IMG/VR virus record: IMGVR_UViG_3300020182_000012
Source of the DNA: a virus
Length of the DNA stretch: 64,000 nucleotides
Direction: 5' to 3' (one strand)
Below, piece after piece: positions 1-64,000 of the stretch (within the stretch, counting starts at the first letter, position 1; each line of letters begins with the position of its first letter). The position numbers were made by a program, and so were the translations under genes. The notes under the pieces are model-generated. The model was not told the origin of the DNA and ran no database searches. It saw only the letters and a list, made by a program, of their open reading frames with translations.

Positions 1-645
1 GTTAACACCGACGTATACTCCACCTTTGTCACGTGCAATCGTATCAATTCCAAACAGTTCATAATCTTCCTCGTCGAGAATAAATCGTGGCGCATTCAAC
101 CAACACATAACATTACTAGGACGAATCCAATCTGGTGCATGTTGTTTTTTACGTAGACTTAATATGAGACTCTCTGCTTCGTGGCATAACAAATTCAATT
201 GTCGAATATACCAACGAGTCTTAGGATCTGCTGCAAGGTAATGCGGTGACATCCTCCCGCTTTCACCTTGTGTCTCTTCAAAGTACAAGTGCAATTGATT
301 AAACTTGTCGTGATTGATGCCCAATGTTTCGCCATGTCCATTGTGTTCCTCTGGCTCAACTACATTGTCTATTGTAAAATGATCATCAATGTAATAATCA
401 ATACTGCTATCATTGATGCCTTTAATTGTTGCATTAATCTGATTAACAAGTAATTGCAAATCACGTTCGCCATCAGGAAATCCAAAAAAGCAATAATTCT
501 TTTCGAGATGGTAATTGTTATTAAGCAACCCTTCAAGTGCTGGTAGCCATTTACGGCTTAAACTATTATCATACACATCAATATACACAGGAAATAATTC
601 TCCTGTAATATTATGTCTAAGTTTCATTTCAATTTTATCCAGCAT
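1..645 (-). CDS. Hypothetical protein, 3'-truncated by the window edge (not in the ORF track)
   Basis: Manual translation from ATG at 645: MLDKIEMKLRHNITGELFPVYIDVYDNSLSRKWL...NLLCHEAESL...GGVYVGVN, open for 215 codons to the edge; overlaps the stop of the upstream gene. Confidence 0.85.
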   Translation of the reverse strand, partial: MLDKIEMKLRHNITGELFPVYIDVYDNSLSRKWLPALEGLLNNNYHLEKNYCFFGFPDGERDLQLLVNQINATIKGINDSSIDYYIDDHFTIDNVVEPEEHNGHGETLGINHDKFNQLHLYFEETQGESGRMSPHYLAADPKTRWYIRQLNLLCHEAESLILSLRKKQHAPDWIRPSNVMCWLNAPRFILDEEDYELFGIDTIARDKGGVYVGVN

Positions 646-1951
646 CAATGCTATCCCACCATTTTAATATATCTGTGTCGGCACTGAGAATATCTCTCAT
701 GCATAACTTGTTGTTGCGTATACTCTCAAGCGCAAGCATACGTCTTTTGCCTTTGCGCATACCTCTTTGGTATTCGTCTTCTGAGTACGTTTCTTCCATA
801 GTTGGTCTGTTTTTTAATTGTAGTAACACGTTTTGTAATGCATTGCCGAGTTTGTTGTTTGTAATTAGTTCGTCTACTAACCTGTTTAATATTTCACGCG
901 GCAATGCCAATGGACTCATAATGATGTCTGGCGAAAATGTAAATATTACCTTGGCCAGAATATCAACATTGAGATCGTCTGCTAACTTTTGTATATTAAC
1001 TACATCCATCATACCCGGTAATGTAAGTGTAAAGTCTAAACGCATTTGTCGGCGGTGTGTTGCAATTTCCAAACCTTGTTTGAAGTTGTTAACAAATACA
1101 TCGTATTTCAATCCTGTGCGTATGTATTCGCCTAAGGCGCCTGTGCCGTCCAAGCTTGCACACATTTGCCAATCACGTGTGTGTGCTAGTATATCATGAT
1201 ATAAATTTACACCTTTGTAATCAACTCTGCTGAGATTACTATTATACCTTGCATACAAGCGATGGGCATCACCTAATTCAACAATGCGTTTCATATAACG
1301 CCAGTGCTGTTCATACATAAGAGGCTCGCCGCCTACCCAGTAAATCTCTTCAACCCGGTGCTCTTCAACTGCTTCGCTAAATTCTTTTTCAATCTGTGTG
1401 TCTTGAAATTTTGTTATCTCTGCACGTACTTCTGGTAACATCCAATTGTTTTTAGGATTGGTTAGATCAGTCATGTTGTGCTTTTTTTGTTCTGTTTCCC
1501 AACTACTACTCAACATATCACCGCATGTGCGACATTTAAAGTTACACAAATTACTAAAACGATAATCCCAACTAATAGGTTTCATTGTAGTATATCCACT
1601 GGCATCAGTGTTTTCCCAAATGTCATTGTACTTGTGACGGAACATTCTTTCAAAGTAACTGCGATATACATCCGTGTTTAGCAACTGACTGTTGCACACA
1701 TCACATTCAGGCAATGTTTCTCCAGCCATCATACGACGACGAACACTTTGCATATGTTCATTGTTCCAGTGTTCGTCTAGGCTCACTGGTTGATATTCGC
1801 CGCTACCCGATTTAGTGTCAATATATTGTTCAAAGCTTTGTGCTTCTTCGCGACTTGCGCAGCACATACGCCGTTCAGTTTGCGGGCTTAGATACGTGTG
1901 TGTCCATGGTGCCATGCACAGGGTAGGTGGCTTGTTATCAGGTTTTTGCAT
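635..1951 (-). CDS. Radical SAM protein with N-terminal Twitch/SPASM-like Fe-S domain
   Basis: CNFKCRTC (CX3CX2C) and GGEP motifs; N-terminal C..PW / CC / C..C cluster. Confidence 0.9.
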   Translation of the reverse strand: MQKPDNKPPTLCMAPWTHTYLSPQTERRMCCASREEAQSFEQYIDTKSGSGEYQPVSLDEHWNNEHMQSVRRRMMAGETLPECDVCNSQLLNTDVYRSYFERMFRHKYNDIWENTDASGYTTMKPISWDYRFSNLCNFKCRTCGDMLSSSWETEQKKHNMTDLTNPKNNWMLPEVRAEITKFQDTQIEKEFSEAVEEHRVEEIYWVGGEPLMYEQHWRYMKRIVELGDAHRLYARYNSNLSRVDYKGVNLYHDILAHTRDWQMCASLDGTGALGEYIRTGLKYDVFVNNFKQGLEIATHRRQMRLDFTLTLPGMMDVVNIQKLADDLNVDILAKVIFTFSPDIIMSPLALPREILNRLVDELITNNKLGNALQNVLLQLKNRPTMEETYSEDEYQRGMRKGKRRMLALESIRNNKLCMRDILSADTDILKWWDSIDAG

Positions 1952-3009
1952 TAAAATGAATTCACTATTTCGTTATACCAATCAAAATCTTTAAATTTTG
2001 ATAATTCGCTTTTGAACAATTCTTTTTCTTTCGTAGTTGCTTTTTGTAATGACAATTCACCATACACAGTGTGTACATAAAAATTTGATGTAACATCAAA
2101 ATTTGGTAAAGATGCAAACCAATTGATTGTATCTTCTAAATCAAACACATTGTGTTTTCCTATAGTGTATGCGCAACTAATAGGAATACTGTTTAATAGG
2201 TTTACTTTTTTTATAACGTTTGATACCTTGTCCCATTTAAGGGGAGTACGAGTTTCTTCAAACCGTTCGCCGATTCCGTCGATACTAAAAAATAACTGAA
2301 CTGACTTTGCTTGCTCCCACAATGCAAGTGTTTCAGTAGACGGATAACAGCTACCATTTGTATTGTAGGATATATCAACGTTACTTAAATTTTTAATTTT
2401 TTTCAAAAGAGTCAAATGCTCTCCGGTTAGCAACGGTTCTCCACCGTTAAAATAAACCGACTGCACATCATCTAAGTTGGTGCCTATTAAATGATCGTAG
2501 TTGAGTTCGTCTCCTGCAACAATCTTAATACCTTCTTCGGCAGCCCAGAGACTCGAGTAACTCGAACTACATATTACACACTTAGCATTGCAAATTGGTA
2601 ATGTATTGTAATCTAAGCTATAGCACTTGTCTTTGTTGAGTTCGCTTTGCTGGAGGTTTATTGGTAAATTTTTAGATTTGTATTTTTTAATTGCAAGTGC
2701 TCTTGGGCTATAACCTCCATAAGATTCGTTCTCCCAACAATGCTCGCATGCTTCGGGTTTTTTATTATTTCTTACATCATTTCTTATATTTTCTAAATGT
2801 TGATTTGACATTAGATTATCATGTCCAGAAAAACGCTGTGAAGGTTTAGCTAAACAACACGGTGCTACTTGTTGAGTGTCGCCAGGAAATCTACGAGCGT
2901 ATAACCCGTGGAATACCAATGGGCAATAACTAGAACTCAAGAACTCCTTGAGTTCAGCTGCCTCTCGATCGATTGTTTCCTGAGAAACAGTTATAATTTC
3001 ACTTGGCAT
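1951..3009 (-). CDS. Radical SAM protein with N-terminal Twitch-like domain
   Basis: CNAKCVIC, GGEP, YNTNG; N-terminal CPL..APCC..CEHCW. ATG at 3009 preferred over GTG at 3036. Confidence 0.88.
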   Translation of the reverse strand: MPSEIITVSQETIDREAAELKEFLSSSYCPLVFHGLYARRFPGDTQQVAPCCLAKPSQRFSGHDNLMSNQHLENIRNDVRNNKKPEACEHCWENESYGGYSPRALAIKKYKSKNLPINLQQSELNKDKCYSLDYNTLPICNAKCVICSSSYSSLWAAEEGIKIVAGDELNYDHLIGTNLDDVQSVYFNGGEPLLTGEHLTLLKKIKNLSNVDISYNTNGSCYPSTETLALWEQAKSVQLFFSIDGIGERFEETRTPLKWDKVSNVIKKVNLLNSIPISCAYTIGKHNVFDLEDTINWFASLPNFDVTSNFYVHTVYGELSLQKATTKEKELFKSELSKFKDFDWYNEIVNSF

Positions 3010-3415
3010 GCTCAGCAACCCTTTTGCGTAGGTCACTACTGCTGAATCTATGATCTCGTTTGTTAAAGTGCAGTGCTATTCCACGTTTTTGACAAACATC
3101 TTTTCCACTAAAGTCTTCGTGTTTGTATTCTTCTCCTAAAAACCGCACATCTAATTGAAACAGTTCTAGTATATCAATAACGTCTTGTTCGGTTTGATAC
3201 GGAACAATCTCATCAACAAACTTGAGTGCGTTAAGTTGCGCATAACGCTCCACTAACGTTTGTACTGGTTTGTTTTTGGTGTCAGGTCTGTCAATTGTAG
3301 GATCACTTTGTAACCCTACAATTAAGTAATCACAATTATCTTTTGCTTCACGCAACATTCCAATATGCCCAGCGTGTAACAAATCAAACGTGCTAAATGT
3401 AATACCTTTTCTCAT
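2999..3415 (-). CDS. tagD: Glycerol-3-phosphate cytidylyltransferase-like nucleotidyltransferase (TagD family)
   Basis: TFDLLHAGH (HXGH) motif, DYLIVGL, VDEIVPY, C-terminal RxxxxSSS. Confidence 0.85.
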   Translation of the reverse strand: MRKGITFSTFDLLHAGHIGMLREAKDNCDYLIVGLQSDPTIDRPDTKNKPVQTLVERYAQLNALKFVDEIVPYQTEQDVIDILELFQLDVRFLGEEYKHEDFSGKDVCQKRGIALHFNKRDHRFSSSDLRKRVAEHAK

Positions 3416-3987
3416 ATCAATTCCATTTGCTGTGGTACAATCTTATCCAACACAGTAGTAGTAAACAATTCTGCGCCTTTGTGCACATTAGCTGCCCATT
3501 CTGCACCTTGGTCTTCCCCGTCAGCATCGCTGTCAGAAATATACTTGTAGCAGTCAAATGGTGTGTCAAATTTTTGACAAACCTTTGCTAGTGCATATGC
3601 TTCCATTTCAACCACTTGGTAGTTAATATGTGGTACACTAAAGCTGTCTCCGGTTCCGCATACAAACAGACTATCGTGCTTGGTTTGGCAAATAATCATT
3701 TGTTCTTCGTCCCCTGGGCTAACATACAGCGGAAGACCAAGTGGGGTACAATCCATATCACGCTCAATCACTGCGCTCACTCCAACAAGTTGTCCTTTAA
3801 GTGCAGCACTTCCCCCGGCTGATCCATAGTTTATTACTTTACTATATCTATTAGAATTATTATAACACAATTCTGTAGTTAATGCAATACTTGCATTAAC
3901 CTTTCCAACACCGGTTACTAACTTTTTAAAGCCATGTGGCAAGGCACCTGGTAGTTCTTCTTCTAAGGCGATTACCACTAATATCAT
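3412..3987 (-). CDS. mtnN: MTA/SAH (and 5'-deoxyadenosine) nucleosidase, PNP_UDP_1 family
   Basis: ALEEE, TGVGKVNA, INYGSAGG, TGDSF, VEME, ISD motifs. Confidence 0.85.
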   Translation of the reverse strand: MILVVIALEEELPGALPHGFKKLVTGVGKVNASIALTTELCYNNSNRYSKVINYGSAGGSAALKGQLVGVSAVIERDMDCTPLGLPLYVSPGDEEQMIICQTKHDSLFVCGTGDSFSVPHINYQVVEMEAYALAKVCQKFDTPFDCYKYISDSDADGEDQGAEWAANVHKGAELFTTTVLDKIVPQQMELI

Positions 3988-5186
3988 GCAGGGCCTCCAT
4001 ATTCGATTGCATCAGCAAGTTCTTTATGGTGATCACGCAAATCTTGATTTCTGCGCCAATCCACGTCTTTTACTTTCATGCGTAATACGTTACCGTCCAA
4101 GCTGACTCCACTATTGATAAAGTCAATAATATTATTGAATTCTTTTTTATGAAATTCAGTTACATCGGCATTTTGCAAACGTTTAATTGCTATCTGTTTT
4201 GCTGCTTCGGGCAATGTTCCCACACTGTGGTAGTATGCTTCGTGCAACATGTTCCAGTATACAAACTCAAAGGATCTGGTATCAATCCAATTGGCCAGAC
4301 CTTCGAGATACATTACATTAAACACATTAACAGTTGCGCAACATTGTAACTGTATGTTGTTTAGTCTATCTCGTAGATGTTCAAAGCGATCCATGTTGTT
4401 GTTAACCAGTTGCCACTCGGCATTAGCACGTTGATATTCGAATCGTTCGTCAACATCATCAATACTAAATGCAATTTCTACTAGCTTAAAGTGTTTCCAT
4501 ATAGATTCGGCATTCTCTGGATAATGTGTACCATTGGTATTATAGTGTATTTCGATGTTGCCTGCAATGCCTGCGTCTATGCAACGCTGCAACAAGGCAA
4601 AGTGTTCTTGTATCATAAATGGTTCGCCACCCGTGAATTCCAAGTAACGAATTTGGTCCATCATTGGATCAATTTGGTCCCAAAACTTTTGGTTCTTTCT
4701 GGGCCATGCGCCTTTTTGCAGCATTTCATAATGAAAGCTGTCCTTGCCTTCAAACTTGATCTCTTCGGTGGCAAATGTGCTACTGCTCCAGCTTCCGCAA
4801 ATACGACATTTGAGATTGCAAATGTTACCTAGTTTAAAATCAATAAACACCAAAGGCTTGGCATCAGCAGTCCACTCCGTATCTTTTACAATATGCTTGA
4901 GTCGATTTAGTGTATGCATACGTTTACTAGTACGCCCACTGCGTTCTTCGTTCCAGCACTTTCTACATGTCTGCGGCTTTTTAGCATCCAAGAAGTCTTG
5001 ACGCAAGTTGTTCATATAATTGCTGTGGTGTATTTCATTTAGTGTGCTGTTATTGAGATCAAACTTAACACCATCAGCATCTTTGATTTCGTCCTCGGCT
5101 AAACAACAAGGCCGGGTAGTGCCAATCGGTGATGTTTCAATGCTTACCCAAGGCAGCACACAGAATGTATCGTGAGGTAATTTCAT
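3984..5186 (-). CDS. Radical SAM protein with N-terminal Twitch-like domain
   Basis: CNLKCRIC, TGGEP, YNTNG; CVLPW..RPCC..CRKCW. Confidence 0.9.
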   Translation of the reverse strand: MKLPHDTFCVLPWVSIETSPIGTTRPCCLAEDEIKDADGVKFDLNNSTLNEIHHSNYMNNLRQDFLDAKKPQTCRKCWNEERSGRTSKRMHTLNRLKHIVKDTEWTADAKPLVFIDFKLGNICNLKCRICGSWSSSTFATEEIKFEGKDSFHYEMLQKGAWPRKNQKFWDQIDPMMDQIRYLEFTGGEPFMIQEHFALLQRCIDAGIAGNIEIHYNTNGTHYPENAESIWKHFKLVEIAFSIDDVDERFEYQRANAEWQLVNNNMDRFEHLRDRLNNIQLQCCATVNVFNVMYLEGLANWIDTRSFEFVYWNMLHEAYYHSVGTLPEAAKQIAIKRLQNADVTEFHKKEFNNIIDFINSGVSLDGNVLRMKVKDVDWRRNQDLRDHHKELADAIEYGGPA

Positions 5187-6562
5187 AAATCATACTTTCT
5201 AAATTCGTCGATTAACCATGGAAACAACTCGCGCCAATCTGTTTTGCGTCTTGCATCTGTGTTTTTAAGATGGTTAAATAGCTTACCAATCTCTACTACA
5301 TTTGGTTCATTGCTTTTACTTTGTTTTGCAATACCCAACAAATAGTTTTTACTTGAAATTTCTTCTGCTGTTTTTTCGGGTTTTAGTGCTAATGCTTTAT
5401 CAAAGTCATCAGAAAAGATATCTCCAAATATATCAATAAACATGTAACTCGGGCCGTTCACACTGTTTTGATAATGATAAACAGTGCGTACCTTATTCCA
5501 TTCTTGTATTTTGCTTAACAAGTCTGGCAATGTTTTCACAGTCAACGGCGTAACAGTTGAACTAATAATAAGATTAATCCAATCACACCCTAATAGATAT
5601 TCAAAGTTTGTTTCCCATGTTGTTAAATTTAAAGGAAAACGTACATACTCTTGCTGTGGGCCCCAACAATCAAGACTTGCAGTCACTTCAAACTCCCTGA
5701 GGCACCCTATATCTATTAAATGTTTAACACGATTTGTTACTTTTTTTACATAGTCAAGTTTTGCATTTAGATTTGTAAAGATTTGTAATTTCAATTCCGG
5801 GGCAGGATATTCTTCAAACAAGTCTAAACATTCTTCTAGCTCACTCTGATACAAAGGCTCGCCGCCTAATATATTAAAGTTAGTCAGGTACTGCCCGTTT
5901 ACTTTTAACCAATCAAATAGCTTTTGTTTATTAGATTGCAAATTTGGATCTTTGACAAATGCTTTATCACCAAATCTAACATTTTCAGCGTTCCATAAAC
6001 TGCTAAATTTTGGGCCACAATACAAGCACTTGAGATTACAAGTATTGTCAAAGTATATTTCAAGTGTCCTTGGTGTCACATGTGTTGCAATGGGATTATC
6101 ATTTAGCTCAACTGGAGCATGCTGCCCAGGAAAGTCTAAGTTGGTAATCCTGTCACTTTGGCCGCCTGCTTTTTCAATGTTAATGCAATAGTTACATCCT
6201 ATTTTTGGCCAGTTACCTTCTAACATCTGTTTACGATCATCAACTTTGCTTGGCGTATTATGAAAATCAAATTTGTCAATGTCAAACTTATGATGATTGG
6301 TTCTATGACAACTAGCAGTTTCGCCGGTGGTTAGAAATACTGTGCTCCAATTCCATTTAAGCTGGCATGCAGTCGGTGTATTAATTGGAAATGGTTTATT
6401 AACGAGTTTGCTTTTGTGTTTAAACTGCTCTGTGCTATACCCATATAGATTGATGCATTCATCTTGAATATGTTGAGGTAACAATGCAAAGTCTGCTTCC
6501 TGCTTACACTCGGGCCAGCTTGGGTCCTTTATATCATCATAAAATTCTTCCCAGGTGCTCAT
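5183..6562 (-). CDS. Radical SAM protein with N-terminal Twitch-like domain and an extra N-terminal module
   Basis: CNLKCLYC, LGGEP; CQLKW..SCH..CNYC. Confidence 0.9.
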   Translation of the reverse strand: MSTWEEFYDDIKDPSWPECKQEADFALLPQHIQDECINLYGYSTEQFKHKSKLVNKPFPINTPTACQLKWNWSTVFLTTGETASCHRTNHHKFDIDKFDFHNTPSKVDDRKQMLEGNWPKIGCNYCINIEKAGGQSDRITNLDFPGQHAPVELNDNPIATHVTPRTLEIYFDNTCNLKCLYCGPKFSSLWNAENVRFGDKAFVKDPNLQSNKQKLFDWLKVNGQYLTNFNILGGEPLYQSELEECLDLFEEYPAPELKLQIFTNLNAKLDYVKKVTNRVKHLIDIGCLREFEVTASLDCWGPQQEYVRFPLNLTTWETNFEYLLGCDWINLIISSTVTPLTVKTLPDLLSKIQEWNKVRTVYHYQNSVNGPSYMFIDIFGDIFSDDFDKALALKPEKTAEEISSKNYLLGIAKQSKSNEPNVVEIGKLFNHLKNTDARRKTDWRELFPWLIDEFRKYDL

Positions 6563-7845
6563 ACTAATGCTCCTAACTCTGGAATCGCATCCAGTACGTT
6601 TTCTTTTCGTATGCCGTCGAGTCGATTGGTCTTCTGCCAGAACTTGTCCACCAGGTGTGTGTTGTCGGTGCTATCCATATATTGTAGCGCACTTTCAAAT
6701 CCCACTGTTGCTCTGTTCAGTTGATCCAATGGGCGCAGCCATTCCAGGTGTGCTTCGTACTTTTCTTTGATTTGATCTTTGTATGCTTGTGGCGCAATAT
6801 CAATGCGTAAATAGTCTGGATCTTGTAAAATATTTACGTTAAGGTCTTGTGGTTTTATCAAACCTTTTTCAACCCAATCTCTGTGAAAGTCAGGTAAGTG
6901 CAGGGCATTCATAATGCTTAATGTTGGACTAATATAAAAGTCGACGTTGGGGCATATTTCCATCATAGTACGTCTATTTTGTTCTACTTCTTCCCACTTG
7001 GTGCCTGTGCGAATGTATTCGCCGTGTGCACCCATGCCATCCAAGCTTGCACCTACAGCTACACTATCAAACTTTTTCCAGTAATCAAATACCAAACGGT
7101 CTTTTAATTTTGTTTTTGTAAAGTTTGTATTGTATATAAGACGCACGTCGAATCGGCCTCTGCGTTCTAATTCCTCAAGAATACGATAATGCTCGTCCAT
7201 CATGCATGGCTCACCACCTGCAAAATATATCTGTTCTACATGATCTAGGTGCTCGTACAATTGCTCGATCATATCAGCTTCAAATCGACCTGCGTAGTTC
7301 ATTGGCTTGTTTTCTTTAGCCCACCCAGGGCCTGCCAGTACACTTTGATCCTTGTACCAACTGCTACTAAAAATGTGCCCGCAACTGCGACAACTTAGGT
7401 TGCACAAGTTGGAAAATCTGATGTCCCAGTATGTCATTTCAAAGTTGTCGTATTGCCCGTCTTCGTGCGTATTAAGTGCACGACCAATATGATGCCCGTG
7501 GTGCTTGTTTGCACTCTGGCGACCACTAAAAAATCCGCTTTTCTCTTGTTCGTAGCAACGCCCACACGCAGGGTTTTCTTGTTCTAACAACATGTCTTTG
7601 CGTAGTTGCTTTTGCTCTGGGCTATTCCAGATCTCTTCTATTGTGTTGTTTTTACAGTTTCCAACTTGACCAACACCCATTTCGGCATGACAACAAGGGT
7701 ATGCTTCGCCTGTAGGATAAGCATGCAAGTGTATCCACGGGTACATACAAAATGTTTTACTTTCAGAAAGAAGTTCACGTTCTCTTTCACTTACATCTGC
7801 TAGCCTAATCTTAATTGGATCGGCACTGTTATAACTATAGCTCAT
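6559..7845 (-). CDS. Radical SAM protein with N-terminal Twitch-like domain
   Basis: CNLSCRSC, AGGEP; CMYPW..YPCC..GN....IEEIWNS..CGRCY (SPASM-like). Confidence 0.9.
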   Translation of the reverse strand: MSYSYNSADPIKIRLADVSERERELLSESKTFCMYPWIHLHAYPTGEAYPCCHAEMGVGQVGNCKNNTIEEIWNSPEQKQLRKDMLLEQENPACGRCYEQEKSGFFSGRQSANKHHGHHIGRALNTHEDGQYDNFEMTYWDIRFSNLCNLSCRSCGHIFSSSWYKDQSVLAGPGWAKENKPMNYAGRFEADMIEQLYEHLDHVEQIYFAGGEPCMMDEHYRILEELERRGRFDVRLIYNTNFTKTKLKDRLVFDYWKKFDSVAVGASLDGMGAHGEYIRTGTKWEEVEQNRRTMMEICPNVDFYISPTLSIMNALHLPDFHRDWVEKGLIKPQDLNVNILQDPDYLRIDIAPQAYKDQIKEKYEAHLEWLRPLDQLNRATVGFESALQYMDSTDNTHLVDKFWQKTNRLDGIRKENVLDAIPELGALV

Positions 7846-9187
7846 TGTACCAATCTTTCATGCTAGGAAATGCAGTAGCAAAGTCTTTACCTCTGCGCTT
7901 GTCGTACTGCGTATAAAAACGTTTAAAGTCGTTGTGTAGTTTTGGCATATCAAATGTGTCGCTGTGTGGTGTTTTAACAACATCAAGATAGTCAATCAAT
8001 CGTTCAGTTTGGTTAATCTCATGTTCGTGTAATAATGTATTGTCTCTGTTTGTGTCTAGCCAATTCTGCAAACGATCTTTATGCAACATCCGAATTTCGT
8101 CCGGCAATACCAATGGGCTTTGGAAACTAGGAAAACGTAAAATGTTCAATGTAAAGCTTGGAAAATCTCTGCCATATGTTTGTTTAAATGTTAATAGATA
8201 ATCTAAAAACTCAGGAAGTGTTTCTAAACACAATGCGTTGATTGTGCACATATTGTGCAACCCACGTATTTTACCCGAACTGGCCAACATGTGCATGTTT
8301 CGATCCCAGGTTTCCCATTCTAGTCCGTCACGGATGTATTCTGCTTGTACTGGCATACTTTCATTTGATGTATAAATGTCCAGTGGCGCACTAGCAGCTC
8401 TGTCAAGCAATTTTTCCATGTCGGCAGTAGCAAGGCCTAAGTTACTGTTGATTGCAATTCGTGTGGTGCTTGCGCCTTTATTTTCTTTAAACCAGTCAAG
8501 CAACTTCCACAAGTGGCCGCTCATTGCTGGTTCGCCACCTGTGATGCGCAATTCGTCGAGTGTTCTATGCAAGTCGCTTTCCCACCATTTAAAAAACGCT
8601 TCGATGTATGGGTTTGTTTCGTTGTAAGTGTACAGTTGATTACTGTCATGTGTGTGCGTAAAATGATTGCGACCATCACTGATTAAATCTTCGTATGCAC
8701 CGTGTTTTTTTAGATCTTTGACCCAGGTTGAACTAAATGCTGGATTGCAATAACTGCAAGCAAACTGACAAGTTCTATCAAATGCAATTTCCAATGTTTT
8801 AAGATCAACATCTTCGTTATAATCCAGTGCATGTGCTGATTGCAAATCTTCATCTGAATAGATTACACTTTTATATGTTCTGTCGGATATATTGTCTCTG
8901 CCAATGTCCTCAATCTTCCAGCAATATTCGCAACCTTTTGGCCGCTCGCCGCACTGCATTTGTTTACGCTCTTCTTTTTTACGAAGAGTGTTGTGCAATG
9001 CTTTTGGATTTGCTTGTACTTCTTCGACAGATATGTGATGAGGCAAAGGATGGTGGCAGCTAGTTGTCATACCCGATCCCAACCATATAGTAGCATTATA
9101 CCATTTAGCTCCGCACATACTAGAACTCAATGGATCAAGCACACGTTCTTTGTATTGTAGGTCAGTTTCGTTATTTTGCTTAGGCAT
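7835..9187 (-). CDS. Radical SAM protein with N-terminal Twitch-like domain
   Basis: CQFACSYC, TGGEP; CGAKW..SCHHP..CEYCW. Confidence 0.9.
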   Translation of the reverse strand: MPKQNNETDLQYKERVLDPLSSSMCGAKWYNATIWLGSGMTTSCHHPLPHHISVEEVQANPKALHNTLRKKEERKQMQCGERPKGCEYCWKIEDIGRDNISDRTYKSVIYSDEDLQSAHALDYNEDVDLKTLEIAFDRTCQFACSYCNPAFSSTWVKDLKKHGAYEDLISDGRNHFTHTHDSNQLYTYNETNPYIEAFFKWWESDLHRTLDELRITGGEPAMSGHLWKLLDWFKENKGASTTRIAINSNLGLATADMEKLLDRAASAPLDIYTSNESMPVQAEYIRDGLEWETWDRNMHMLASSGKIRGLHNMCTINALCLETLPEFLDYLLTFKQTYGRDFPSFTLNILRFPSFQSPLVLPDEIRMLHKDRLQNWLDTNRDNTLLHEHEINQTERLIDYLDVVKTPHSDTFDMPKLHNDFKRFYTQYDKRRGKDFATAFPSMKDWYNEL

Positions 9188-9851
9188 TAAAATATAACTC
9201 TTTGTTTAGTAGTTGATATTCAACAATCAGTTGTTTTATACTATTAGTAACCGGTTTATTCAAAATAGTTTCTAAACTATCTGTAAGTGACGAATTATCT
9301 AATCCAAAAATTGTTTTAAAATTTATAATATGGTTTACATTTTTACGATCTAGAGTATTATGCCAATTAATGGTATCCTTATTGAGTTGTTCATGCATTA
9401 TATCAAATACATCTGGATGGTCAAGGTTACTAATATTATATGGAGGAAAGTTGCATCCTGTTGCTACCCACTTGTTGTATTCTTGCTGTGTCCAAAGATT
9501 TGGAAATCCTTTTTTTATAAACAACGTTGTTATGTGTTCAAAATCATCCTCGTCTGCGTCGATTGCAATCACTGTTATATTATTAAACATGGTTTGGAGT
9601 TTACTTACAAAATCATGTTGATGTGTGTAATATATCTTCGCTGGCACACTCTGGTTTTCCCAATAATTTCCCATAAAACATACATCATCTTTGTTATTAT
9701 TGTGTGCCCATACACCTCTATCACACCGATGGTAATCACCATGCGTAGCATCTATACGATTTGTTATCTGTATATCAAGCATCTTGGCAATTATTGTCGT
9801 AAGAAATAATCCACCACTTCCACTAACATGATGTATGCAGATTCTAGACAT
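9180..9851 (-). CDS. Hypothetical protein, possibly sulfotransferase/P-loop-like
   Basis: 223-aa AT-rich ORF coupled to both neighbours; N-terminal strand followed by SGSGGxFL. Confidence 0.6.
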   Translation of the reverse strand: MSRICIHHVSGSGGLFLTTIIAKMLDIQITNRIDATHGDYHRCDRGVWAHNNNKDDVCFMGNYWENQSVPAKIYYTHQHDFVSKLQTMFNNITVIAIDADEDDFEHITTLFIKKGFPNLWTQQEYNKWVATGCNFPPYNISNLDHPDVFDIMHEQLNKDTINWHNTLDRKNVNHIINFKTIFGLDNSSLTDSLETILNKPVTNSIKQLIVEYQLLNKELYFNA

Positions 9852-10887
9852 TGAAAATATTTTTCATCTTGTGTTTTTGTTCAGTACTAAATTCTTTTAG
9901 TCTATGTTTATTATAACGCAAATCTGGTAACATGTCAAGATACATTTGTTCAAGTTCAGATTTTGGCATGTCCACTAAATGATGTATCACACTCATTAAC
10001 GCATCATGTTGTCCGGTGGTTTCAACTGGAATATGATCCCAATAATGATTGAATGTGCGGAAGCCTCTGTCTCTCAACCATTGATATGATCTTGGATTGC
10101 CGTGTACATGAAAAGGACGCAATCCTACCATTGGCTTCCAAATTTTTTCTGTCATAAACACAGGCTTCCATTCATCAAATTCAGTTTCGCTTACTACATT
10201 CAAAAAATGATTTTTCCATAGGTCAAGACGTCCAACAGTAACAAGATCATTGGGTACACCGGCATGGTCATCATGATCGCCTTGCGTTTGATTGTACGCT
10301 GCCGGGAGATCATCAATTGTCATTGGAACTACTTCCAGACCTTGTTGCCAATCTGTGCCGTCTTTTGCTGCGCCGCCTAGTGTGACAATACCACGTTCTA
10401 ATAAATGGGGGTTCTCACGCAAAATATTCGTAATTTCAATCCTGTGCCGTCTTGGTTTTCTTTGATATAACATGTATGCAAAATCAGCACTTTGCATTAC
10501 TACTTGGTCTTCTGTGTACGCAGGCATACGATCGTTTGCAATCATGGCATGAAAGTTCCACTCCTTTGCTTCACCTTCGTACATGCCTATTCTGTGTACA
10601 TTTTTAATTTTGTATTTGTTGATTATTTTTTGTAAATCTTCTGTGAAAAGATATTCAGGATCGATTACACATAGCAAAAATAAATTATCAAATTCACCTT
10701 CTAAATTCATCGTTTGTTTCCAGCAATCGTTATCAAATTGACTGCCAAACCATGTTGTGTTAATTAAAAGATTTTTCTCATTCGGAAAACGTTGCTTAAT
10801 TTGCATTTCTGTGCTATCAATTATTTCCAACTCGTCTTTACCGTACGGCCAAGTCAACGGGAAGTGTGTCCCGATTCTTACAAGCAT
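9844..10887 (-). CDS. Putative glycosyltransferase-like protein (GT10-like TEK motif)
   Basis: VVSET...FMTEKIWKP...PF...G......LR..GFRTF; paralog of 13147-14088. Confidence 0.6.
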   Translation of the reverse strand: MLVRIGTHFPLTWPYGKDELEIIDSTEMQIKQRFPNEKNLLINTTWFGSQFDNDCWKQTMNLEGEFDNLFLLCVIDPEYLFTEDLQKIINKYKIKNVHRIGMYEGEAKEWNFHAMIANDRMPAYTEDQVVMQSADFAYMLYQRKPRRHRIEITNILRENPHLLERGIVTLGGAAKDGTDWQQGLEVVPMTIDDLPAAYNQTQGDHDDHAGVPNDLVTVGRLDLWKNHFLNVVSETEFDEWKPVFMTEKIWKPMVGLRPFHVHGNPRSYQWLRDRGFRTFNHYWDHIPVETTGQHDALMSVIHHLVDMPKSELEQMYLDMLPDLRYNKHRLKEFSTEQKHKMKNIFNV

Positions 10888-11705
10888 TCTATCATTTTCC
10901 TTATCCCGTGCTCCAATGGAGTATCACAGATTAGTCCCAAACTTTGCATTCTTTCAGTGCTACCAACCCTGTGGCCAGCACCTTCTGGTTCATTGGTTTG
11001 CGTTTTAACTGGTATTGTTACACCGTGCACTAGTTTGTAAACTATTTCGGCTACTTCTTTAAATGTAATTGCATTACCAGATGCAATGTTTACAGTAACT
11101 GGTTCTTCTCTATGCAACAAGTATTCAAATACTTTAAGTGCATCATCAATGTACACCCAGTCTCTTGTTTGTGTTCCGCTGCCCCACACACTACATTCTC
11201 CCTGGCGTGCTCTTTCTATTATAGCAGGCAATGGATAGTCCATGTCTTGTCCTGGACCGTATATGCTAAAAGGACGCATAACATGGACAGGAATGTCAAG
11301 TGTTTTTAGCATACCCTCTGCTACTAGTTTGGAGAGTCCATACAAGTCAAAGGTTTTTGAATTTCCAAACTGTTCTTCGTGCATTGGAGTATTCGGCGAT
11401 TCTTGCAAGTGTGTTGGATATGCTGCACAACTACTAGGGTAAATGATCTTTTTACAAAACTCATCTGCCCACTTGAATGTTATTCTATCTATTTCTATAT
11501 TTTCAGCAATACGCCATTTGTTATTGTCTATACCTTTACGCCCGCCCACAAAGGCTGCAAAATGATATAGACAATCAAAACGTTCATAAGGTAAATTGCG
11601 TCTTACATCTTGTGTAAAGGGTGTAACATCATGCCCCTTTTCTTTAAGATACCTAACAGTATTCCTGCCAAGGAACCCGTCTGCGCCAGTGATTAATACT
11701 TTCAT
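10878..11705 (-). CDS. NAD-dependent nucleotide-sugar epimerase/dehydratase (extended SDR)
   Basis: TGADGFLG, SS, YGLSK (YxxxK), IYGPG, GSGTQTRDWVYIDD. Confidence 0.92.
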   Translation of the reverse strand: MKVLITGADGFLGRNTVRYLKEKGHDVTPFTQDVRRNLPYERFDCLYHFAAFVGGRKGIDNNKWRIAENIEIDRITFKWADEFCKKIIYPSSCAAYPTHLQESPNTPMHEEQFGNSKTFDLYGLSKLVAEGMLKTLDIPVHVMRPFSIYGPGQDMDYPLPAIIERARQGECSVWGSGTQTRDWVYIDDALKVFEYLLHREEPVTVNIASGNAITFKEVAEIVYKLVHGVTIPVKTQTNEPEGAGHRVGSTERMQSLGLICDTPLEHGIRKMIECL

Positions 11706-11710
11706 ACAAA

Positions 11711-11718
11711 TATGTATC
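11711..11718 (-). promoter_or_regulatory. Late-promoter-like box GATACATA, 5 nt before the SDR start codon
   Basis: One mismatch to the TAAATA core; same spacing to ATG as other late boxes in the window. Confidence 0.4.
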
Positions 11719-13160
11719 TATTTTAAGTTGCTGGCTGCATATTTACACTCGGCCCACCAGTCAGCCATTTCGGGGAATGTTTTTAAAAAGTCTGTTCCGC
11801 GCCGGCGATCGTGCTCAGTAAAGAACTTATAGAAGTCTGCTTTATTGCGATTAACGTACTCAGTGGATAGTTTTTGTCCATTGCGCATCCACGCAATATC
11901 TCTGTCTAATCGGTTAACTTCATAGTCTTTAAATCCGTGAAACCGAGTGGCTTCAGTTTCTAGATTGTCCAACATCCAAGACTTAATATTTTCAAGTTCA
12001 TACACATAGCTCTCAGGCAACAGTTGCAGGCTTTGCCAAGAAGGTGTGCGCAGCACAGGTGTATCAAACCACACTCGTTGATACGTTGTACTATATGCTT
12101 GCCTTAGTTCAAGTATAGAAACAAACAATTTGTGTAGAGTAGTTACACTTAGATTGCTCATTGTTATGATAAATGTAACACTGTTACGTTCCGGAATGTC
12201 ACGTAAAAATTGATGTACTCTATCCCACAACAAGTCAAAGTCGAGTCCATGGCGTACATATTCTACTTGCTCGAACATCCCATCCAAGCTTACATACTGC
12301 ATAAAGTGTTCCACAGTGTCTGGTTGACTGCATATTTTTGAGACATACTTCTTGTACTTTTGCCACAGTTTTTCATCTACGCTAAAGTTTGATGTTGTGC
12401 TTAGATGCAAGTCTGACTTGGGATTGGCCAGCACATGATCAAATACTCGATATGTATTTTTATCCATCAACGGTTCGCCACCAGTCATTCGGAAGTGCTC
12501 TAAATCTGGATACAATGTGGGCCACCATTCCCAGAATGCATCGACATACGGATTGTGTTCTCTTGCAGGAATAGGTCTACGTTCACCAGCGAAATGTGCT
12601 GGATGGTTGTGCGGTGTGCTAGTTGGCCATGCACCGTGTTTTTCTGTTTCAGCCATCCATGTTGAACTATACTGCGGCGAACAATAACTACAACTCAGAT
12701 TGCATGCGCTGTTAAAGTCTACTTCAACGTAACTAGGAGTAATGTCTTTGTCCCATGATGCGTTTGTTATTTTTTCAAAATCTTTCATTGCCCAAGGTTC
12801 GCCGCTGCGATAATGTCTATCACTTAGCTTTCCGTTGTCTTCCATAGCCCAGCAGTAATTACATTCAGTTGGGCGCACTCCTTCGAGCATCAACTTGCGT
12901 TGTTGTTTTTTATAATCTGTGTTGTGTAGCGCACTGGGATTTTTCTTAATAGCTTCTGCATCTGCTTTGTGCAATGGCGGATGATAACAACTATTGTTCA
13001 TGCCAGTTGTTAAATGTAAACTAAGTTGTTTCCACTTAGCTAAACACATACTAGGACTTACTGTGTCTAACTTCTGTTGTGCTTGTTCAGCATCAGTGAG
13101 AAAATTACTTTTAAAATTTTCATCAACGCCATCACCTTTGTTTTGTTTAGTATTTGTCAT
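11718..13160 (-). CDS. Radical SAM protein with N-terminal Twitch-like domain
   Basis: CNLSCSYC, TGGEP; CLAKW..SCYHP..CNYCW; close paralog of 7835-9187; ATG at 13160 preferred. Confidence 0.9.
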   Translation of the reverse strand: MTNTKQNKGDGVDENFKSNFLTDAEQAQQKLDTVSPSMCLAKWKQLSLHLTTGMNNSCYHPPLHKADAEAIKKNPSALHNTDYKKQQRKLMLEGVRPTECNYCWAMEDNGKLSDRHYRSGEPWAMKDFEKITNASWDKDITPSYVEVDFNSACNLSCSYCSPQYSSTWMAETEKHGAWPTSTPHNHPAHFAGERRPIPAREHNPYVDAFWEWWPTLYPDLEHFRMTGGEPLMDKNTYRVFDHVLANPKSDLHLSTTSNFSVDEKLWQKYKKYVSKICSQPDTVEHFMQYVSLDGMFEQVEYVRHGLDFDLLWDRVHQFLRDIPERNSVTFIITMSNLSVTTLHKLFVSILELRQAYSTTYQRVWFDTPVLRTPSWQSLQLLPESYVYELENIKSWMLDNLETEATRFHGFKDYEVNRLDRDIAWMRNGQKLSTEYVNRNKADFYKFFTEHDRRRGTDFLKTFPEMADWWAECKYAASNLK

Positions 13161-14088
13161 TTTTAAATATTTCAAAATCTTTTGTGGTTAGTTCCATAAA
13201 CCGTTTTTTATTATGCTGTAGTATGGGTTGCATTTCCTGATGCATAGTTCTAAGTTCTTGAGTGCTTTTTTTTGCTAGAGAATCAATGACTTTAATAATT
13301 TCATGCGGTTGATAGTCAGCTGGATCTTCAGCATAACCTTCGTTCCACCAACGATCAAATGTTTGAAAACCCATGTTACGCAGTCTGTGTAAGTGCCATT
13401 GAGGCCCTTGTATTATAAATGGCGTTGAAAGCATTATTGGCCTCCACGTTTTTTCAGTGGGATAAAATGTATTTCCGGTATAGTAGGTTTCGCAAACAAT
13501 TTCAATTAAAAAATTATTATATTCTTGATAAAAATTATGGTGTTGTTTTACTATAGGATAAGACACTTCGTCTTTTATAATAGGTGAATTTTCTAATAAA
13601 TTTACTGTTTGCGGTAATGCAATTGTTCCATATAATTCAACTAACTTGTCCAATCCAAGATTGTTCCTATGAAAGTCCATATTAGGATTATAATGAAATG
13701 TTTGGTTTGCTAAATTGTGTTCGTATAGATAGCCACTTAGATATAACCTGTGTACATTACTGCGTCCAATAAACATTCCAAATGTATTGTCTATAGTTTT
13801 GTTTACTACTACGTCTTTAAGGAAATTTATTGTATCATCTACCCAATTATTTGATATAATATCAAATACAATATTATTAATGTTTTTTTGTACTGGATTT
13901 CTAAAATTAACAACTTTTGCTGGATAGTCGCCAATCAATTCTACTAGCCCAAGTGTTTCAAAGTCTGGACCTTCGCTGTTTAAATCTAGTACCAGATCTT
14001 GTTTTGTTGCCTTGGCAGTAGCAATAGCCGTACAAACTTCAGCAAAATTCCAAACTTTGCTGTCACTGGTAACTACAACTACATTCAT
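13147..14088 (-). CDS. Putative glycosyltransferase-like protein (GT10-like TEK motif)
   Basis: IVCET...FYPTEKTWRP...PFIIQG.....LR.MGFQTF..WW.E.Y. Confidence 0.6.
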   Translation of the reverse strand: MNVVVVTSDSKVWNFAEVCTAIATAKATKQDLVLDLNSEGPDFETLGLVELIGDYPAKVVNFRNPVQKNINNIVFDIISNNWVDDTINFLKDVVVNKTIDNTFGMFIGRSNVHRLYLSGYLYEHNLANQTFHYNPNMDFHRNNLGLDKLVELYGTIALPQTVNLLENSPIIKDEVSYPIVKQHHNFYQEYNNFLIEIVCETYYTGNTFYPTEKTWRPIMLSTPFIIQGPQWHLHRLRNMGFQTFDRWWNEGYAEDPADYQPHEIIKVIDSLAKKSTQELRTMHQEMQPILQHNKKRFMELTTKDFEIFKNDKY

Positions 14089-15015
14089 CTACCAGCCTTC
14101 TTGACTACGAATAACATCAATCTCGCGAGTCATAATATTTTTATTATTCCAGTTACTACGATAGTGATGTTTGAAAAACTTACTCTGTTCAGGAGAAAAT
14201 GTGTTCATTGGCAAATCTAATTGTCTGTTTAATGCATTAGCATGTTGTTCGACTATGTTAAGTGGATCAGTGTTTTCTATTTCGTTCCAAATTTGTTCTA
14301 GATTGTCGAACCATTGTACTTCTTTATGATCCCAATCTGTTAGCATGGTTTTGTATGTTCCGAGTCTTGCACCAGCAATTGCCCACAGACCGTAATCTGC
14401 ATCGCTACCCACATTTTGCCAGACAGTCAAGTGATCGAGATTGCGACTGTGCACTCGTTCTTTAAATTCGCTGACACTTGGTTTGCGGCCTCTGTCAAGG
14501 CACATCTTTACACCTTCACGAAAGCCAGCACGCCAGGCCTGTTTAGCACTTCCATTTGGATGTGTAGTTGAATAGCAATTGTACATCGGCCAGTACAGCG
14601 GATCAAAACAAAACTCTACATCAGTATCATCTGCGCCTTCACTTGCTTCATGTGTGCGCATGTTCATAACAAACTCTTTTGTCCAAGAACTCATGCCGCC
14701 GTTACCATACATCAAACCATTAACATGATTACGTGCTCTCCAGCGATAAACTGCCTTTTCGTAGCTACTGTCCTTGTATTCAATGGTTTGATTGAAAAAA
14801 GACTCCTCAGGAAGATTGTCACCATCAATTAATATAAAACGTTCAGTATCGCTTGCTTGTGCTGCGGCTTTGTGTGCAGCATCGCTGCCTTCTACCCCAT
14901 CAACACGTTTTGCCCACGGAACCATGTTGCGTATCTTAACCCAAAACTCTTCTTTTTGTGGTTCATCGTAAGAAAGATAGATACAGTCCAAATCGGCAAT
15001 ATCAATTGAATCCAT
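14089..15015 (-). CDS. Glycosyltransferase-like protein (GT-A fold)
   Basis: IYLSYDEP, AHKAAA, FILIDGDN (DxD). Confidence 0.65.
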   Translation of the reverse strand: MDSIDIADLDCIYLSYDEPQKEEFWVKIRNMVPWAKRVDGVEGSDAAHKAAAQASDTERFILIDGDNLPEESFFNQTIEYKDSSYEKAVYRWRARNHVNGLMYGNGGMSSWTKEFVMNMRTHEASEGADDTDVEFCFDPLYWPMYNCYSTTHPNGSAKQAWRAGFREGVKMCLDRGRKPSVSEFKERVHSRNLDHLTVWQNVGSDADYGLWAIAGARLGTYKTMLTDWDHKEVQWFDNLEQIWNEIENTDPLNIVEQHANALNRQLDLPMNTFSPEQSKFFKHHYRSNWNNKNIMTREIDVIRSQEGW

Positions 15016-15029
15016 GTTAACTCCGTGAT

Positions 15030-15365
15030 TTATCTTGTGTAGGGTTTAAAATCTTGGCCATTAGCAACCAAACACGCTGTTCCGTTATCATACAAACTCA
15101 CTAGTGTCCAGGTGCCCGAGTTCTGGTTAACAAAAAACATCATTGAACTCCAATATTCTTTGCTGTCAGATGAACTCCGTTGCATGCCTCTGCCACTGTG
15201 CAAAGGTTTTTCGCCATAATTGTTCATAACCGTATTAGTCATCTGAATAACTGGTGCACAAGGTTGTGTAGTAAGAAAAAATTTAGTTTCTTGTTCTTGC
15301 GACAACACCGTTGCTGGTAGTAGTACTAGTATTCCTGCAATAAATGCATTTAATATATACTCCAT
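15030..15365 (-). CDS. Hypothetical protein with predicted signal peptide
   Basis: Hydrophobic N-terminus (AFIAGILVLLPATVLS); two Cys; AAGGA RBS. Confidence 0.7.
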   Translation of the reverse strand: MEYILNAFIAGILVLLPATVLSQEQETKFFLTTQPCAPVIQMTNTVMNNYGEKPLHSGRGMQRSSSDSKEYWSSMMFFVNQNSGTWTLVSLYDNGTACLVANGQDFKPYTR

Positions 15366-15391
15366 TTAATATTTTCCTTATTATTATAAAG

Positions 15392-15399
15392 TATTTACT
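15392..15399 (-). promoter_or_regulatory. T4-type late promoter-like box AGTAAATA
   Basis: TAAATA core at a gene boundary, upstream of the modification cluster. Confidence 0.55.
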
Positions 15400-15742
15400 T
15401 TAAATAATACGTTTTACTAGCCCACTTAATATCACTGTTGTTGTCCACAATCATTACATTATCAGCTCTACACCTAGTACCAGTCTCAGATGGTACTAAT
15501 TTTGTCCAACTCACAGCATCATTTTGCCTAACAATCTTGCCTTTAAGAACAAGTATATCATACCGTCCTTCGCTGTGTTGTTTTTGTGTTACTGTAATAT
15601 AATCGCCATCATGTTGCCCTTCCATACTGTAGAACAATGGTTCTCCAGTTTCTTTATTATAGTACAATCTATATTCATAGTCAACCGGTTTATTATCCGC
15701 TATTATTTGATCAAACAATTGTGCTAGTTCTTCTTCAGTCAT
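15395..15742 (-). CDS. Hypothetical phage protein
   Basis: 115-aa ORF overlapping the upstream stop; YRLYYN..TGEP. Confidence 0.75.
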   Translation of the reverse strand: MTEEELAQLFDQIIADNKPVDYEYRLYYNKETGEPLFYSMEGQHDGDYITVTQKQHSEGRYDILVLKGKIVRQNDAVSWTKLVPSETGTRCRADNVMIVDNNSDIKWASKTYYLK

Positions 15743-16514
15743 AGTACTGCCCTAATTGCTGTGCTAATTCTTTTTGATGATAGTGAACAAATCCGTGTTG
15801 ATTATGCCCGTTGATACGTAGTACTCCATCGTCTACTTCCCATGTCAGCTCTTTTGCCCAGTCGTCGGCACTAGTGCCAAGTATTCTCGGTTTCATGTGT
15901 ACAATTTGAGGACCTGTGCCCGGAGTAACAAAGTCGCTGCCATTTAATGCATAAATTAAATCTGTATTGGCTATTTCGTCGCTGCCTAGTTTAATGTTAA
16001 GTTTGATCTTATCCCAATCTTCAAAGCACTGTTTTACATTGTTAAAGAATCGCTGTGCATCGGGACTTACTCTCCAGTAAGTAATTGCATTATATACATC
16101 GGGTAAATTGTTATGATCAAATATTTTCCTATAGTGTCGCACAGTTGATGTAGTTCCGTGGAAGTCTCGTGCACCAGTGCTAATCCAAACCGGCTTGTTT
16201 CGATACAAGGGCCACCAATGGTCAATCGGACCACTAACAACCATGTCTGCTTCTAATTTTACAGTTTCGTGAAACGGGCTAGCATAAAATACTTGCCAGT
16301 CAGTGGACCAGCCGCCTGTATTGCCTTGTGGAAATTGCCTAACATAATCAAAAAGAGGATTTGCATAGTTCTCATGATCTGTAACCAAACAAATCTTTAC
16401 ATCCGGGTGCCAGTATTTGAGACTTTTTGCAAGTGTTTCTGCACAAGAAATATAGTCAACACCGTCGGTGATTCCTGCAACAATTAGATATCCTCGATCA
16501 GCTTCGTACTGCAT
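15735..16514 (-). CDS. Glycosyltransferase-like protein (GT-A/GT8-like)
   Basis: Start reassigned to MQYEAD (GGAGA RBS); LAKSLK, SPFHETVKLEADM, HY near the C-terminus. Confidence 0.65.
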   Translation of the reverse strand: MQYEADRGYLIVAGITDGVDYISCAETLAKSLKYWHPDVKICLVTDHENYANPLFDYVRQFPQGNTGGWSTDWQVFYASPFHETVKLEADMVVSGPIDHWWPLYRNKPVWISTGARDFHGTTSTVRHYRKIFDHNNLPDVYNAITYWRVSPDAQRFFNNVKQCFEDWDKIKLNIKLGSDEIANTDLIYALNGSDFVTPGTGPQIVHMKPRILGTSADDWAKELTWEVDDGVLRINGHNQHGFVHYHQKELAQQLGQYYD

Positions 16515-17292
16515 ACAGTTTCTCCAAATAACTCTTGCACATAACATGTAGATCATGATTTTTAACACAAATTTTCTTTTTGCGGTTATCATTAATATAG
16601 TTAATCCACCATATATCATCAACTAGGTCAGCTTCTACATCAGTTTCTACATTTGCCATTGGCCACGGGATTTCGCACTGATGTGGGTGTGTATTTCCAT
16701 TAGCCAATAATAATGCAATGCTTATTGCAAAGTCGTTGCGATATTGTTTAGTGTTGAATCCAAACAATGTTCCGTAGTGCGCATAGTTTTGTTCTACCAT
16801 CTTCCAAACATTAAACACATCTTGTGTAAATTGACTGTGACGGTCAAAAATAACAACTGTTGCCCACCACATGTGTGATTTTTTTGTCCCAAACGTTTGC
16901 AGCCTCGGTAACGGCTGATGTACATTGCGAACATGTCTGTGGCATAAGAACGGTTGTGAACTATCTAGTAACGGTGCCAACGAATCGCCGTTGACCATGT
17001 AATCTGTGTCAACTAATAGTGTTCTATCGTAAGGTGATAGATCGAGTGCAGCGTTTCTGCCAAAATTATACCAAGTTGTTGTTTCTTTTCTGTCATGAAA
17101 ATATCGCCTATTGGTGTTTTTACCGCGATCAACTATAACTTGACTGTCAAACATATCTGAATCAACAGATTTGTCAGTAACCAGTGTTACCGGAATATTG
17201 AGGTGTTTTTTTATTCGTCGTGCACACTCAACAGCAAGTTTAGTATACTGTATTTCACTGTCAAACGCAAAAAGTAAAGCGCCCGTTGTCAT
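16498..17292 (-). CDS. Glycosyltransferase-like protein (GT-A/GT8-like), paralog of the neighbour
   Basis: SPYDRTLLVDTDY (DxD), WATV, RNDFA, HVMCK. Confidence 0.65.
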   Translation of the reverse strand: MTTGALLFAFDSEIQYTKLAVECARRIKKHLNIPVTLVTDKSVDSDMFDSQVIVDRGKNTNRRYFHDRKETTTWYNFGRNAALDLSPYDRTLLVDTDYMVNGDSLAPLLDSSQPFLCHRHVRNVHQPLPRLQTFGTKKSHMWWATVVIFDRHSQFTQDVFNVWKMVEQNYAHYGTLFGFNTKQYRNDFAISIALLLANGNTHPHQCEIPWPMANVETDVEADLVDDIWWINYINDNRKKKICVKNHDLHVMCKSYLEKLYAVRS

Positions 17293-17594
17293 CTTTGTTT
17301 GGAAATTTCATTGTATTCGGCTTGCCAGGCATTCATTTGTTCTTGCCATCGCTGCATTGCTAATTTTTTAAGTTCATGTGGATCTACACTAACTGGCGTA
17401 TTGTAATAATCTTCAAGTACCACAAGTGTATCTTGGCAACAATCACACAACACAATCAAGTCCGGCGATGCTTTCCACATACCGCCATCGTGCGCAAAAA
17501 GCATCTTGGCTTCATACGTTTCCCGCAAGACAATCCTAGCTTGCTGATGATCAAATCTGGTTTTAATGTTTTGGGAGAGTTGGTCTGTTTGCAT
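17289..17594 (-). CDS. Hypothetical phage protein
   Basis: ~100-aa ORF; start at 17594 (MQTDQ) or 17609. Confidence 0.7.
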   Translation of the reverse strand: MQTDQLSQNIKTRFDHQQARIVLRETYEAKMLFAHDGGMWKASPDLIVLCDCCQDTLVVLEDYYNTPVSVDPHELKKLAMQRWQEQMNAWQAEYNEISKQR

Positions 17595-17616
17595 GCTAGT
17601 AGTTAGCATGCAAACA
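17586..17616. promoter_or_regulatory. Perfect 13-bp inverted repeat covering the start codon and a late-promoter-like box
   Basis: TGTTTGCATGCTA-GTAGT-TAGCATGCAAACA. Confidence 0.75.
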
Positions 17617-17640
17617 ATGACCTGATTAAATTTTTAAATT

Positions 17641-18570
17641 TTAAGTTAACGTCCAAGTGGCAGAGTTCTGTGTCACTGAACCCCAAGTGTCTGCAATGTA
17701 TGTAGTAGACGGTGGGCGAATTGTTGTATTCATCGTAAGTGTTCCGTCAACACTATCAAGTCCGCCAGGCACGCCCGGAGTTTTCTGATCATCCATTGTT
17801 GCAGTGATTGTAATCACACTACCACTAATTGATGCTTGAATTTGAGCAAAGTTTGCTGTGTAAGTGTATGTGGTAGCAAATTGCTTGAAAAGTGTTTGAT
17901 TAGTGCCAGTAAGATCGTATGCACCTATGCCTTCGGCAAGTGTATCTGCTGTTCCGCTGCCACCAATCTTAGTAGTACCAGTATAAGATGTACCTGCAAT
18001 GGTTTTGTTTGGTCCTGGGTCGCCAGCTCCTGTCAGCACAATTGTACCGCATGCTGTTAACAAGTTTGTCCAAGAAGTGTTTTGATCACTTGCTGTACCA
18101 CCTGAACGACTAAAGCTCATTCTAATCATGCCGCCTGCATTAAAGAAATAACGCAGTTGGTTGGCACTTGCAAATGTGATAGTTTTAGATGTTGTTGCAG
18201 TGTTGACCCAGGCAGTAGTTGTTGTGGTAGCCGCTGTAGAATCAGAGCCACTAGCAGCGGCATTATTACGCCCAGATTCTATTGCTGTAATGTTTGTTGA
18301 TAAGGCAGCGTATGCCGAGATAGTATCACCGGCTGTTGGGCTTGTTATTGCTGTAATTGACGTCCCTTGGTGACTAGCTGCACTTGATGTTCTTGCTAGC
18401 AAAGTTGCCCATTGTGTTGCTGATATGGTTGAACCAACGACTGTTTCGCCAATGATATTGGTTTGTCCGTAACCGTTTTCGCCGCTTCCGACTCCCCAAA
18501 CAGCATCGACACTGTTTGTGAAAGTGTTATAGTCTGCGGCAGTAATTGTAGACCCTGATGAATATGTCAT
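17641..18570 (-). CDS. Virion structural protein (fibre/tail-associated)
   Basis: Thr/Gly/Ala/Ser-rich; MTYSSGSTITAADYN..GYGQ; RYFFNAGG; position in the tail module. Confidence 0.65.
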   Translation of the reverse strand: MTYSSGSTITAADYNTFTNSVDAVWGVGSGENGYGQTNIIGETVVGSTISATQWATLLARTSSAASHQGTSITAITSPTAGDTISAYAALSTNITAIESGRNNAAASGSDSTAATTTTTAWVNTATTSKTITFASANQLRYFFNAGGMIRMSFSRSGGTASDQNTSWTNLLTACGTIVLTGAGDPGPNKTIAGTSYTGTTKIGGSGTADTLAEGIGAYDLTGTNQTLFKQFATTYTYTANFAQIQASISGSVITITATMDDQKTPGVPGGLDSVDGTLTMNTTIRPPSTTYIADTWGSVTQNSATWTLT

Positions 18571-18721
18571 CTTTTATTTTTCCCTTTGTATTAGTAGGTG
18601 TCTCCTACGCTATAAAATTAGGCGCCCTGCAATGCAGTAAAGATTTAAACTTTTATCTTTTTAGTAGTTACCTACCACGTCTGGTTAACTATTGTGTATA
18701 GCTGGGTTATCCTTCTATCAG

Positions 18722-18729
18722 TATTTACC
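18722..18729 (-). promoter_or_regulatory. Late promoter-like box GGTAAATA
   Basis: TAAATA core just after the upstream stop codon, followed by a ~150-nt leader. Confidence 0.6.
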
Positions 18730-18732
18730 GTA

Positions 18733-20124
18733 TTAGCTAATTTTCACAATTGCTTCTACAGTGCCGAGACCCTCGGTTTTTTTGTTCGTTAGCGCACGGC
18801 CAATCACATTAAACGCTGTAACTTCGTCTAAAGTTGCTGCTCTGGCTGCGCCGTTTCCTGCACTCACTAGTCTATCACCTTTAGACACAAAGCCCATTGT
18901 CATAACCGGAACACGCCCTGTCATAGCAATTGCCGGGTGTGTAACATCATTTCCGTACCCTGCATTCATTGTGTAAGCTGGGCGAGTTGATACTACTCCA
19001 AAAACATTAGTTGAAAGATCATCTGCACAAATTGTGATTTCTTCACTGCCGCCGAGCTCGACTACTGTGCCAGATGCGTATTCTGCATCTGCTGAAAAAC
19101 GCTCTGCCAAGTCGGCGTATTCTGCAGACGTTGCTTTAGCAAATATTGTATTAAACGAGCCGCCTGCAGCGCCGATATTTCCAATACCGTCAGCATTGCC
19201 ATTTGTTATACTAGCAACTGTTACCGAGCCAGACGAAACCAAGCTGGTGTTAACAGTAACAACTGAAGATGCGCCATCAATTGTCATAGCAGTAGTTTGC
19301 GAACCGCCGTCATTGACACGAATTATAATATCGCCATCTTGTGTTTGGTTTTGAAAGTACACATCTGTGCCGCTAACATTTAGTCGACCATCGTTGTCAG
19401 CACCAAAATAGATACCTGTATCATTTAATACACTTACTGTTCCAGTTGTACTAGTAGCTGCATCTGAGCGCATAAACTGGGACGCTGTGAGTCCTTCTAG
19501 TCCATCACTGTCACTTGCTGTACCTTTAAATGTTGCACCAGCTACTGTGGTACTCATGTTTAGACCTGGAGAAATTGTAGCAAAGCCTGAAAGTGCCGCA
19601 GCCGGAGTAAACGTTGCGTCTTTAGACCAAATACCACAAATAACGTTGTTAACATACATCAACACAACAACATGATCTGAACCAGGGCTACTGTCAGTAA
19701 TTGTATCAACAATAGCACCAGATGTGCCTTCGCCGCTAGTAAACGCTGGGCCAATTGTTACAAAAGCACTACCACTGTAGACTTTAAGTTGATCATTTAC
19801 TGTATCAAACCAAAGATCACCTGCTACATTACTAGTCGGTGCTGTTGATGATGAAGTTGCTCCTGAAATAGACTTGAACAATGTGCCGTTATATACTTTA
19901 ATAACGTTGTTGGTTTGGTCATACCATAATTGCCCTTGCAAAGGTGTGCCTGGTGCAGTTGTGTTTGCTGCATTTTCCAACAAGTGAACAAAGTTCTCTC
20001 CTAGGAACTCGCCATAGCCTGCGTAGTTTTTACCTACAATGACTTGGCTTGAATCTGTGTTAATAGTACCATCTGCAACTACTGCAAAGATTGTACCATC
20101 TGTTTTGTTAATGGTATACGCCAT
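18733..20124 (-). CDS. Tail fibre/baseplate-associated protein with C-terminal peptidase G2-like (intramolecular chaperone) domain
   Basis: GKNYAGYGEFLGENFVHLLEN, GQLWYD/GDLWFD repeats; C-terminal YADLAERF..GTVV..GVVST.P..GRVPV..KGD.LV..IGRAL. Confidence 0.75.
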   Translation of the reverse strand: MAYTINKTDGTIFAVVADGTINTDSSQVIVGKNYAGYGEFLGENFVHLLENAANTTAPGTPLQGQLWYDQTNNVIKVYNGTLFKSISGATSSSTAPTSNVAGDLWFDTVNDQLKVYSGSAFVTIGPAFTSGEGTSGAIVDTITDSSPGSDHVVVLMYVNNVICGIWSKDATFTPAAALSGFATISPGLNMSTTVAGATFKGTASDSDGLEGLTASQFMRSDAATSTTGTVSVLNDTGIYFGADNDGRLNVSGTDVYFQNQTQDGDIIIRVNDGGSQTTAMTIDGASSVVTVNTSLVSSGSVTVASITNGNADGIGNIGAAGGSFNTIFAKATSAEYADLAERFSADAEYASGTVVELGGSEEITICADDLSTNVFGVVSTRPAYTMNAGYGNDVTHPAIAMTGRVPVMTMGFVSKGDRLVSAGNGAARAATLDEVTAFNVIGRALTNKKTEGLGTVEAIVKIS

Positions 20125-20149
20125 TTGTTTATTACTCCGTTTCCAAGTG

Positions 20150-20157
20150 TATTTATA
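20150..20157 (-). promoter_or_regulatory. T4 late promoter consensus TATAAATA (second box CATAAATA at 20175-20182)
   Basis: Exact match upstream of the GGAG RBS and ATG at 20124. Confidence 0.8.
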
Positions 20158-20177
20158 TCTTTATAATATACGTGTAT

Positions 20178-20843
20178 TTATGTTGCACTAAGATTTGTTA
20201 AAGTCTGAATGCGCACTGTGTAATCAATTTGTATTTGTCTGTTCAATGATTTTTGAACTGGGTGGAAAATAACATGTGTTATTAGTCGCAAATTGGTTGC
20301 ACTACCGTTCCAAACTTTAAGTCCAAGTTCGTCGAACACATAATCTCCATTAAAATCTGTTGAATTATCAAATGCCTGTTGTCCACTCGGCTCTCCATAA
20401 TCTAACAGACAACTAACTAGAATGTCTGTATACACTTTTCCGGTAGTATGCGTCACCGTTAGTTTGTTTCTACTAGTGTCAGTGTTTGATGCACTGTTGT
20501 CGTCAACTACTTTTGAATAAGTTGGATTGTACAGATTAGCGTTTTGCCCTGTAGTGTTAGGTGGCAAGTATGTAATAACCCCTGTTGGGTCTACACTACT
20601 GCCGCCGTTTCCAAATGACATATTATAGATTTGTCCAATGCTTTTATTTGCAAGACTATTTGCAAGTGCTTCGCTCATATTTTCATAATGAATTGCATTG
20701 CGTTTATCTATAATTACTTCATCGGTGTTTGGATCAAAAATTTTGATGTGCCCACTAATAGCAACCTGGCCATTTTCGTTTGGCGCAACTTCTTTATTTT
20801 GTTCCATTGACATCTCGTTAACGTTATCTTTATCTACTTCCAT
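20178..20843 (-). CDS. Baseplate/tail-associated structural protein
   Basis: 221 aa; GHIKIFDP, NAIH, FDELGL, THVIFHPVQKSLNR; context in the baseplate module. Confidence 0.65.
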   Translation of the reverse strand: MEVDKDNVNEMSMEQNKEVAPNENGQVAISGHIKIFDPNTDEVIIDKRNAIHYENMSEALANSLANKSIGQIYNMSFGNGGSSVDPTGVITYLPPNTTGQNANLYNPTYSKVVDDNSASNTDTSRNKLTVTHTTGKVYTDILVSCLLDYGEPSGQQAFDNSTDFNGDYVFDELGLKVWNGSATNLRLITHVIFHPVQKSLNRQIQIDYTVRIQTLTNLSAT

Positions 20844-20862
20844 GCTGTATTTACCTATCTAG

Positions 20863-23800
20863 TTAACCTTGGTCTTTAAGAAATAATGCTGCTACGGTAG
20901 TTTGATCTTGCAGCGCAATTCCGTTACTTGCTGTATTATTTCCTTGTTTGTACATTACGTTACCATTGACTATTGAGATATCAATTTCTACGCCATCAGC
21001 TGGTGCAGTTGTAAGTGTTACTTCAACTTGGGTTGCATCAACTTGAGTTACAGTATAATCAACAGTATTAATCAGCTCTGCGCCGCCAACGCTAACTCTA
21101 ACTGCTTCGTCGAGCTCTGTACTGTCAACTGTTGATGGTACAACAATCCCAGACCCAATAAAGGTGGTAGTTGAACCGTCGCCAATATTTGTTTTATCAG
21201 TTGTAGTTTTTTGCTGATACGTACTTGGCAACTGTTGTGCTAGTCCAACATCGCTGACACTTACGCCGCTAACGTGCGCCATTGCACCGGTACCGGCTAC
21301 ACCTCTGCGCAATCCACTAACAGTGTTGTTTGATAAATCCCGTGATCTGTAAGTGATACGCTCTGCACCAACTATCATCTGTCCAAATATATTTGATTCT
21401 AGATTTGGTGCACTCAATTTGCTTGCATCCTTAACATAAACAACATCATCGTCTATTGCTAGTGCAGATGTTAACTCAGTGGTATTGCCAGTGTTCAGTT
21501 TGAGTATTTTTTGATTTCCCAACATGTCCTGGAAGATACGGAAGTTCAAACTATCCGGAACGACACTCATTGTAAATATAGTTACTATCAACACATCAAT
21601 AGGTCCGAGTATACTGCCATTGACAGTAAGAACACTAAGCCCGTCTGTGCCGGTACTTAGTTCGAAGTCTACACCGTTTCTAAGATACTTGCCATTTAGA
21701 GATACAAATATTCTTTCAGGATTAGTTACAAGTCTACCGAGAGCAAAATTGTTAGTCTCTATAGATATACCAATTGTGTAGTCAAATGGGCCGTCGTCAT
21801 AGTCATTTTCATCAAATGCAATACTAGTAGTTGCACCCTCAGTAGTAGGCCCTTGGTATACCTTGGTAATAATGCTTTGCTCTGATGTGTCATTGAATGT
21901 ATACACAGTAAACGGTGTATCGGGTATAGCACCAACCCGCAACAATAAATCATTTGTGTTCACTATTGTATAATCAGCTTCAGTTGTTACTGCAATCAGA
22001 ATTTTTGCACCATCTGCTGGTTGTGCATTTGCATTAAATTCAACATACCTGTCGCTACTGCCGTCAAACTCGCTTAGTGTCCAATCAACTGCTAGATTCT
22101 GTTGTACGTTATCAACGTACACAATTACATCGTTGTCTGCAATTAATCCTTGATTTGTTTTACCTGTTGTACTCAAATAGTAAGGACCCAAACTCGATCC
22201 GTCGCTAGTATATTCAATGCCCTCTGGTGCTCTCAAACGTAAACCATCACGTTCAACTAACATGTTAACAATGTTTGTTCCTTGTAAACTGTTTGTTAGT
22301 GCATATTGAGATGTACTGCCGTCGTGGGTGAAACGTTGTATTTGAGGTGCACTCCAACTTAGTTGCGTTGGTGTTGTTACTCCAAGTGCAACAATAGTAA
22401 CCCAATCAGTTGACGTGGGCTGTGTATTAAATGTTACATCAGTTGCAAAACTGCCGCTGGCTGCATAAGTGTAGTTTGTAAAAAGTGCGCCATTAACAAA
22501 CACAACCATCTCGGCAATTTCTGTGTATGCTACGTTAATCTGCTGTGTTGCATTGGTGATGGTGTTGCCTACAAAACTTTCTTTGTAAAGTTGCGATCCA
22601 CCTCCTAGTCCATAGATTTGAACATTAAACACATCTCCTACATTTCCACTATTAAGTGTAATTACTTTAGTAACCCAATTAATAGTGTAGCTACTTGGAT
22701 CAACATTTTGTCCACTGAGCTCGTTATAAACTTCAAGCTCAATGGGGTGCTGTATAAGACCTGCAAAACTAACTGTTGTCCCAACTCCGGTGTACTCAAC
22801 GCTAACACCCTTGATGCTAAAGCCGTGGCCGTTATTAGACCAATCACTGCCTGGGCGAGTGTAAACTTTGAGATCTAATGTATCAAACTCACTACCTGGG
22901 ACTAGTTCCTCTGGTGCATGTGAGCTGTATGTGTCGATAAATTCGCCACCTTCAACATTAATATCAGTTGCACGTATTCCCAAGTATGAATCAGTAAACG
23001 AGCTCTCATATATAACATCCAAGATTTCGGCGCTGTATGTTGGCAAGCCCTCGGGGCCAAACTCGATGTTATCAAACGGATTAATATCGTAGTTGCCTAC
23101 ATCAAAACCGGTGTTTTGGTCAAAGTCTGGTCCTTGTACTTGTACACCAGGGTAATCAATCCCTGTCATTAGCTGTGCTAATTCTCGACCTGGATCAGAT
23201 GGAGTTGGCGTATACATACCAATTGTTCTGTCTGCGCCGTCTAGTGTACTTGGATCAACTATTGTATAATTGTCAGGATCGAATGTTGAGGTACTAGTAA
23301 AGTCTGCAATTACTTGATAAACTTTTGCTTGTGTTGTAGCAACCGTGCCAACAGTAGGCACAGGATATCGCACAAGTTCATTTGCAGTATAAACTGTATT
23401 TGCTTGCCAATCAACTACTTGACTGTTGTAAGTAATTCTGTCGTACTTGATTGTTGTTACTATGTCTCGAACTAGACTTGGCGCAAGCACTGCAATTGCA
23501 GTTGCACCAACGCCGTTGCCACCCGAGATAGTAATAATTGGAGTAGTCGTATATCCGCTTCCAGGTGTAAGCACAGTTACACTAATTAATTGTCCAGCAC
23601 TATTAACTTTTGCTTCCATTGTTGCTTGTGTATCTGCATCACCTGTTACAATAACTTGTGGAGGAACAGTATACCCCGAACCACCATTTATTACAGTAAC
23701 ACTGCTCAGTTCTAGCAAGTAGTTGCTAATCCATTGGCTGTAGGGCCAAGTTTTCCATATTGGGTCAGTACTAGGAAAGCTGCTCAATGACATAGGATTG

Positions 23801-26800
23801 TCAGTGTTGTTGTCCAAGATAGGCGATATGAATCCTTGTCTTAGCTCGTCATAATAAGCTGGCACATCAAAATCTGTAGCACTACCATTGTAACTGTCAA
23901 TGCCTTCATAACGCAGGTTAAATTCACGAATTTGAACATGATAAGGTTTAATTTCATCGATGTAATCGCTAACAAAGTCTTGGTTATCACGTTTATAAAT
24001 CGGATACGGAAGCAAGTCGCGAATTTTGTGCGAAACATCAATCAAACTAGTTTTGAACAACCAGTCTGGTGCTGTTTGCTCAGTTATAATAAATTCAAAT
24101 GTTTGAATTAGTAGCTCATTTCGATGAATTTCTAAGTCTGTTGTGAATATTTCTTGATTTAATGCTTTGAGAATCTGACGTGTTTCAGTGTTTGGTGCTT
24201 GATCGAATCTTTGTGCATCAAAAACTTCAGTGTCAAACCCAAATCGCCCAATTGAATAATCCCAAATAGTATTATTGATTGCAACTGTACCATCAGTGAG
24301 CTGTACACGCACCCATTCATTAGAAGCACTAGTCCATTGGTATATTTCGCTTTTGCCAAAACTATTTGCAGTTACTTTAACTGTTTGGCCATTTACTGGT
24401 GTTAATGCAAGTAGGTCACTGTATACTGCAACTTCAGTTTTTGGGCTAATTGATGCATCATATCCTACTGCTACCCAGTCAACATAGCTCCAATAAAGTT
24501 TAGTATCGTATGTTTGAACTCTACTGAGTAACAAGGATTTATCTGCTTGTACTGTATAAGTTGTCCACAATCCTTGCTGAGTGCTGTCACTTGCTACCAA
24601 GTAAATATATCCAACAGGAACTTGACGCAGGTCTTGATATGTCAATTCTGCATATGTTGCAATTCGTTTATCCCAGGCGCCACTATCTTTAGTCGGCTCT
24701 GGTTCTTCGCTATTGAGCAAATCAAACTTCTTGCTGTCTGTAATAGGGTACAGTGCCATAATTTTATTTGCTCGTGATAGATAATTGTCAAGAGCAAGGA
24801 ATCGATCTTTGAACATGCTCTGTCTTGGTCTAAAGTTAACCCCGTACTCGTCGGCTGCACTTAATGTTGCATCTGGTACTATGTTGCCTAGTGTATCTTC
24901 GCCGCAGAAACTATCAAGTAACTTTCTATAAAGGCTGGCGCCAAGGAAACTACTAGGGTTTCCAACAGTAACCAAGTCGTATTCAGCATGGACATTGTCG
25001 GTGTTTGCAATTTTATCAAATTCGATGTGTAAAATTGTATCTTTAGCACTAATAAAACTATTACAGTTGTAAAGTGCTGTTGTGCTAGGTGTTATTGCAG
25101 CCGCATAACTAATGCCACTACTACGTGGATTTTCGATATACTGTGTTACCCCAGCAGCACTTAGAGTTTTACCCGGGCTTACGCTTGTGATGCCTTTTAC
25201 CCAATAGTAATAATAAGTTACAAAAGTTCCTGCACTGTCGAGCACACTTGTCATAGTGTAACTCGTGGTACTGTAAACTGTGCCAGTTCCTGTGTATTCG
25301 CTTGGCGGCACTGTATTCTCTGTCCACTGATACACATCTACAACAGAACCTTCAAATAGTTGACCCCATCGTCTGGCTTTGTATTCGATTGTGTCTTGGT
25401 GATAATCAATAAATCGAACTGTTGATAAATCCCACCACATTTCTCCGAGATGATTGCTGTTCCATTGTGAACCAAAATTGTTTACTTCGCCAGTATTGTA
25501 TGCAGCAGGATCAACACCGCCGGTGTAGTTAATATTTGCCTGCGCTGCTCCAAGTATTTTTCCATTCAGTGGATCAATAAAGTCCAAGTAATTAGTAACA
25601 TCGTTGCTGCGCTTGTCATAAAGGAACACACTGTTTAGAAGTGCGGTGTTGACAACTGGCTCTTGCTTGTATACTATTTTCCAAGCTAGTTCTTTTTTGG
25701 CATTAATAACTTGAATAGTGCGGCCGCTGTTAAGGTCTGTACTGTCATCGAGATCATTATTTGGTGCACCTACTAGCAACGTACCGTTGCGATAATCAAC
25801 AGCTGATCCAAATTTATCAAGACTGTTTATAGTTGTGTCAAATATTTGTTGACCAAACACAAATTTACCAAAGTTTGTAATACTTGGGTTTGCTGCATTT
25901 AAGAAATCATATGTTATTGCAACGCCTGATTGTGTTACTGGATCATTAAATGGTGTGCTACCTGAATCAAAATCAGTGGTTGCAGCATCAAATGTTGTTG
26001 CCATAATTGCAGTTGAGTCTGGTGCACCAACTACTAGTGTTAGTGCATTATTACTAATGCTTGCACTGGTTCCAAAATGACCATATGCTTGCACTATTGG
26101 CGATGTGATCTGTTGTGCAAATACCATTTGTTCAATTCCAAGATCAGCATAGGCTGTTCCAGCGCCAGGTAATACTTGCAACTTGATAAATTCATCGCCA
26201 GCAGCTACATTTTGCAATGTGAGAAGCAATTTACCAGCATTGTCAATTGCAGTTATATTAGGAATATTTGCATCATTGATATCACTAACCAATGACGCAA
26301 CTGTTGTACCAGTTAATACAACATAATAATTGTTAATACGAATACTATTTCCAACAGTTAATACTGGATTAGCAATAGTTCCTGTTATAGTGCCAAACAA
26401 TCTACTTTGATTTGCCCAGCGCTCAACACTACCAGCTTCGGGTTTAATTGCACTGTCGTTTGGCACACCGACATACAAACTACAATTTGTTGGGCAGTTT
26501 TTAACTACACTACCAAAATTATAACTAGCGCCAGGTGCAGTTGATTGTATGCTTTGCATCAGTCTAAAAGTATTGGTTTCAATTTCAATTATATCGCCAA
26601 CATTTAGTGTTACAGGATTAGCAGTAGTGCCAATTGTAATAACATTGCCAGCAACACTAAACTGCGGATTGTTAAAGTTATTAGTTGGAATTAAATAATT
26701 GCCATTAACAGTGACACTTACCGGGCCATTTGGGGTATCTGTAACAGTGTAAGTTTTAACTGTTGCATCGGTTACTTGAAATCTTTCAACACTCCTGTCC

Positions 26801-29800
26801 ATAATATGAACTGTGCCTGCTAGAGTGTCAGAACCAACTGTATCGTCGGGTGCGCCAACCATGATTTGACGTCCGTCAGTTGTCGTCGAAATGCTTTGAC
26901 CAAGTCGGGCACCGCCTACTATACCAGATACAGTAAATGTGTCAATGTGTTTCCAGTAATTTTTTGAATTAATAACAACTGTACCTGTTGCAGGCGAAGT
27001 AAGCACAACATCATCACCAACAAGCGTATAATCAATAGTTGGGCGCTGTAGTACGTTATTAACATATACTGCAAAACTATAAATGTCACTTACAGTATAC
27101 AACATGCTGGTATCAAATGTAGTTTTTGCAACTGCGTTGTTGTCTGTAAAACCCTGAAGTCGTGTAATTCGCAATGCATCGCCGTTGTTTAGTGCTGCAT
27201 TAAATGTTACATATGTTACGCCGCTAACAGTTTCTAAGACCCAATCTCCGCCAACTGGTTTATTAATGTTGTTAACAGTTACACCAATTTGTGTTTGGTC
27301 GCTAATTACAATATCTGGGGTGATTGCAAATCGAGTAGTAGTAGAATCGCCGGTGTATTCCTTAGCTTGATTTTGTACATCAACCAAGTTATATGCGTCA
27401 ATTTCGTTGGTAGCTGGTGAACTAATATACATCCAGCGTTCGTCTCTACTGATAGCTACTCCGTGTCCGTGCTCTGGTGTACCAGCTGCACCGACAAAGA
27501 TTTGTGTTTGCCTGTAGCTACCATTGGTTGGATTTCTATTAATAGCAACTGCGTAACCTTTATTGCTGTCACTGGCAGGTGCGCCCACAATTGCCCAATC
27601 AAAATCACCCACTGCTAAACTACTACCAAATCCACTAAATCCAGTGGTTGCAGGAGATATAGTACTAGTTTCTACATATACACCTTCGCCACTATTGTAG
27701 GCATTTATTGCGCCAACACCGGAATTAAAACCTGGAGCACCAACTATTAACCCTTGGTTACGCAAGCCTTGGGCAATAGCTGTACCAAATCGTGAATTCA
27801 TTTCAGTAGTAGGAGAGGCTAGGTCACTTGGTTCACCGAATGGATTAATTTTCTCCAACACTTCCCAGTTGTCGTTGCCGTTGTTGTCAACCCACACTTC
27901 GTTGGTAGGCAATATGTCGTTTACAAAGCTCAAGTTAGCAATATCAGCCGGCTGTGCAACACGAACACTTTCTAACACAAACGCACGACCGTTGCCGGTT
28001 ACGTCAGTTGTATTTCCGAGTAGTACTAAATCAAGAACTAGAGTTTTTAACCCTGTTACCGATTTAACAATATAGGCGCCATCAACATTATTATTGAAAT
28101 ATTTAATAACCAATCTATCTGCTGCCAACAATCCGTGATTAACATCAAATGTTACTGTGCATGTCCCGTTTAAATTATCAAATACACGGACAACATTGGC
28201 ATTAACCAAATTGGTCCTATAGATATTCCAATTATATCTATTGTCCTTTGCTACCCATACATTAGTACCAACAGTAACTTTCTCCATGTTAAGAATAACA
28301 TTTGTCAAGTCATTGTAGTCAAAAACTTTAATATCAACATCGTCGTAATTTACATAACCAGCACTTGGTAATCCCACATCTTGAGGAATCTGAGACACTG
28401 TTGGTAGTATGTCTGGATCAGTGATTTTATAACTTTGTTTGTATAAGTTGTTTACTAAAACTGTTTGATTTGCGGTACTTGTTTCACCAGCATTAACAAC
28501 ACCAATTGTGGTTGGATTACCAAGTAATTTGCTTTCGTCAAGTTGCAATTCATAGTAACTACGATTTGCGCTTGCACCATATAGCCCACGCTGTATTGCC
28601 CAGTTTTCAAATATTTCATATTCAGCTTGTTCTTTGCCAAGATTGGCACTCTTAAAGACTTCGGCTGCCTGTAGTGTGCCTTTTGTTCCCAAGAATTGCG
28701 AGTATAGCCCGGCTTGCGAAATATCGTCTAAGTTTAAATTCTGCATATACTGTCTTGGTCTGAATCCAATTAGTCCCATACCAAGTAATGTAGCATCGTC
28801 TTCGAGATTTGCAGTGTGGATATCATAGTTTTCTTGTAAACCGCTTGCTTTACTAGAAAGGTTCGGCAACAACCCTTTTTGTATTTTACTATAATCGCTT
28901 TTTATCCACTTGGAGAAATCAAATTTTTCTGTTGGTGCTAATAGTTCAACTGCACTCCAGTAAGAATTCTTATAAAAAACAATTTGCCCTTTGGTATATG
29001 CTTGGTTAGGAACCCAAGGCTTAATGTTATCCTCATTGAGAATAAATCCTTGTGCATCAAGTGTACCGTTCCAATCATACACTGTGTAACCATTCAATAA
29101 CAAGCGACTTTGTCTTGCTGCGGTCTTTGGTTCGTACACCAGGTCATTAAAGATACTAACATTATCAAAAACAATAATGTGTTCATAGCTAGTAAATCTT
29201 GCATTAAGATAACTGAAGGTTTGGTTATTAAGACCAACTAATTTTAGTTCATTGTCCAATCTTTCGACTGCATATTCGTTTGTTGTTAGCGGAGTATAGT
29301 TCTGATCCAACAATACATCATTGATGTTTTCGTTTTTTAAACTTTCGACTACGCTGTTTGGCTGCTCTAATTTTAGTACATTAGCAGCTGGGTTTAAATT
29401 AATCAGACTGCCTGCAATCCAGGCCTGCCCGGCCCAGTATAAAAATTCTTGCGCCATTTGATCCCAATTAAGGATCACTGTATCTTCACGTGATTCAAAC
29501 GCCATACCTTGTGACTCAAGTAGTTTGCCGTAGCTAACTAAAAAGTCAACAACTCCGTTTTTACTAGTGAATTCGTAACCATATGGCACAGTGATTACAT
29601 TGTTAGAATATGTATTAGCAACACGGAATGTTTCGCCATTCACCGTCATCCTGTTGAAGTTTCCGCTTGGTACACTTTCTAGTATGCTGAAATATGGTTT
29701 TGTAGTTGAGTACCCGCTAACAGTATAGCCTGTTGTAGTTCTTTGTACAATAACGCTGCTATATTGTATTTCAGAGAAACTTGGGTTTTGGTACAGGAAT

Positions 29801-32800
29801 AGTTGATAACTTTCGTCAGGCAACAACAGGCTAGCATTAAGACTGTTCGGAGAACTCTTCTCGCTGAATATCTTTAAATAATTCTGATCGCTGAACGCTG
29901 CCATTCTATAACATAAACGCACATCAATGTTTGCTAATTTATCTGTTAATAGTGTAGTGCTGTCTAAACCAGTAACTCTATTATAGTCAACAATGAAATT
30001 AATATAACTGTTCTTAATACTGCCGTTACCATAAATTCCAATTTGTGACGCATTTAATCTAAATCTATTGTTTAACAAATACTGACCAAAGACTGCATTA
30101 TAATTCCAAGCATCTCTGTCAGAGTACAACGAGAAGTAATCTGCTGGCTTAGTCAGTGCAAGTAATCTTTGTATTGCAAAAGGATAATAACTACTACGTC
30201 TCCAGGCTGTTTCAGCTGGTCCCATGTCACCGGTAACCCAAGATTTTTTGAAACTGTTTTGGTCATAGTTGCCAACAACACTGTCAAATGGTGATAACAG
30301 TCTTCCTTGGCTATCAGTGGGAATAACATTCAACAAACCAGGGCGTACATAGTCTGGCAGCACATATGGTGCAATTGGATCTGCAACACGGCCCGCTGCT
30401 AGATCTTCCCATAGTACCAAGTTACCCGAAGTGTAAGGCGCAGGGCCATATCGTGTTTCCCACCATGATGGCTTTTCGGATAATCCTAGCATTTCCCAAG
30501 GACGGGTGTCTGGGCTGTCTGTGTCGTATAATTGGAAGTAAATTGCTCTCCATCCACCTAGTAAAGAATCGCCTGACAAACGATTGGTACTGTTACTATA
30601 GTTCCAAGTAAATTCATTGGTTGCAATGTAATCTTGATTTTTATATGGAACACGATTACCGCCTGCCCAACTTAAGAAACTAACAGCAAGCATGCTATTA
30701 ATTGTAGCTAACGAGTAATTAGTGGTACGGAATTGACCAGGAATAACATCAGCTGCACTAATAGGCAACGTTTTGCGGCTTTCGGCACTAATTTTTATAT
30801 TGTTGTATACTCGCTTTTCAAACTCAAGCAATACATCGTTTCTAAAATCACCTTCGTCCCATGCAATTGTTATACTGCCGTCGTGTCCTCGAATAACCTG
30901 CTGCGGTTCAACGTATGTAGTATCCTCAAATTTTTCTGGTTTAAATATTTCGTACATGCCCATCATTGACGGGGTTGCTGGCACATAACTGCCAGATGTT
31001 GAAGTATATTCGCGGATACTGATAATGTCACCTGTTGCTAATGTAACATTCTCAGTATTAATTGTGATACGAGGGCCGTCGGCTGCTACCGTATAGTCGT
31101 GTCCGTTACCAATTAGGATAGTCTCGATTCCGGTGCTCTTCGGTGTATGGTATACCAATATACCTGCATAATTTGCCGCAAACATGTTGTAACTATAAAG
31201 TGTGTCAAACACGTTTGTAGTAATTGCACTAACTGTGTATGTTGTTAACTCGAACACAGGCCCCGACGGGATAGCATCGGTCCAATAGAATGGACTTAGT
31301 TGATTTTTGCCGCTGTTTATTGCGTCCAGTGTATCATCTAATATTTCGGCAGTTGTTTTTGATTGCCAGTCATTTTGTGCAACATAGTTTAAAATCTTAT
31401 TTTTTGTTTTGTTGTATTCAGTTGCATTAAATTCCAATGCACGAAAAAACTCAAAGTCCCTGCCATTAATGAAGTTTGTCATCATACTCAATGGAGCACT
31501 TTGTTGCAGAATTAATCCGCCAAACGGAACAACATTGCCGAGGTCACGTACATTGTTTGCACCGTGAATCTTCCCGGAGAAGTTTTCTAAATTTTGACAA
31601 ATACTCTCGTAATGCTTACGAATAGTGCCTAAGGTGAATCCGTTGCTATTTTCGTTTAGTGCATTTGATTCAAGGTTAACTGGTATAGTATAAAAAGCAA
31701 CACCGCTTTCAGTGTCACTGATAACTTGAACTTCAACGATTGCATCAACTGCTGGTTGTTTGTCCGTATTAAACGTAATTGTAGTCGTATTGTCAACATT
31801 GGTTGCATAGGTGTAATCTTCTGGAAGAACAAACTGTCCTTCAACATACACTTTAACAGGAATTAATGACGTATCAGCAATTACTTGTACGTCTAGCACA
31901 AGCGGTGCAGCATTATATTCAAAACTAAAACTTTGTCGCTGAACTGTTTTAGTAAATGATGTTTGCCATCCTAGCAGTTTATCAAATGTAGTTCTAGTAT
32001 TATACTGCCTAACTGTGCCTTCGTCGATTGTTTTTGTAACACTAACTGTACCGTTTACGTATACAAATGTATCGACATACAAGTTATTGTCGAATACAAT
32101 ATCGCCAACATTAGCAATAGTTGCATACTTTAGAGGCTGTTCGATAATAGTATCCGTTGCACCGCTGCCCACTGCATAGCTGAACAACTTGGTACCTACA
32201 AATGTACTACTTGGATAGACAGTTATATCAGAGTAGCTGTAGCCATTACTGTCGAATATATCAAATAACGGCGCTTGATTGACTTTGGTTTTTTGCTGTG
32301 CACTTATCCAGTTAGTGCCGTTAAACCAATATGCCTTGCCTTGTTGTGTGTTTCCACTCATTACTACTGTAGTAGTGTTGGCGGGCACATCAGGAGTTGT
32401 TAAGCTTGCTGGTTGCAAATCAATAATCGGCGTAGCGCCCGGAGTTAGTTCAACAAACTGTACTTCATAAATTTTATTTCTTACTTCAGGGTCTGCATCA
32501 GCAGCAAAAATAACCTGCGATCCTGAGATCAAGCTATACCCATCAATTGAATACCCAATTGTACCATTAATGTTCGAAAAGGCATCTGTTTCAGAAAAGT
32601 CGATAATATCAATACTATTAATACCTTCTGTACCTGCATTGAAAAGTTTTAGATTTTTTCTAAACTCTAAGATAGGACGTTTGGCTCTGTTGTCATTGTT
32701 GATTGTCAATGGAACGTTGTTGTATGTCGCTGTGGCGTCCAATACATCAATATGGAACCATCTGTTGCTGCGACTCCAGGCGTTGCGGTCTATGCTTGCA

Positions 32801-34368
32801 CGGTTAACTGTTAAATAATCTTGCGCAGTTGGTGCATTCAGTGTTGCATCAAAATTGCCTTCATCATATGGATTGGAGTCATATGGCACACTGCTACTAG
32901 CCGTGTACTTCTCAGGAGTAACAAAGTTAGTTGTTAACAACAACTCAATGGAAGTTCCAACTCCCTCGACATAATATTCGTTGTTTTCGTAACTTGCAGG
33001 AACAACCGTTCCAATAAAACGTACCTTAAGACCATTAGTGAACACAACACCATTGGGAGATGTGTAATTTGTTTTCCCAAGTATTTCAGATATGTTTAAA
33101 TCTGCGGCATTCTCTTGATCAACAATGCGTATGATACCAAAATTTGTTTCGTCACTGCCATCTTGATAGTAAAGAATATCAGAGTTAGCAGTAATAAGAG
33201 GTTGGCGCTCCATTGTACCTTCGGCATTTTTATACCAAGTAGCACCAGCATTGTTTGCACCGTATTCAATGTTTGTTTTGCTTAGATTTGCAATACTCTG
33301 ATTAACAGTAAGCTCCATGTACGGACGATCTGGATCTGCATAGTTAAAGTTAATTCTCCATTGCACATATCTTTCAGCATCAGTTGCTATTGGAGTAGAA
33401 TCGTCAAATGGGTTTTCTCCGTATCCGTTTCCTTCTGTGTCAAACGGCGTTTGGATTTCCCAGCCATCGTTGCCAGTGTTTGTTAAAATTAATGTACGAT
33501 TTTCTAAGTCAGAAATTCCGTCAATGCCGCCATTGGCAGCAAGGAATTCGTCAACATACTGATTGTTAATATCAGTAAACTTTAGTGTACCGTCAATTAA
33601 ATCAGTTGCCCCAATATCAGTGAGTGTAAAGTAAAAGTTCTGTGCATCTTTAGCAGGTACATCAAATGTAACAGTACCGGCGTCTTCGCCGTTGTTAGAT
33701 ACGCCTAATACCTGTCTTGACGATTGGTTTGGCTGAGATGGTAATACTCCACTTGTACCTGGAACACTTTGTATCCAAAAGTTGTTACCCGGGCTGTTAA
33801 TATTAAAAGTATAGTTCCCTTCACGTACAAAAGACAACGTAGGTAACGTACCAGCTTCACCGGAGAAGGTGTATCCGTCGTCTGTGTCTTCTACATCAAA
33901 ATCATCTTGTACAGGAATGGAATTTGAAAATACATCAACACTATCTGGTCCACTGGGTACCCAATAGTATTGCCCAAAATTTACATACTTGTCATAATCA
34001 ACAAATGGATCAAAGCTATAATATTCACTGTTAAACAATCTGTCGTGGCGTGAAACATCAGCGCCTTGCATTTTTAAACTGTCAATAATACCTGGATAAG
34101 TGATTGCATTTTCAACTTGATTTGTATTTGGTTTAAGCTGAACAACTCCTGGTTCCATTTGGTAGTTTGTTCTAGTTTCGGTTGGCTCCAGCACATAATT
34201 GTCACTGGCAGTAACACCAGGGCCGATTTTGCGCCCAATATAACCTTGTGTTGGTTTTAATTTTGGGTTTTGGTACAGTTGGTCTAGTGTAGTTCGCAGC
34301 AATTGTTTGTTTGTAGGTGTTTGAAAAATTTCTGGAAGAAACTGCTCAGAACGAATTCTTTTAGCCAT
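20863..34368 (-). CDS. Giant 4501-aa baseplate wedge/adhesin-like virion protein
   Basis: Uninterrupted ORF after the gp6-like gene; IKPYH and NGGSGYT motifs of phage structural proteins; seven FG-GAP-like repeats; Ig-like segments. Confidence 0.8.
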   Translation of the reverse strand: MAKRIRSEQFLPEIFQTPTNKQLLRTTLDQLYQNPKLKPTQGYIGRKIGPGVTASDNYVLEPTETRTNYQMEPGVVQLKPNTNQVENAITYPGIIDSLKMQGADVSRHDRLFNSEYYSFDPFVDYDKYVNFGQYYWVPSGPDSVDVFSNSIPVQDDFDVEDTDDGYTFSGEAGTLPTLSFVREGNYTFNINSPGNNFWIQSVPGTSGVLPSQPNQSSRQVLGVSNNGEDAGTVTFDVPAKDAQNFYFTLTDIGATDLIDGTLKFTDINNQYVDEFLAANGGIDGISDLENRTLILTNTGNDGWEIQTPFDTEGNGYGENPFDDSTPIATDAERYVQWRINFNYADPDRPYMELTVNQSIANLSKTNIEYGANNAGATWYKNAEGTMERQPLITANSDILYYQDGSDETNFGIIRIVDQENAADLNISEILGKTNYTSPNGVVFTNGLKVRFIGTVVPASYENNEYYVEGVGTSIELLLTTNFVTPEKYTASSSVPYDSNPYDEGNFDATLNAPTAQDYLTVNRASIDRNAWSRSNRWFHIDVLDATATYNNVPLTINNDNRAKRPILEFRKNLKLFNAGTEGINSIDIIDFSETDAFSNINGTIGYSIDGYSLISGSQVIFAADADPEVRNKIYEVQFVELTPGATPIIDLQPASLTTPDVPANTTTVVMSGNTQQGKAYWFNGTNWISAQQKTKVNQAPLFDIFDSNGYSYSDITVYPSSTFVGTKLFSYAVGSGATDTIIEQPLKYATIANVGDIVFDNNLYVDTFVYVNGTVSVTKTIDEGTVRQYNTRTTFDKLLGWQTSFTKTVQRQSFSFEYNAAPLVLDVQVIADTSLIPVKVYVEGQFVLPEDYTYATNVDNTTTITFNTDKQPAVDAIVEVQVISDTESGVAFYTIPVNLESNALNENSNGFTLGTIRKHYESICQNLENFSGKIHGANNVRDLGNVVPFGGLILQQSAPLSMMTNFINGRDFEFFRALEFNATEYNKTKNKILNYVAQNDWQSKTTAEILDDTLDAINSGKNQLSPFYWTDAIPSGPVFELTTYTVSAITTNVFDTLYSYNMFAANYAGILVYHTPKSTGIETILIGNGHDYTVAADGPRITINTENVTLATGDIISIREYTSTSGSYVPATPSMMGMYEIFKPEKFEDTTYVEPQQVIRGHDGSITIAWDEGDFRNDVLLEFEKRVYNNIKISAESRKTLPISAADVIPGQFRTTNYSLATINSMLAVSFLSWAGGNRVPYKNQDYIATNEFTWNYSNSTNRLSGDSLLGGWRAIYFQLYDTDSPDTRPWEMLGLSEKPSWWETRYGPAPYTSGNLVLWEDLAAGRVADPIAPYVLPDYVRPGLLNVIPTDSQGRLLSPFDSVVGNYDQNSFKKSWVTGDMGPAETAWRRSSYYPFAIQRLLALTKPADYFSLYSDRDAWNYNAVFGQYLLNNRFRLNASQIGIYGNGSIKNSYINFIVDYNRVTGLDSTTLLTDKLANIDVRLCYRMAAFSDQNYLKIFSEKSSPNSLNASLLLPDESYQLFLYQNPSFSEIQYSSVIVQRTTTGYTVSGYSTTKPYFSILESVPSGNFNRMTVNGETFRVANTYSNNVITVPYGYEFTSKNGVVDFLVSYGKLLESQGMAFESREDTVILNWDQMAQEFLYWAGQAWIAGSLINLNPAANVLKLEQPNSVVESLKNENINDVLLDQNYTPLTTNEYAVERLDNELKLVGLNNQTFSYLNARFTSYEHIIVFDNVSIFNDLVYEPKTAARQSRLLLNGYTVYDWNGTLDAQGFILNEDNIKPWVPNQAYTKGQIVFYKNSYWSAVELLAPTEKFDFSKWIKSDYSKIQKGLLPNLSSKASGLQENYDIHTANLEDDATLLGMGLIGFRPRQYMQNLNLDDISQAGLYSQFLGTKGTLQAAEVFKSANLGKEQAEYEIFENWAIQRGLYGASANRSYYELQLDESKLLGNPTTIGVVNAGETSTANQTVLVNNLYKQSYKITDPDILPTVSQIPQDVGLPSAGYVNYDDVDIKVFDYNDLTNVILNMEKVTVGTNVWVAKDNRYNWNIYRTNLVNANVVRVFDNLNGTCTVTFDVNHGLLAADRLVIKYFNNNVDGAYIVKSVTGLKTLVLDLVLLGNTTDVTGNGRAFVLESVRVAQPADIANLSFVNDILPTNEVWVDNNGNDNWEVLEKINPFGEPSDLASPTTEMNSRFGTAIAQGLRNQGLIVGAPGFNSGVGAINAYNSGEGVYVETSTISPATTGFSGFGSSLAVGDFDWAIVGAPASDSNKGYAVAINRNPTNGSYRQTQIFVGAAGTPEHGHGVAISRDERWMYISSPATNEIDAYNLVDVQNQAKEYTGDSTTTRFAITPDIVISDQTQIGVTVNNINKPVGGDWVLETVSGVTYVTFNAALNNGDALRITRLQGFTDNNAVAKTTFDTSMLYTVSDIYSFAVYVNNVLQRPTIDYTLVGDDVVLTSPATGTVVINSKNYWKHIDTFTVSGIVGGARLGQSISTTTDGRQIMVGAPDDTVGSDTLAGTVHIMDRSVERFQVTDATVKTYTVTDTPNGPVSVTVNGNYLIPTNNFNNPQFSVAGNVITIGTTANPVTLNVGDIIEIETNTFRLMQSIQSTAPGASYNFGSVVKNCPTNCSLYVGVPNDSAIKPEAGSVERWANQSRLFGTITGTIANPVLTVGNSIRINNYYVVLTGTTVASLVSDINDANIPNITAIDNAGKLLLTLQNVAAGDEFIKLQVLPGAGTAYADLGIEQMVFAQQITSPIVQAYGHFGTSASISNNALTLVVGAPDSTAIMATTFDAATTDFDSGSTPFNDPVTQSGVAITYDFLNAANPSITNFGKFVFGQQIFDTTINSLDKFGSAVDYRNGTLLVGAPNNDLDDSTDLNSGRTIQVINAKKELAWKIVYKQEPVVNTALLNSVFLYDKRSNDVTNYLDFIDPLNGKILGAAQANINYTGGVDPAAYNTGEVNNFGSQWNSNHLGEMWWDLSTVRFIDYHQDTIEYKARRWGQLFEGSVVDVYQWTENTVPPSEYTGTGTVYSTTSYTMTSVLDSAGTFVTYYYYWVKGITSVSPGKTLSAAGVTQYIENPRSSGISYAAAITPSTTALYNCNSFISAKDTILHIEFDKIANTDNVHAEYDLVTVGNPSSFLGASLYRKLLDSFCGEDTLGNIVPDATLSAADEYGVNFRPRQSMFKDRFLALDNYLSRANKIMALYPITDSKKFDLLNSEEPEPTKDSGAWDKRIATYAELTYQDLRQVPVGYIYLVASDSTQQGLWTTYTVQADKSLLLSRVQTYDTKLYWSYVDWVAVGYDASISPKTEVAVYSDLLALTPVNGQTVKVTANSFGKSEIYQWTSASNEWVRVQLTDGTVAINNTIWDYSIGRFGFDTEVFDAQRFDQAPNTETRQILKALNQEIFTTDLEIHRNELLIQTFEFIITEQTAPDWLFKTSLIDVSHKIRDLLPYPIYKRDNQDFVSDYIDEIKPYHVQIREFNLRYEGIDSYNGSATDFDVPAYYDELRQGFISPILDNNTDNPMSLSSFPSTDPIWKTWPYSQWISNYLLELSSVTVINGGSGYTVPPQVIVTGDADTQATMEAKVNSAGQLISVTVLTPGSGYTTTPIITISGGNGVGATAIAVLAPSLVRDIVTTIKYDRITYNSQVVDWQANTVYTANELVRYPVPTVGTVATTQAKVYQVIADFTSTSTFDPDNYTIVDPSTLDGADRTIGMYTPTPSDPGRELAQLMTGIDYPGVQVQGPDFDQNTGFDVGNYDINPFDNIEFGPEGLPTYSAEILDVIYESSFTDSYLGIRATDINVEGGEFIDTYSSHAPEELVPGSEFDTLDLKVYTRPGSDWSNNGHGFSIKGVSVEYTGVGTTVSFAGLIQHPIELEVYNELSGQNVDPSSYTINWVTKVITLNSGNVGDVFNVQIYGLGGGSQLYKESFVGNTITNATQQINVAYTEIAEMVVFVNGALFTNYTYAASGSFATDVTFNTQPTSTDWVTIVALGVTTPTQLSWSAPQIQRFTHDGSTSQYALTNSLQGTNIVNMLVERDGLRLRAPEGIEYTSDGSSLGPYYLSTTGKTNQGLIADNDVIVYVDNVQQNLAVDWTLSEFDGSSDRYVEFNANAQPADGAKILIAVTTEADYTIVNTNDLLLRVGAIPDTPFTVYTFNDTSEQSIITKVYQGPTTEGATTSIAFDENDYDDGPFDYTIGISIETNNFALGRLVTNPERIFVSLNGKYLRNGVDFELSTGTDGLSVLTVNGSILGPIDVLIVTIFTMSVVPDSLNFRIFQDMLGNQKILKLNTGNTTELTSALAIDDDVVYVKDASKLSAPNLESNIFGQMIVGAERITYRSRDLSNNTVSGLRRGVAGTGAMAHVSGVSVSDVGLAQQLPSTYQQKTTTDKTNIGDGSTTTFIGSGIVVPSTVDSTELDEAVRVSVGGAELINTVDYTVTQVDATQVEVTLTTAPADGVEIDISIVNGNVMYKQGNNTASNGIALQDQTTVAALFLKDQG

Positions 34369-34371
34369 AGT

Positions 34372-37300
34372 TTATACTACTCCGCTGTTGGTTGCTGTAC
34401 GTAATTGACTGCTAGTCAATGCGCTAATAACTTCAACATCGTTAACTGTTGCTGCATTAACAAAAATTTCATTTGGTTGGCTGCGAATTTCGTATAAGTC
34501 TCCGAATGATTTTGAAGGATCTGTAGGCACAAGTACTACAGTAGAAATAATACTGCCTAATTGATCATGCAAGTATGCAGTAAGCTCCGAGAAGAAGAAT
34601 GTATCTCCAAAATCCCAATTTTCGATAGTAAAATATTGATTCATTGCAGTAATAACTTGACTTTTAATTTCACTAATACTCACTGTACTATTTGGATTTT
34701 TAATACATTTAACTGTTGCCCTCAACTCAGGGTCTGACTTGGTGCCAAACAACGGTTTAAAAGACACACTGTTTAAAATAATATTGTCGGAAATCATTTT
34801 ATATTCATTTAATTTGCTATAACTTGTTGTTAGTTCGTCAATTGTGGGCTGTGACGGTTCTTTAACAGTTCCGGTGCTGTCTTTAACATAGTTTTGATAT
34901 GCAGTATAATATGCATCAGTTACTAGATATATGTCGATGATGTTGGTTGTGCCTGGATCAATTCTTCTACTCAACGGAGCATTGTGTCTGTACTGGAAGT
35001 ACAAGTCTTGGCGACCAGTATATACTACGTAACCCAATGCTTGCGTTATTGTACGAACACCATCATATGCAACTGTTAACATGTAAAATAGTTTGTCAGT
35101 GTATGCATAAAACACTTGCTTGTCTGCAAATTCACTTTTAACTAATTCAATTGCATCTTTGGTTGCATATTGCCCATTAACAACCCCGCTTGCTAGTGGA
35201 ATATATCTTTCTAAATTATCAAAATCAACAGTTTTTTGTAGATACACCCGTTTGTTGTTAGGGTTTGTAGTAGGCGCAACTAATGTTTCAAAGTAATCTG
35301 GATTGTCCGGAATACCGTCATTGTCTGAATCTTTGTAACTAATTCTAACACGGAAATCATCAACAAAGCCGTCTGTTTCGGCTGGCTGCCCAACAATGTC
35401 AAGTACCTCATCACTGTTTAATGTTGAACTAGAATCAGGTTGATTATTTGTTTTTAGCACATTAATAAAATCATTGATAACTGTGCCAGTTTTTGGATCG
35501 TAAACTTTTTGTGTACCATCATAGAAGAAGCGAGTTTCTAGCACACTAGCCCAGAAGCGTTCCAAGCTTCTTGAAGTTACAGTGTATGTAACACCATCTG
35601 TTTCAAATGCAACCAACCAACTGTTGTCTAAATTTGCACCACTTGTATCTTGCGCATTAGCAAGACTGAAAGTTGTACTGTTATCTAAGTTAGTTGATGT
35701 AATAACATACCACGTCTCAGTAAGATTGTTGTACCCTAAACCAAATGCTCTGTACAATTCAATTTGTTCACGCATGGTTTGCTCTAATGTAGTAGGCAAA
35801 TCAGTAACAAAGTTTGTAATTACTTGCACTGGTACAGCGTTTGTTGGAATAAAGTTGTTAAGAGTTACAGGTCCTGTTCCGTCTGTGTTGTTACCGACCC
35901 CAAAGTTTGTGCCGTCGAGCTCAAGTTGCGTAACTGTTGCCCAAAGCACCATTTTATCACCGGGCTGTGTCGGGCTACCGGTAGCCAGTCTATTAAATTT
36001 ATTAAAATATTGCCCAGCTGGTGGTACAAACTTAACTAGACCACCTTGTGAAATGTATTTTTTATTATCAGACGCTTGTGGCCCAACTGGCGCCGGGGCG
36101 TTAGTAGCAGCAAATCTAAAATAACCTGTTGTTTCGTTGTTAGCTGTTGTACTTTGATTCCAGTTAAGATTCAAACTAGTTAAATCTGGGCGATTAAAGT
36201 TTTGATAATAAAACTCTTGCATACCTCGACTGGATAACAAAGGTTCTACTTGGTTAACAATAACACTGCTAATATCATTCTGATCAATAAACGTAAATGT
36301 AAAACCTGGAGTATCAGTGGTTTCGTAGATCAATCCATCACTTGCAAACACGTTAGTTGAGCTATACTTTCCGGTGATGTCAACCAAGTCTAAGTAGCGA
36401 CTTGTACCAATAGAACTCCTGTTAACTGCCTTTGATTTAATAATGGTGTTGTACAATGTAAACGGGAAGTTGTTGTAATCTTCACCATTGACCATTCTAT
36501 TTTGTGTGTAAAATCTAGCAGGTGCACGTTGCTTGATTTGGTTAATGCTTTCTCTGTTAGTTGCGTTGCTCACTGGTTGCGTTAGTGCACATGTCATTGA
36601 CAATGTTTCGTTGCGGCCAGTTCTGCTTATGTAGCTAACAGAAATAACAATGTTTTGCATTTCGTCGGTGTTGATAACATAGTTCAAACCATTTGATGCT
36701 CTAACATAAGATCTAAATGTACCAACTGGGATAGACGAAAATACTCCGTCACCAAAGTTTAAATTAATCTGATCATTTGTTCTTGATGTAATAGTGAAAT
36801 ATCTACGCTGTTCCGGAGTAAGTTGTTCAACTGCACCTGTGTACAAGTTTTCTACAAAATCCCATTCGTCGCTAACAGCACCAGTTGAATCTATTTCATA
36901 CAACCAAACATCTTCATTGTTGATACCTTCAATGTTTACGTTAACCACTCTATTACTAATACGCTCTCCCAAGTTAAAAGGATAATCAGTTAGCGATCCT
37001 TGTTTAAACATAAAGAAGAACCCTGTATTGGCACTAGCGTACCCTTGTTTATCATTTCTGTACAACATATTAAATGCACCATTGGGTTTCGGCGCAGGTT
37101 CGTATAGGTAATCTTTGTCTAGCGAAGTTGAGCTAACGGCTTCAAATACCATGTTAGTACCATTAACTGTTGATGAAAATGGTACCACCGGGAGAAACCC
37201 AGGTGCAAGATTGATCTGATATTCGTCATTTTGCACACCAAGAATAGTTTGGCTGTTGCCAGGATTACCAAATCGTTGGCTACCGTTCAGCACACTGTTA

Positions 37301-37779
37301 ACAATTACGGTGAATTGCTCTAGCCAGTTTGGATTAGTAGTATCGTTCCAGTTAACTGTGACATTAGACAAGTTAACACCAGTAAAATCAACTATGTCCT
37401 CGGTGCTGCTAATACTTTGTATTTTTAAAAAGCCTTGTGCCGCTGTATTACGTTTAGGAGTGTAACTTACCAATTCGGCTAGTTTTGTCACACTGTCTCT
37501 ACGTTCTGCAGTGTCAAGGAAGTTCTCTCTTGTGTTCAGGTCATTGCGAAAGCTGCCTGCTTGTCCCATAAATGCCATAACATCAAGGAGGGCAATAAAT
37601 TCCGAACTTTCAATATAGTCGTTAAAGCTTTCTGGGTAATTCAGACGTATGTAGTCAATGAAACTTTTTCTTAATGTTTCAAAGTCATAGCTTTGAAAGT
37701 CAGCTTCGCGATAGGTTTGGTAAATTCGTTTCCAATCCTCAACGCCGAATATACTGGTTTGTCTAGTTGTTTTTGCCAT
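34372..37779 (-). CDS. gp6: Baseplate wedge subunit, gp6-like
   Basis: DFETLR..FNDYIESSE..RENFLDTAERRDSV..LAELVSY.P.R; FGDG; ESINQIK..AP..TQNRMVNGEDY. Confidence 0.85.
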   Translation of the reverse strand: MAKTTRQTSIFGVEDWKRIYQTYREADFQSYDFETLRKSFIDYIRLNYPESFNDYIESSEFIALLDVMAFMGQAGSFRNDLNTRENFLDTAERRDSVTKLAELVSYTPKRNTAAQGFLKIQSISSTEDIVDFTGVNLSNVTVNWNDTTNPNWLEQFTVIVNSVLNGSQRFGNPGNSQTILGVQNDEYQINLAPGFLPVVPFSSTVNGTNMVFEAVSSTSLDKDYLYEPAPKPNGAFNMLYRNDKQGYASANTGFFFMFKQGSLTDYPFNLGERISNRVVNVNIEGINNEDVWLYEIDSTGAVSDEWDFVENLYTGAVEQLTPEQRRYFTITSRTNDQINLNFGDGVFSSIPVGTFRSYVRASNGLNYVINTDEMQNIVISVSYISRTGRNETLSMTCALTQPVSNATNRESINQIKQRAPARFYTQNRMVNGEDYNNFPFTLYNTIIKSKAVNRSSIGTSRYLDLVDITGKYSSTNVFASDGLIYETTDTPGFTFTFIDQNDISSVIVNQVEPLLSSRGMQEFYYQNFNRPDLTSLNLNWNQSTTANNETTGYFRFAATNAPAPVGPQASDNKKYISQGGLVKFVPPAGQYFNKFNRLATGSPTQPGDKMVLWATVTQLELDGTNFGVGNNTDGTGPVTLNNFIPTNAVPVQVITNFVTDLPTTLEQTMREQIELYRAFGLGYNNLTETWYVITSTNLDNSTTFSLANAQDTSGANLDNSWLVAFETDGVTYTVTSRSLERFWASVLETRFFYDGTQKVYDPKTGTVINDFINVLKTNNQPDSSSTLNSDEVLDIVGQPAETDGFVDDFRVRISYKDSDNDGIPDNPDYFETLVAPTTNPNNKRVYLQKTVDFDNLERYIPLASGVVNGQYATKDAIELVKSEFADKQVFYAYTDKLFYMLTVAYDGVRTITQALGYVVYTGRQDLYFQYRHNAPLSRRIDPGTTNIIDIYLVTDAYYTAYQNYVKDSTGTVKEPSQPTIDELTTSYSKLNEYKMISDNIILNSVSFKPLFGTKSDPELRATVKCIKNPNSTVSISEIKSQVITAMNQYFTIENWDFGDTFFFSELTAYLHDQLGSIISTVVLVPTDPSKSFGDLYEIRSQPNEIFVNAATVNDVEVISALTSSQLRTATNSGVV

Positions 37780-37799
37780 GTTTATCTATCCTTGGCAAG

Positions 37800-37807
37800 T
37801 ATTTATG
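37800..37807 (-). promoter_or_regulatory. Late promoter-like box CATAAATA
   Basis: Intergenic, upstream of the AAGGA RBS of the gp6-like gene. Confidence 0.7.
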
Positions 37808-37827
37808 ATACTAATAAACTGGGTAGT

Positions 37828-38208
37828 TTATACGTCTGAAAATGCTGCACGTTGCTGGTTTTGATCGAAGAAAATAGACAGCATTTCAGCATCCTGTCCT
37901 TGTACTGTTTGTACTTCTAGTTCAACTAATAATCCGTTTTCTTGTGCATAAACATTAATGTCACTAATAGCTATCCTAGGATCTTGTGCAACCACTCGCT
38001 GAATTTCAGTTATCACTTGCTGAGAGGTGCTGGCATTTTGTGGTTCATATATTAAACTCCACATGGTTGTACCCACATTTGGACGACCCGGCATTTCGCC
38101 TTGTCGTATGTTCAATGCGTTTAACAAGTCACGCTTGATCAGTGCAAAGTCAGTGACCGTATATGACTTGTATTTGTCGATTGTGCTGTATCCGATAAAT
38201 GTTGGCAT
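37828..38208 (-). CDS. gp25: Baseplate wedge subunit, gp25-like
   Basis: IKRDLLNAL..RQGE.P.RP.VG..WSLIYEP..DPRI (GPW/gp25 pattern). Confidence 0.85.
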   Translation of the reverse strand: MPTFIGYSTIDKYKSYTVTDFALIKRDLLNALNIRQGEMPGRPNVGTTMWSLIYEPQNASTSQQVITEIQRVVAQDPRIAISDINVYAQENGLLVELEVQTVQGQDAEMLSIFFDQNQQRAAFSDV

Positions 38209-38223
38209 ATTGTATTTATTGTC

Positions 38224-40728
38224 CTATGATAGTCTAGTTCGTAAGCTGTCAATTACAGTGTCGGCATTGCCGCCCCGGCCTGCTGCCATTAGTTTTAATG
38301 CTGTTTGATAGTCTTGAACAGTTTGAGGCAATGTTTTTACTGTTGCATTTTGTACTTTAAATGAGCCGACAACTGATGTAATTGCATTGTCGATCCCAGC
38401 TCTATTAGCAGTGTTTGCTATTCCTTCAACTATTGTGTTGTTAGCGAATGCAGGAAACGAATACGAGCCACCTCCGCTAAAAAGCCCAGAAAATCCGCCA
38501 AACAAGCCGCCTCCGCCAAACACATTACCAAGAGATGGAATGTTTGCTAGACTAGCAACATTGCTAAGATCAACTGTTTGCAGAACTGAACTCAATCTTG
38601 TTGTTGTAAATCCTTGCAATACATCAGGTATTTTTTCTGCTATCATATCGACTGCAAACTTGCCCCCTTGTACTATCGAGTCCATATCCAAACTAGTAAT
38701 TTTACTACTGTTGATACCAGCAAGGGTGTCTCCAATAATTGCAGCTCCATCAACCCATTTAGCAACTGCAGGTGCGCCAAACTTGGCAGCGCCTTGCACT
38801 AGCCCGGCAAGATCAGATGCATTTTCTAAACCAGTTACTACACCAAGATTCTGCAATTCACTAAGTCCCAAGTTTAATAGATCAGTTTGTGTGTTGTCTT
38901 GTAAACTTGTGTTTTCTAGAAAGCTGTTAACATTGCTAACACCGTTTAAACCCGTCCACACACTGCTATTATTTAGAACAGATTCAAGAGATGTAGTTGG
39001 ATCGTTGAGGAAGAACGCCGAAGTTCCTGGCTTCAAGTATCCAGATTTTTCTAATTGATCAGCACTAAGCCCATACTTGCCAACCCCTAATGTGTTTGAA
39101 ATTACATCACTTGCCTGAGGCACTTGCAAACTTGCCTGTGATAGCATGCTTCGCACAGTTGCTGGGTCTAGTTTACCAACTGCGGTATCGGTGCTGGGTT
39201 GCACTTCGTAGTCTGATACTGTGATTTTTGGAATATCAACAGCACTAGCACGATTAATAACATCTTGCGTTGCGTTTGATACTGGCACTTCGCTTGCGCC
39301 GCCAGCTAATGACGTAGTAAAGTTAACACCTGTTCCGTGGAAGGGGTATGGCTCGTGTGTAGGTGCTCTACTAGCCACTGTTTCGATTGCATTTGCTTCA
39401 ACTGTCCAACCCACACCGTCAGTGAACACAGTGTTCGGTAATTTATTTTTAGGAATGTCTTGCGGGGTTGGAACATCGCTAGCTGCCCCGCTGTTTAGCT
39501 TGATAGGCTTACCTGTTAGAGTTAAGCTTTTACTATTCCAAGAGCCATTTTTTGATTTCAGTGCAAGATTGCCGTCACTTTTAATACCAACTTGTTTTTT
39601 ACTGTAAAGCAACAAGTTGTCAGTTGCATTTAAACTCAATGCCTTGGTTTCAAGCCCCATAGCAACTTTGGCAAACATCTTGATGCTACCTTCTTCGCTG
39701 TTGAGATTAATATCACCAGCTGCATGCATGTTGATTTCACCTTGACTACGAATATTAACACTGTTTGATGCATAAACGTCAATTGTGCCTTCTTTTCCTA
39801 GTTCTACCCAAGACTGACCATTGGCATGCATTATGTGAATGCTCTCTCCGGTGTCGTTTAGCATGATTTGATGACCTGAAGATGTGCGCACTCGCAGCAA
39901 TTGGTCTTGCTCTTGAAGATCGCCATCGTCCATTACAATGCTGTGCCCGCCAAGTCTTGACACTACTATAGCTTCGTTGGCCTGCACTTGACCACTTGCA
40001 ATTTTTTTTGCCATTTCAGCAGGAGTAAATCCTCCCTGGAACACAGGTCGACCCGGGGTACTCCATCCGTATACTGTGCTAGGAGATTCACGCTGTGAGT
40101 TACTAGTAATAGGTCCTCGCAGTGGATCGCTGATAACACCTTGATCCAGCATTTGTCCAGCTAACACACTGTGAACCGGTTTTGTCTCTTCGAAGAATCT
40201 TGGATTTTCGGCTATAGCAGGGTTACTGTTGTTTACTTCAGTTACTGGCAACTGTTTTGCATTAGCAAAATACGGACTATTTGTATCGTCGACATATTTT
40301 TTACTTGCGCCAATAGCTGGCATCATATGATTGATACCTGGCTCAATGGGTGCACCGATATAATACCCTTCGTTAGGATCGCCATTTGCAAAGAAACAAA
40401 TAACCTTAGTACCAATGTCTGGCGTTGTTCCCCAGAAGCCGTAGCTTTGTTGATTGCCTACAAATTTACCTGGGCCAGTTTTTGACGGAACACTTTGTTG
40501 AGTGTTGCCGTACATAGGAGAAATATAACTAACAGTTCGCCAGAGACTTTTTTCGGTTTTATCTGGGCCAGCAAGATACTCAATGTAAACTTGCAATCGA
40601 CCACTACGGGTAGGATCAACATTGTTAACCACTTCGCCAATAAACGGGCCAGTTTCTGCCGGGGCGCCACCTTTGCCAGTTTTAAAGGATCTTGATGTGC
40701 CTGTACTTCGTTGATAGTTTTCTACCAT
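38224..40728 (-). CDS. gp5: Baseplate hub/spike protein, gp5/VgrG-like
   Basis: GEVVNNVDPTRSGRLQV..PDIGTKVICFF.NGD (gp5 OB fold); GH..MDD..RTSSGHQIMLND beta-helix repeats. Confidence 0.8.
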   Translation of the reverse strand: MVENYQRSTGTSRSFKTGKGGAPAETGPFIGEVVNNVDPTRSGRLQVYIEYLAGPDKTEKSLWRTVSYISPMYGNTQQSVPSKTGPGKFVGNQQSYGFWGTTPDIGTKVICFFANGDPNEGYYIGAPIEPGINHMMPAIGASKKYVDDTNSPYFANAKQLPVTEVNNSNPAIAENPRFFEETKPVHSVLAGQMLDQGVISDPLRGPITSNSQRESPSTVYGWSTPGRPVFQGGFTPAEMAKKIASGQVQANEAIVVSRLGGHSIVMDDGDLQEQDQLLRVRTSSGHQIMLNDTGESIHIMHANGQSWVELGKEGTIDVYASNSVNIRSQGEINMHAAGDINLNSEEGSIKMFAKVAMGLETKALSLNATDNLLLYSKKQVGIKSDGNLALKSKNGSWNSKSLTLTGKPIKLNSGAASDVPTPQDIPKNKLPNTVFTDGVGWTVEANAIETVASRAPTHEPYPFHGTGVNFTTSLAGGASEVPVSNATQDVINRASAVDIPKITVSDYEVQPSTDTAVGKLDPATVRSMLSQASLQVPQASDVISNTLGVGKYGLSADQLEKSGYLKPGTSAFFLNDPTTSLESVLNNSSVWTGLNGVSNVNSFLENTSLQDNTQTDLLNLGLSELQNLGVVTGLENASDLAGLVQGAAKFGAPAVAKWVDGAAIIGDTLAGINSSKITSLDMDSIVQGGKFAVDMIAEKIPDVLQGFTTTRLSSVLQTVDLSNVASLANIPSLGNVFGGGGLFGGFSGLFSGGGSYSFPAFANNTIVEGIANTANRAGIDNAITSVVGSFKVQNATVKTLPQTVQDYQTALKLMAAGRGGNADTVIDSLRTRLS

Positions 40729-40749
40729 CTATAGTGTTCCTTTAATTTA

Positions 40750-43557
40750 TTAAAATGGCCCTGCGCCATCGTCGTCTACTGCGTTAGTTGTACTCTTTGG
40801 CAAGTTTAAAGTGAGATTATCAGTTAAATTACTTGCATCTGTGTTAACATTCCTGCTGTAATTTTCAGTAACATCATCAGAATAAGCAGTCGGTCCGTTG
40901 TTGTTATTTGTACGAGGTACACTAACTCCTTGGTTAAATGCTAGATCATCGGCTGTAAATTCTCGCAACGTGCCTTGAATTCTTTGTGTAAATTTACCTG
41001 CTTTAAACATGTTGGTTATAGAATATGCTGCAAATACCAAACGTTCTTCGGCTACGTTTGTGTTGTTGTTGATAGCACCTTGGTCGATATTTTCTTTGTA
41101 TTTTGGTGTTAAGCCTGTTGCCAAATCATAGTCATTTGCTCTGTTAAAACGTACCTCAAACAATACTTCGCTGGCATTAACATTCAGGCTGCCGTCGGGT
41201 TCAAAAGGTGCAAGATTGTCCTCTGTGTAAAACACTTCGCTTTGCGTAATCCAGTCTGGGTCTCCAACAATTTCAAGATCAACTTTTAATACATCGGAGT
41301 CAGCATACAGTCTACCTGCTAATTGTGCAGCCGGCAGTGTTGATTCTCCTGCACCGCCTTGCTGACTTGACTCTGCTCCAACTGAAAACATTTGTTTATT
41401 AGCATATCTTCCGTCGCCGTCAACTGGTGCAGTTAATCCGCTGTTGCCAATTGGTGTTATATAGTTAGTGTTTGCTTCAAATTCAAGATTCAACACTTCT
41501 GTGTTTTCTCCGGTGAACAAATAATTATAGATCTTGTGCGACCCTCTATATGCCGACGGAGGGAAATAAGGAGACTTTGGTGTGTTGATCTGGTATCTGT
41601 TTACTTTGTAAGTAATTTCATATGCGTAATCTTTTCTCAAATTGTCCCAACCAAGTGGTTTACTTTGTTGTGTAATCTTGTACCACATTGTGGTCCCAAC
41701 TGGAGGGTTTGAAATTTCAGCTTTAGTTACTTCGTCAAATACTATGGTTTGTTGCGCAGTAACATACTCGCTGTTTTTCATTACCTGGTCAATCAACTGT
41801 GTAATTTGTGTACCTGCTGTGATACTATATGTTCGCCCTTGGCTATCAAAATTTTGTTTGTTTGCATTTAGTGATATATTTGGATCACTAGTAGTGGTCA
41901 TTGGTGTACGTGCTTTACTTGTTGTTCCTTGCTTTTTCATTTTAGCATCACGAAAAGCTGGAATGTCTTCTAGTACAATTTTGTACACATCTGCAATTTC
42001 CTGGGCACCTTTTTTTACCAGTTCACGTTGATTTTGATTTAATGCATCTGTTAGTCCCTGGGTTATAGTCGGAGATCCACTGCCGGCTTTACGATTGCCG
42101 CTTCCAAACTCTCCGCCGGCTGCACCTCCTGCAAAATCCTCTTCTGCAGCCGCACCTGCCGAAACTTGCATATTACCATTGAACAATGTGCCCACATCAG
42201 GTGCATTAAGTTGGAAGTTAAAAGGTATTGACCCCCTAGACGTACTAAATCCAACTGTTGTTTGGGGTATCATGCATTGTAGCTGATACTCAACAACTTG
42301 TGCAGCAAGTTTATATCTAAGCATGGCTATTTGAAAAGGAATAAACTTTTCTACCAAAGCATTTGGATCACTTGTAAACTCCCTGCCTTGGCCACTGACT
42401 AAGTTTCCATTTTCGTCATAGCCGTAAAATCTTATAACCATAAGATAATTTTGACCATTAATAGTTGCGCCTGGTTCCCCTGTGTGATCCCAAACTGCCT
42501 TGCGCAGTCTTTCTAAGAATGTTATGCCTTGAGGTTCAAGAACATCAAATTCAAGTGTAACAGCATTATGAGGGCTTCCAACTCCTTGGGTACCAACTAA
42601 ACATTTAAGCTCAACGTTTTCTGGATAAAAGTCCAAGTCAAAGAATTTGTTGCGTTCGCCAATTGTGGCACCACCGCTTTGGAACAACAACTGATTTCCC
42701 GGTAATGTTTTTCTATCAGACTGTATCATCCGAGTGTATTCGTCAATGTCCATAAGGTATACTGAAATAGTATAAGTCTGCGAAGCAAGGTTTATAAGTT
42801 GGTTTGGCGTAGGTACAATGGTTTCCAAAAATTCATTAGCAATGGCTGCACGACCTTCGACATTTGTACTAGAGGTGCGTTGATCATACGAGTCGTCGCT
42901 TGCGCTAACCGAATCAGCGGCAGCAATTCTGCCGTCTGGAGTTTGGGTATTAGTAACACTGACTACTTCAGTAGCAGCACCCACTGTGCTGATTGTTCCG
43001 CCATCGTCGGCACCTAGAGCAAATTCTCCGTCGGGTCCGCTCAGTGTTGCTAGCCTTGCATTTGTGGGGCTGTTGTTAACCGAATCGGAAGATACGATTG
43101 TTTCACCATCCAATACCTCAGTTCCAGTTGTTGGGCTACTAACTCTACTATCTTCATTGGCGCCAGCTTGATCACTAGCGACTTGTGATCCTGCACTGTC
43201 TGCTGGTAAATTGTCTATTCGTGCAACTTCGCTTGAGTTAGCGAGAGCTTGCAGTTCAACAGCAAGCAACCTATTAATAAGAGCATTAACTTCTGCTATG
43301 TTTTCGGCTATCCTAAATGTTGTTGCAGATTTGTCAGGATCAGTTGGTGGCATGCCGTCGTTTTGACGTTGCAAATTGTCCAAGGTAAAAATGTAACCGT
43401 TGGCTTTATCAAAGCCAATGCCCCAATCGGCATTGATTTCGTTCCAAGTTGCACCATCATCGACCTCAAATTCTAGGCGTTCAACCCACCCTACCAGATT
43501 ATTGATGTTGAGTTGTACGCTGCGCCTGGCTGTATCTATTTCTGCCGAGGTGGTCAT
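40750..43557 (-). CDS. Baseplate hub-like structural protein (gp27-like position)
   Basis: 935 aa between gp53-like and gp5-like genes; LEIVGDPDWI, GKFTQ.I.G.L C-terminal hub motif. Confidence 0.55.
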   Translation of the reverse strand: MTTSAEIDTARRSVQLNINNLVGWVERLEFEVDDGATWNEINADWGIGFDKANGYIFTLDNLQRQNDGMPPTDPDKSATTFRIAENIAEVNALINRLLAVELQALANSSEVARIDNLPADSAGSQVASDQAGANEDSRVSSPTTGTEVLDGETIVSSDSVNNSPTNARLATLSGPDGEFALGADDGGTISTVGAATEVVSVTNTQTPDGRIAAADSVSASDDSYDQRTSSTNVEGRAAIANEFLETIVPTPNQLINLASQTYTISVYLMDIDEYTRMIQSDRKTLPGNQLLFQSGGATIGERNKFFDLDFYPENVELKCLVGTQGVGSPHNAVTLEFDVLEPQGITFLERLRKAVWDHTGEPGATINGQNYLMVIRFYGYDENGNLVSGQGREFTSDPNALVEKFIPFQIAMLRYKLAAQVVEYQLQCMIPQTTVGFSTSRGSIPFNFQLNAPDVGTLFNGNMQVSAGAAAEEDFAGGAAGGEFGSGNRKAGSGSPTITQGLTDALNQNQRELVKKGAQEIADVYKIVLEDIPAFRDAKMKKQGTTSKARTPMTTTSDPNISLNANKQNFDSQGRTYSITAGTQITQLIDQVMKNSEYVTAQQTIVFDEVTKAEISNPPVGTTMWYKITQQSKPLGWDNLRKDYAYEITYKVNRYQINTPKSPYFPPSAYRGSHKIYNYLFTGENTEVLNLEFEANTNYITPIGNSGLTAPVDGDGRYANKQMFSVGAESSQQGGAGESTLPAAQLAGRLYADSDVLKVDLEIVGDPDWITQSEVFYTEDNLAPFEPDGSLNVNASEVLFEVRFNRANDYDLATGLTPKYKENIDQGAINNNTNVAEERLVFAAYSITNMFKAGKFTQRIQGTLREFTADDLAFNQGVSVPRTNNNNGPTAYSDDVTENYSRNVNTDASNLTDNLTLNLPKSTTNAVDDDGAGPF

Positions 43558-43558
43558 G

Positions 43559-43870
43559 CTAGATTCCTAATACTTGGGACAAAGTTGCTTTTTGTGGTAG
43601 GTATATTGATGTATTGGTTGTAAAGTCCCCCAATGGATCTTGAAGTTGGTTTGGGTTTCTCTGTGCAAACACCCACCAAAGCGCCGCATCACCATACAAG
43701 TCGAATGCTAGCAAGTCTGGGCGAAGATTGTAAGTTTCATTAATAGTCATTAATAAGTCGTCTGCCAATTTAGGAATAGGTCGATTAACCATTACACCAA
43801 GATACGTCTGATTAACCACAGGTGTGTCAAAGTACGGACTGTTACTTGTATATATGTTATCCATTACCAC
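43559..43870 (-). CDS. Baseplate wedge gp53-like/LysM-like protein
   Basis: RPDLLAFDLYGDAALWWVFAQRN...IYLP. Confidence 0.75.
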   Translation of the reverse strand: MVMDNIYTSNSPYFDTPVVNQTYLGVMVNRPIPKLADDLLMTINETYNLRPDLLAFDLYGDAALWWVFAQRNPNQLQDPLGDFTTNTSIYLPQKATLSQVLGI

Positions 43871-45462
43871 ATCCCTTTCTTAATTAAGTTACCGTTTGCA
43901 TATTCCTTGAGACTAAAATCTTGACTAACTTGTCGTCTACTTGCAATTGGAAGTAAGTTAAGAGTCATTGACATCTTAGTTGGTACGTATGTTGCACCTT
44001 TGCTTCCTAATGGCCCGGGTGTTGGTGTAAATGGTTTTGCACCAACTTGGAGCGGCTGTGTTCCACCGCCGAACAATCTTGTAGCTGCCGTGGACAATCT
44101 AGTTAAACTAGAAAAGTTACCATTGGTTGCACTTGTTGCTAGAGGTTTTTGATATTGCAAATTATCTGCGCCTGTTATGTGTCGGCTTCTTGCTCTGATA
44201 TAGTTAACATCAGACGGTAAATTCAAGTTAAACTCTGCTATCACACAAGGAGACTCGTTGAATTGATATTCGCCAAGGCCAGACAAATACAACAATGGCG
44301 GTGGTGAACCACGCTCTGCATCTTGGCCATAAAACATTTTACTAGCACTCTTAAAGAAATGCATAACTGCCAACAAGTATTCAGCTTCAACTGTGTCTTG
44401 TGCAGTGAATTCAGCAGTAACTTGTATAGTCTGAACACTTGATCCTTTGTAGAAATAGTGCATATAGTTGCTGTGCGTTGGTTGATAATTATTGTAATCT
44501 GACCTATATTGTAAATCAATTTGCGGAGTATACGGAAATATAACACCGTCAGTGACTGCCAATGGAGCAAGTATACCCGGGTTGCTTGCTTTGTACAAGT
44601 AGTTTGCCTGAGGTGCAAGTCTTAACTTAACACGCCAATCACCGTCGGCATTTTTAACACCGCTTGCTTCTCGTTGTGCACTAACAGTTTGCTGGTTACG
44701 TGCCTTAATAAGCAATTGGTTAGCATCAATTGCTCTCTCCATTTCTTCCATGTCTGTATAAGGCGCTAGTCCTCGAGCAACACGTTCTTCATTTATTAAC
44801 CTTGCAACTTCCGGATCGCTAAGGTCAGGTACAACTTTATCTCTGAATACTGTTTCCAAGACATCAGCATCTGTTGGTGATACTGTGTAAGGATTGTCTT
44901 GGAAGCCAGGAAGCTGGTTAAGTATTTTTCCAGGATATAATATAGTTTCTTCCGTTAGTGGTGGGCCTAGTCCAAGCTTGTACTTTTCTATTCTTCCTGG
45001 GCCAGCATTATATGCTTGAAGAATTTCTGCAGGCGTGTAGTTTGGATATTCTTTCCTAAGTCCTTCGAGATACTGTCTAGCAAATTCTCTAGCTCTCACC
45101 GGATCGAGAACTTCTCGAATAGTAATAGGCTCAACACCATACCCAGGATCGGCTGCGGTCTCTGGTATAATCTGGTACACACCTAAAGCGCCTGCTGGAG
45201 ACACTGCATTAGGGTTGTTGCCTGATTCAACAACTGCCAACGCATCAAGTAAATCATCTGTTACCCACGAAGTTTGTAAAGATTCTGTGTCAACAAGCTG
45301 ACCATAGCTAGAGTTACGAGCTATAGTACCAGTTGTATCAAGTGTGTAATCACCATCGCTTATTGCTATACCAGCAAGAGTTCTAAGACCATTTTCACTA
45401 AGTCCGGGATATTGCTGTGCTAATTCATTGTATAGATCAGCTAATTTTTGATTGTACGGCAT
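43864..45462 (-). CDS. Lytic transglycosylase (SLT) fused to a tube-initiator-like baseplate domain
   Basis: VESGNNPNAVSPAGALGVYQIIP and AYNAGPG (SLT motifs); C-terminal IFPYTP..PPP.LYL.G.G..PCVI domain. Confidence 0.75.
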   Translation of the reverse strand: MPYNQKLADLYNELAQQYPGLSENGLRTLAGIAISDGDYTLDTTGTIARNSSYGQLVDTESLQTSWVTDDLLDALAVVESGNNPNAVSPAGALGVYQIIPETAADPGYGVEPITIREVLDPVRAREFARQYLEGLRKEYPNYTPAEILQAYNAGPGRIEKYKLGLGPPLTEETILYPGKILNQLPGFQDNPYTVSPTDADVLETVFRDKVVPDLSDPEVARLINEERVARGLAPYTDMEEMERAIDANQLLIKARNQQTVSAQREASGVKNADGDWRVKLRLAPQANYLYKASNPGILAPLAVTDGVIFPYTPQIDLQYRSDYNNYQPTHSNYMHYFYKGSSVQTIQVTAEFTAQDTVEAEYLLAVMHFFKSASKMFYGQDAERGSPPPLLYLSGLGEYQFNESPCVIAEFNLNLPSDVNYIRARSRHITGADNLQYQKPLATSATNGNFSSLTRLSTAATRLFGGGTQPLQVGAKPFTPTPGPLGSKGATYVPTKMSMTLNLLPIASRRQVSQDFSLKEYANGNLIKKGMW

Positions 45463-45478
45463 GTTGACTCCTATGCAT

Positions 45479-45486
45479 TATTTATG
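45479..45486 (-). promoter_or_regulatory. Late promoter-like box CATAAATA driving the baseplate operon
   Basis: Upstream of the AGGAG RBS and ATG at 45462. Confidence 0.7.
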
Positions 45487-45512
45487 GCGATCAAAAACGG
45501 CTAACTTAATGA

Positions 45513-45541
45513 TTGACAGCCCCCTCTACATCGTTTATACT
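45513..45541 (+). promoter_or_regulatory. Sigma70-type promoter for gp55
   Basis: TTGACA - 17 nt - TATACT, followed by GGAGA RBS. Confidence 0.8.
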
Positions 45542-45564
45542 AAGTACAATTATGGAGAACTTAA

Positions 45565-46479
45565 ATGGCATTAGCTAAAAAAACACCTGTTAAAAAACCT
45601 AAAAAAGTTAACTACCTCAACAACCGAGATATTCTCAAAGAAATTTACAAAAGTAAAAGCACATATTGTTCATACCTAGAGCCGGGTCAAGCTCAGTATG
45701 ACATTATTTTGCCCAGTGTGGACAAAATCAATCAGCGCACTGTTGCAGAAGCACGGCGTAACAAAGCCGATCGCATCAAACGAGAAACAGGCGAAATAGT
45801 TGATCCAACAAAACTCAGCAACCAAGAGCTTGTATTTCGCATTACCACTTGGGATCACATTCCAATGGTGCCAAAAAAGCTAACCAAAGCACAAGAAAAG
45901 AAGAAATCCAAACTAGAAGAAATTCTAGAAATGGATGATGTTGATTATTCCGACGATGGACTACAAGAGCTTATGACCGAAGTAGAACAAGATCTCAACT
46001 ATATAAAGTTGAATTTTCCACCATTTTGGCATTACATGATCGACGACAACAAAGTTCCGTATGTTGTGGGTAAAAGTCACTGGGTCGGCGGACTAGACAA
46101 TGGTCACTTCTCAAAAGATCACGGTAAAATGACAGACAAATTAGCACACATGTTTATCAAGTTGTGCGAACGCTATGCTACACGTTCAAATTGGCGTGGG
46201 TATACTTACAACGAAGAAATGCGTGGCCAGGCATTGTTGCAACTCAGCCAAATTGGTTTACAATTTGATGAAAGCAAATCGCAAAATCCGTTTGCATACT
46301 ATACCGCTGCTATTACCAACAGTTTTACTAGGGTACTAAACATTGAAAAGAAAAATCAAAACATTCGTGATGATATTCTAGAAAATGCAGGCTTGAATCC
46401 GAGTTGGACACGACAGTTTAACAACTCAGCAGAATCAAAACGTTTTATTGCAGAAACTAAAGCAACCAAAACCAAATAA
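45565..46479 (+). CDS. gp55: Late-transcription sigma factor, gp55-like
   Basis: YLNNRD; RYATRSNWRGYTYNEEM; FDESKSQNPFAYYT..ITNSF.R.LNIEKK. Confidence 0.88.
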   Translation: MALAKKTPVKKPKKVNYLNNRDILKEIYKSKSTYCSYLEPGQAQYDIILPSVDKINQRTVAEARRNKADRIKRETGEIVDPTKLSNQELVFRITTWDHIPMVPKKLTKAQEKKKSKLEEILEMDDVDYSDDGLQELMTEVEQDLNYIKLNFPPFWHYMIDDNKVPYVVGKSHWVGGLDNGHFSKDHGKMTDKLAHMFIKLCERYATRSNWRGYTYNEEMRGQALLQLSQIGLQFDESKSQNPFAYYTAAITNSFTRVLNIEKKNQNIRDDILENAGLNPSWTRQFNNSAESKRFIAETKATKTK

Positions 46480-46489
46480 GGACTTATAC

Positions 46490-47503
46490 ATGAGTTTGTT
46501 CAAAAAGGCCTTGGTCTTTACTGACATCCACTTTGGCATGAAAAGTAACAGTGCTCTTCACAATCAAGATTGTGAGGAGTTTGTTGAGTGGGCAGTAGAA
46601 CAGGGCAAATTGCACGGTTGCGAAACTTGCATCTTTATGGGAGATTGGCATCACCATAGAGCAAGTTTGAGTTTGCAAACAATGCATCATAGTTTGAGAG
46701 CATTGGAAAAGCTAAGTTCAGGTTTCGACAACACACATTTTATCACGGGCAATCACGATTTGTACTACAGAGACAAGCGTGACATTTACAGTTACGAGTG
46801 GGCACAGCATATTCCAAATGTGCACATTCACAACGAATGGTTTGAACAAGACGATGTTATACTTGTTCCGTGGCTGGTTGGTGATGATTATAAACGTGTT
46901 AAAAATGCCAGTGCCAAGTATATGTTTGGACACTTTGAACTTCCCCACTTTAAGATGAATGCAATGGTAGAAATGCCAGATCATGGTGATATTAACGCAG
47001 AACATTTTACTGGCTACGGAGAAGTTTTCAGTGGGCACTTCCACTTACGGCAAAAGAAGAACAACATCAACTACATTGGTAATGCGTTTCCGCATAACTT
47101 CTCTGATGCCGGTGACGATCAGCGCGGAGTGATGATACTAGATTGGGATGGTACTAAGGAATACATCTCTTGGCCCAATCAGCCTTTGTACAGTGTTATG
47201 AATCTTAGCGATGTAATCGACTTTGCCGACGAACGACTCAAACCAAGAATGCATGTTCGTGTTAACTTGGATATTGAAATTTCTTACGAAGAAGCAAACT
47301 ACATCAAAGAGCAATACATCACCAAGTACCAATTGCGAGAGATGGCATTGATTCCCAACAAGCAAAGTGCACTAGAAGAAGAAATGAATCCTGGTGATAT
47401 TAAGTTCGAAAGTGTTGATCAGATTATCACTGAACAGATTATTGCAATTGACAGTGAGTTTTACGACAACAAATTATTGCTAGAAATATACAGGAGCTTG
47501 TAG
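46490..47503 (+). CDS. gp47: Recombination nuclease subunit gp47 (Mre11/SbcD-like)
   Basis: DIHFG, GDWHH, GNHD, GHFE, SGHFH metallophosphoesterase motifs; start at 46490 after TAAGGA. Confidence 0.92.
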   Translation: MSLFKKALVFTDIHFGMKSNSALHNQDCEEFVEWAVEQGKLHGCETCIFMGDWHHHRASLSLQTMHHSLRALEKLSSGFDNTHFITGNHDLYYRDKRDIYSYEWAQHIPNVHIHNEWFEQDDVILVPWLVGDDYKRVKNASAKYMFGHFELPHFKMNAMVEMPDHGDINAEHFTGYGEVFSGHFHLRQKKNNINYIGNAFPHNFSDAGDDQRGVMILDWDGTKEYISWPNQPLYSVMNLSDVIDFADERLKPRMHVRVNLDIEISYEEANYIKEQYITKYQLREMALIPNKQSALEEEMNPGDIKFESVDQIITEQIIAIDSEFYDNKLLLEIYRSL

Positions 47504-49012
47504 ATGCATTTTAAAGTATTTGAAAAGCAATATCTTTCAAATTTTGAAATACTAGATTTGATCGATTTGCACAGTGTCTCAGTGTCGCCAGACTCGGCTT
47601 ATCAGACATTTCAAAAACTATACCAAGCATCATATACCAATAATCAAAGATTGGTTTTTTATAGCCAGTATACCATACCCGAAAGTTTGCTTACACACCT
47701 GTACAATGCTGCATTTGACATTGATATTAGTAATTTTTTTATAATAATTGCATGCCCAGATGCTGACAGCATTATTGCAAAAACTGGACAAGTCACTACT
47801 ACAGATTTATTCACCGGGATTGATGTTACAGTTGACAGTATTAAATTAGAAAATCAGTATACATTAAGCAACACGATATGCCCACAATTATGGGATCATC
47901 TGCGCATTAGTAATAGAGGAGAAGTATCTCCTTGTTGTGTTTACGATGGAAAAATCAGTGACTATGACAGAACCAACCAGTCTCTTGAAAGTTTATTTCA
48001 CAGCAACGAAATGAATTCTATTAGAGAAAAAATGCTCAACGGACAGAGACCAAAAGGGTGCGAAAAATGCTGGAACGCTGAAGACGGAAATATCACTAGT
48101 CATCGCATGCGACATTTGTCTTACAAAAAACAAACAATGTTAACCAGGGGGTTAGACAATCCTTTGCTGTCTAGTTTTGACTTTGCCGCCGGAAACACTT
48201 GTAATTTTAAGTGTCGAATATGCAACGTCACTGATAGCAGTTTATATGCAGTTGAGTACGAAAAATTCAAAAATACTCCATCAGGCATGGACTATTATGA
48301 TGTAAATACTCCAACTTATCAATTTAATCATTACTCTCAAGTAATCAACGAATTAAAAACTCTTGTTGCTAAAAATCAAATTGTAAACATTGATTTTTAC
48401 GGAGGAGAACCATTATACAACAAAAATGTTTTGGAATTTATATACTGGGCTGTTGATAATCAATACTCGCAAAATCTTAGACTGCATCTCAATACCAATG
48501 GTAGTATTTTTCCAGAAAAGTTAGAAAACTGCTGGAAACTTTTTAAACATATTGATATACAATTTAGTATAGATAACATTGACGATAGATTTCAACTAGA
48601 AAGAGGTAGTACTTGGCAAACAGTTGACACTAACATTAGACGTTTTATTAATTTAAAATTACCCAATGCAACAATGGGTATAATGCCAGTAATAAGCATT
48701 ATGAATATTCTTTATCTTGATGAAGTTGTTGATTGGGCTAAAAGCTTAGAACTCAATGTTCAGTTTGTTATGCTTACTCAACCAAAAGCATTTTCTGTTG
48801 CAAATCTTACCCTAATGGCTCAACAAATGTGCATTGATAAATGTGTTAATTCTACACACGAATGTGTACAATCACTTGTAAGTTACTTGCAAAACATTAC
48901 GCCCAGCAACGGTACCGAGTTTAGTCAAGCTGTTAAACACTTCGACAAAATTAGAAATCAAGACTTTCGAAAGACACATTATGATATTGCAAAAGCAATG
49001 AATCTATGTTAG
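47504..49012 (+). CDS. Radical SAM protein (Twitch-like domain plus N-terminal extension) between gp47 and gp46
   Basis: CPQLW..SPCC..CEKCW; CNFKCRIC; YGGEP; NTNG. Confidence 0.88.
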   Translation: MHFKVFEKQYLSNFEILDLIDLHSVSVSPDSAYQTFQKLYQASYTNNQRLVFYSQYTIPESLLTHLYNAAFDIDISNFFIIIACPDADSIIAKTGQVTTTDLFTGIDVTVDSIKLENQYTLSNTICPQLWDHLRISNRGEVSPCCVYDGKISDYDRTNQSLESLFHSNEMNSIREKMLNGQRPKGCEKCWNAEDGNITSHRMRHLSYKKQTMLTRGLDNPLLSSFDFAAGNTCNFKCRICNVTDSSLYAVEYEKFKNTPSGMDYYDVNTPTYQFNHYSQVINELKTLVAKNQIVNIDFYGGEPLYNKNVLEFIYWAVDNQYSQNLRLHLNTNGSIFPEKLENCWKLFKHIDIQFSIDNIDDRFQLERGSTWQTVDTNIRRFINLKLPNATMGIMPVISIMNILYLDEVVDWAKSLELNVQFVMLTQPKAFSVANLTLMAQQMCIDKCVNSTHECVQSLVSYLQNITPSNGTEFSQAVKHFDKIRNQDFRKTHYDIAKAMNLC

Positions 49013-49015
49013 TAT
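48987..49015 (+). promoter_or_regulatory. Putative sigma70 promoter for gp46 inside the 3' end of the radical SAM gene
   Basis: TTGCAA - 17 nt - TAGTAT with TG extended -10; predicted +1 near ATG 49022. Confidence 0.45.
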
Positions 49016-49021
49016 AATTAC

Positions 49022-50779
49022 ATGATACAACTTAAAGACCTTACAGTTAAAAACTTTATGAGTGTAGGTAACTCTACACAAGCAATTAACTTTGACAGAC
49101 AAGACCTTACATTGGTACTAGGTGAGAACCTTGACCTTGGCGGCGATGGCAGCAGAAATGGTACTGGTAAAACTACTATCATTAATGCACTTAGCTATGC
49201 ATTATACGGTCAAGCACTTACTAATATCAAACGCAACAATCTAATCAACAAGACTAACAGCAAAGGTATGTTGGTCAGTTTAGACTTTTGCATGGGAGAG
49301 AAGTGCTATCGAATCGAACGTGGCCGTAGTCCCAATGTATTGAAGTTTTATATTAACAACAGCGAACAAGAAGCTGATGACAATGCACAAGGCGATAGCA
49401 GAGAAACTCAGGGTGCTATCAACAAACTTTTGAATATGAGTCACACCATGTTCAAACACTTGGTAGCACTAAACACTTACACCGAACCGTTTTTAAGTCT
49501 CAAAACAAACGATCAACGTGAGATAATCGAGCAACTGCTGGGTATTACATTGCTCAGTGAACGTGCTGATAAAATCAAAGAACTAAGCAAAAACACCAAA
49601 GACTTAATCAAAGAAGAAGAAATGTCAATTCGGGCATTACAAAATGCCAATGAAAAAATTGGCGAGCAAGTTGATGCACTTAAACGCAGACAAACTCTTT
49701 GGTTGAATAAAAACAAAGAAGAAATTGTCAACATTGAACGTGCTATTAGTGATTTAGCACATGTTAATATCGAATCTGAACTCGAAGCACACGAACAGTT
49801 AGTTAACTGGAGAGTGATTGATAACGAGCAATCGCAATTACAAAAAGACATTGCTGCGCTACAGGCACAAGTTAGCCGAGCTGATAGAGATTTCAAAAGA
49901 ACTAAAAAGTCAATTGACAGCATCGAAGATGGTACTTGTAGCGCATGTGGACAAAGTGTTGATCACCTCGAAACACACAAACAACAAATGATTGATGCAA
50001 AAAAAGAACATCAAGATGCAGCCACCTTCCTAACAGAATTAGAGCAAGGCATTGCCACACTGTTAACTGGAAAGAAAGATGTGCCTGCGAAGCCTAAGAC
50101 ATTTTATGATAACTTAACTGATGCACACAATCACAAGTCAACACTAAGCTCTCTTGAAACGCAACTAGAAAACAAGAAGGACGAAACTGATCCTTATGTT
50201 GAGCAAATAGCTGATATGGAAACTTCAGCGTTGCAAGAAATTAGTTACGAAAAAGTAAACGACTTAACACGATTGCAAGAACATCAAGACTTCCTGTTAA
50301 AGTTGCTAACAAACAAAGATAGTTTTGTTAGAAAACGCATTATTGACCAAAACCTTTCTTATCTAAATTCTAGATTAACGCATTACTTAGATCGGATAGG
50401 TTTGCCACACACTGTTATATTTCAAAACGATCTCACAGTAGAGATCCAGGAGCTGGGCAGAGACTTGGACTTTGACAACTTGTCACGTGGTGAGCGCAAC
50501 AGACTTATACTAAGCATGAGTTGGGCGTTTCGTGATGTATGGGAGAGCTTGTATGGCTCAATCAACTTGTTGTTCATTGACGAGCTAGTAGATTCAGGCA
50601 TGGACACATCAGGTGTTGAAGCAAGTTTAGCACTGCTTAAAAAGATGGCTCGCGAACGTAACAAGAGTATCTGGCTTGTTTCGCACAAGGATGAACTTGC
50701 AGGTCGTGTAAATAACTTGCTTAAAGTTGTTAAAGAAAACGGCTTTACAAGTTATAGCAACGATGTGGAAATAATCTGA
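49022..50779 (+). CDS. gp46: Recombination ATPase gp46 (Rad50/SbcC-like)
   Basis: KNFMSVG, Walker A NGTGKTT, CSAC zinc hook, LSRGE signature, LLFIDE Walker B, SH. Confidence 0.93.
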   Translation: MIQLKDLTVKNFMSVGNSTQAINFDRQDLTLVLGENLDLGGDGSRNGTGKTTIINALSYALYGQALTNIKRNNLINKTNSKGMLVSLDFCMGEKCYRIERGRSPNVLKFYINNSEQEADDNAQGDSRETQGAINKLLNMSHTMFKHLVALNTYTEPFLSLKTNDQREIIEQLLGITLLSERADKIKELSKNTKDLIKEEEMSIRALQNANEKIGEQVDALKRRQTLWLNKNKEEIVNIERAISDLAHVNIESELEAHEQLVNWRVIDNEQSQLQKDIAALQAQVSRADRDFKRTKKSIDSIEDGTCSACGQSVDHLETHKQQMIDAKKEHQDAATFLTELEQGIATLLTGKKDVPAKPKTFYDNLTDAHNHKSTLSSLETQLENKKDETDPYVEQIADMETSALQEISYEKVNDLTRLQEHQDFLLKLLTNKDSFVRKRIIDQNLSYLNSRLTHYLDRIGLPHTVIFQNDLTVEIQELGRDLDFDNLSRGERNRLILSMSWAFRDVWESLYGSINLLFIDELVDSGMDTSGVEASLALLKKMARERNKSIWLVSHKDELAGRVNNLLKVVKENGFTSYSNDVEII

Positions 50780-50790
50780 TAAATGTTTAT

Positions 50791-51198
50791 ATGACATGGT
50801 ATTATAAAGACACCGAAGTAGAAGACATTCCGGAGGGCGCAATTGGGTTTGTGTATTTGATTACAAATACAACAAACAACCGAAAGTATATTGGTAAGAA
50901 ACTTGCACAATTTAAACGCAGCCGAAAGCCACTTAAAGGCAAAGTTAATAAACGTAGATACACTGTTGAAAGTGATTGGAAGGACTACTACGGAAGTAGC
51001 GATGCACTGTCAGCTGATGTAGAATTACTAGGCAAAGACAAGTTCAAACGTGAAATAATGTTTTGGTGTAGCAGCAAAAGCGAACTTAGCTACATCGAAG
51101 CTAGAGAACAATTTGCGCACCGGGTACTGGAAAGTAAAGACTGGTACAACGGGCACATACAAGTACGTGTGCACCAAAAAGGCATACTAAAAGAATAA
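50791..51198 (+). CDS. Short GIY-YIG nuclease-domain protein
   Basis: GFVYLITN..NNRKYIGKK, YYGSS, E...Q, YNG; 135 aa with no extra DNA-binding domains. Confidence 0.8.
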   Translation: MTWYYKDTEVEDIPEGAIGFVYLITNTTNNRKYIGKKLAQFKRSRKPLKGKVNKRRYTVESDWKDYYGSSDALSADVELLGKDKFKREIMFWCSSKSELSYIEAREQFAHRVLESKDWYNGHIQVRVHQKGILKE

Positions 51199-51210
51199 AA
51201 TTACACAATA

Positions 51211-51742
51211 GATAACTAATTGCATAACTATCATGCACAGGCAACCAAACAGAGCAATGCTCAAACTTCTTTTTAAATTTCCCTTTTAAAATTCTCAGCT
51301 ATTATAGGAACATTGTTTGGTCGAGGCACCTCGACCCACTATGAGAACATGTAGTAATTGCATGAACAGATATAGTGAGTTCCAAGGACAAGCTAACTTA
51401 AGGCTAAAATGATACAGGCTCTGTGAAACAGATACAACCTGTGCTCTTGATATATTTGCTTGAATGAGTATATCACAGGGCTCCGTTGCGAGACAAGGCT
51501 AGAGTAGGGTGTAAAGCGTAACCGCATCCGTTGTAACTATTGCAAATCTCTTTATTCAAGTGACTGACACGACTCAGATGATGATGTATGTTCGGTTATG
51601 CTTGCCCTGTGCAAGGGCAAGTATGACCAAAAAATCTAGATGATAATGAAACACTCGATTCTCTCGTGCTTAATAATATTAATCACTTGTATAAAAAAAA
51701 CTATTAAGAGCGACAGCGAATTAATAGATGTCTTTAGACATC
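51211..51742 (+). ncRNA. Candidate large structured non-coding RNA (unclassified)
   Basis: ORF-free; many hairpins with G-U pairs on the + strand; loop-to-distal pairing 51458-51465/51554-51561; two TAACTA late-like boxes at the 5' end. Confidence 0.6.
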
Positions 51743-52564
51743 TTATAATGTTAAAGAAAACTTTGATATTGTTTGTTTATGCCACTTAAATACTTTAGCA
51801 TATTCTAAATGGTATGTTCTGGAAAAATGCTCAACATCTTGTAAGTTAATTGGAAAATCTTTGAGTACAGGTATATCTGCACCAGCACTTGCAATGAGTG
51901 CTTGCATTTTCCAACTGTTACCTTCAACAGCAACAAATGGTGTTTCTGCACAGATACATGCCATAACCTCATGAAAGCGTCCAGTAACACATAGATTGCT
52001 GTTGCGCAACTGATTAACTACATCATGCCATGATTGTTTGAATATGTTTATTCGTTGCGTGTGTTTGGTGTGGTTGTGTATACTGTCAAATGCATATTGC
52101 CCTAGTGTGATGTTGTGTTGTGTTTCAACTGTTGATACATGTGGGCAATTGATATAACTAATGTCTGGGTATAAATCTGGAGTTCTTCCAAAATCGTGTT
52201 GAGCATGTTTTTGGCTATACACATCTCTTACGCTCCATTGCTGCAAATTATCGGTTACACTTTTCCAACTAGTGTCCATGTTCTGCCAAATTGAATTCAG
52301 CAGCACTGTGGGTTTATTTTGTTGTTGGGCTAAGTTTACAAAGTTTAGTAAGCTAACTGCACCTTGACGATTGTTATGCATAGTACCTTCGCCGTTAACA
52401 ACAACAGCATCAATATTATCCCAGTCGTTGTATTGTATATAAGGTACAGTCACTGGAATGCTAACCACAGCGGTATGTGGTTGCATTTGTAATTTAAGGT
52501 TTTTAATTACCTGTTTGCATCCGCTGTGATATTTAGAAGTATCATTTAACAGCAGGATGCGCAT
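51743..52564 (-). CDS. Polysaccharide pyruvyl transferase family protein
   Basis: HSGC, VVVNGEGTMH, SVRD..S, PD, TGRFH, NSWK. Confidence 0.75.
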   Translation of the reverse strand: MRILLLNDTSKYHSGCKQVIKNLKLQMQPHTAVVSIPVTVPYIQYNDWDNIDAVVVNGEGTMHNNRQGAVSLLNFVNLAQQQNKPTVLLNSIWQNMDTSWKSVTDNLQQWSVRDVYSQKHAQHDFGRTPDLYPDISYINCPHVSTVETQHNITLGQYAFDSIHNHTKHTQRINIFKQSWHDVVNQLRNSNLCVTGRFHEVMACICAETPFVAVEGNSWKMQALIASAGADIPVLKDFPINLQDVEHFSRTYHLEYAKVFKWHKQTISKFSLTL

Positions 52565-52887
52565 TAGTACTGGTCTGGAAAGTCTCTATACAGAAAATGT
52601 TGTATAGTTTCCACATCAACCAGTTGATTGAATGCATGGTGCTTAACTTCGATGTCATTTGTGTCTGTAACTACATGCTTCATTGCATCGTCGAGATCTT
52701 GCATGTTTTTAAATTCCATGTCAATTCGAAACTCTGGCAAGTCCATACTACGAAATCCAAGTTTCATTCTAGTGATGCGATAGCTGTGCAATGTAGGTAG
52801 TTCATCTAAGAACGCACTCATTTTAGTTACAAATTCGTGTGCATTAACGCCTTCATTGACGTCAGAGTAGATAGTGTAAATGTCCAT
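52564..52887 (-). CDS. Hypothetical protein (DUF6614-like)
   Basis: RITRMKLGF..LPEF.IDMEF..LDDA..H..N..LYRDFPD pattern, recalled from the family; AAGGA RBS. Confidence 0.55.
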   Translation of the reverse strand: MDIYTIYSDVNEGVNAHEFVTKMSAFLDELPTLHSYRITRMKLGFRSMDLPEFRIDMEFKNMQDLDDAMKHVVTDTNDIEVKHHAFNQLVDVETIQHFLYRDFPDQY

Positions 52888-52918
52888 TGGGTTTCCTTAT
52901 TTCTATATATAGTTAGTA

Positions 52919-53605
52919 ATGAAAATAGTCTTCAATAATGTTTTTGGCACTTTGAGCCAAGCTGATATAATCTACAATATACCAAGCCTAGTTGATGTTG
53001 ACGCCAGTGAACACGACGAAGCGTTGTCACAAGGATGGCTAGTAACTGTTGACAACGGTGAAAAAGTTTGGTATCAAAGCCGCAGTACCAGAGTAAATGT
53101 TGCCAACACTGATTATAGTCTAATAGACAATTACCAAATCACTGACAGTGCTACAAGTGAAATGGATCATGTGTACAATGCCTACTGTTTGAAAAAAGGC
53201 TTTAAGAAAATGTACGCACTAGATGATCAACTCAGTTGGGATATCTATGTTCAGTATCATCATGATGACGAGCTAGTAGCATGGAGCAAGCTACGTAGAT
53301 ACAGCCCCAGCAGCATCGAAACAGCATTATTTGCATGGGACTATAGTGAACCGCATTTGCGGTTGGGCGAACGCACAATGCAGCACGAAATTGCTTGGGC
53401 TAAACAATCTGGATATTCATATGTGTACATGGGAAGTGGGTATGAAAAAATATGCACTTACAAAAGCCGAGTTGATGGATTTGAGTGGTGGACCGGGCAG
53501 CATTGGAGCACTGATGTTGATCACTATGTGTGGTTGTGCAAAAGAGACACCAAGCTGTTAAATTCTAAAGTCGTGGATCTTCACGATTTGAAAATAGACC
53601 AGTAA
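52919..53605 (+). CDS. ATE1/Bpt-like aminoacyl-tRNA-protein transferase (GNAT fold)
   Basis: ALSQGW; LVAWS; WDY..P.LRLG....HEI.WAK..G..YVYMG.GY....YK resembles the ATE C-terminal domain. Confidence 0.6.
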   Translation: MKIVFNNVFGTLSQADIIYNIPSLVDVDASEHDEALSQGWLVTVDNGEKVWYQSRSTRVNVANTDYSLIDNYQITDSATSEMDHVYNAYCLKKGFKKMYALDDQLSWDIYVQYHHDDELVAWSKLRRYSPSSIETALFAWDYSEPHLRLGERTMQHEIAWAKQSGYSYVYMGSGYEKICTYKSRVDGFEWWTGQHWSTDVDHYVWLCKRDTKLLNSKVVDLHDLKIDQ

Positions 53606-54068
53606 GATACTCTTCGTCCCAGCCGTTGTAGAAACCTTTTTTACCTAATATCTTTGCATGACTGTGTAACTTGCTGCGACTTTGTACTAGTGCTAGTGCA
53701 TACTTTCCGTGATTGAATTTCACACCATTAACTACTTCAGGGACACTTGGGTGGTCTGACAATGCTAACATGTCAATGGGTACTAGTGTTTCTTCGTTGA
53801 TATTATCAATTGTGTCTTCAAAGTCTTCAGGATCATAATCATCAGGGTTGTACACATAGATGTACACATCTTGGTCGCCCATACCTTCTTTGGCAACATC
53901 TATCATGTCTTGTGCTAGAGAAGTACCTATGCGCACACTGTATTTGTTGGCTAGTCGTGCTTTTCTAGCATACGGGCATGGTGACCAATTGCCTAATGCA
54001 GGATGCGGAACTTCAAGAAAGTTGATCAACCATTCTTCGATGCTGGCTTTTACTTCATCGATTACCAA
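53565..54068 (-). CDS. Hypothetical protein (DUF1415-like)
   Basis: W...F.E.P..L...PCPYA, DHP; TTG start overlapping the upstream stop. Confidence 0.6.
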   Translation of the reverse strand: MVIDEVKASIEEWLINFLEVPHPALGNWSPCPYARKARLANKYSVRIGTSLAQDMIDVAKEGMGDQDVYIYVYNPDDYDPEDFEDTIDNINEETLVPIDMLALSDHPSVPEVVNGVKFNHGKYALALVQSRSKLHSHAKILGKKGFYNGWDEEYLTGLFSNREDPRL

Positions 54069-54298
54069 AAGTCTCTTCCTGTTTTCTTTGCTGTTTCTAG
54101 GTTGCCCTTGATGATGCTTCCTAAGATGTCTCGTTCTGGACCACTCATCTGTGTGATTTCAGAATAGCTAATACCGCCACGCATGTACCAGCATATCTTC
54201 ATCATATCCTCTTTTAGGCCCTTAACTTCTTTTTCCATCTTCTCGACGATTGCTTCAATCTCGTCCGGAGCTGATGTTAAGAGCCTGATTCGAAAAAA
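54062..54298 (-). CDS. gp51-like small ORF, probably expressed as a -1 frameshift extension of the gp26-like gene (internal ATG at 54238)
   Basis: Manual translation FFRIRLLTSAPDEIEAIVEKMEKEVKGLKEDMMKICWYMRGGISYSEITQMSGPERDILGSIIKGNLETAKKTGRDFW*; not in the ORF track. Confidence 0.7.
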   Translation of the reverse strand, partial: FFRIRLLTSAPDEIEAIVEKMEKEVKGLKEDMMKICWYMRGGISYSEITQMSGPERDILGSIIKGNLETAKKTGRDFW

Positions 54299-55137
54299 TT
54301 TGCAACATTCATGGTAAACGGCGTTTCATATTGGTGCTTGCAATCAGCACAAGTAATACTGAGAGGTTCAATCTCGCCTAGTTTTTTAATTTCTTCAATT
54401 TTTTTGCGTACTTTTGAAAAAACTTTTGATTCACAGTTTTTAATGTATTCTGTGATGTGTTCCTTGTCTACTACAATATCATCGCCTGCTTGTATCATGC
54501 TAATACTGTCACTGATTGCATTTACAGTAAGCTCGCTGAGACTTTGGAATGCTTCAGTTAGCAATCTAAGCTTTTCGGCTTCGTCAATTTCAGCATCAGG
54601 TAATGCTTCCAACATTTTTTGATCTTGGAACTGCAACATGTTGTTACGGTTTTGCTCTGTGTACGTCAACGGTTTGAAATGTATTTCAATGTCTCCGTTG
54701 ACAACTGGTTTTGAAAAATCTGGAGTTTTGATTCGATCCATGATGCTTCTCAAATCAATACCAAACTCATTGGTTTCGCTGCACTCTGGGCACTTGCTGG
54801 TAAATTCCATTTCGTGTCCGTAACTTGCAATCCTTATAGCAATCAACAACGTGTCTAAATCAAGTGTGCTGACCTTCCAAGGATCTACAAAAGCAGGGAT
54901 GCAACTTTTTATTACATTGGCAATAGCAGCGCCATTGAACAATGCATCAGCAGTTCTGTATGCAATTTCGTCCAGTGCTGTCATTGGATAAATTGGAATT
55001 TCTTTATTCTCTGGCATTACTAGAATATTTTCGTCGTAGTACATTCCATTGCTTGGTAACGTGACATAAATTGCAGGTTGCCTGAAGTGTTTTGCAAGTG
55101 GGTTCGGGTTGTTGTGATCCATGTTTTTTCCTACCAT
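54277..55137 (-). CDS. gp26: Baseplate hub assembly protein, gp26-like
   Basis: YVTLPS, PMTALDE, DLDTLLIAIRIASYG, CPEC and CADC; start may be 55122. Confidence 0.8.
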   Translation of the reverse strand: MVGKNMDHNNPNPLAKHFRQPAIYVTLPSNGMYYDENILVMPENKEIPIYPMTALDEIAYRTADALFNGAAIANVIKSCIPAFVDPWKVSTLDLDTLLIAIRIASYGHEMEFTSKCPECSETNEFGIDLRSIMDRIKTPDFSKPVVNGDIEIHFKPLTYTEQNRNNMLQFQDQKMLEALPDAEIDEAEKLRLLTEAFQSLSELTVNAISDSISMIQAGDDIVVDKEHITEYIKNCESKVFSKVRKKIEEIKKLGEIEPLSITCADCKHQYETPFTMNVANFFESGS

Positions 55138-55160
55138 AAATATATGATACTGTACTTATA
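55135..55160. promoter_or_regulatory. Divergent late promoter-like boxes CATAAATA (+, 55135-55142) and TATAAGTA (-, 55153-55160)
   Basis: Located between the divergent gp26-like and tape-measure-like genes. Confidence 0.6.
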
Positions 55161-55185
55161 CAGCGTAAAAACGGGTAAGAATTTA

Positions 55186-57378
55186 ATGGCAGAGTTTGAT
55201 GATCAAGACCTACAGAGATTGAATGATGAAATCTCTCGTTTGCAACAATCTATGTTGCAACTGGCTAACAGCCAGCAAGTAGGTAGTACTCAATGGAATA
55301 AAATCAACACTCAGTTAAACGTTGTTCAAAACAAGTACAAAGCAATAATATCTTCCCAAGAGTCGTTTGCTAATTCAGTTGGTAAAGGAACTGCCGCAGT
55401 AGGCAAAATGGCAGTCGGCGCTGTTAAAGCCGGATCGTCTTTTGCAGAAGCAGCCAGTGCAGTTAGGCAAAGCAGGGAAGACTTTACCAGCTTAAACCCG
55501 TCAATAAACCTGGCAGGCTCGGCACTAAAGACAACGGGAAAAATAGCAGGAGTAGCCGGTGAAGCACTAGGCGGGCTTGCTGACGGTATTCCTGTTGTTG
55601 GCGGCGTTATTGGCGGCGCAATCAATGCAGTAGGCAAGTTTGCTGCTGCAATCACCGAAGCAGTTTCTGACATCCTTACCACAGTAGGTCCGCAACTAAC
55701 AGCCGAAGTACAACGTGCAAGTGAAGCATTTCGCACAATTGGGCAAGTTGGTGGATTAACTGCTGGCGGGTTAACCGAGATAATGAATCAGAGCATCGAT
55801 GCTGGACTTAGTTTTACACAGTTTAGTACGGTAGCGTCCAAAAGTGCCGAAGGCCTTGCATTTGCGTTTGGCGATGCAAGCGAAGGTATTGAAAGATTTT
55901 CTCGAGTTTCTGCAGACATGGAACCATTCAGACAAGGCTTGATAGCTTTGGGTGTGGGCGCTGAAAAGCAAAATGAACTAACATCAAAATACTTGTTGTT
56001 GCAAGCAAGAACTGGTAGAGTGGAAGCAATGTCAGCTAGGGAACTTGCACAAGGCAGCGAAGAATACATCCGTAAACTGTCTACACTGTCAAGAATAACC
56101 GGTAGAAGCATTGACGATCAACAAGCTATAATGGATGCACAAACACGCAACATACGTCTAATGGGTGCCGCAGCTGACATTCAAGAAAGATTGGGCGGTG
56201 AAGAAGGAAAACGAGCTGCACTAGCTATGCAAACCACATCAGCAGCTATTGAAACTGTTGCAAGTAAAGAAATTGCCGATGGTTTGCGTGATGCAATGGC
56301 AGGAAACTTAGGAACCGAAGCTGCTCAAGGATTTGTTCTTGCAGCCGGACAAGAAGGTGTTGCTGCGGTTGCTGCACTACGTGCAGGTACTATGAGCGAT
56401 CTCGATGCAACAGCATTAATCATGCAAGGCATTAACAATAGATTTGATTCTCTAGGAGGATCAGCGGGAATTGCTAGATTGGTTGGACTTGGTACACCAA
56501 TGGATGCAGTTTTTGAAGGCATGTTTAATGTAGCCCAACGTGCTAATTTAACAGCAGACGACTTAGAAAAATTAAAAACATCGCAAGATGGGTTCACAAC
56601 AGCAACTGATACTACTACTGCTGATCTAATTGCTGCACAAGTCGCTTTACAACGGGCAGCAATTGAAGCTGACAAAATGGCTAAACTGCTTATGGGCCCA
56701 GCTGCATCGGCGATTGAACAATTTGCAGTAATTGTGCAAACAACAAACAAAGAAATGTTTTTAATGCTCGAAGCATTTAGCACTGGTGGACTAGCCGGAT
56801 TACAGTCAGCAGTTTCTGAAAAAATAATGCCAGAAATGGACATTGGTTCCGGGATTGTAGATTTTACAAATATGTCCCCTGATGAAAAAGCCGCTGCACA
56901 ACAGCAAATTCAAGAACGACTTGATAAGTCAAGGAAACAAAACGAAGAAACCTGGGAAAACATCAAAAAGATGTTTGGATTTGGAAGATTTATTGATAAT
57001 GCATCTGGAAATAACGGAACAACAACTGGGGGTGCAGGTACTTTGCCATCAGGTGCAACACCAGATTATGGAAGCAATGGTGATTTATTAAAACTACTTG
57101 AGGAAAGTAGAAGAAAATATGCTCCGCCAGGAACACCAGATGCTACATCTTCAACAGCAGGCCCTACTGGCACGTTAAGAACCAGTGGAAGTCTATCAGA
57201 TGTATTAAATGAAAATCTCACAGTAGCAAACAGTCAGTTGGCAAATTCTAAAGCAGACACTTTAGCAAGAAAAGAAGTGTCAGATCTAACCATTGAAAAG
57301 TTAACTGAAATTGTAACTGCAATGGATCGTGCTAATCGTACCAGTGAGCAGATACTACAGCGGGCCAGGCAAGGGTGA
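55186..57378 (+). CDS. Tape-measure-like protein
   Basis: Ala/Gly-rich helical ~730 aa, adjacent to the gp26-like gene; start reassigned to MAEFDD. Confidence 0.65.
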   Translation: MAEFDDQDLQRLNDEISRLQQSMLQLANSQQVGSTQWNKINTQLNVVQNKYKAIISSQESFANSVGKGTAAVGKMAVGAVKAGSSFAEAASAVRQSREDFTSLNPSINLAGSALKTTGKIAGVAGEALGGLADGIPVVGGVIGGAINAVGKFAAAITEAVSDILTTVGPQLTAEVQRASEAFRTIGQVGGLTAGGLTEIMNQSIDAGLSFTQFSTVASKSAEGLAFAFGDASEGIERFSRVSADMEPFRQGLIALGVGAEKQNELTSKYLLLQARTGRVEAMSARELAQGSEEYIRKLSTLSRITGRSIDDQQAIMDAQTRNIRLMGAAADIQERLGGEEGKRAALAMQTTSAAIETVASKEIADGLRDAMAGNLGTEAAQGFVLAAGQEGVAAVAALRAGTMSDLDATALIMQGINNRFDSLGGSAGIARLVGLGTPMDAVFEGMFNVAQRANLTADDLEKLKTSQDGFTTATDTTTADLIAAQVALQRAAIEADKMAKLLMGPAASAIEQFAVIVQTTNKEMFLMLEAFSTGGLAGLQSAVSEKIMPEMDIGSGIVDFTNMSPDEKAAAQQQIQERLDKSRKQNEETWENIKKMFGFGRFIDNASGNNGTTTGGAGTLPSGATPDYGSNGDLLKLLEESRRKYAPPGTPDATSSTAGPTGTLRTSGSLSDVLNENLTVANSQLANSKADTLARKEVSDLTIEKLTEIVTAMDRANRTSEQILQRARQG

Positions 57379-57384
57379 TAAATA
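57377..57384 (+). promoter_or_regulatory. Late promoter-like box GATAAATA upstream of portal
   Basis: TAAATA core overlapping the upstream stop. Confidence 0.65.
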
Positions 57385-57419
57385 CTTGTGTCACAATGTG
57401 CATATTGGAAAAATAATAC

Positions 57420-59141
57420 ATGGCCGGATGGAAAAAATACTTTAAAGTGGTGGGCAACGAAGGTGGGCAACTTTCGCCTATTAGCGGACGGTCTACTCAA
57501 GGATCAAATGGTCAAGGCGGCCAATTTGGTTTTAAGAATTACCAAAGTCACTTGCCTGAAGTGTATTCAGGTCACCCTAACAGAATTGAACGCTACAATC
57601 AGTATGAAAATATGGATTGCGACAGTGAAATCAATGCATGTTTAGATATCATTGCTGAGTTTGCAACACAAACCAATGAAAGCAACAACACACCGTTTGA
57701 AGTTGAATACACTGATACTCCTACAAACAACGAAATTGAGATTATTAGAAAACAACTACAACAGTGGACTAAACTCAACAAGTTTGATCAACGTATATTC
57801 CGTCTTTTCCGTAACACGTTGAAGTACGGCGATCAAGTTTTTGTTAGAGATCCAGAAACCTTTGAACTATACTGGGTTGACATGACCAAAGTAGTAAGAG
57901 TTATTGTCAATGAAAACGAAGGCAAGAAACCTGAACAATACGTTATTCGTGATATCAATCCCAACTTTCAAAATTTAAGCATTGCTCCTAAAAGCACCAC
58001 AGACTATGGATCAAATCCTAATGCAGGGTCAATTGGCGGCAGCGGCGGATCAAATTCAAACTACACTATCCCAAATGCACCTCTTGCAGGTGGACAAAGT
58101 AGATTTGAACACACTATAAACGAAACAGTAATTGATGCTAAAAATATAGTACACCTTGGACTTAGTGAAGGCTTGGATTTTTATTGGCCGTTTAGTCAAA
58201 GTATACTTGAAATGATTTTCAAAGTATTCAAGCAAAAAGAGTTACTTGAAGACTCGATTCTAATTTATCGTGTGCAACGTGCGCCAGAACGTAGAGTATT
58301 TTATATTGATGTAGGCAACATGCCAAGTCACCTTGCTATGCAGTTTGTTGAACGTGTTAAAAATGAAGTGCACCAAAGACGTATTCCCAATCAACAAGGC
58401 GGGCAAGCTGGTACTACAATGGATACTACATACAATCCATTGTCAATCAACGAAGATTACTTCTTTCCACAAACAGCAGAAGGTAGAGGATCAAAAGTTG
58501 AAACACTACCAGGAGGCGAAAACCTTGGACAAATCGACGATTTAAAATACTTTAACAACAAGATGTGCAGAGGACTTCGTGTTCCTAGCAGCTACCTTCC
58601 GACTGGCCCAGACGACAGTGATCGACCAATGAACGACGGTCGTGTTGGTACTGCACTTATACAAGAATATAGATTTAATCAGTATTGCGAAAGACTGCAA
58701 AAGCAAATTTGTCAAAAACTTGATGATGAATTTAAAATGTTTTTGCGCTGGAGAGGCTTTAACATTGACAGCGGGTTGTTTAGCATCAAGTTTGCACCGC
58801 CACAGAATTTTGCTAGTTATCGTCAAGCCGAACTTGATACAACTCGTATGCAAGCGTTTAGCACATTAGAGCAAATTCCCTACATGAGCAAGCGTTTTCT
58901 TATGAAACGTTACCTGGGTCTCACTGACGACGAGTTGCAAGAAAACTCGAAATTGTGGAGTGAAGAAACTGGGCAACCAAGTGAACTTGAACCAATGGGC
59001 AAAGATTTACGCACAGTTGGTGTTAGTCCTGCTGATTTTGATGCAGATATCGAAACCGGCGGTGACATTGAAGCAGGCGGTGAGGAAATTGATGTGGACA
59101 TTGATGCTGGTGCAGTTGCAGCAGAAACGCCTCCGGCATAA
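57420..59141 (+). CDS. gp20: Portal protein gp20
   Basis: LLEDSILIYRVQRAPERRVFYIDVGNMP; EDYFFP..EGRGSKVETLPGGENLG.IDD..YF..K....LRVP.S. Confidence 0.95.
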   Translation: MAGWKKYFKVVGNEGGQLSPISGRSTQGSNGQGGQFGFKNYQSHLPEVYSGHPNRIERYNQYENMDCDSEINACLDIIAEFATQTNESNNTPFEVEYTDTPTNNEIEIIRKQLQQWTKLNKFDQRIFRLFRNTLKYGDQVFVRDPETFELYWVDMTKVVRVIVNENEGKKPEQYVIRDINPNFQNLSIAPKSTTDYGSNPNAGSIGGSGGSNSNYTIPNAPLAGGQSRFEHTINETVIDAKNIVHLGLSEGLDFYWPFSQSILEMIFKVFKQKELLEDSILIYRVQRAPERRVFYIDVGNMPSHLAMQFVERVKNEVHQRRIPNQQGGQAGTTMDTTYNPLSINEDYFFPQTAEGRGSKVETLPGGENLGQIDDLKYFNNKMCRGLRVPSSYLPTGPDDSDRPMNDGRVGTALIQEYRFNQYCERLQKQICQKLDDEFKMFLRWRGFNIDSGLFSIKFAPPQNFASYRQAELDTTRMQAFSTLEQIPYMSKRFLMKRYLGLTDDELQENSKLWSEETGQPSELEPMGKDLRTVGVSPADFDADIETGGDIEAGGEEIDVDIDAGAVAAETPPA

Positions 59142-59149
59142 ATATTATT

Positions 59150-59365
59150 ATGAAACTATTTGAATTTTTTGAAGCAGCGCCAGAAGGGTACCAAGATGTA
59201 GAGGATGACAATTCTACACCGCAACTCGGCGAACTGCGCAAAACTAAACTAACTCTTAAACAAATTTCAAAACTTCGAAAAATGTATGACATGCGAAATT
59301 ATGAAAAAAAAGAAGAGCTGAAAAAGGTGCAAGCACAATATGCACCAGCGCCGCCACAAATGTGA
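59150..59365 (+). CDS. Small head-associated hypothetical protein
   Basis: 71 aa; RKTKLTLKQISKLR; CATAAATA box 5 nt upstream of the ATG. Confidence 0.7.
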   Translation: MKLFEFFEAAPEGYQDVEDDNSTPQLGELRKTKLTLKQISKLRKMYDMRNYEKKEELKKVQAQYAPAPPQM

Positions 59366-59493
59366 TACTTTATTAGAATTTTTCTTTTAGTCTAATAAAT
59401 TTATCGTTTTCTACCCATTTTACTCCTATAACTGCATAGTTTTTAGTATCTATGTTAAATATTATACTGAGCCCATACTTTGGAGGAACCAAT

Positions 59494-60291
59494 ATGAACA
59501 AATTTGAACAACTTATCGAATTCGTTATTAACGACGAAGAAGATAAAGCAAAAGCTCTCTTTCATGAGATCGTTGTAGAGCAATCTAAAACAATCTATGA
59601 AGACATCATGTCTGAAGAATCAGACGCAGAAAAAGATGACCATGCTGAAAAAGCTGGTGATGAAGTTAAAAAAGACATCGAGTATGATGACAAAATGGAC
59701 GAGTCCATCGAAGAGTCAGAACTTGGTGGATCACAAGTTGACGATCTTATTGACGAAATTGAAGCCGAAGAGCAAGGCGTCACTTTTGAAGATGAAGAAG
59801 AAATCGAAATGGTTGACGTCGACGTTGAAGATGATGACGACGATGAAGAACTCGAAGATCGTGTTGTTGGTCTAGAAGACAAACTAGACGAACTTATGTC
59901 TGAGTTTGAAGAACTCATGGGTCAAGTTGATGACAACACTGACGACATCGACGATGTTGAAGATGACCATGAAGAAATGGACATGGACGACGAAACAGTC
60001 GAAGTTGACATGGAAATAGAAGGTCTAGAAGAAAATGTTGACCTAACTGCTGCTCCTAAAGCTGTTACCACTGAACCAGCTGGTACTCAAACGAGTAGTA
60101 CTGTGGCTGCCAACAGTGGCGCAAAAGGTGCTGTAGCAAAACCAGTTGACACAGACACTGCTCCAGAAAAAGGTCGCTCTGCTCCAAAAGCACAAGACCA
60201 AGGTAACACAACAAGACCAGACATGAAAGCTGCGCCAAAACCGCAACTAGCACAAGCGTCTGGTGTGAACACCAAAAGCGTTATTGACTAA
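59494..60291 (+). CDS. Highly acidic prohead core-like protein
   Basis: D/E-rich; located between portal and protease; GGAGG RBS before ATG 59494; GTTAAATA box at 59454-59461. Confidence 0.7.
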   Translation: MNKFEQLIEFVINDEEDKAKALFHEIVVEQSKTIYEDIMSEESDAEKDDHAEKAGDEVKKDIEYDDKMDESIEESELGGSQVDDLIDEIEAEEQGVTFEDEEEIEMVDVDVEDDDDDEELEDRVVGLEDKLDELMSEFEELMGQVDDNTDDIDDVEDDHEEMDMDDETVEVDMEIEGLEENVDLTAAPKAVTTEPAGTQTSSTVAANSGAKGAVAKPVDTDTAPEKGRSAPKAQDQGNTTRPDMKAAPKPQLAQASGVNTKSVID

Positions 60292-60305
60292 AAGGATAAC
60301 CAAGT

Positions 60306-60932
60306 ATGGCTCTTTATCTTAGAGAAAACCTTACCTTCGAAACCGCACAAATTCAACTCGTTGAAGGGAAAGACGGTAAGGAACTCTTTATGGAAGGCAT
60401 CTGCATACAAGGTGGTGTTAAGAACGCTAATGAGCGAATATACCCTGTGAGTGAGATTTCTAACGCAGTTAAAACTCTTAATGAACAGATCAAAGAAGGC
60501 AATAGCGTCCTTGGTGAAGTTGATCACCCGGATGACCTTAAGATTAATTTAGACCGTGTATGTCACATGATTACTAGTATGTGGATGGACGGTCCAAATG
60601 GATACGGAAAACTAAAAATACTTCCAACACCAATGGGCGAGCTAGTTAAAACTATGCTTCAGTCAGGTGTGCGATTGGGAGTATCTAGTCGTGGATCGGG
60701 TAATGTAGATCCACACAACGGACACGTCAGTGACTTTGAAATTGTTACTGTCGATGTAGTCGCACAACCCAGTGCTCCAAATGCTTACCCTAAAGCTATT
60801 TACGAAGGACTTTTGAACATGAAACATGGTCATGCAGTTCTCGAAATGGCTAGGGAGTCAGGGTCAAACGACAGAGTACAGAAGTACCTAACAGACGAAG
60901 TATCTCGTCTGATTAGGGACCTAAAGATTTAG
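60306..60932 (+). CDS. gp21: Prohead protease gp21
   Basis: EGICIQ..VKNAN.R.YP; GEVDHP; TPMG; GVSSRGSG; DVVAQPSAPNAY. Confidence 0.95.
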   Translation: MALYLRENLTFETAQIQLVEGKDGKELFMEGICIQGGVKNANERIYPVSEISNAVKTLNEQIKEGNSVLGEVDHPDDLKINLDRVCHMITSMWMDGPNGYGKLKILPTPMGELVKTMLQSGVRLGVSSRGSGNVDPHNGHVSDFEIVTVDVVAQPSAPNAYPKAIYEGLLNMKHGHAVLEMARESGSNDRVQKYLTDEVSRLIRDLKI

Positions 60933-60941
60933 GAGAATCGC

Positions 60942-62033
60942 ATGTTAGATGCTATTAAACCACTACTAGATAGCGACCTGGTTAATGAGGATACTCGTAA
61001 TGCTATTGCTGAACAATGGGCAGCAAAGTTGAATGAGACCAAAGAAACAGTTCGTGCAGAACTTCGCGAGGAGTTTGCACAACGCTATGATCATGATAAA
61101 ACAGTGATGGTAGAAGCCCTAGATAAAATGGTAACAGAAGGCTTGCAAGAAGAAATTGCTCAACTTAACGAAGAGAAAAAGGCACTTGCAGAGGACCGTG
61201 TAAAAGCCGCAAACGCAATGAAAGAAAATGCTAATAAATTTAATAACTTTATGGTATCAAAACTTTCAGAAGAGCTTCGCGAACTACGCACAGACCGCAA
61301 AGTACAAGCAGAAGGTTTTGGTAAGCTAGAATCATTTGTTGTAAGTGCTTTGGCCGAAGAAATCAAGGAATTCGCAGCAGACAAGAAAGACTTAGTTGAA
61401 ACTAAAGTAAAGCTTGTTAGCGAAGCACGTGGACAACTTGATAGTCTAAAAAGTAAATTTGTAAAAGAATCTGCTAAAAAGATGTCAACAACTGTTGCTA
61501 CTCATCTTACGCAAGAATTAAGTCAACTTAAAGAGGATATCAAAATTGCTCGTGAGAACAATTTTGGTCGCCGTATATTTGAAGCATATGCTACAGAGTT
61601 TGGTGCTACTCATCTCAATGAGAATGCAGAAGTACGCAAACTATTAGCTACTATTGAAGATAAAGACATTAAGTTGGCAGAAGCCGTTAACGCTCAAAAA
61701 CAAGCCGCAAAGCTTGTTGAGAGTAAAAATCATGAAATTAAAATCATTCGTGAAGCTAATGAGCGGGAAGCTACATTAGACGAACTACTTTCGCCTCTTA
61801 ACGATGAAAAGAGAGAAGTAATGATTAATCTTCTTGAAAACGTTCAAACATCTCGTCTAAAGAACGCATTTGAGAAGTACTTGCCAGCAGTACTCAGTGA
61901 AGCTAAAGCAACTAAAAAAGCTGAAGCACTTGTTGAATCTACTGGTAACAAAACTGTTAAGGCCGAACAACAAAGATCCGAAACAAACAACGTTAATAAC
62001 GTTATCGATCTTAAGCGCCTAGCAGGGCTTTAA
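60942..62033 (+). CDS. gp22: Prohead scaffold gp22-like
   Basis: Coiled-coil; located between gp21 and gp23; IFEAY motif. Confidence 0.8.
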   Translation: MLDAIKPLLDSDLVNEDTRNAIAEQWAAKLNETKETVRAELREEFAQRYDHDKTVMVEALDKMVTEGLQEEIAQLNEEKKALAEDRVKAANAMKENANKFNNFMVSKLSEELRELRTDRKVQAEGFGKLESFVVSALAEEIKEFAADKKDLVETKVKLVSEARGQLDSLKSKFVKESAKKMSTTVATHLTQELSQLKEDIKIARENNFGRRIFEAYATEFGATHLNENAEVRKLLATIEDKDIKLAEAVNAQKQAAKLVESKNHEIKIIREANEREATLDELLSPLNDEKREVMINLLENVQTSRLKNAFEKYLPAVLSEAKATKKAEALVESTGNKTVKAEQQRSETNNVNNVIDLKRLAGL

Positions 62034-62053
62034 AAAAGAAAAAGGAGACAGAA

Positions 62054-63265
62054 ATGTCACAAGAACTACTAGAAAACAGATGGAGTGAGACCAAGGAAGC
62101 CCTCCTAGAAGGCCTTCAAGGTTCACGCCGTTCAACAATGGGTGTTATCCTAGAAAACACTCGTAAGCACTTGGCAGAGAATGCAACAGCAGGTTCAACT
62201 TCTTCCGGTAACGTAGCAACACTTAACCGTGTTATCCTACCAGTTATCAGACGTGTTATGCCAACTGTTATTGCTAACGAACTAGTCGGCGTTCAGCCAA
62301 TGACTGGCCCAGTTGGCCAAATTCACACACTACGTGTTCGTTATGCAAACGCAATGACAGACAACTCGGCAGCAGCAACAAGTACAGCCGCTGGTGACGA
62401 AGCACTAAGTCCATTCAAAATTGCACAAGCTTACTCCTCTGCGTCCACAGTGACAGCAGGCGTTGTACAAAATGCACAGAACACATACCAAGGTGCAAAC
62501 ACAGCAGTACTTGAAGGCTCCGGTGGTCGTCAGATTTCCGTACAAATCCTCAAGCAAGCTGTTGAAGCAAAAACACGTAAGCTACAAGCTCGCTGGACAT
62601 TTGAAGCAGCACAAGACGCACAAGCCATGCACGGCATTGACGTTGAAGCTGAAATCATGGCAGCACTTGCTCAAGAAATTACTGCTGAAATCGACCAAGA
62701 GATCCTACTTTCTCTACGTTCACTAGCAGCAACTGAGTTTACATACAACCAAGCCACAGTATCAGGTACAGCAACATTTGTTGGTGACGAGCATGCAGCT
62801 CTTGCAGTTCTAATCAACCGTACAGCTAACTTGATCGCTCAGCGTACACGCCGTGGCGCAGGCAACTATGCTGTTGTTTCCCCTGCTGCACTTACAGTGC
62901 TACAGAGTGCAACAACAAGTGCATTTGCTCGCACAACAGAAGGCACATTCGAAGCACCAACAAATACTAAATTCGTCGGTACATTGAATGGCACAATGCG
63001 TGTATTCTGCGACTCATATGCAGGCGACACAACTCCAGTACTAGTTGGCTACAAAGGCGCAAGTGAAACAGACGCACCAGCGTTCTATTGCCCATACGTA
63101 CCGCTAATGAGTTCGGGCGTTGTTCTTGATCCGTCCAGCTTTGAGCCAGTAGTGTCCTTTATGACACGTTATGGCTATATTGAGCTAACAAACACAGCAT
63201 CGTCCTTCGGCAACGCCGGTGACTATGTTGGTGAAATTGCTGTACAGAACCTTTCGTTCTCATAA
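62054..63265 (+). CDS. gp23: Major capsid protein gp23
   Basis: PVIRRVMP..IANELVGVQPMTGPVGQI; KTRKLQARWTFEAAQD; AEIDQEI; FYCPYVPL; FEP...FMTRYG. Confidence 0.97.
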   Translation: MSQELLENRWSETKEALLEGLQGSRRSTMGVILENTRKHLAENATAGSTSSGNVATLNRVILPVIRRVMPTVIANELVGVQPMTGPVGQIHTLRVRYANAMTDNSAAATSTAAGDEALSPFKIAQAYSSASTVTAGVVQNAQNTYQGANTAVLEGSGGRQISVQILKQAVEAKTRKLQARWTFEAAQDAQAMHGIDVEAEIMAALAQEITAEIDQEILLSLRSLAATEFTYNQATVSGTATFVGDEHAALAVLINRTANLIAQRTRRGAGNYAVVSPAALTVLQSATTSAFARTTEGTFEAPTNTKFVGTLNGTMRVFCDSYAGDTTPVLVGYKGASETDAPAFYCPYVPLMSSGVVLDPSSFEPVVSFMTRYGYIELTNTASSFGNAGDYVGEIAVQNLSFS

Positions 63266-63301
63266 GCTTTATCATTACAACCTGCACTATGCAGGGAGGA
63301 G

Positions 63302-63330
63302 AAAACAGCACCTTCGGGTGCTGTTTTTTT
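63302..63330 (+). terminator. Rho-independent terminator after gp23
   Basis: AAAACAGCACC-TTCG-GGTGCTGTTTT followed by a T run; C(UUCG)G tetraloop. Confidence 0.9.
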
Positions 63331-63361
63331 ATGTTAAGTTACTTTATAATTAAATACTACT

Positions 63362-64000
63362 ATGAATGTACACTGGCGATTTAATCACGGATCTAACTCT
63401 TTTGATCAAGTTGACGGAAATCCAATACAATATTATCAACAATTAATGGATCAAGTAAAAACTCCTACATTGATTATTGATATTAGTTTAGTTAAATTTA
63501 GAAATCTTGAACTATACTTGAATTTTGTGTTAGATTCTGCATCCAAAGAGAATAGTTTGCCAGCTTTTAAACAATTAATATTTGATGCCACACTTGATCC
63601 TGTTTATGACTATGATGAAAAAGTAAAAATTCTTAACAACTTTGTTAAAAACAAGGGCATTTTAGGATTTTTAAGTTTAAGCCATTTTACGTTAAATCAG
63701 CATAGTCATTTAACAGAAATAATGTATCCAAGTTGGTTTTTTATTTTTAAAAAACAAAAACTGCCAGAATTAAATTTAGATCAAAAAAAGTGGAAGTACA
63801 GTTGTCTTAATAGAAATCCGAGCTGGCACCGATTGATGCTCTATACAATGGTTAAAGAAAAAAATTTACTTGATCAGTTTGTTTATACATTCTATAATAA
63901 ATGTCCTTACAATGGTACAAAAGTTGATATTGCGTTTTATCATAAGAATAAAAAGTTCTTTGGCAACTACTATACTAACTGTATGAAAAGTATAAAAGAT
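63362..64000 (+). CDS. Putative glycosyltransferase-like protein, 3'-truncated (not in the ORF track)
   Basis: Manual translation MNVHWRFNHG...KWKYSCLNRNPSWHRLML...; aromatic..R.P..HR motif as in 9844-10887 and 13147-14088; ATTAAATA box 5 nt before the ATG. Confidence 0.65.
   Translation, partial: MNVHWRFNHGSNSFDQVDGNPIQYYQQLMDQVKTPTLIIDISLVKFRNLELYLNFVLDSASKENSLPAFKQLIFDATLDPVYDYDEKVKILNNFVKNKGILGFLSLSHFTLNQHSHLTEIMYPSWFFIFKKQKLPELNLDQKKWKYSCLNRNPSWHRLMLYTMVKEKNLLDQFVYTFYNKCPYNGTKVDIAFYHKNKKFFGNYYTNCMKSIKD

Follow-up and report, generated by a model that had tools for sequence, protein, structure and literature searches.

What does a giant phage make with a row of radical SAM (rSAM) enzymes encoded next to its fibre genes? 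The analysed window is a 64,000-nt stretch from an uncultured giant T4-like phage, the complete relatives of which are 328–344 kb (about 330 kb). Seven rSAM genes lie in an island that forms one tightly packed minus-strand gene block directly behind the fibre genes. We tentatively read the island as a cytoplasmic pathway that builds a glycan and tailors it by radical chemistry; its product would be a radically edited sugar decoration, with the virion fibres as our leading guess for the acceptor.

A tblastn search with rS428 (E ≤ 1e-3) identified relatives on 99 viral contigs, from which 80 loci with 55–98% identity were kept. About 80 environmental jumbo-phage contigs have a backbone in common, namely the fibre gene, u106, GT264, GT295, u115 and GTA308, followed by a fixed series of five orthologous rSAMs, by x358 and finally by a carbamoyltransferase. 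Neighbouring backbone genes overlap by −4 to −17 nt across the 80 loci. Variable cassettes (the SDR and TEK pair, the nucleotidyltransferase, the nucleosidase and extra rSAMs) occupy fixed slots. This conserved synteny may reflect simple inheritance, which counts against the reading above. The features of the window are as follows.

fib309 and fib463, 17641..20124, minus strand: Ser/Thr-rich fibre-like virion genes immediately upstream of the island
u106, 17289..17609, minus strand: first gene of the island operon, in 52–56 of 80 loci
GT264, 16498..17292, minus strand: nucleotide-diphospho-sugar-transferase or GT8-like candidate
GT295, 15735..16511, minus strand: GT-A-like candidate
u115, 15395..15742, minus strand: conserved small protein, in 52–55 of 80 loci
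u111, 15030..15365, minus strand: small accessory protein with a signal-peptide-like N-terminus
GTA308, 14089..15015, minus strand: conserved protein, GT-A-like in its N-terminal half
TEK313, 13147..14088, minus strand: TEK-motif paralog in variable slot A
rS485, 11718..13175, minus strand: core N-twitch rSAM, first of the conserved five, SCY/H subtype (NF033640, 313.4 bits)
SDR275, 10878..11705, minus strand: NAD-dependent epimerase/dehydratase-family SDR, accessory (PF01370, E 1e-31)
TEK347, 9844..10887, minus strand: TEK-motif protein, possible GT10-like transferase
u223, 9180..9851, minus strand: accessory ORF
rS450, 7835..9187, minus strand: core N-twitch rSAM, second, SCH ligand subtype (NF033640, 291.5 bits)
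rS428, 6559..7845, minus strand: core N-twitch rSAM, third (NF033640, 415 bits)
rS459, 5183..6562, minus strand: accessory N-twitch rSAM (NF033640, 220.5 bits)
rS400, 3984..5186, minus strand: core N-twitch rSAM, fourth (NF033640, 333.2 bits)
Nuc191, 3412..3987, minus strand: MTA/SAH (5'-deoxyadenosine-type) nucleosidase-like protein, accessory (PF01048, PNP_UDP_1, E 4e-11)
NT138, 2999..3415, minus strand: cytidylyltransferase-superfamily nucleotidyltransferase, accessory (PF01467, E 2.5e-13)
rS361, 1951..3036, minus strand: accessory N-twitch rSAM (NF033640, 188.8 bits)
rS438, 635..1951, minus strand: core N-twitch rSAM, fifth (NF033640, 290 bits)
x358 (N-terminal 216 aa), 1..648, minus strand: follows the last core rSAM and is cut by the window edge
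Eighth N-twitch rSAM copy, 47504–49012: assigned by architecture

The genes upstream of the island are virion genes. For fib463, the matches include a PHROG virion structural family and virion proteins of PA5oct and Atu_ph07, with a weak match to a tail-fibre family. Ser and Thr together make up 32% of fib309 and 22% of fib463. The initial annotation placed the cluster co-oriented with, and directly downstream of, the tail-fibre genes; its orientation and its position just behind virion genes are confirmed. By hydropathy (KD19), no membrane segment is found in any island enzyme; the only island segment above 1.6 belongs to u111 (2.22).

All seven island rSAMs pass the curated cut-off of NF033640 (N_Twi_rSAM, NCBIfam; 170 bits), with scores of 189–415 bits, and rS428 is the paralog nearest to the family consensus. 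In an alignment of eight paralogs, four N-terminal Cys residues (C33, C51, C94 and C97; rS428 numbering), CX3CX2C (C148, C152 and C155) and GGEP (G210-G211-E212-P213) are invariant, in agreement with the earlier description of seven CX3CX2C/GGEP enzymes with N-terminal auxiliary Cys residues. All eight copies have their twitch domain at the N-terminus, and in three paralogs Pfam SPASM is placed ahead of Radical_SAM (residues 12–87, 9–78 and 33–98). Positions 35–108 of the paralog profile A5 align with residues 182–257 of BtrN, corresponding to its C-terminal twitch (E 9.7e-6). A profile search identifies the peptide enzyme TvgB as the best solved relative of the rSAM core and BlsE as the second-best. 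Among the 80 loci, the rS400 cluster is found in 72 and rS438 orthologs in 65–70, while rS459 orthologs are found in only about 4–6. rS361, a diverged rS400-type duplicate that clusters with rS400, is missing in the close relative G001. Many rS428 orthologs have an additional N-terminal domain of about 125–145 aa. Each complete relative encodes 6–12 rSAMs above the NF033640 cut-off. To our knowledge, NF033640 is a catalogue entry that has never been studied, and none of its members has a known reaction.

Several properties of the family could point to protein substrates. Most characterised SPASM/twitch rSAMs use peptides, and TvgB is a peptide enzyme; TPR repeats are fused to about 14 of 51 long NF033640 family members; and bacterial members form tandem rSAM arrays without sugar genes, with other rSAMs as the sole enriched neighbours of bacterial loci (24/118). 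These bacterial neighbourhoods count against the glycan-pathway reading, as do the TPR fusions, which would suit protein substrates. With the island adjoining fibre genes, the rSAMs might modify fibre or other virion proteins directly, in a RiPP-like manner, the GT-like proteins being secondary. We consider this distinctly unlikely: neither an RRE domain nor an obvious precursor peptide was seen, phage family members are linked to GT-A-like genes, natural GT2-rSAM fusions exist (P0233 and P0299), and sugar-nucleotide and amino-sugar enzymes are encoded within the same island.

GTA308 is present in 70–72 of the 80 loci. In its AF2 model (mean pLDDT 70), the N-terminal half matches GT-A enzymes with VIA Z of 8.0–9.0 over about 135–145 residues, tied with IspD and other nucleotidyltransferases; Foldseek matches have E values of at least 1.9e-3, and chlorovirus PBCV-1 A64R (PDB 2p6w) is among the fold matches. 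A DxD-like D64-G-D66-N is invariant in 13 orthologs. The nearest Atlas clusters of GT264 are Nucleotid_trans/GT8 (feature score 0.95–0.96), and D95-x-D97 is invariant. GT295 (65–66 of 80 loci, median length 256 aa) belongs to phrog_1903, a family without annotated function, and is marginally similar to GT264 (E 0.044); the likely true start is the ATG at 16511, for a length of 258 aa. TEK313 and TEK347 are true paralogs (E 4e-14) with a nearly invariant E-T ... T-E-K, and slot A of G001 holds another gene in place of TEK313. The nearest named Atlas family of the TEK proteins is GT10, at a score of only 0.78; this score and the motif make a GT10 link possible. No Pfam hit, including PF00852, was obtained for 19 TEK family members (E ≤ 1), and no PDB hit by profile.

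The GT-A-like fold match and DxD-like motif of GTA308 and the GT8/Nucleotid_trans likeness of GT264 favour the glycan-pathway reading. Counting against it are the fold tie with nucleotidyltransferases and the absence of a curated GT match: no Pfam or PHROG glycosyltransferase model matched the GT-like ORFs at E ≤ 0.01, and the GT264 alignment matched none at E ≤ 1. The earlier assignment of GT-like genes is borne out in part, by the candidate GT-A-like half of GTA308 and the Atlas placement of GT264; the TEK genes are indeed a related pair, but none passed a curated GT model, and the GT10 link of the pair comes from motif and Atlas score.

Three accessory enzymes had been named a TagD-like cytidylyltransferase, an MTA/SAH nucleosidase and an SDR epimerase, and all three families are recovered. 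For NT138 (7 of 80 loci) the CTP_transf_like assignment is confirmed; the two top-scoring NCBIfam models, HldE domain II (81 bits) and TagD-type glycerol-3-P cytidylyltransferase (60 bits), fall well short of their cut-offs. Nuc191 (16–17 of 80 loci) matches the nucleosidase NF004168 with 78 bits; it adjoins the nucleotidyltransferase where both occur. The best NCBIfam row of SDR275 is GDP-L-fucose synthase (71 bits, below cut-off), and the SDR275-TEK347 pair occurs together in seven loci (L016, L020, L025, L027–L029 and L090). The block 9229–11711 is missing in G001. No family hit was obtained for u223 or u115 in Pfam and PHROG searches.

The cluster continues past the window edge, as had been noted, and its further content is seen in G001. 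Beyond the edge, G001 encodes MetK (SAM synthetase), a TobZ/NodU-type carbamoyltransferase, a DegT aminotransferase, a 4,6-dehydratase-like SDR, a GFO/IDH/MocA oxidoreductase and an amidinotransferase (E 5e-15 to AGAT and 2e-13 to StrB1). In relatives, the set of GFO/IDH/MocA, DegT, StrB1-like amidinotransferase, TobZ-type carbamoyltransferase and twitch rSAMs follows an aminoglycoside logic, and a cyanophage paper names a similar trio 'antibiotic synthesis genes' (PMC12801897). The product could accordingly be a small, free pseudo-oligosaccharide that resembles an aminoglycoside or aminocyclitol and carries guanidino and carbamoyl groups, made during infection and acting on the host or competitors; the early-type promoters described below would fit. 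We regard this as distinctly improbable. The same enzymes build ordinary O-antigen sugars, neither a cyclitol synthase nor an exporter or self-resistance gene was seen, and in most loci the amino-sugar genes are accessory or fall outside the 10-kb flanks.

Relatives encode ThyX or ThyA a few kb past the island, and phage GTs frequently glycosylate DNA. Sugars might then be put on a modified phage DNA base and tailored there, for which early-type promoters would also be suitable. This reading is very improbable. In relatives, the ORF beside the ThyA-family gene looks DHFR-like by eye in its first 60 residues, fitting ordinary dTMP synthesis; a Pfam search confirmed the ThyA-family gene, but detected no PF00303 gene in two of four near-complete relatives. 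Moreover, the annotated stretches showed no hydroxymethylase, DNA kinase or TET/JBP, and the island is far bigger than known DNA-glycosylation modules.

The initial annotation also described the cluster as apparently late-expressed and listed three late-type boxes. The canonical late core ATAAATA occurs eight times in the window, with no copy below 20150; each copy coincides with a same-strand gene start or precedes one by no more than about 60 nt, and most of these genes are virion genes. TATAAATA is located at 20150–20157. None of the copies in the window precedes an island gene. Across the 80 loci, ATAAATA precedes fib463 in 23 of 29 cases, u106 in 1 of 52, rS450/485 in 1 of 158, and no other island gene. 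Two of the proposed boxes were rejected: 17600–17607 falls within the first codons of the 17289–17609 gene, and 11711–11718 reads ATACATAT. Only 15392–15399 resembles the late core; specifically, AGTAAATA at 15398–15392, upstream of u111, is a late-core-like variant. The GTAAATA variants at 15398 and 11746 leave the late-core reading slightly open. Ahead of u223, TTGACA-N17-TATAAT is found at 9938–9910 (12/12 match).

The gap between the fibre gene and u106 (median 64 nt) holds a terminator and a sigma-70 promoter in relatives: of 44 distinct relatives, 19 have a terminator there and 17 a sigma-70-type (early-type) promoter. The junction of the window itself is a bare 31 nt with neither element. 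Because the island lacks a canonical late box and the junctions of relatives carry terminators and sigma-70 promoters, late expression is not supported. In relatives, the terminator and early-type promoter set island transcription apart from that of the late fibre genes, which counts against the virion-acceptor guess; any co-expression with the fibres is conjectural.

A further possibility is that the enzymes act early in infection on the host surface, with host glycans that are lipid-linked or part of the envelope (LPS, O-antigen or capsule precursors) as substrates, where they would block superinfection or keep progeny from sticking to debris. Many relatives have early-type promoters and a terminator where the island begins, which is consistent with this; the strain-level cassette variation resembles O-antigen diversity, and peripheral O-antigen GTs likewise have no membrane segments. 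Host O-chain modification is also the function favoured for the glycosyltransferases of the pelagimyophage host recognition cluster (PMC7029224). Nevertheless, we consider host-surface remodelling unlikely. The island contains no priming transferase, flippase, polymerase, ligase or membrane protein. In addition, the backbone is highly conserved across phages with presumably different hosts, including a Ralstonia phage, which makes host-specific surface editing less expected, as this should vary more.

The glycan-pathway reading is favoured by the match of the rSAM twitch to that of BtrN and the place of BlsE among the solved relatives, together with the sugar-nucleotide-type enzymes in the window and G001, and by the backbone and slots of the 80 loci with their GT2-rSAM and x358-rSAM fusions. 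The multi-step making and tailoring of a sugar, as first proposed, is retained as the most plausible interpretation of the gene content and conserved backbone, while its late expression is not. The island would be a single translationally coupled operon encoding soluble cytoplasmic enzymes, which would generate activated sugars, carry out their transfer and then remodel the sugar through radical chemistry. The GT-A-like proteins would lay down a conserved core glycan. Each of the five core rSAMs would catalyse a distinct step initiated by H abstraction (oxidation, epimerisation, deoxygenation or C-C coupling), modelled on the C-terminal-twitch enzymes BtrN and BlsE, which act on sugar-like substrates; HygY, SpeY and AprD4 likewise perform radical steps on such substrates. 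The nucleosidase and SAM synthetase may sustain SAM turnover, and the cassettes may vary the product among phage strains. The weakest step is the acceptor, for which Ser/Thr-rich fibre or virion proteins of the phage itself are the leading guess from gene adjacency; this adjacency and the lack of membrane proteins make a cytoplasmic acceptor more likely, but are no proof.

x358 is a candidate rSAM partner or substrate-presenting protein. It is present in 62–63 of 80 loci and has a full length of 358 aa in G001; P0262 combines it with an N-twitch rSAM in a natural fusion (hhalign 99.7%, E 2e-26). Its confident AF2 model (pLDDT 83.5) has no Foldseek match in the PDB; a weak, borderline PDB match by VIA (Z about 8) is to a cyclophilin-like barrel with a helical insert.

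The island resembles several known systems. Like NF033640 members in general, all seven rSAMs and the eighth copy have a four-Cys twitch followed by a CX3CX2C barrel; in the phage, the family is expanded to 7–8 copies per window, with five fixed orthologous positions and with x358 and GT-A-like partners that the bacterial loci lack. BtrN and BlsE, among the nearest solved relatives, have a homologous twitch with the full Cys ligand set, and their systems likewise have amino-sugar and aminoglycoside-type enzymes nearby. However, their twitch is C-terminal, sequence identity is low, and the island rSAMs are phage-encoded next to virion genes. In marine T4-like phages (pelagimyophages and cyanomyophages), the host recognition cluster varies in content next to the tail fibres and a giant baseplate protein; it contains glycosyltransferases, mostly of GT8, as well as rfaE-type genes and 'radical SAM cassettes' (PMC7029224). 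The island similarly has GT-like genes and rSAM cassettes by the fibre genes, but those phages are 132–164 kb, versus 328–344 kb for the complete relatives here, and that paper mentions the cassettes briefly, without a five-rSAM backbone, N-twitch assignment or partner protein. Virion glycosylation in mycobacteriophages Che8 and Corndog, as cited in PMC12801897, and PBCV-1 A64R provide examples of soluble virus-encoded GT-A enzymes beside or acting on structural proteins. Those systems have a demonstrated virion glycan and no radical SAM enzymes; for the island, a virion glycan is a conjecture.

The gene order recurs in a minimal island of the cultured Ralstonia phage RsoM2USA (ORF354–349), the order being fibre, u106-like, GT264-like (ORF353), GT295-like (ORF352), GTA308-like (ORF350) and rS485-type rSAM (ORF349). 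All six ORFs are annotated as 'hypothetical protein' in the RsoM2USA record, and the module lies directly behind proteins detected in its virions (PMC8504454). GTA308 is 36% identical to ORF350 (E 5e-57), and rS485 is 34% identical to ORF349 over its full length (E 2e-86). That this order is kept behind virion proteins in so distant a phage favours the glycan-pathway reading. RsoM2USA differs in having a single N-twitch rSAM in this module, the rS428 query matching one place in the record, and neither x358 nor the carbamoyltransferase is found in the stretch examined. Its first module gene is preceded by TAAATA-type boxes, not by a sigma-70 promoter.

All seven radical SAM (rSAM) genes that the initial annotation had reported in the island, the minus-strand operon at 1-17609 beside the fibre genes fib309 and fib463 (17641-20124), score 189–415 bits against the NCBIfam model NF033640 N_Twi_rSAM (curated cut-off 170). 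The auxiliary cysteine cluster is N-terminal, as had been claimed: a Pfam SPASM-type domain precedes the Radical_SAM domain. The array is real, and the earlier description of its genes is largely accurate. An eighth N-terminal-twitch (N-twitch) rSAM gene lies far from the island.

635-1951, minus strand, N_Twi_rSAM gene (NF033640)
1951-3036, minus strand, N_Twi_rSAM gene (NF033640)
3984-5186, minus strand, N_Twi_rSAM gene (NF033640)
5183-6562, minus strand, N_Twi_rSAM gene (NF033640)
6559-7845, minus strand, N_Twi_rSAM gene (NF033640)
7835-9187, minus strand, N_Twi_rSAM gene (NF033640)
11718-13175, minus strand, N_Twi_rSAM gene (NF033640)
47504-49012, plus strand, eighth N-twitch rSAM gene (502 aa)

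Four N-terminal cysteines, CX3CX2C and GGEP are invariant in the alignment of the eight paralogs. Their pairwise identity is only 19–28%, indicating that they are old paralogs. N-terminal positions 35–108 of the paralog profile align with the twitch domain that BtrN carries at its C-terminus (E 9.7e-6), and the nearest solved cores are those of TvgB, BlsE, viperin and SkfB. The N-terminal 110 residues of rS428 (rSAMs are numbered by length in aa) gave nothing useful when searched alone against the PDB. The eighth gene is upstream of a gp46-like (SbcC-type) nuclease gene (49022-50779) and is preceded by two ORFs without a Pfam match (45565-46479 and 46448-47503). Its extra N-terminal domain (~100 aa) carries a 'DISNFF/DISNCF' motif common to long (~550 aa) rS428 orthologs in other phages.

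To our knowledge, NF033640 is a catalogued enzyme family without any known reaction. We found no paper under the N_Twi_rSAM family names, and nothing in the literature on jumbo phages, radical SAM enzymes and glycosyltransferases together. A single-sequence search with rS428 retrieves ~10,500 cluster representatives (50% identity) at E ≤0.001, a set that will include some other radical SAM families, and 1,581 at 1e-30. Genuine bacterial members belong chiefly to Bdellovibrionota, Bacteroidota and Elusimicrobia and frequently form tandem arrays, with as many as eight copies. Bacterial context is uninformative as a route to function, because the neighbours are mostly further rSAMs (24/118), with no consistent sugar genes among them. 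In an Elusimicrobia MAG (MJ-2014_bin-0981; loci L096, L098, L099 and L106), tandem arrays comprise three to five proteins of ~560-1130 aa, each with an N-twitch rSAM domain. In natural fusions of the family, the partner is a GT2 glycosyltransferase in two sequences, TPR repeats in ~14 of 51 long forms, or a second rSAM. In Vibrio phages K566 and K567, four N-twitch rSAM genes occur in another setting; apart from the rSAMs, the K566 neighbours have nothing in common with the island.

The window comes from an uncultured giant phage of the T4 superfamily. Atu_ph07, GAP32, CBB and related jumbo phages have baseplate wedge proteins ~35% identical to the one encoded at 34372-37779, and the minus strand from 17.6 to 45.5 kb is occupied by virion genes, including those for a 4501-residue protein and a gp5-like protein. 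The nearest record, G001, is an 89-kb IMG/VR fragment with 83–98% DNA identity across the shared parts. Complete relatives with terminal repeats measure 328–344 kb, and near-complete or complete relatives encode 6–12 N-twitch rSAMs above the NF033640 cut-off, five in the island and the others scattered. The full phage island is also present on 'bacterial' contigs of Haliscomenobacter sp. MAG EUL_031 (L133 and L146) and Legionellales MAG SP228 (L143), of which L133 also matches the fibre-like fib309, the small ORF u106, GT264 and GTA308. These are evidently jumbo-phage contigs binned into MAGs, and the binning is at best a weak hint at the host.

A search with the rS428 protein returned 99 IMG/VR contigs, 80 of which were fetched (55–98% identity) and all their ORFs clustered. 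The island proved to be a fixed backbone with exchangeable parts. Specifically, gene order in nearly every locus is fib463, fib309, u106, GT264, GT295, u115, GTA308, slot A, rS485, slot B, rS450, rS428, rS400, slot C, rS438, x358, (MetK), carbamoyltransferase. A convergent group comes next, in which an amidinotransferase is accompanied by unknown proteins, or x524 by SDR, DegT and GFO genes. Of the seven rSAMs of the window, five occupy fixed orthologous positions. The other two, rS361 and rS459, are accessory, as are the genes for the nucleotidyltransferase, nucleosidase and SDR and the two TEK-motif genes; comparison with G001 shows that accessory blocks are gained and lost cleanly. The SDR (SDR275) and one TEK gene (TEK347) form a travelling pair. 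Slots in other relatives hold rSAMs of other architecture (the classical C-terminal SPASM form and short forms) and an amidinotransferase-like protein. In the window, the tight co-oriented cluster described earlier is borne out, with all genes from 17609 down to 1 on the minus strand and mostly overlapping by a few bases. It also runs past the window edge, as had been proposed; the products encoded in G001 past the left edge of the window are listed here.

Rest of x358
SAM synthetase
TobZ/NodU-type carbamoyltransferase
Amidinotransferase (AGAT E 5e-15, StrB1 E 2e-13)
GFO/IDH/MocA, DegT and 4,6-dehydratase-type enzymes
ThyX

The conserved partner candidate x358 is present in 62–63 of the 80 loci, always after the last core rSAM. 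Its structure model is confident (pLDDT 83.5, pTM 0.83) and has no match in the PDB by Foldseek, and a wider structural search (VIA) reaches only Z ~8, with cyclophilin-like barrels carrying a helical insert; this modelled resemblance is a lead. The relatives that the viral structure library contains are phage proteins without exception, none of them characterised; one has 768 residues and another comes from Atu_ph07. In a single instance, a 754-residue metagenomic protein, an x358-like domain (hhalign 99.7%, E 2e-26) is fused to an N-twitch rSAM, which fits a physical partnership as far as one sequence can suggest it.

The cytidylyltransferase-superfamily, MTA/SAH-nucleosidase-like and SDR genes match their initial description. 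For the first, a refinement applies: it scores higher with HldE domain II than with TagD, and both scores fall far below the cut-offs. The glycosyltransferase-like ORFs of the initial description are borne out in part only: GTA308 has a GT-A-like half and GT264 lies near GT8 clusters, but none of the ORFs matches any curated GT model. In the AlphaFold model of GTA308 (14089-15015; mean pLDDT 70), the first 154 residues superpose on GT-A enzymes with Z 8-9, a score that nucleotidyltransferases sharing this fold equal, and D-G-D-N is invariant across 13 orthologs. GT264 (16498-17292) adjoins Nucleotid_trans/GT8 clusters in a protein atlas (0.95-0.96), and the similarity of GT295 to GT264 is only marginal. 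The two TEK-motif proteins are paralogs (E 4e-14), and their link to GT10 consists of the motif plus a weak score (0.78) in the atlas. No family emerged for GTA308, GT264, the TEK proteins, x358, x401 or x524 from searches of Pfam, PHROGs and the PDB by sequence or profile. The C-terminal half of x524 in G001 (L010:17493-19067) and the N-terminal, GT-A-like half of GTA308 are homologous.

None of the island enzymes contains a hydrophobic segment of membrane grade; in the whole island such a segment occurs only at the N-terminus of the accessory protein u111, where it resembles a signal peptide. That protein is the only non-cytoplasmic-looking island product and has its own GTAAATA box. In ~19 loci a small protein with a signal-peptide-like N-terminus lies between u115 and GTA308 (window 15030-15365, minus strand; cluster c22 in relatives).

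Radical SAM enzymes rarely act on sugars, and most of the cases characterised so far come from antibiotic pathways. Taken together, the genes present, their arrangement as backbone plus cassettes, the fusions to GTs and the closest characterised enzymes point to cytoplasmic assembly of a sugar-based product, with radical editing. That the product is sugar-based is fairly probable. Specifically, cytoplasmic enzymes would assemble it and then edit it by radical chemistry. This pathway combined with virion fibre proteins as acceptor ranks first, as a tentative reading in which the virion target is a candidate only and a leading guess. Ser and Thr make up 32% of fib309. Direct modification of protein by the rSAMs ranks third and seems distinctly unlikely.

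The island belongs with phage sugar islands beside fibre genes. Work on pelagimyophages briefly mentions radical SAM cassettes and GT8 genes next to the fibre genes of marine T4-like phages, and it favours modification of the host O-chain (PMC7029224). Host envelope glycans as the target of the island pathway rank second and are rather unlikely. In cyanophages, a similar trio was termed 'antibiotic synthesis genes' (PMC12801897); a free aminoglycoside-like compound as the island product is, in our estimate, a little less likely than direct protein modification. The literature that we found does not describe the fixed five-rSAM backbone, the x358 partner and its fusion, the slot architecture, the promoter/terminator boundary or the RsoM2USA minimal module.

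The motif ATAAATA was taken as the late core of this phage, because it is depleted in the window (8 copies against ~19 expected) and all copies sit at a same-strand gene start or no more than about 60 nt upstream of one, the gene being in most cases a virion gene. This shorter core was used since the exact T4 late box TATAAATA occurs once only in the window.

20150, minus strand, ATAAATA
20175, minus strand, ATAAATA
37800, minus strand, ATAAATA
38213, minus strand, ATAAATA
45479, minus strand, ATAAATA
55136, plus strand, ATAAATA
57378, plus strand, ATAAATA
59138, plus strand, ATAAATA

No copy in the window lies below 20150, and the three late-type boxes previously placed in the island are not borne out at those positions; two GTAAATA variants occur at 15398 and 11746. 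Across the 80 loci, ATAAATA precedes fib463 in 23 of 29 cases, fib309 in 8 of 54 and essentially no island gene. Island genes in these loci overlap their predecessors by 4–17 nt, and only u106 is preceded by a true gap. Among 44 distinct relatives, this gap contains a perfect-stem hairpin with a T-run in 19 (0.5% of random 90-nt windows) and, in 17, a sigma-70 promoter that matches at 10 or more of 12 positions (2.25% of random windows), often TTGACA-N17-TATAAT ending ~7 nt ahead of the ATG. Sigma-70-type promoters are the early class in T4-like phages. The marine pelagimyophages are described as lacking middle-mode regulators (PMC7029224). The gap measures just 31 nt in the window and its closest kin and shows neither the terminator nor the sigma-70 signal, so that late transcription from the fibre promoter could read through there. 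A perfect TTGACA-N17-TATAAT at 9938-9910 (minus strand) is located within the 3' end of TEK347, and the start of the accessory ORF u223 follows 59 nt further on; the site belongs to an accessory block missing from G001.

Judged from these motifs, expression of the island is probably early in many relatives. With early-type promoters present in relatives, and with ATAAATA preceding essentially none of the island genes, the earlier argument from late timing, which had counted against pre-replicative DNA base modification, does not stand. DNA as acceptor is the least probable of the readings, and very improbable. Early-type promoters weaken the picture of a product made together with the fibres; an early start on building sugar precursors remains compatible with them. 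In a joint reading, the N-twitch rSAMs would be a new class of glycan- or glycoconjugate-editing enzymes, working as an ordered five-enzyme line with x358 as dedicated partner under early-type promoters. The heavily edited product would be a sugar decoration with guanidino or carbamoyl groups, or else a free compound resembling an aminoglycoside. All of this holding at once is improbable, and we know of no cellular pathway for such a heavily edited product.

Megablast of the island against cultured phages gave no match. At the protein level, a comparison of GTA308 with 50,697 cultured-phage records gave a single match, which is ORF350 of Ralstonia phage RsoM2USA (36% identity, E 5e-57). The order there is fibre-like ORF355, u106-like ORF354, GT264-like ORF353, GT295-like ORF352, ORF351, GTA308-like ORF350, rS485-type rSAM ORF349 (34% identity to rS485, E 2e-86) and a second GTA308-like domain (L171:14353-15042). 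All ORFs of the module are annotated as hypothetical. ORF356, ORF359 and ORF361, just upstream, were found in virions, and the paper describing the phage mentions neither ORFs 349/350 nor the word 'radical' (PMC8504454). A whole uncharacterised rSAM family sits in a fixed, widely conserved phage operon, and RsoM2USA, as a cultured carrier of the minimal module, makes the question directly testable. The product, once worked out, would give the family its first reaction and reveal whether giant phages put unusual sugars on fibres, on the host or on something else. In RsoM2USA, the gap between ORF355 and ORF354 (L171:9305-9379) contains two TAAATA motifs and a hairpin without a T-run before the first gene of the module, whereas a terminator and a sigma-70 promoter occur at this junction in marine and freshwater relatives.

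What the first reader, a model, noticed from the sequence alone, without database searches (positions are those of the whole stretch)
51211..51660. Candidate undescribed ~450-500-nt structured ncRNA with a pseudoknot, downstream of a minimal GIY-YIG gene
Seen in sequence: this is the largest ORF-free stretch in the window and is packed with hairpins. They include GGTCGAG-GCAC-CTCGACC (51319-51336); CACTAT/ATAGTG (51337-42/51372-77) enclosing CATGTAG/TTGCATG; ACAGG/CCTGT enclosing TCTGT-GAA-ACAGA (51414-51442); TGATATATTT/GAGTATATCA (51448-51475); GGGTGT/GCATCC; TTGTAA/TTGCAA; and a 15-bp stem GGTTATGCTTGCCCT/AGGGCAAGTATGACC (51594-51628). The non-Watson-Crick pairs are G-U on the + strand, which points to a + strand RNA. 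The loop GCTTGAAT (51458-65) is complementary to ATTCAAGT (51554-61), giving a pseudoknot, and TGAGTT (51376-81) can pair with GACTCA (51571-76) to close a multi-stem domain. Two late-promoter-like boxes (GATAACTA 51211-18, CATAACTA 51223-30) sit at the 5' end. I do not recognise tRNA, tmRNA, RNase P or group I/II intron cores. Inference: a late-expressed ribozyme-like or scaffold RNA, possibly partnered with the adjacent 135-aa GIY-YIG protein, which lacks DNA-binding accessory domains, as a nuclease-RNA pair. Alternatives are a packaging RNA or a replication-primer RNA.
Basis: partly seen in the sequence, partly recalled or inferred. Interest (0 to 1): 0.88.

Follow-up and report, generated by a model that had tools for sequence, protein, structure and literature searches.

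The report
Twin-box structured RNA of T4-like phages
The gene-free stretch behind a small nuclease gene of this uncultured T4-like phage encodes a real, knotted RNA of about 430 bases. It is an uncatalogued sister of the orphan Polynucleobacter-1 RNA, and it carries the same 7-letter word twice for a reader that is still unknown.

Summary
Window 51315-51746 (+ strand) folds into about 20 helices and two pseudoknots. Covariation in 49 related phage contigs supports them: 90.6% of cells are paired against 78.5% when shuffled, and 74 of 103 pairs change on both sides.

The RNA matches no Rfam family. Its 3' body is nevertheless homologous to the uncatalogued 3' part of RNAs whose 5' head is Rfam RF01718 (Polynucleobacter-1, function unknown). 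The window carries a different head.

The family is common in uncultivated T4-like phages, with at least 199 IMG/VR loci and one copy in each of two complete 346-kb genomes. I found it in none of the three cultured phages searched; 121Q gave only a weak hit.

It usually follows a conserved 135-146 aa GIY-YIG gene (91 of 103 loci), but the link is not obligatory. In some relatives a PD-(D/E)XK nuclease or an unrelated gene sits upstream instead, and GIY-YIG homologues occur without the RNA. A guide-RNA role is therefore not favoured.

The oddest feature is two identical 7-nt words (AGAUGAU at 51576-82 and 51638-44) flanking a hairpin. The word changed dozens of times in the family, and both copies changed together. 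I found no complement in the RNA, its flanks or two complete genomes.

The function is unknown. I favour a two-site display RNA for an outside reader. Earlier agents of this scan found the same family on other genomes.

The parts
50791..51198 (+). Upstream gene: 135-aa protein with only a SegE-type GIY-YIG catalytic domain. It is a conserved core gene of this phage group and the usual, but not obligatory, upstream neighbour of the RNA.
   Evidence: Pfam PF19835 E 3.9e-36. Homologues of 50-99% identity occur in 74 of 80 gp46-anchored loci. It lies upstream of the RNA in 91 of 103 loci.
51199..51314 (+). Spacer found only in the window's own clade. It holds a small hairpin (GAGC-AAU-GCUC, 51252-62), a U-rich run and a -10-like TATTAT (51300-05).
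   Evidence: Alignable only with L001, L004 and L006. The promoter scan lists nothing here. Whether a promoter is present is unknown.
51315..51477 (+). Family-A 'head': P1 (51315-23/51330-36), P2 (51337-40/51374-77) with an inner hairpin (51349-63), hairpin 51390-94/51402-05, P5 (51411-18/51438-45) with an inner stem (51422-25/51433-36), and P6 (51448-57/51466-77). The P6 loop, 51458-65, is the 5' strand of pseudoknot 1.
   Evidence: Helices 1-3 and 5-8: 86-97% of cells paired, most pairs changing on both sides. RF01718 does not match this head.
51478..51561 (+). Shared core: hairpin 51478-83/51495-500; helix 51501-04/51547-50 enclosing hairpins 51507-11/51525-29 and 51532-35/51540-43. A kissing-loop pseudoknot 2 joins 51485-89 (GUUGC) to 51518-22 (GUAAC). 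The 3' strand of pseudoknot 1 is at 51554-61.
   Evidence: Helices 9-15. Pseudoknot 1 is 92% paired and pseudoknot 2 is 99% paired, with changes on both sides. Model R1 scores the window at 121.6 bits. nhmmer links this part to RF01718-bearing loci.
51572..51584 (+). Twin box 1: A-CUC-AGAUGAU-G-A. The 7-nt word is at 51576-51582.
   Evidence: It is identical to box 2 in 115 of 122 family members, across 13 different words.
51594..51628 (+). Long hairpin between the boxes. The conserved stem is 51601-08/51613-20. The outer 7 bp (51594-600/51622-28) are specific to the window's clade. In the family, UGAC at 51624-27 may instead pair with 51379-82.
   Evidence: Helix 17 (92% paired, 4 pairs changing on both sides). 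For the outer stem and the alternative helix 4; helix 4 has little covariation and is uncertain.
51634..51646 (+). Twin box 2: A-UCU-AGAUGAU-A-A. The 7-nt word is at 51638-51644, 62 nt after box 1.
   Evidence: Spacing in the family is 48-62 nt.
51647..51701 (+). Variable A-rich linker. In many relatives it holds UCGCUUCGCUC, the complement of the apex of the next hairpin. The window has only a weak version.
   Evidence: Alignments.
51702..51746 (+). Two 3' hairpins. The first is 51702-07/51720-25, with tandem G-A pairs, a 2-bp GC stem and the GNRA loop GACA (51712-15). The terminal hairpin is 51726-33/51737-44 and has no U-tract. This is the likely 3' end, just before the convergent gene at 51743-52564 (-).
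   Evidence: Helices 18-21: 84-92% paired, 15 of 16 pairs changing on both sides. No intrinsic terminator was called here.

Best explanation
Shown: window 51315-51746 (+) is a gene for a compact non-coding RNA of about 430 nt with two pseudoknots. It belongs to a large family in uncultivated T4-like phages. The family is modular. Its 5' heads are interchangeable: one is Rfam Polynucleobacter-1, the window has another, and L070 has a third kind of body. Its 3' end is constant: a 'twin-box module' (word, hairpin, same word) followed by two hairpins.

The RNA sits at the end of the + strand operon that includes the gp46 (SbcC-like) gene and a small nuclease gene, just before convergent genes. In most relatives it begins a few tens of bases after the upstream stop codon. 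From that I infer it is made as the 3' extension of that operon's transcript.

Inferred mechanism (about 35% likely): the folded body is a scaffold that holds out two unpaired copies of one 7-nt word (AGAUGAU here). The RNA works in trans as a two-site binder of one strictly Watson-Crick reader. Differences in that strand between hosts would drive both boxes to change together.

The RNA is not a dedicated guide for the neighbouring GIY-YIG protein. That protein looks like the operon's structure-specific nuclease; the resolvase-like role is inferred from its position and from its replacement by a PD-(D/E)XK nuclease.
For: Real structured RNA on the + strand:
- Fold z-score is -3.05.
- 103 pairs were tested on 49 sequences. 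90.6% of cells are paired against 78.5% when shuffled and 36-45% when the partner is slid. 74 pairs change on both sides. The covariation score is 0.349 against 0.148. No shuffle of 500 reached the observed values.
- Strand-specific G-U pairs are abundant.
- There is no conserved ORF; the median longest ATG-ORF is 25 aa.

Family and modularity:
- nhmmer with the window's stretch alone hits 40 loci, always on the gp46 strand.
- R1 hits 42 of 80 gp46-anchored loci.
- RF01718 matches the heads of family-B loci (77-122 bits) whose 3' bodies match the window.
- L070 has another body but the same twin-box module and 3' hairpins.

Twin boxes:
- The 7-mer is identical in 115 of 122 copies, across 13 different words.
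- On a tree built from the rest of the RNA, positions b1, b5 and b7 change at least 21, 19 and 16 times at box 1. The joint state of both boxes changes only 23, 19 and 17 times. Only 2, 0 and 3 of 118 leaves are discordant.
- No complement lies inside the RNA or is enriched within 5-10 kb.
- Two complete genomes hold no partner beyond the control.
- Mixed A/G states are nearly absent, although ordinary helices of the same RNA show G-U intermediates in 13-40% of sequences. Identity itself is therefore under selection.

Not a GIY-YIG guide.
Against: No reader has been identified, so the central step is inference by exclusion.

- Four positions of the word (G2, A3, U4, A6) and the flanks CUC/UCU never vary. 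That fits a structural or protein-recognition role as well as it fits pairing.
- Apparent 'concerted changes' could partly be recombination that swaps a 60-nt block holding both boxes.
- No cultured phage with the RNA was found.
- Co-transcription with the operon is inferred from spacing only. The window's own clade has a 117-nt spacer that could hold a terminator and a promoter.
Confidence: 0.35

Rival explanations
1. Identity is needed because one box pairs with the complementary strand of the other box. This could happen as slipped-strand DNA, with the hairpin extruded, as a register-shifted RNA:DNA hybrid on the RNA's own gene, or by a polymerase that realigns from one box to the other. 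The locus would then act as a recombination or replication start site or as a programmed bypass, perhaps cut by the neighbouring hairpin and junction nucleases (gp46/47, GIY-YIG or PD-(D/E)XK). Earlier agents of this scan proposed an origin of this kind.
For: - Only two substitutions are needed per change, which fits the many concerted changes.
- It explains why no third partner sequence is found.
- It explains why mixed A/G states are almost absent, because DNA pairing or realignment does not tolerate wobble.
- Direct repeats flanking a stable, nearly wobble-free hairpin (helix 17) are the classic slippage substrate.
- The element lies next to SbcCD-like and resolvase-like nuclease genes.
Against: - The rest of the element is selected as a folded + strand RNA, with abundant G-U pairs. 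This model does not need that.
- The flanks CUC and UCU are invariant and different, and would mismatch in cross-pairing.
- Four word positions never vary.
- No family member lacking the hairpin module was seen among 118.
- Cumulative GC skew shows no turning point at the locus in two complete genomes.
- The locus is a point where transcription converges, which is not typical of origins.
Confidence: 0.2
2. The two boxes are processing sites. A nuclease cuts at the same place in both, either releasing the roughly 55-nt hairpin as a small RNA or allowing the flanks to be rejoined.
For: - The two identical sites bracket a conserved hairpin at a fairly constant distance of 48-62 nt.
- A nuclease gene lies upstream in most loci.
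- Type III toxin-antitoxin RNAs are cut at repeated identical sites (general knowledge).
Against: - A protein nuclease would keep its site constant. It would not let the site vary while staying identical in both places.
- No internal guide complementary to the boxes exists.
- There are no expression data.
Confidence: 0.1
3. One reading: the RNA is the partner of the adjacent minimal GIY-YIG nuclease, acting as its guide, scaffold or inhibitor.
For: - Adjacency: GIY-YIG lies upstream in 91 of 103 loci, and directly adjacent in 80.
- The protein has no DNA-binding domain.
- In four GIY-less loci a different small nuclease holds the same slot. This could mean that 'a nuclease' is what matters.
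Against: - 11 loci have an inserted gene.
- Several loci have unrelated upstream genes: a phosphorylase, a tropism-determinant-like protein and a baseplate protein.
- GIY-YIG homologues occur without the RNA in Melnitz and, judging by the absence of DNA matches, in the phage collection at large.
- Replacement by a non-homologous nuclease fits conserved gene order in a recombination module better than a specific ribonucleoprotein.
- A 7-nt word is short for a guide.
Confidence: 0.07
4. The RNA is a cis-acting 3' untranslated region that stabilises or terminates the operon transcript and shields the convergent genes from read-through.
For: - It always lies at the 3' end of a + strand operon, facing convergent genes, and ends in two hairpins.
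- In family B a conserved stretch can pair with the apex of the penultimate hairpin, which looks like a switch.
Against: - About 20 helices, two pseudoknots and twin boxes are far more than termination or stability needs.
- The terminal hairpin has no U-tract.
- In some loci a + strand gene follows.
Confidence: 0.08

Closest known systems
Polynucleobacter-1 RNA motif (Rfam RF01718; Weinberg et al. 2010, Genome Biol 11:R31, PMC2864571)
   Same: It belongs to the same RNA family in the wide sense. Loci whose 5' head matches RF01718 at 77-122 bits have a 3' body homologous to the window's (nhmmer E 3e-11 to 3e-6; R1). The gene context is the same: downstream of a small phage-type gene, as the discoverers noted. 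The habitat is the same (fresh and marine water). The function is unknown in both.
   Different: The Rfam model covers only the 141-nt head of the sister branch. The window's head is different and does not match the model even at E 10. The shared 3' body (kissing-loop core, twin boxes, terminal hairpins) is not part of any Rfam model. The discoverers classed the motif as possibly cis-regulatory and found no example in a purified phage.
GOLLD and ROOL RNAs (large ornate RNAs of phages and prophages, Rfam)
   Same: They are large, elaborate, pseudoknotted, phage-borne RNAs of unknown function with no adjacent obligatory protein gene.
   Different: There is no sequence or structure match. Those RNAs are larger and usually lie near tRNA genes. 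They have no twin boxes.
Multi-site decoy or seed RNAs (CsrB/RsmZ-type sponges; sRNAs with repeated seed motifs such as RsaE)
   Same: This is a likeness of mechanism only: a folded RNA that shows the same short motif more than once to one partner.
   Different: In those RNAs the motif is fixed by a conserved protein or by the Shine-Dalgarno sequence. Here the word drifts, and both copies follow each other. Half of the family has AGA rather than the GGA that CsrA needs.
T4 gene 60 bypass cassette (matched take-off and landing sites around a 50-nt gap with a hairpin, next to the mobA homing-endonuclease gene; Bonocora et al. 2011, recalled from memory)
   Same: This is a formal likeness: two matching short sequences 48-62 nt apart, a hairpin between them, and a nuclease gene beside them in a T4-like phage.
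   Different: Gene 60 is coding and only a 3-nt codon must match. Here there is no reading frame, the match is 7 nt, and the spacing is not a multiple of three.
R-loop and primer origins (ColE1 RNA II; T4 oriF/oriG)
   Same: These are what the second rival would work like: a structured transcript that pairs back onto its own DNA.
   Different: No origin signal was found. Those origins do not need twin identical words.

Membership tests
Rfam RF01718 Polynucleobacter-1 | Match to the family's covariance model at its gathering score (37 bits) | tested here: not met
   There is no match in the whole window at gathering thresholds, and none at E up to 10 in 51100-51850. Sister loci score 77-122 bits.
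Rfam RF01718 Polynucleobacter-1 | Homology of the rest of the RNA to RNAs that carry the motif | tested here: met
   The window's stretch alone hits L062, L021, L015, L028, L034 and L063 (E 3e-11 to 3e-6). The same six loci carry RF01718 heads 150-220 nt upstream.
Rfam RF01718 Polynucleobacter-1 | Position downstream of the small GOS11034 / P-SSM2-like gene (Weinberg et al. 2010, supplement) | tested here: inconclusive
   The window's upstream GIY-YIG protein has a 46% identical homologue in P-SSM2. I could not verify that this is the locus PSSM2_218 named in the paper.
Twin-box RNA family (this scan's working name) | Two identical 7-nt words RGAURAW with flanks A-CUC and A-UCU, 48-62 nt apart around a conserved hairpin, followed by a GA/GNRA-capped hairpin and a terminal hairpin | tested here: met
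   The window has AGAUGAU at 51576-82 and 51638-44 with the right flanks, the hairpin 51601-20, and the two 3' hairpins.
Guide RNAs tied to a nuclease gene (HEARO / IscB and TnpB omega-RNAs) | Obligatory adjacency to the nuclease gene, and a match to the Rfam models | tested here: not met
   There is no Rfam match. Adjacency is broken in 23 of 103 loci: 11 have an inserted gene and 12 have no GIY-YIG. The nuclease also occurs without the RNA.
Group I intron | Match to the intron model, and exons of one gene on both sides | tested here: not met
   There is no Intron_gpI match at E up to 10. The upstream gene ends with a stop codon and the downstream gene is on the other strand.
tRNA / tmRNA | Detected by ARAGORN | tested here: not met
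   No tRNA or tmRNA is found in the window.
GOLLD / ROOL / other large Rfam RNAs | Match to the Rfam model | tested here: not met
SegE-type GIY-YIG nuclease (the neighbouring protein) | Match to Pfam PF19835 above its cut-off | tested here: met
   124.4 bits against a cut-off of 25. No solved structure is close by sequence. Activity was not tested.

The most novel reading that the evidence does not exclude
The twin boxes are kept letter-identical because the element works by pairing one box with the complement of the other. That could be a programmed realignment, or a slipped-strand or R-loop structure at a structured-RNA gene. It would be used by T4-like phages to start recombination-dependent replication, or to make two RNA forms, and would be processed by the neighbouring hairpin and junction nucleases. 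This would be a new kind of RNA/DNA element with 'identical' rather than complementary covariation.
Probability: 0.2. Interest if true: 0.9.

Novelty: new variant of a known kind. Interest (0 to 1): 0.68.

Why it matters
Large, intricately folded RNAs of unknown function are rare, and past examples have led to new biochemistry. This one is among the commonest in uncultivated T4-like phages of lakes and seas, yet only a 141-nt fragment of one branch is catalogued.

This report does three things. It gives a full-length structure for a second branch. It shows that the family is modular. It isolates the constant part, the twin-box module.

The evolution of the twin boxes is unusual: the two copies change identically rather than in a complementary way, and mixed states are almost never seen. 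That pattern points to a reader or a mechanism that has not been described, and it gives a direct experimental handle: mutate one box, or both.

Tried and rejected
- **Known RNA families.** Rfam gave nothing at gathering or permissive thresholds for the window; only chance miRNA-like hits at E about 1. ARAGORN found nothing.
- **DNA similarity to cultured phages.** blastn of the window's stretch, of the 9-kb neighbourhood and of a family-B copy against 50,697 phage records found no match.
- **Model searches of cultured phages.** PA5oct gave only a chance-level R1 hit (E 0.57) and no R2 hit. Its published ncRNA001-004 lie elsewhere. Melnitz gave nothing. 121Q gave only a weak R1 hit (E 0.015).
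- **Bacterial genomes.** 120 exact matches to the core pattern, found in GC-rich genomes, were all chance. None of the 80 listed passed model R1.
- **Partner for the boxes.** I found none inside the RNA. None was enriched in 1.09 Mb of flanks (66 own-word complements against about 71 for control words). The window holds none. Two complete genomes hold no 13-nt partner beyond the control. An apparent excess of the motif in G005 turned out to be unrelated coding sequence. A shared 12-mer in G007 and G008 had unrelated contexts. A search for a co-varying in-frame target in orthologous genes was swamped by wobble matches.
- **A wobble-compatible 'GGG...U' reader for the flanks.** The four fixed differences between the flanks are all transitions, which such a reader would tolerate. 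But positions -3 and +7 could equally form a C-G or U-A pair within each site.
- **Boxes as apical loops of covarying hairpins.** Closing stems are no more common than when partners are swapped between sequences.
- **Other readings of the boxes.** I considered a hammerhead, C/D-box or k-turn reading, and a CsrA-site reading. I dropped them because the needed positions vary.
- **Coding or ribosome-bypass reading.** Rejected: there is no conserved frame and the box spacing is not in multiples of three.
- **Origin signal from GC skew.** None.
- **Model R2 of the twin-box module.** It came out as sequence only, because RNAalifold drew no pair on that alignment.
Full report
**What is there**

The window is part of an uncultured T4-like myovirus. 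Around the finding lie, in order:
- a radical-SAM/SPASM gene (47504-49012, +)
- a gp46/SbcC-like recombination nuclease subunit (49022-50779, +)
- a 135-aa protein made only of a SegE-type GIY-YIG domain (50791-51198, +)
- the gene-free stretch (51199-51742)
- convergent genes on the - strand: a polysaccharide pyruvyl transferase (51743-52564), DUF6614 (52564-52887) and, further on, a T4-type baseplate hub.

By gp46, the nearest named phages are the jumbo phages PA5oct (50% identity), Phosso and Atu_ph07. By the GIY-YIG protein, the nearest is the marine methylophage Melnitz (58%).

**The observation**

The + strand of 51199-51742 folds at -138 kcal/mol, 3.05 sd better than dinucleotide shuffles. 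The - strand reaches only 2.0 sd. Rfam has no match at gathering thresholds in the whole window, and only chance hits at E about 1 in a permissive scan of 51100-51850. ARAGORN finds nothing.

**Conservation**

Using gp46 as an anchor I fetched 80 related IMG/VR loci. nhmmer with the window's stretch alone found a homologue in 40 of them. It was always on the gp46 strand and always downstream of gp46 at a variable distance, although gp46 itself is only 60-80% identical in protein. After merging I had 123 distinct full-length copies. A covariance model of the shared core (R1) hits 42 of the 80 anchored loci, all on the + strand. Two complete 346-kb genomes each hold exactly one copy.

**Structure**

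I aligned 49 copies of the window's type ('family A', alignment A3). I then tested a structure of 103 pairs in 21 helices, including two pseudoknots.
- 90.6% of cells form standard pairs, against 78.5% after shuffling partners and 36-45% after sliding the partner by 1-3 columns.
- 74 pairs show changes on both sides.
- The covariation score is 0.349, against 0.148 shuffled and 0.05-0.09 slid.
- No shuffle of 500 reached the observed value on any measure.

I found a second, kissing-loop pseudoknot (51485-89 with 51518-22), 99% paired. Many pairs are G-U on the + strand in most sequences, which fixes the strand.

TGAGTT/GACTCA is not kept in the family, and the outer half of the '15-bp stem' is peculiar to the window's small clade. 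No reading frame is conserved.

The RNA runs from about 51315 to about 51746. In most relatives the first helix starts a few tens of bases after the upstream stop codon.

**Relation to what is known**

Notes from earlier agents of this scan pointed to the Rfam motif Polynucleobacter-1. I tested this. The window does not match RF01718 at any threshold. Six loci of the sister branch ('family B') match it at 77-122 bits. The match covers their 5' 140 nt only, and their next 300 nt are homologous to the window's 3' body.

So the catalogued motif is the head of one branch of a longer RNA. The window has a different, uncatalogued head on the same body. A third form (L070) has yet another body but keeps the last part: twin boxes, hairpin and two 3' hairpins.

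The only paper in the held library that mentions the motif is its discovery paper. Its supplement notes that most examples lie downstream of a small gene with a possible homologue in cyanophage P-SSM2, and that none was found in a purified phage.

I also found none in cultured phages:
- blastn against 50,697 phage records gave no match.
- Model searches of PA5oct and Melnitz were negative.
- E. coli phage 121Q gave only a weak hit in a 612-nt gene-free gap.
- Exact pattern matches in bacterial genomes were chance; none of those tested passed R1.

**The nuclease link**

The GIY-YIG gene is a conserved core gene of these phages, not a mobile one. It lies upstream of the RNA on the same strand in 91 of 103 loci that have enough sequence. 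In 80 it is directly adjacent, and in 11 another gene lies between.

Of the 12 loci without it, two (L151 and L188) are doubtful members. In the rest, four have a PF24608 PD-(D/E)XK (Hjc-like) nuclease in the same slot after gp46. Others have a phosphorylase, a tropism-determinant-like protein or a baseplate protein. GIY-YIG homologues are widespread in phage records where the RNA was not found, and Melnitz has the gene but not the RNA.

The simplest reading is a conserved recombination module (gp46 plus a small structure-specific nuclease, with a gp47/SbcD gene ahead of gp46 in PA5oct) with the RNA gene at its end. A dedicated nuclease-RNA pair is less likely.

**The twin boxes**

Mutual-information analysis of 122 copies gave an unexpected top signal: pairs of columns that are identical rather than complementary. 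They belong to two 13-nt sites. In the window these are A-CUC-AGAUGAU-G-A (51572-84) and A-UCU-AGAUGAU-A-A (51634-46), and they flank the conserved hairpin.
- The 7-nt word is identical at both sites in 115 of 122 copies, although 13 different words occur (AGAUGAU, GGAUGAU, GGAUAAU, GGAUGAA, ACGAAAU, UGGUAAU and others). The spacing is 48-62 nt.
- Word positions 2, 3, 4 and 6 are nearly fixed. Positions 1, 5 and 7 vary. The flanks CUC and UCU never vary.
- On a tree made from the rest of the RNA, positions 1, 5 and 7 change at least 21, 19 and 16 times at site 1. The joint state of both sites changes only 23, 19 and 17 times, and 2, 0 and 3 of 118 leaves are discordant.

Ordinary helices of the same RNA show G-U intermediates in 13-40% of sequences, so the near absence of mixed states means identity itself is selected.

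I searched for a complement and found none:
- not inside the RNA
- not enriched in 1.09 Mb of flanking sequence
- not in the window
- not in two complete genomes beyond a control.

Leads from pattern searches proved to be unrelated coding sequence. Stems that would close the boxes into hairpin loops are no more frequent than with swapped partners.

**How it most likely works**

What is shown: this is a stand-alone, strand-specific, highly structured RNA gene with a modular build, and its invariant part is the twin-box module.

What is inferred: it is made as the 3' extension of the recombination operon's transcript. The body acts as a scaffold that exposes two copies of one word.

For the reading of the word I weigh two ideas.
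- **(a) One strict Watson-Crick reader outside the phage genome.** Its variation between hosts would force both boxes to follow. This fits the missing partner, the rarity of mixed states and ordinary phage biology. I give it about 35%.
- **(b) One box must match the complement of the other.** This could be slipped DNA, a shifted RNA:DNA hybrid or a polymerase realignment. It needs only two substitutions per change, and it fits the hairpin-between-repeats layout and the nuclease neighbours. It leaves the elaborate RNA fold, the invariant flanks and the lack of any origin signal unexplained. I give it about 20%.

Processing sites, a nuclease partner and a cis-acting 3' UTR each get 10% or less.

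**Limits**

- No cultured carrier is known.
- Concerted changes may be inflated by recombination of a block holding both boxes.
- Helix 4 (51379-82 with 51624-27) and the small stem 51564-66/51575-77 have little covariation.

**Verdict**

The feature is real and widespread. It is a new-headed variant of a catalogued but unexplained RNA, and its mode of evolution is unusual. The guide-RNA idea is not favoured. The same family was found by earlier agents of this scan on other genomes. I re-tested their main claims here: the Rfam link, occurrence without the nuclease, and the twin word.

Noticed in passing
L100:3893-4423(-), L111:2614-3126(+), L180:5043-5549(-), L162:9422-9925(-): In relatives that lack the GIY-YIG gene, a PF24608 PD-(D/E)XK (Hjc-like) nuclease occupies the same slot between gp46 and the RNA. 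A non-homologous nuclease has replaced it at a conserved position.
   Followed up: partly
L070:3533-4044 (+): This is a third form of the RNA. Its body is not found by model R1 or Rfam, but it has the same twin-box module (ACUC-ACAUGAA / AUCU-ACAUGAA), hairpin and two 3' hairpins. Its fold z-score is -3.7. Five other loci with GIY-YIG but no R1 hit (L029, L042, L060, L061, L079) may hold similar forms.
   Followed up: partly
Family-B loci, e.g. L028:6605-6690 and L021:2975-3050; window 51647-51725 (weak): A conserved UCGCUUCGCUC in the linker is the exact complement of the apex (GAGCGA-N-AGCGA) of the penultimate hairpin, with one bulged base. The two foldings exclude each other, which suggests a switch. 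Only part of the family has this stretch.
   Followed up: no
L388:1501-1660 (Escherichia phage 121Q, NC_025447 193155-193314): A weak full-length hit of model R1 (21.7 bits, E 0.015) lies in a 612-nt gene-free gap between genes 415 and 416. No clear twin boxes are visible. It may be the distant relative that another agent reported in cultured E. coli jumbo phages.
   Followed up: partly
window 47504-49012, 51743-52564, 52919-53605: These are unusual cargo genes for a phage: a radical-SAM/SPASM protein, a polysaccharide pyruvyl transferase, and a protein with the C-terminal domain of arginyl-tRNA-protein transferase (ATE_C).
   Followed up: no
G004 (346,856 bp, terminal repeats) and G007 (345,154 bp): Complete genomes of this phage group carry 26-27 tRNA genes in one cluster plus a tmRNA-like gene called by ARAGORN, including three tRNA genes with anticodon CAU. 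Each has a single copy of the twin-box RNA.
   Followed up: no
L081:10018-11530 (PA5oct, NC_071039 75667-77179): There is a gene-poor stretch of about 1.5 kb between the RusA-like resolvase and the baseplate hub, at a position comparable to the window's RNA. Neither model matches it, and it is not one of the four published PA5oct ncRNAs.
   Followed up: partly
window 51640-51789 (+): A 49-aa ORF starts at the AUG inside box 2 and overlaps the end of the convergent gene. It is not conserved in relatives, many of which have AUA there.
   Followed up: yes
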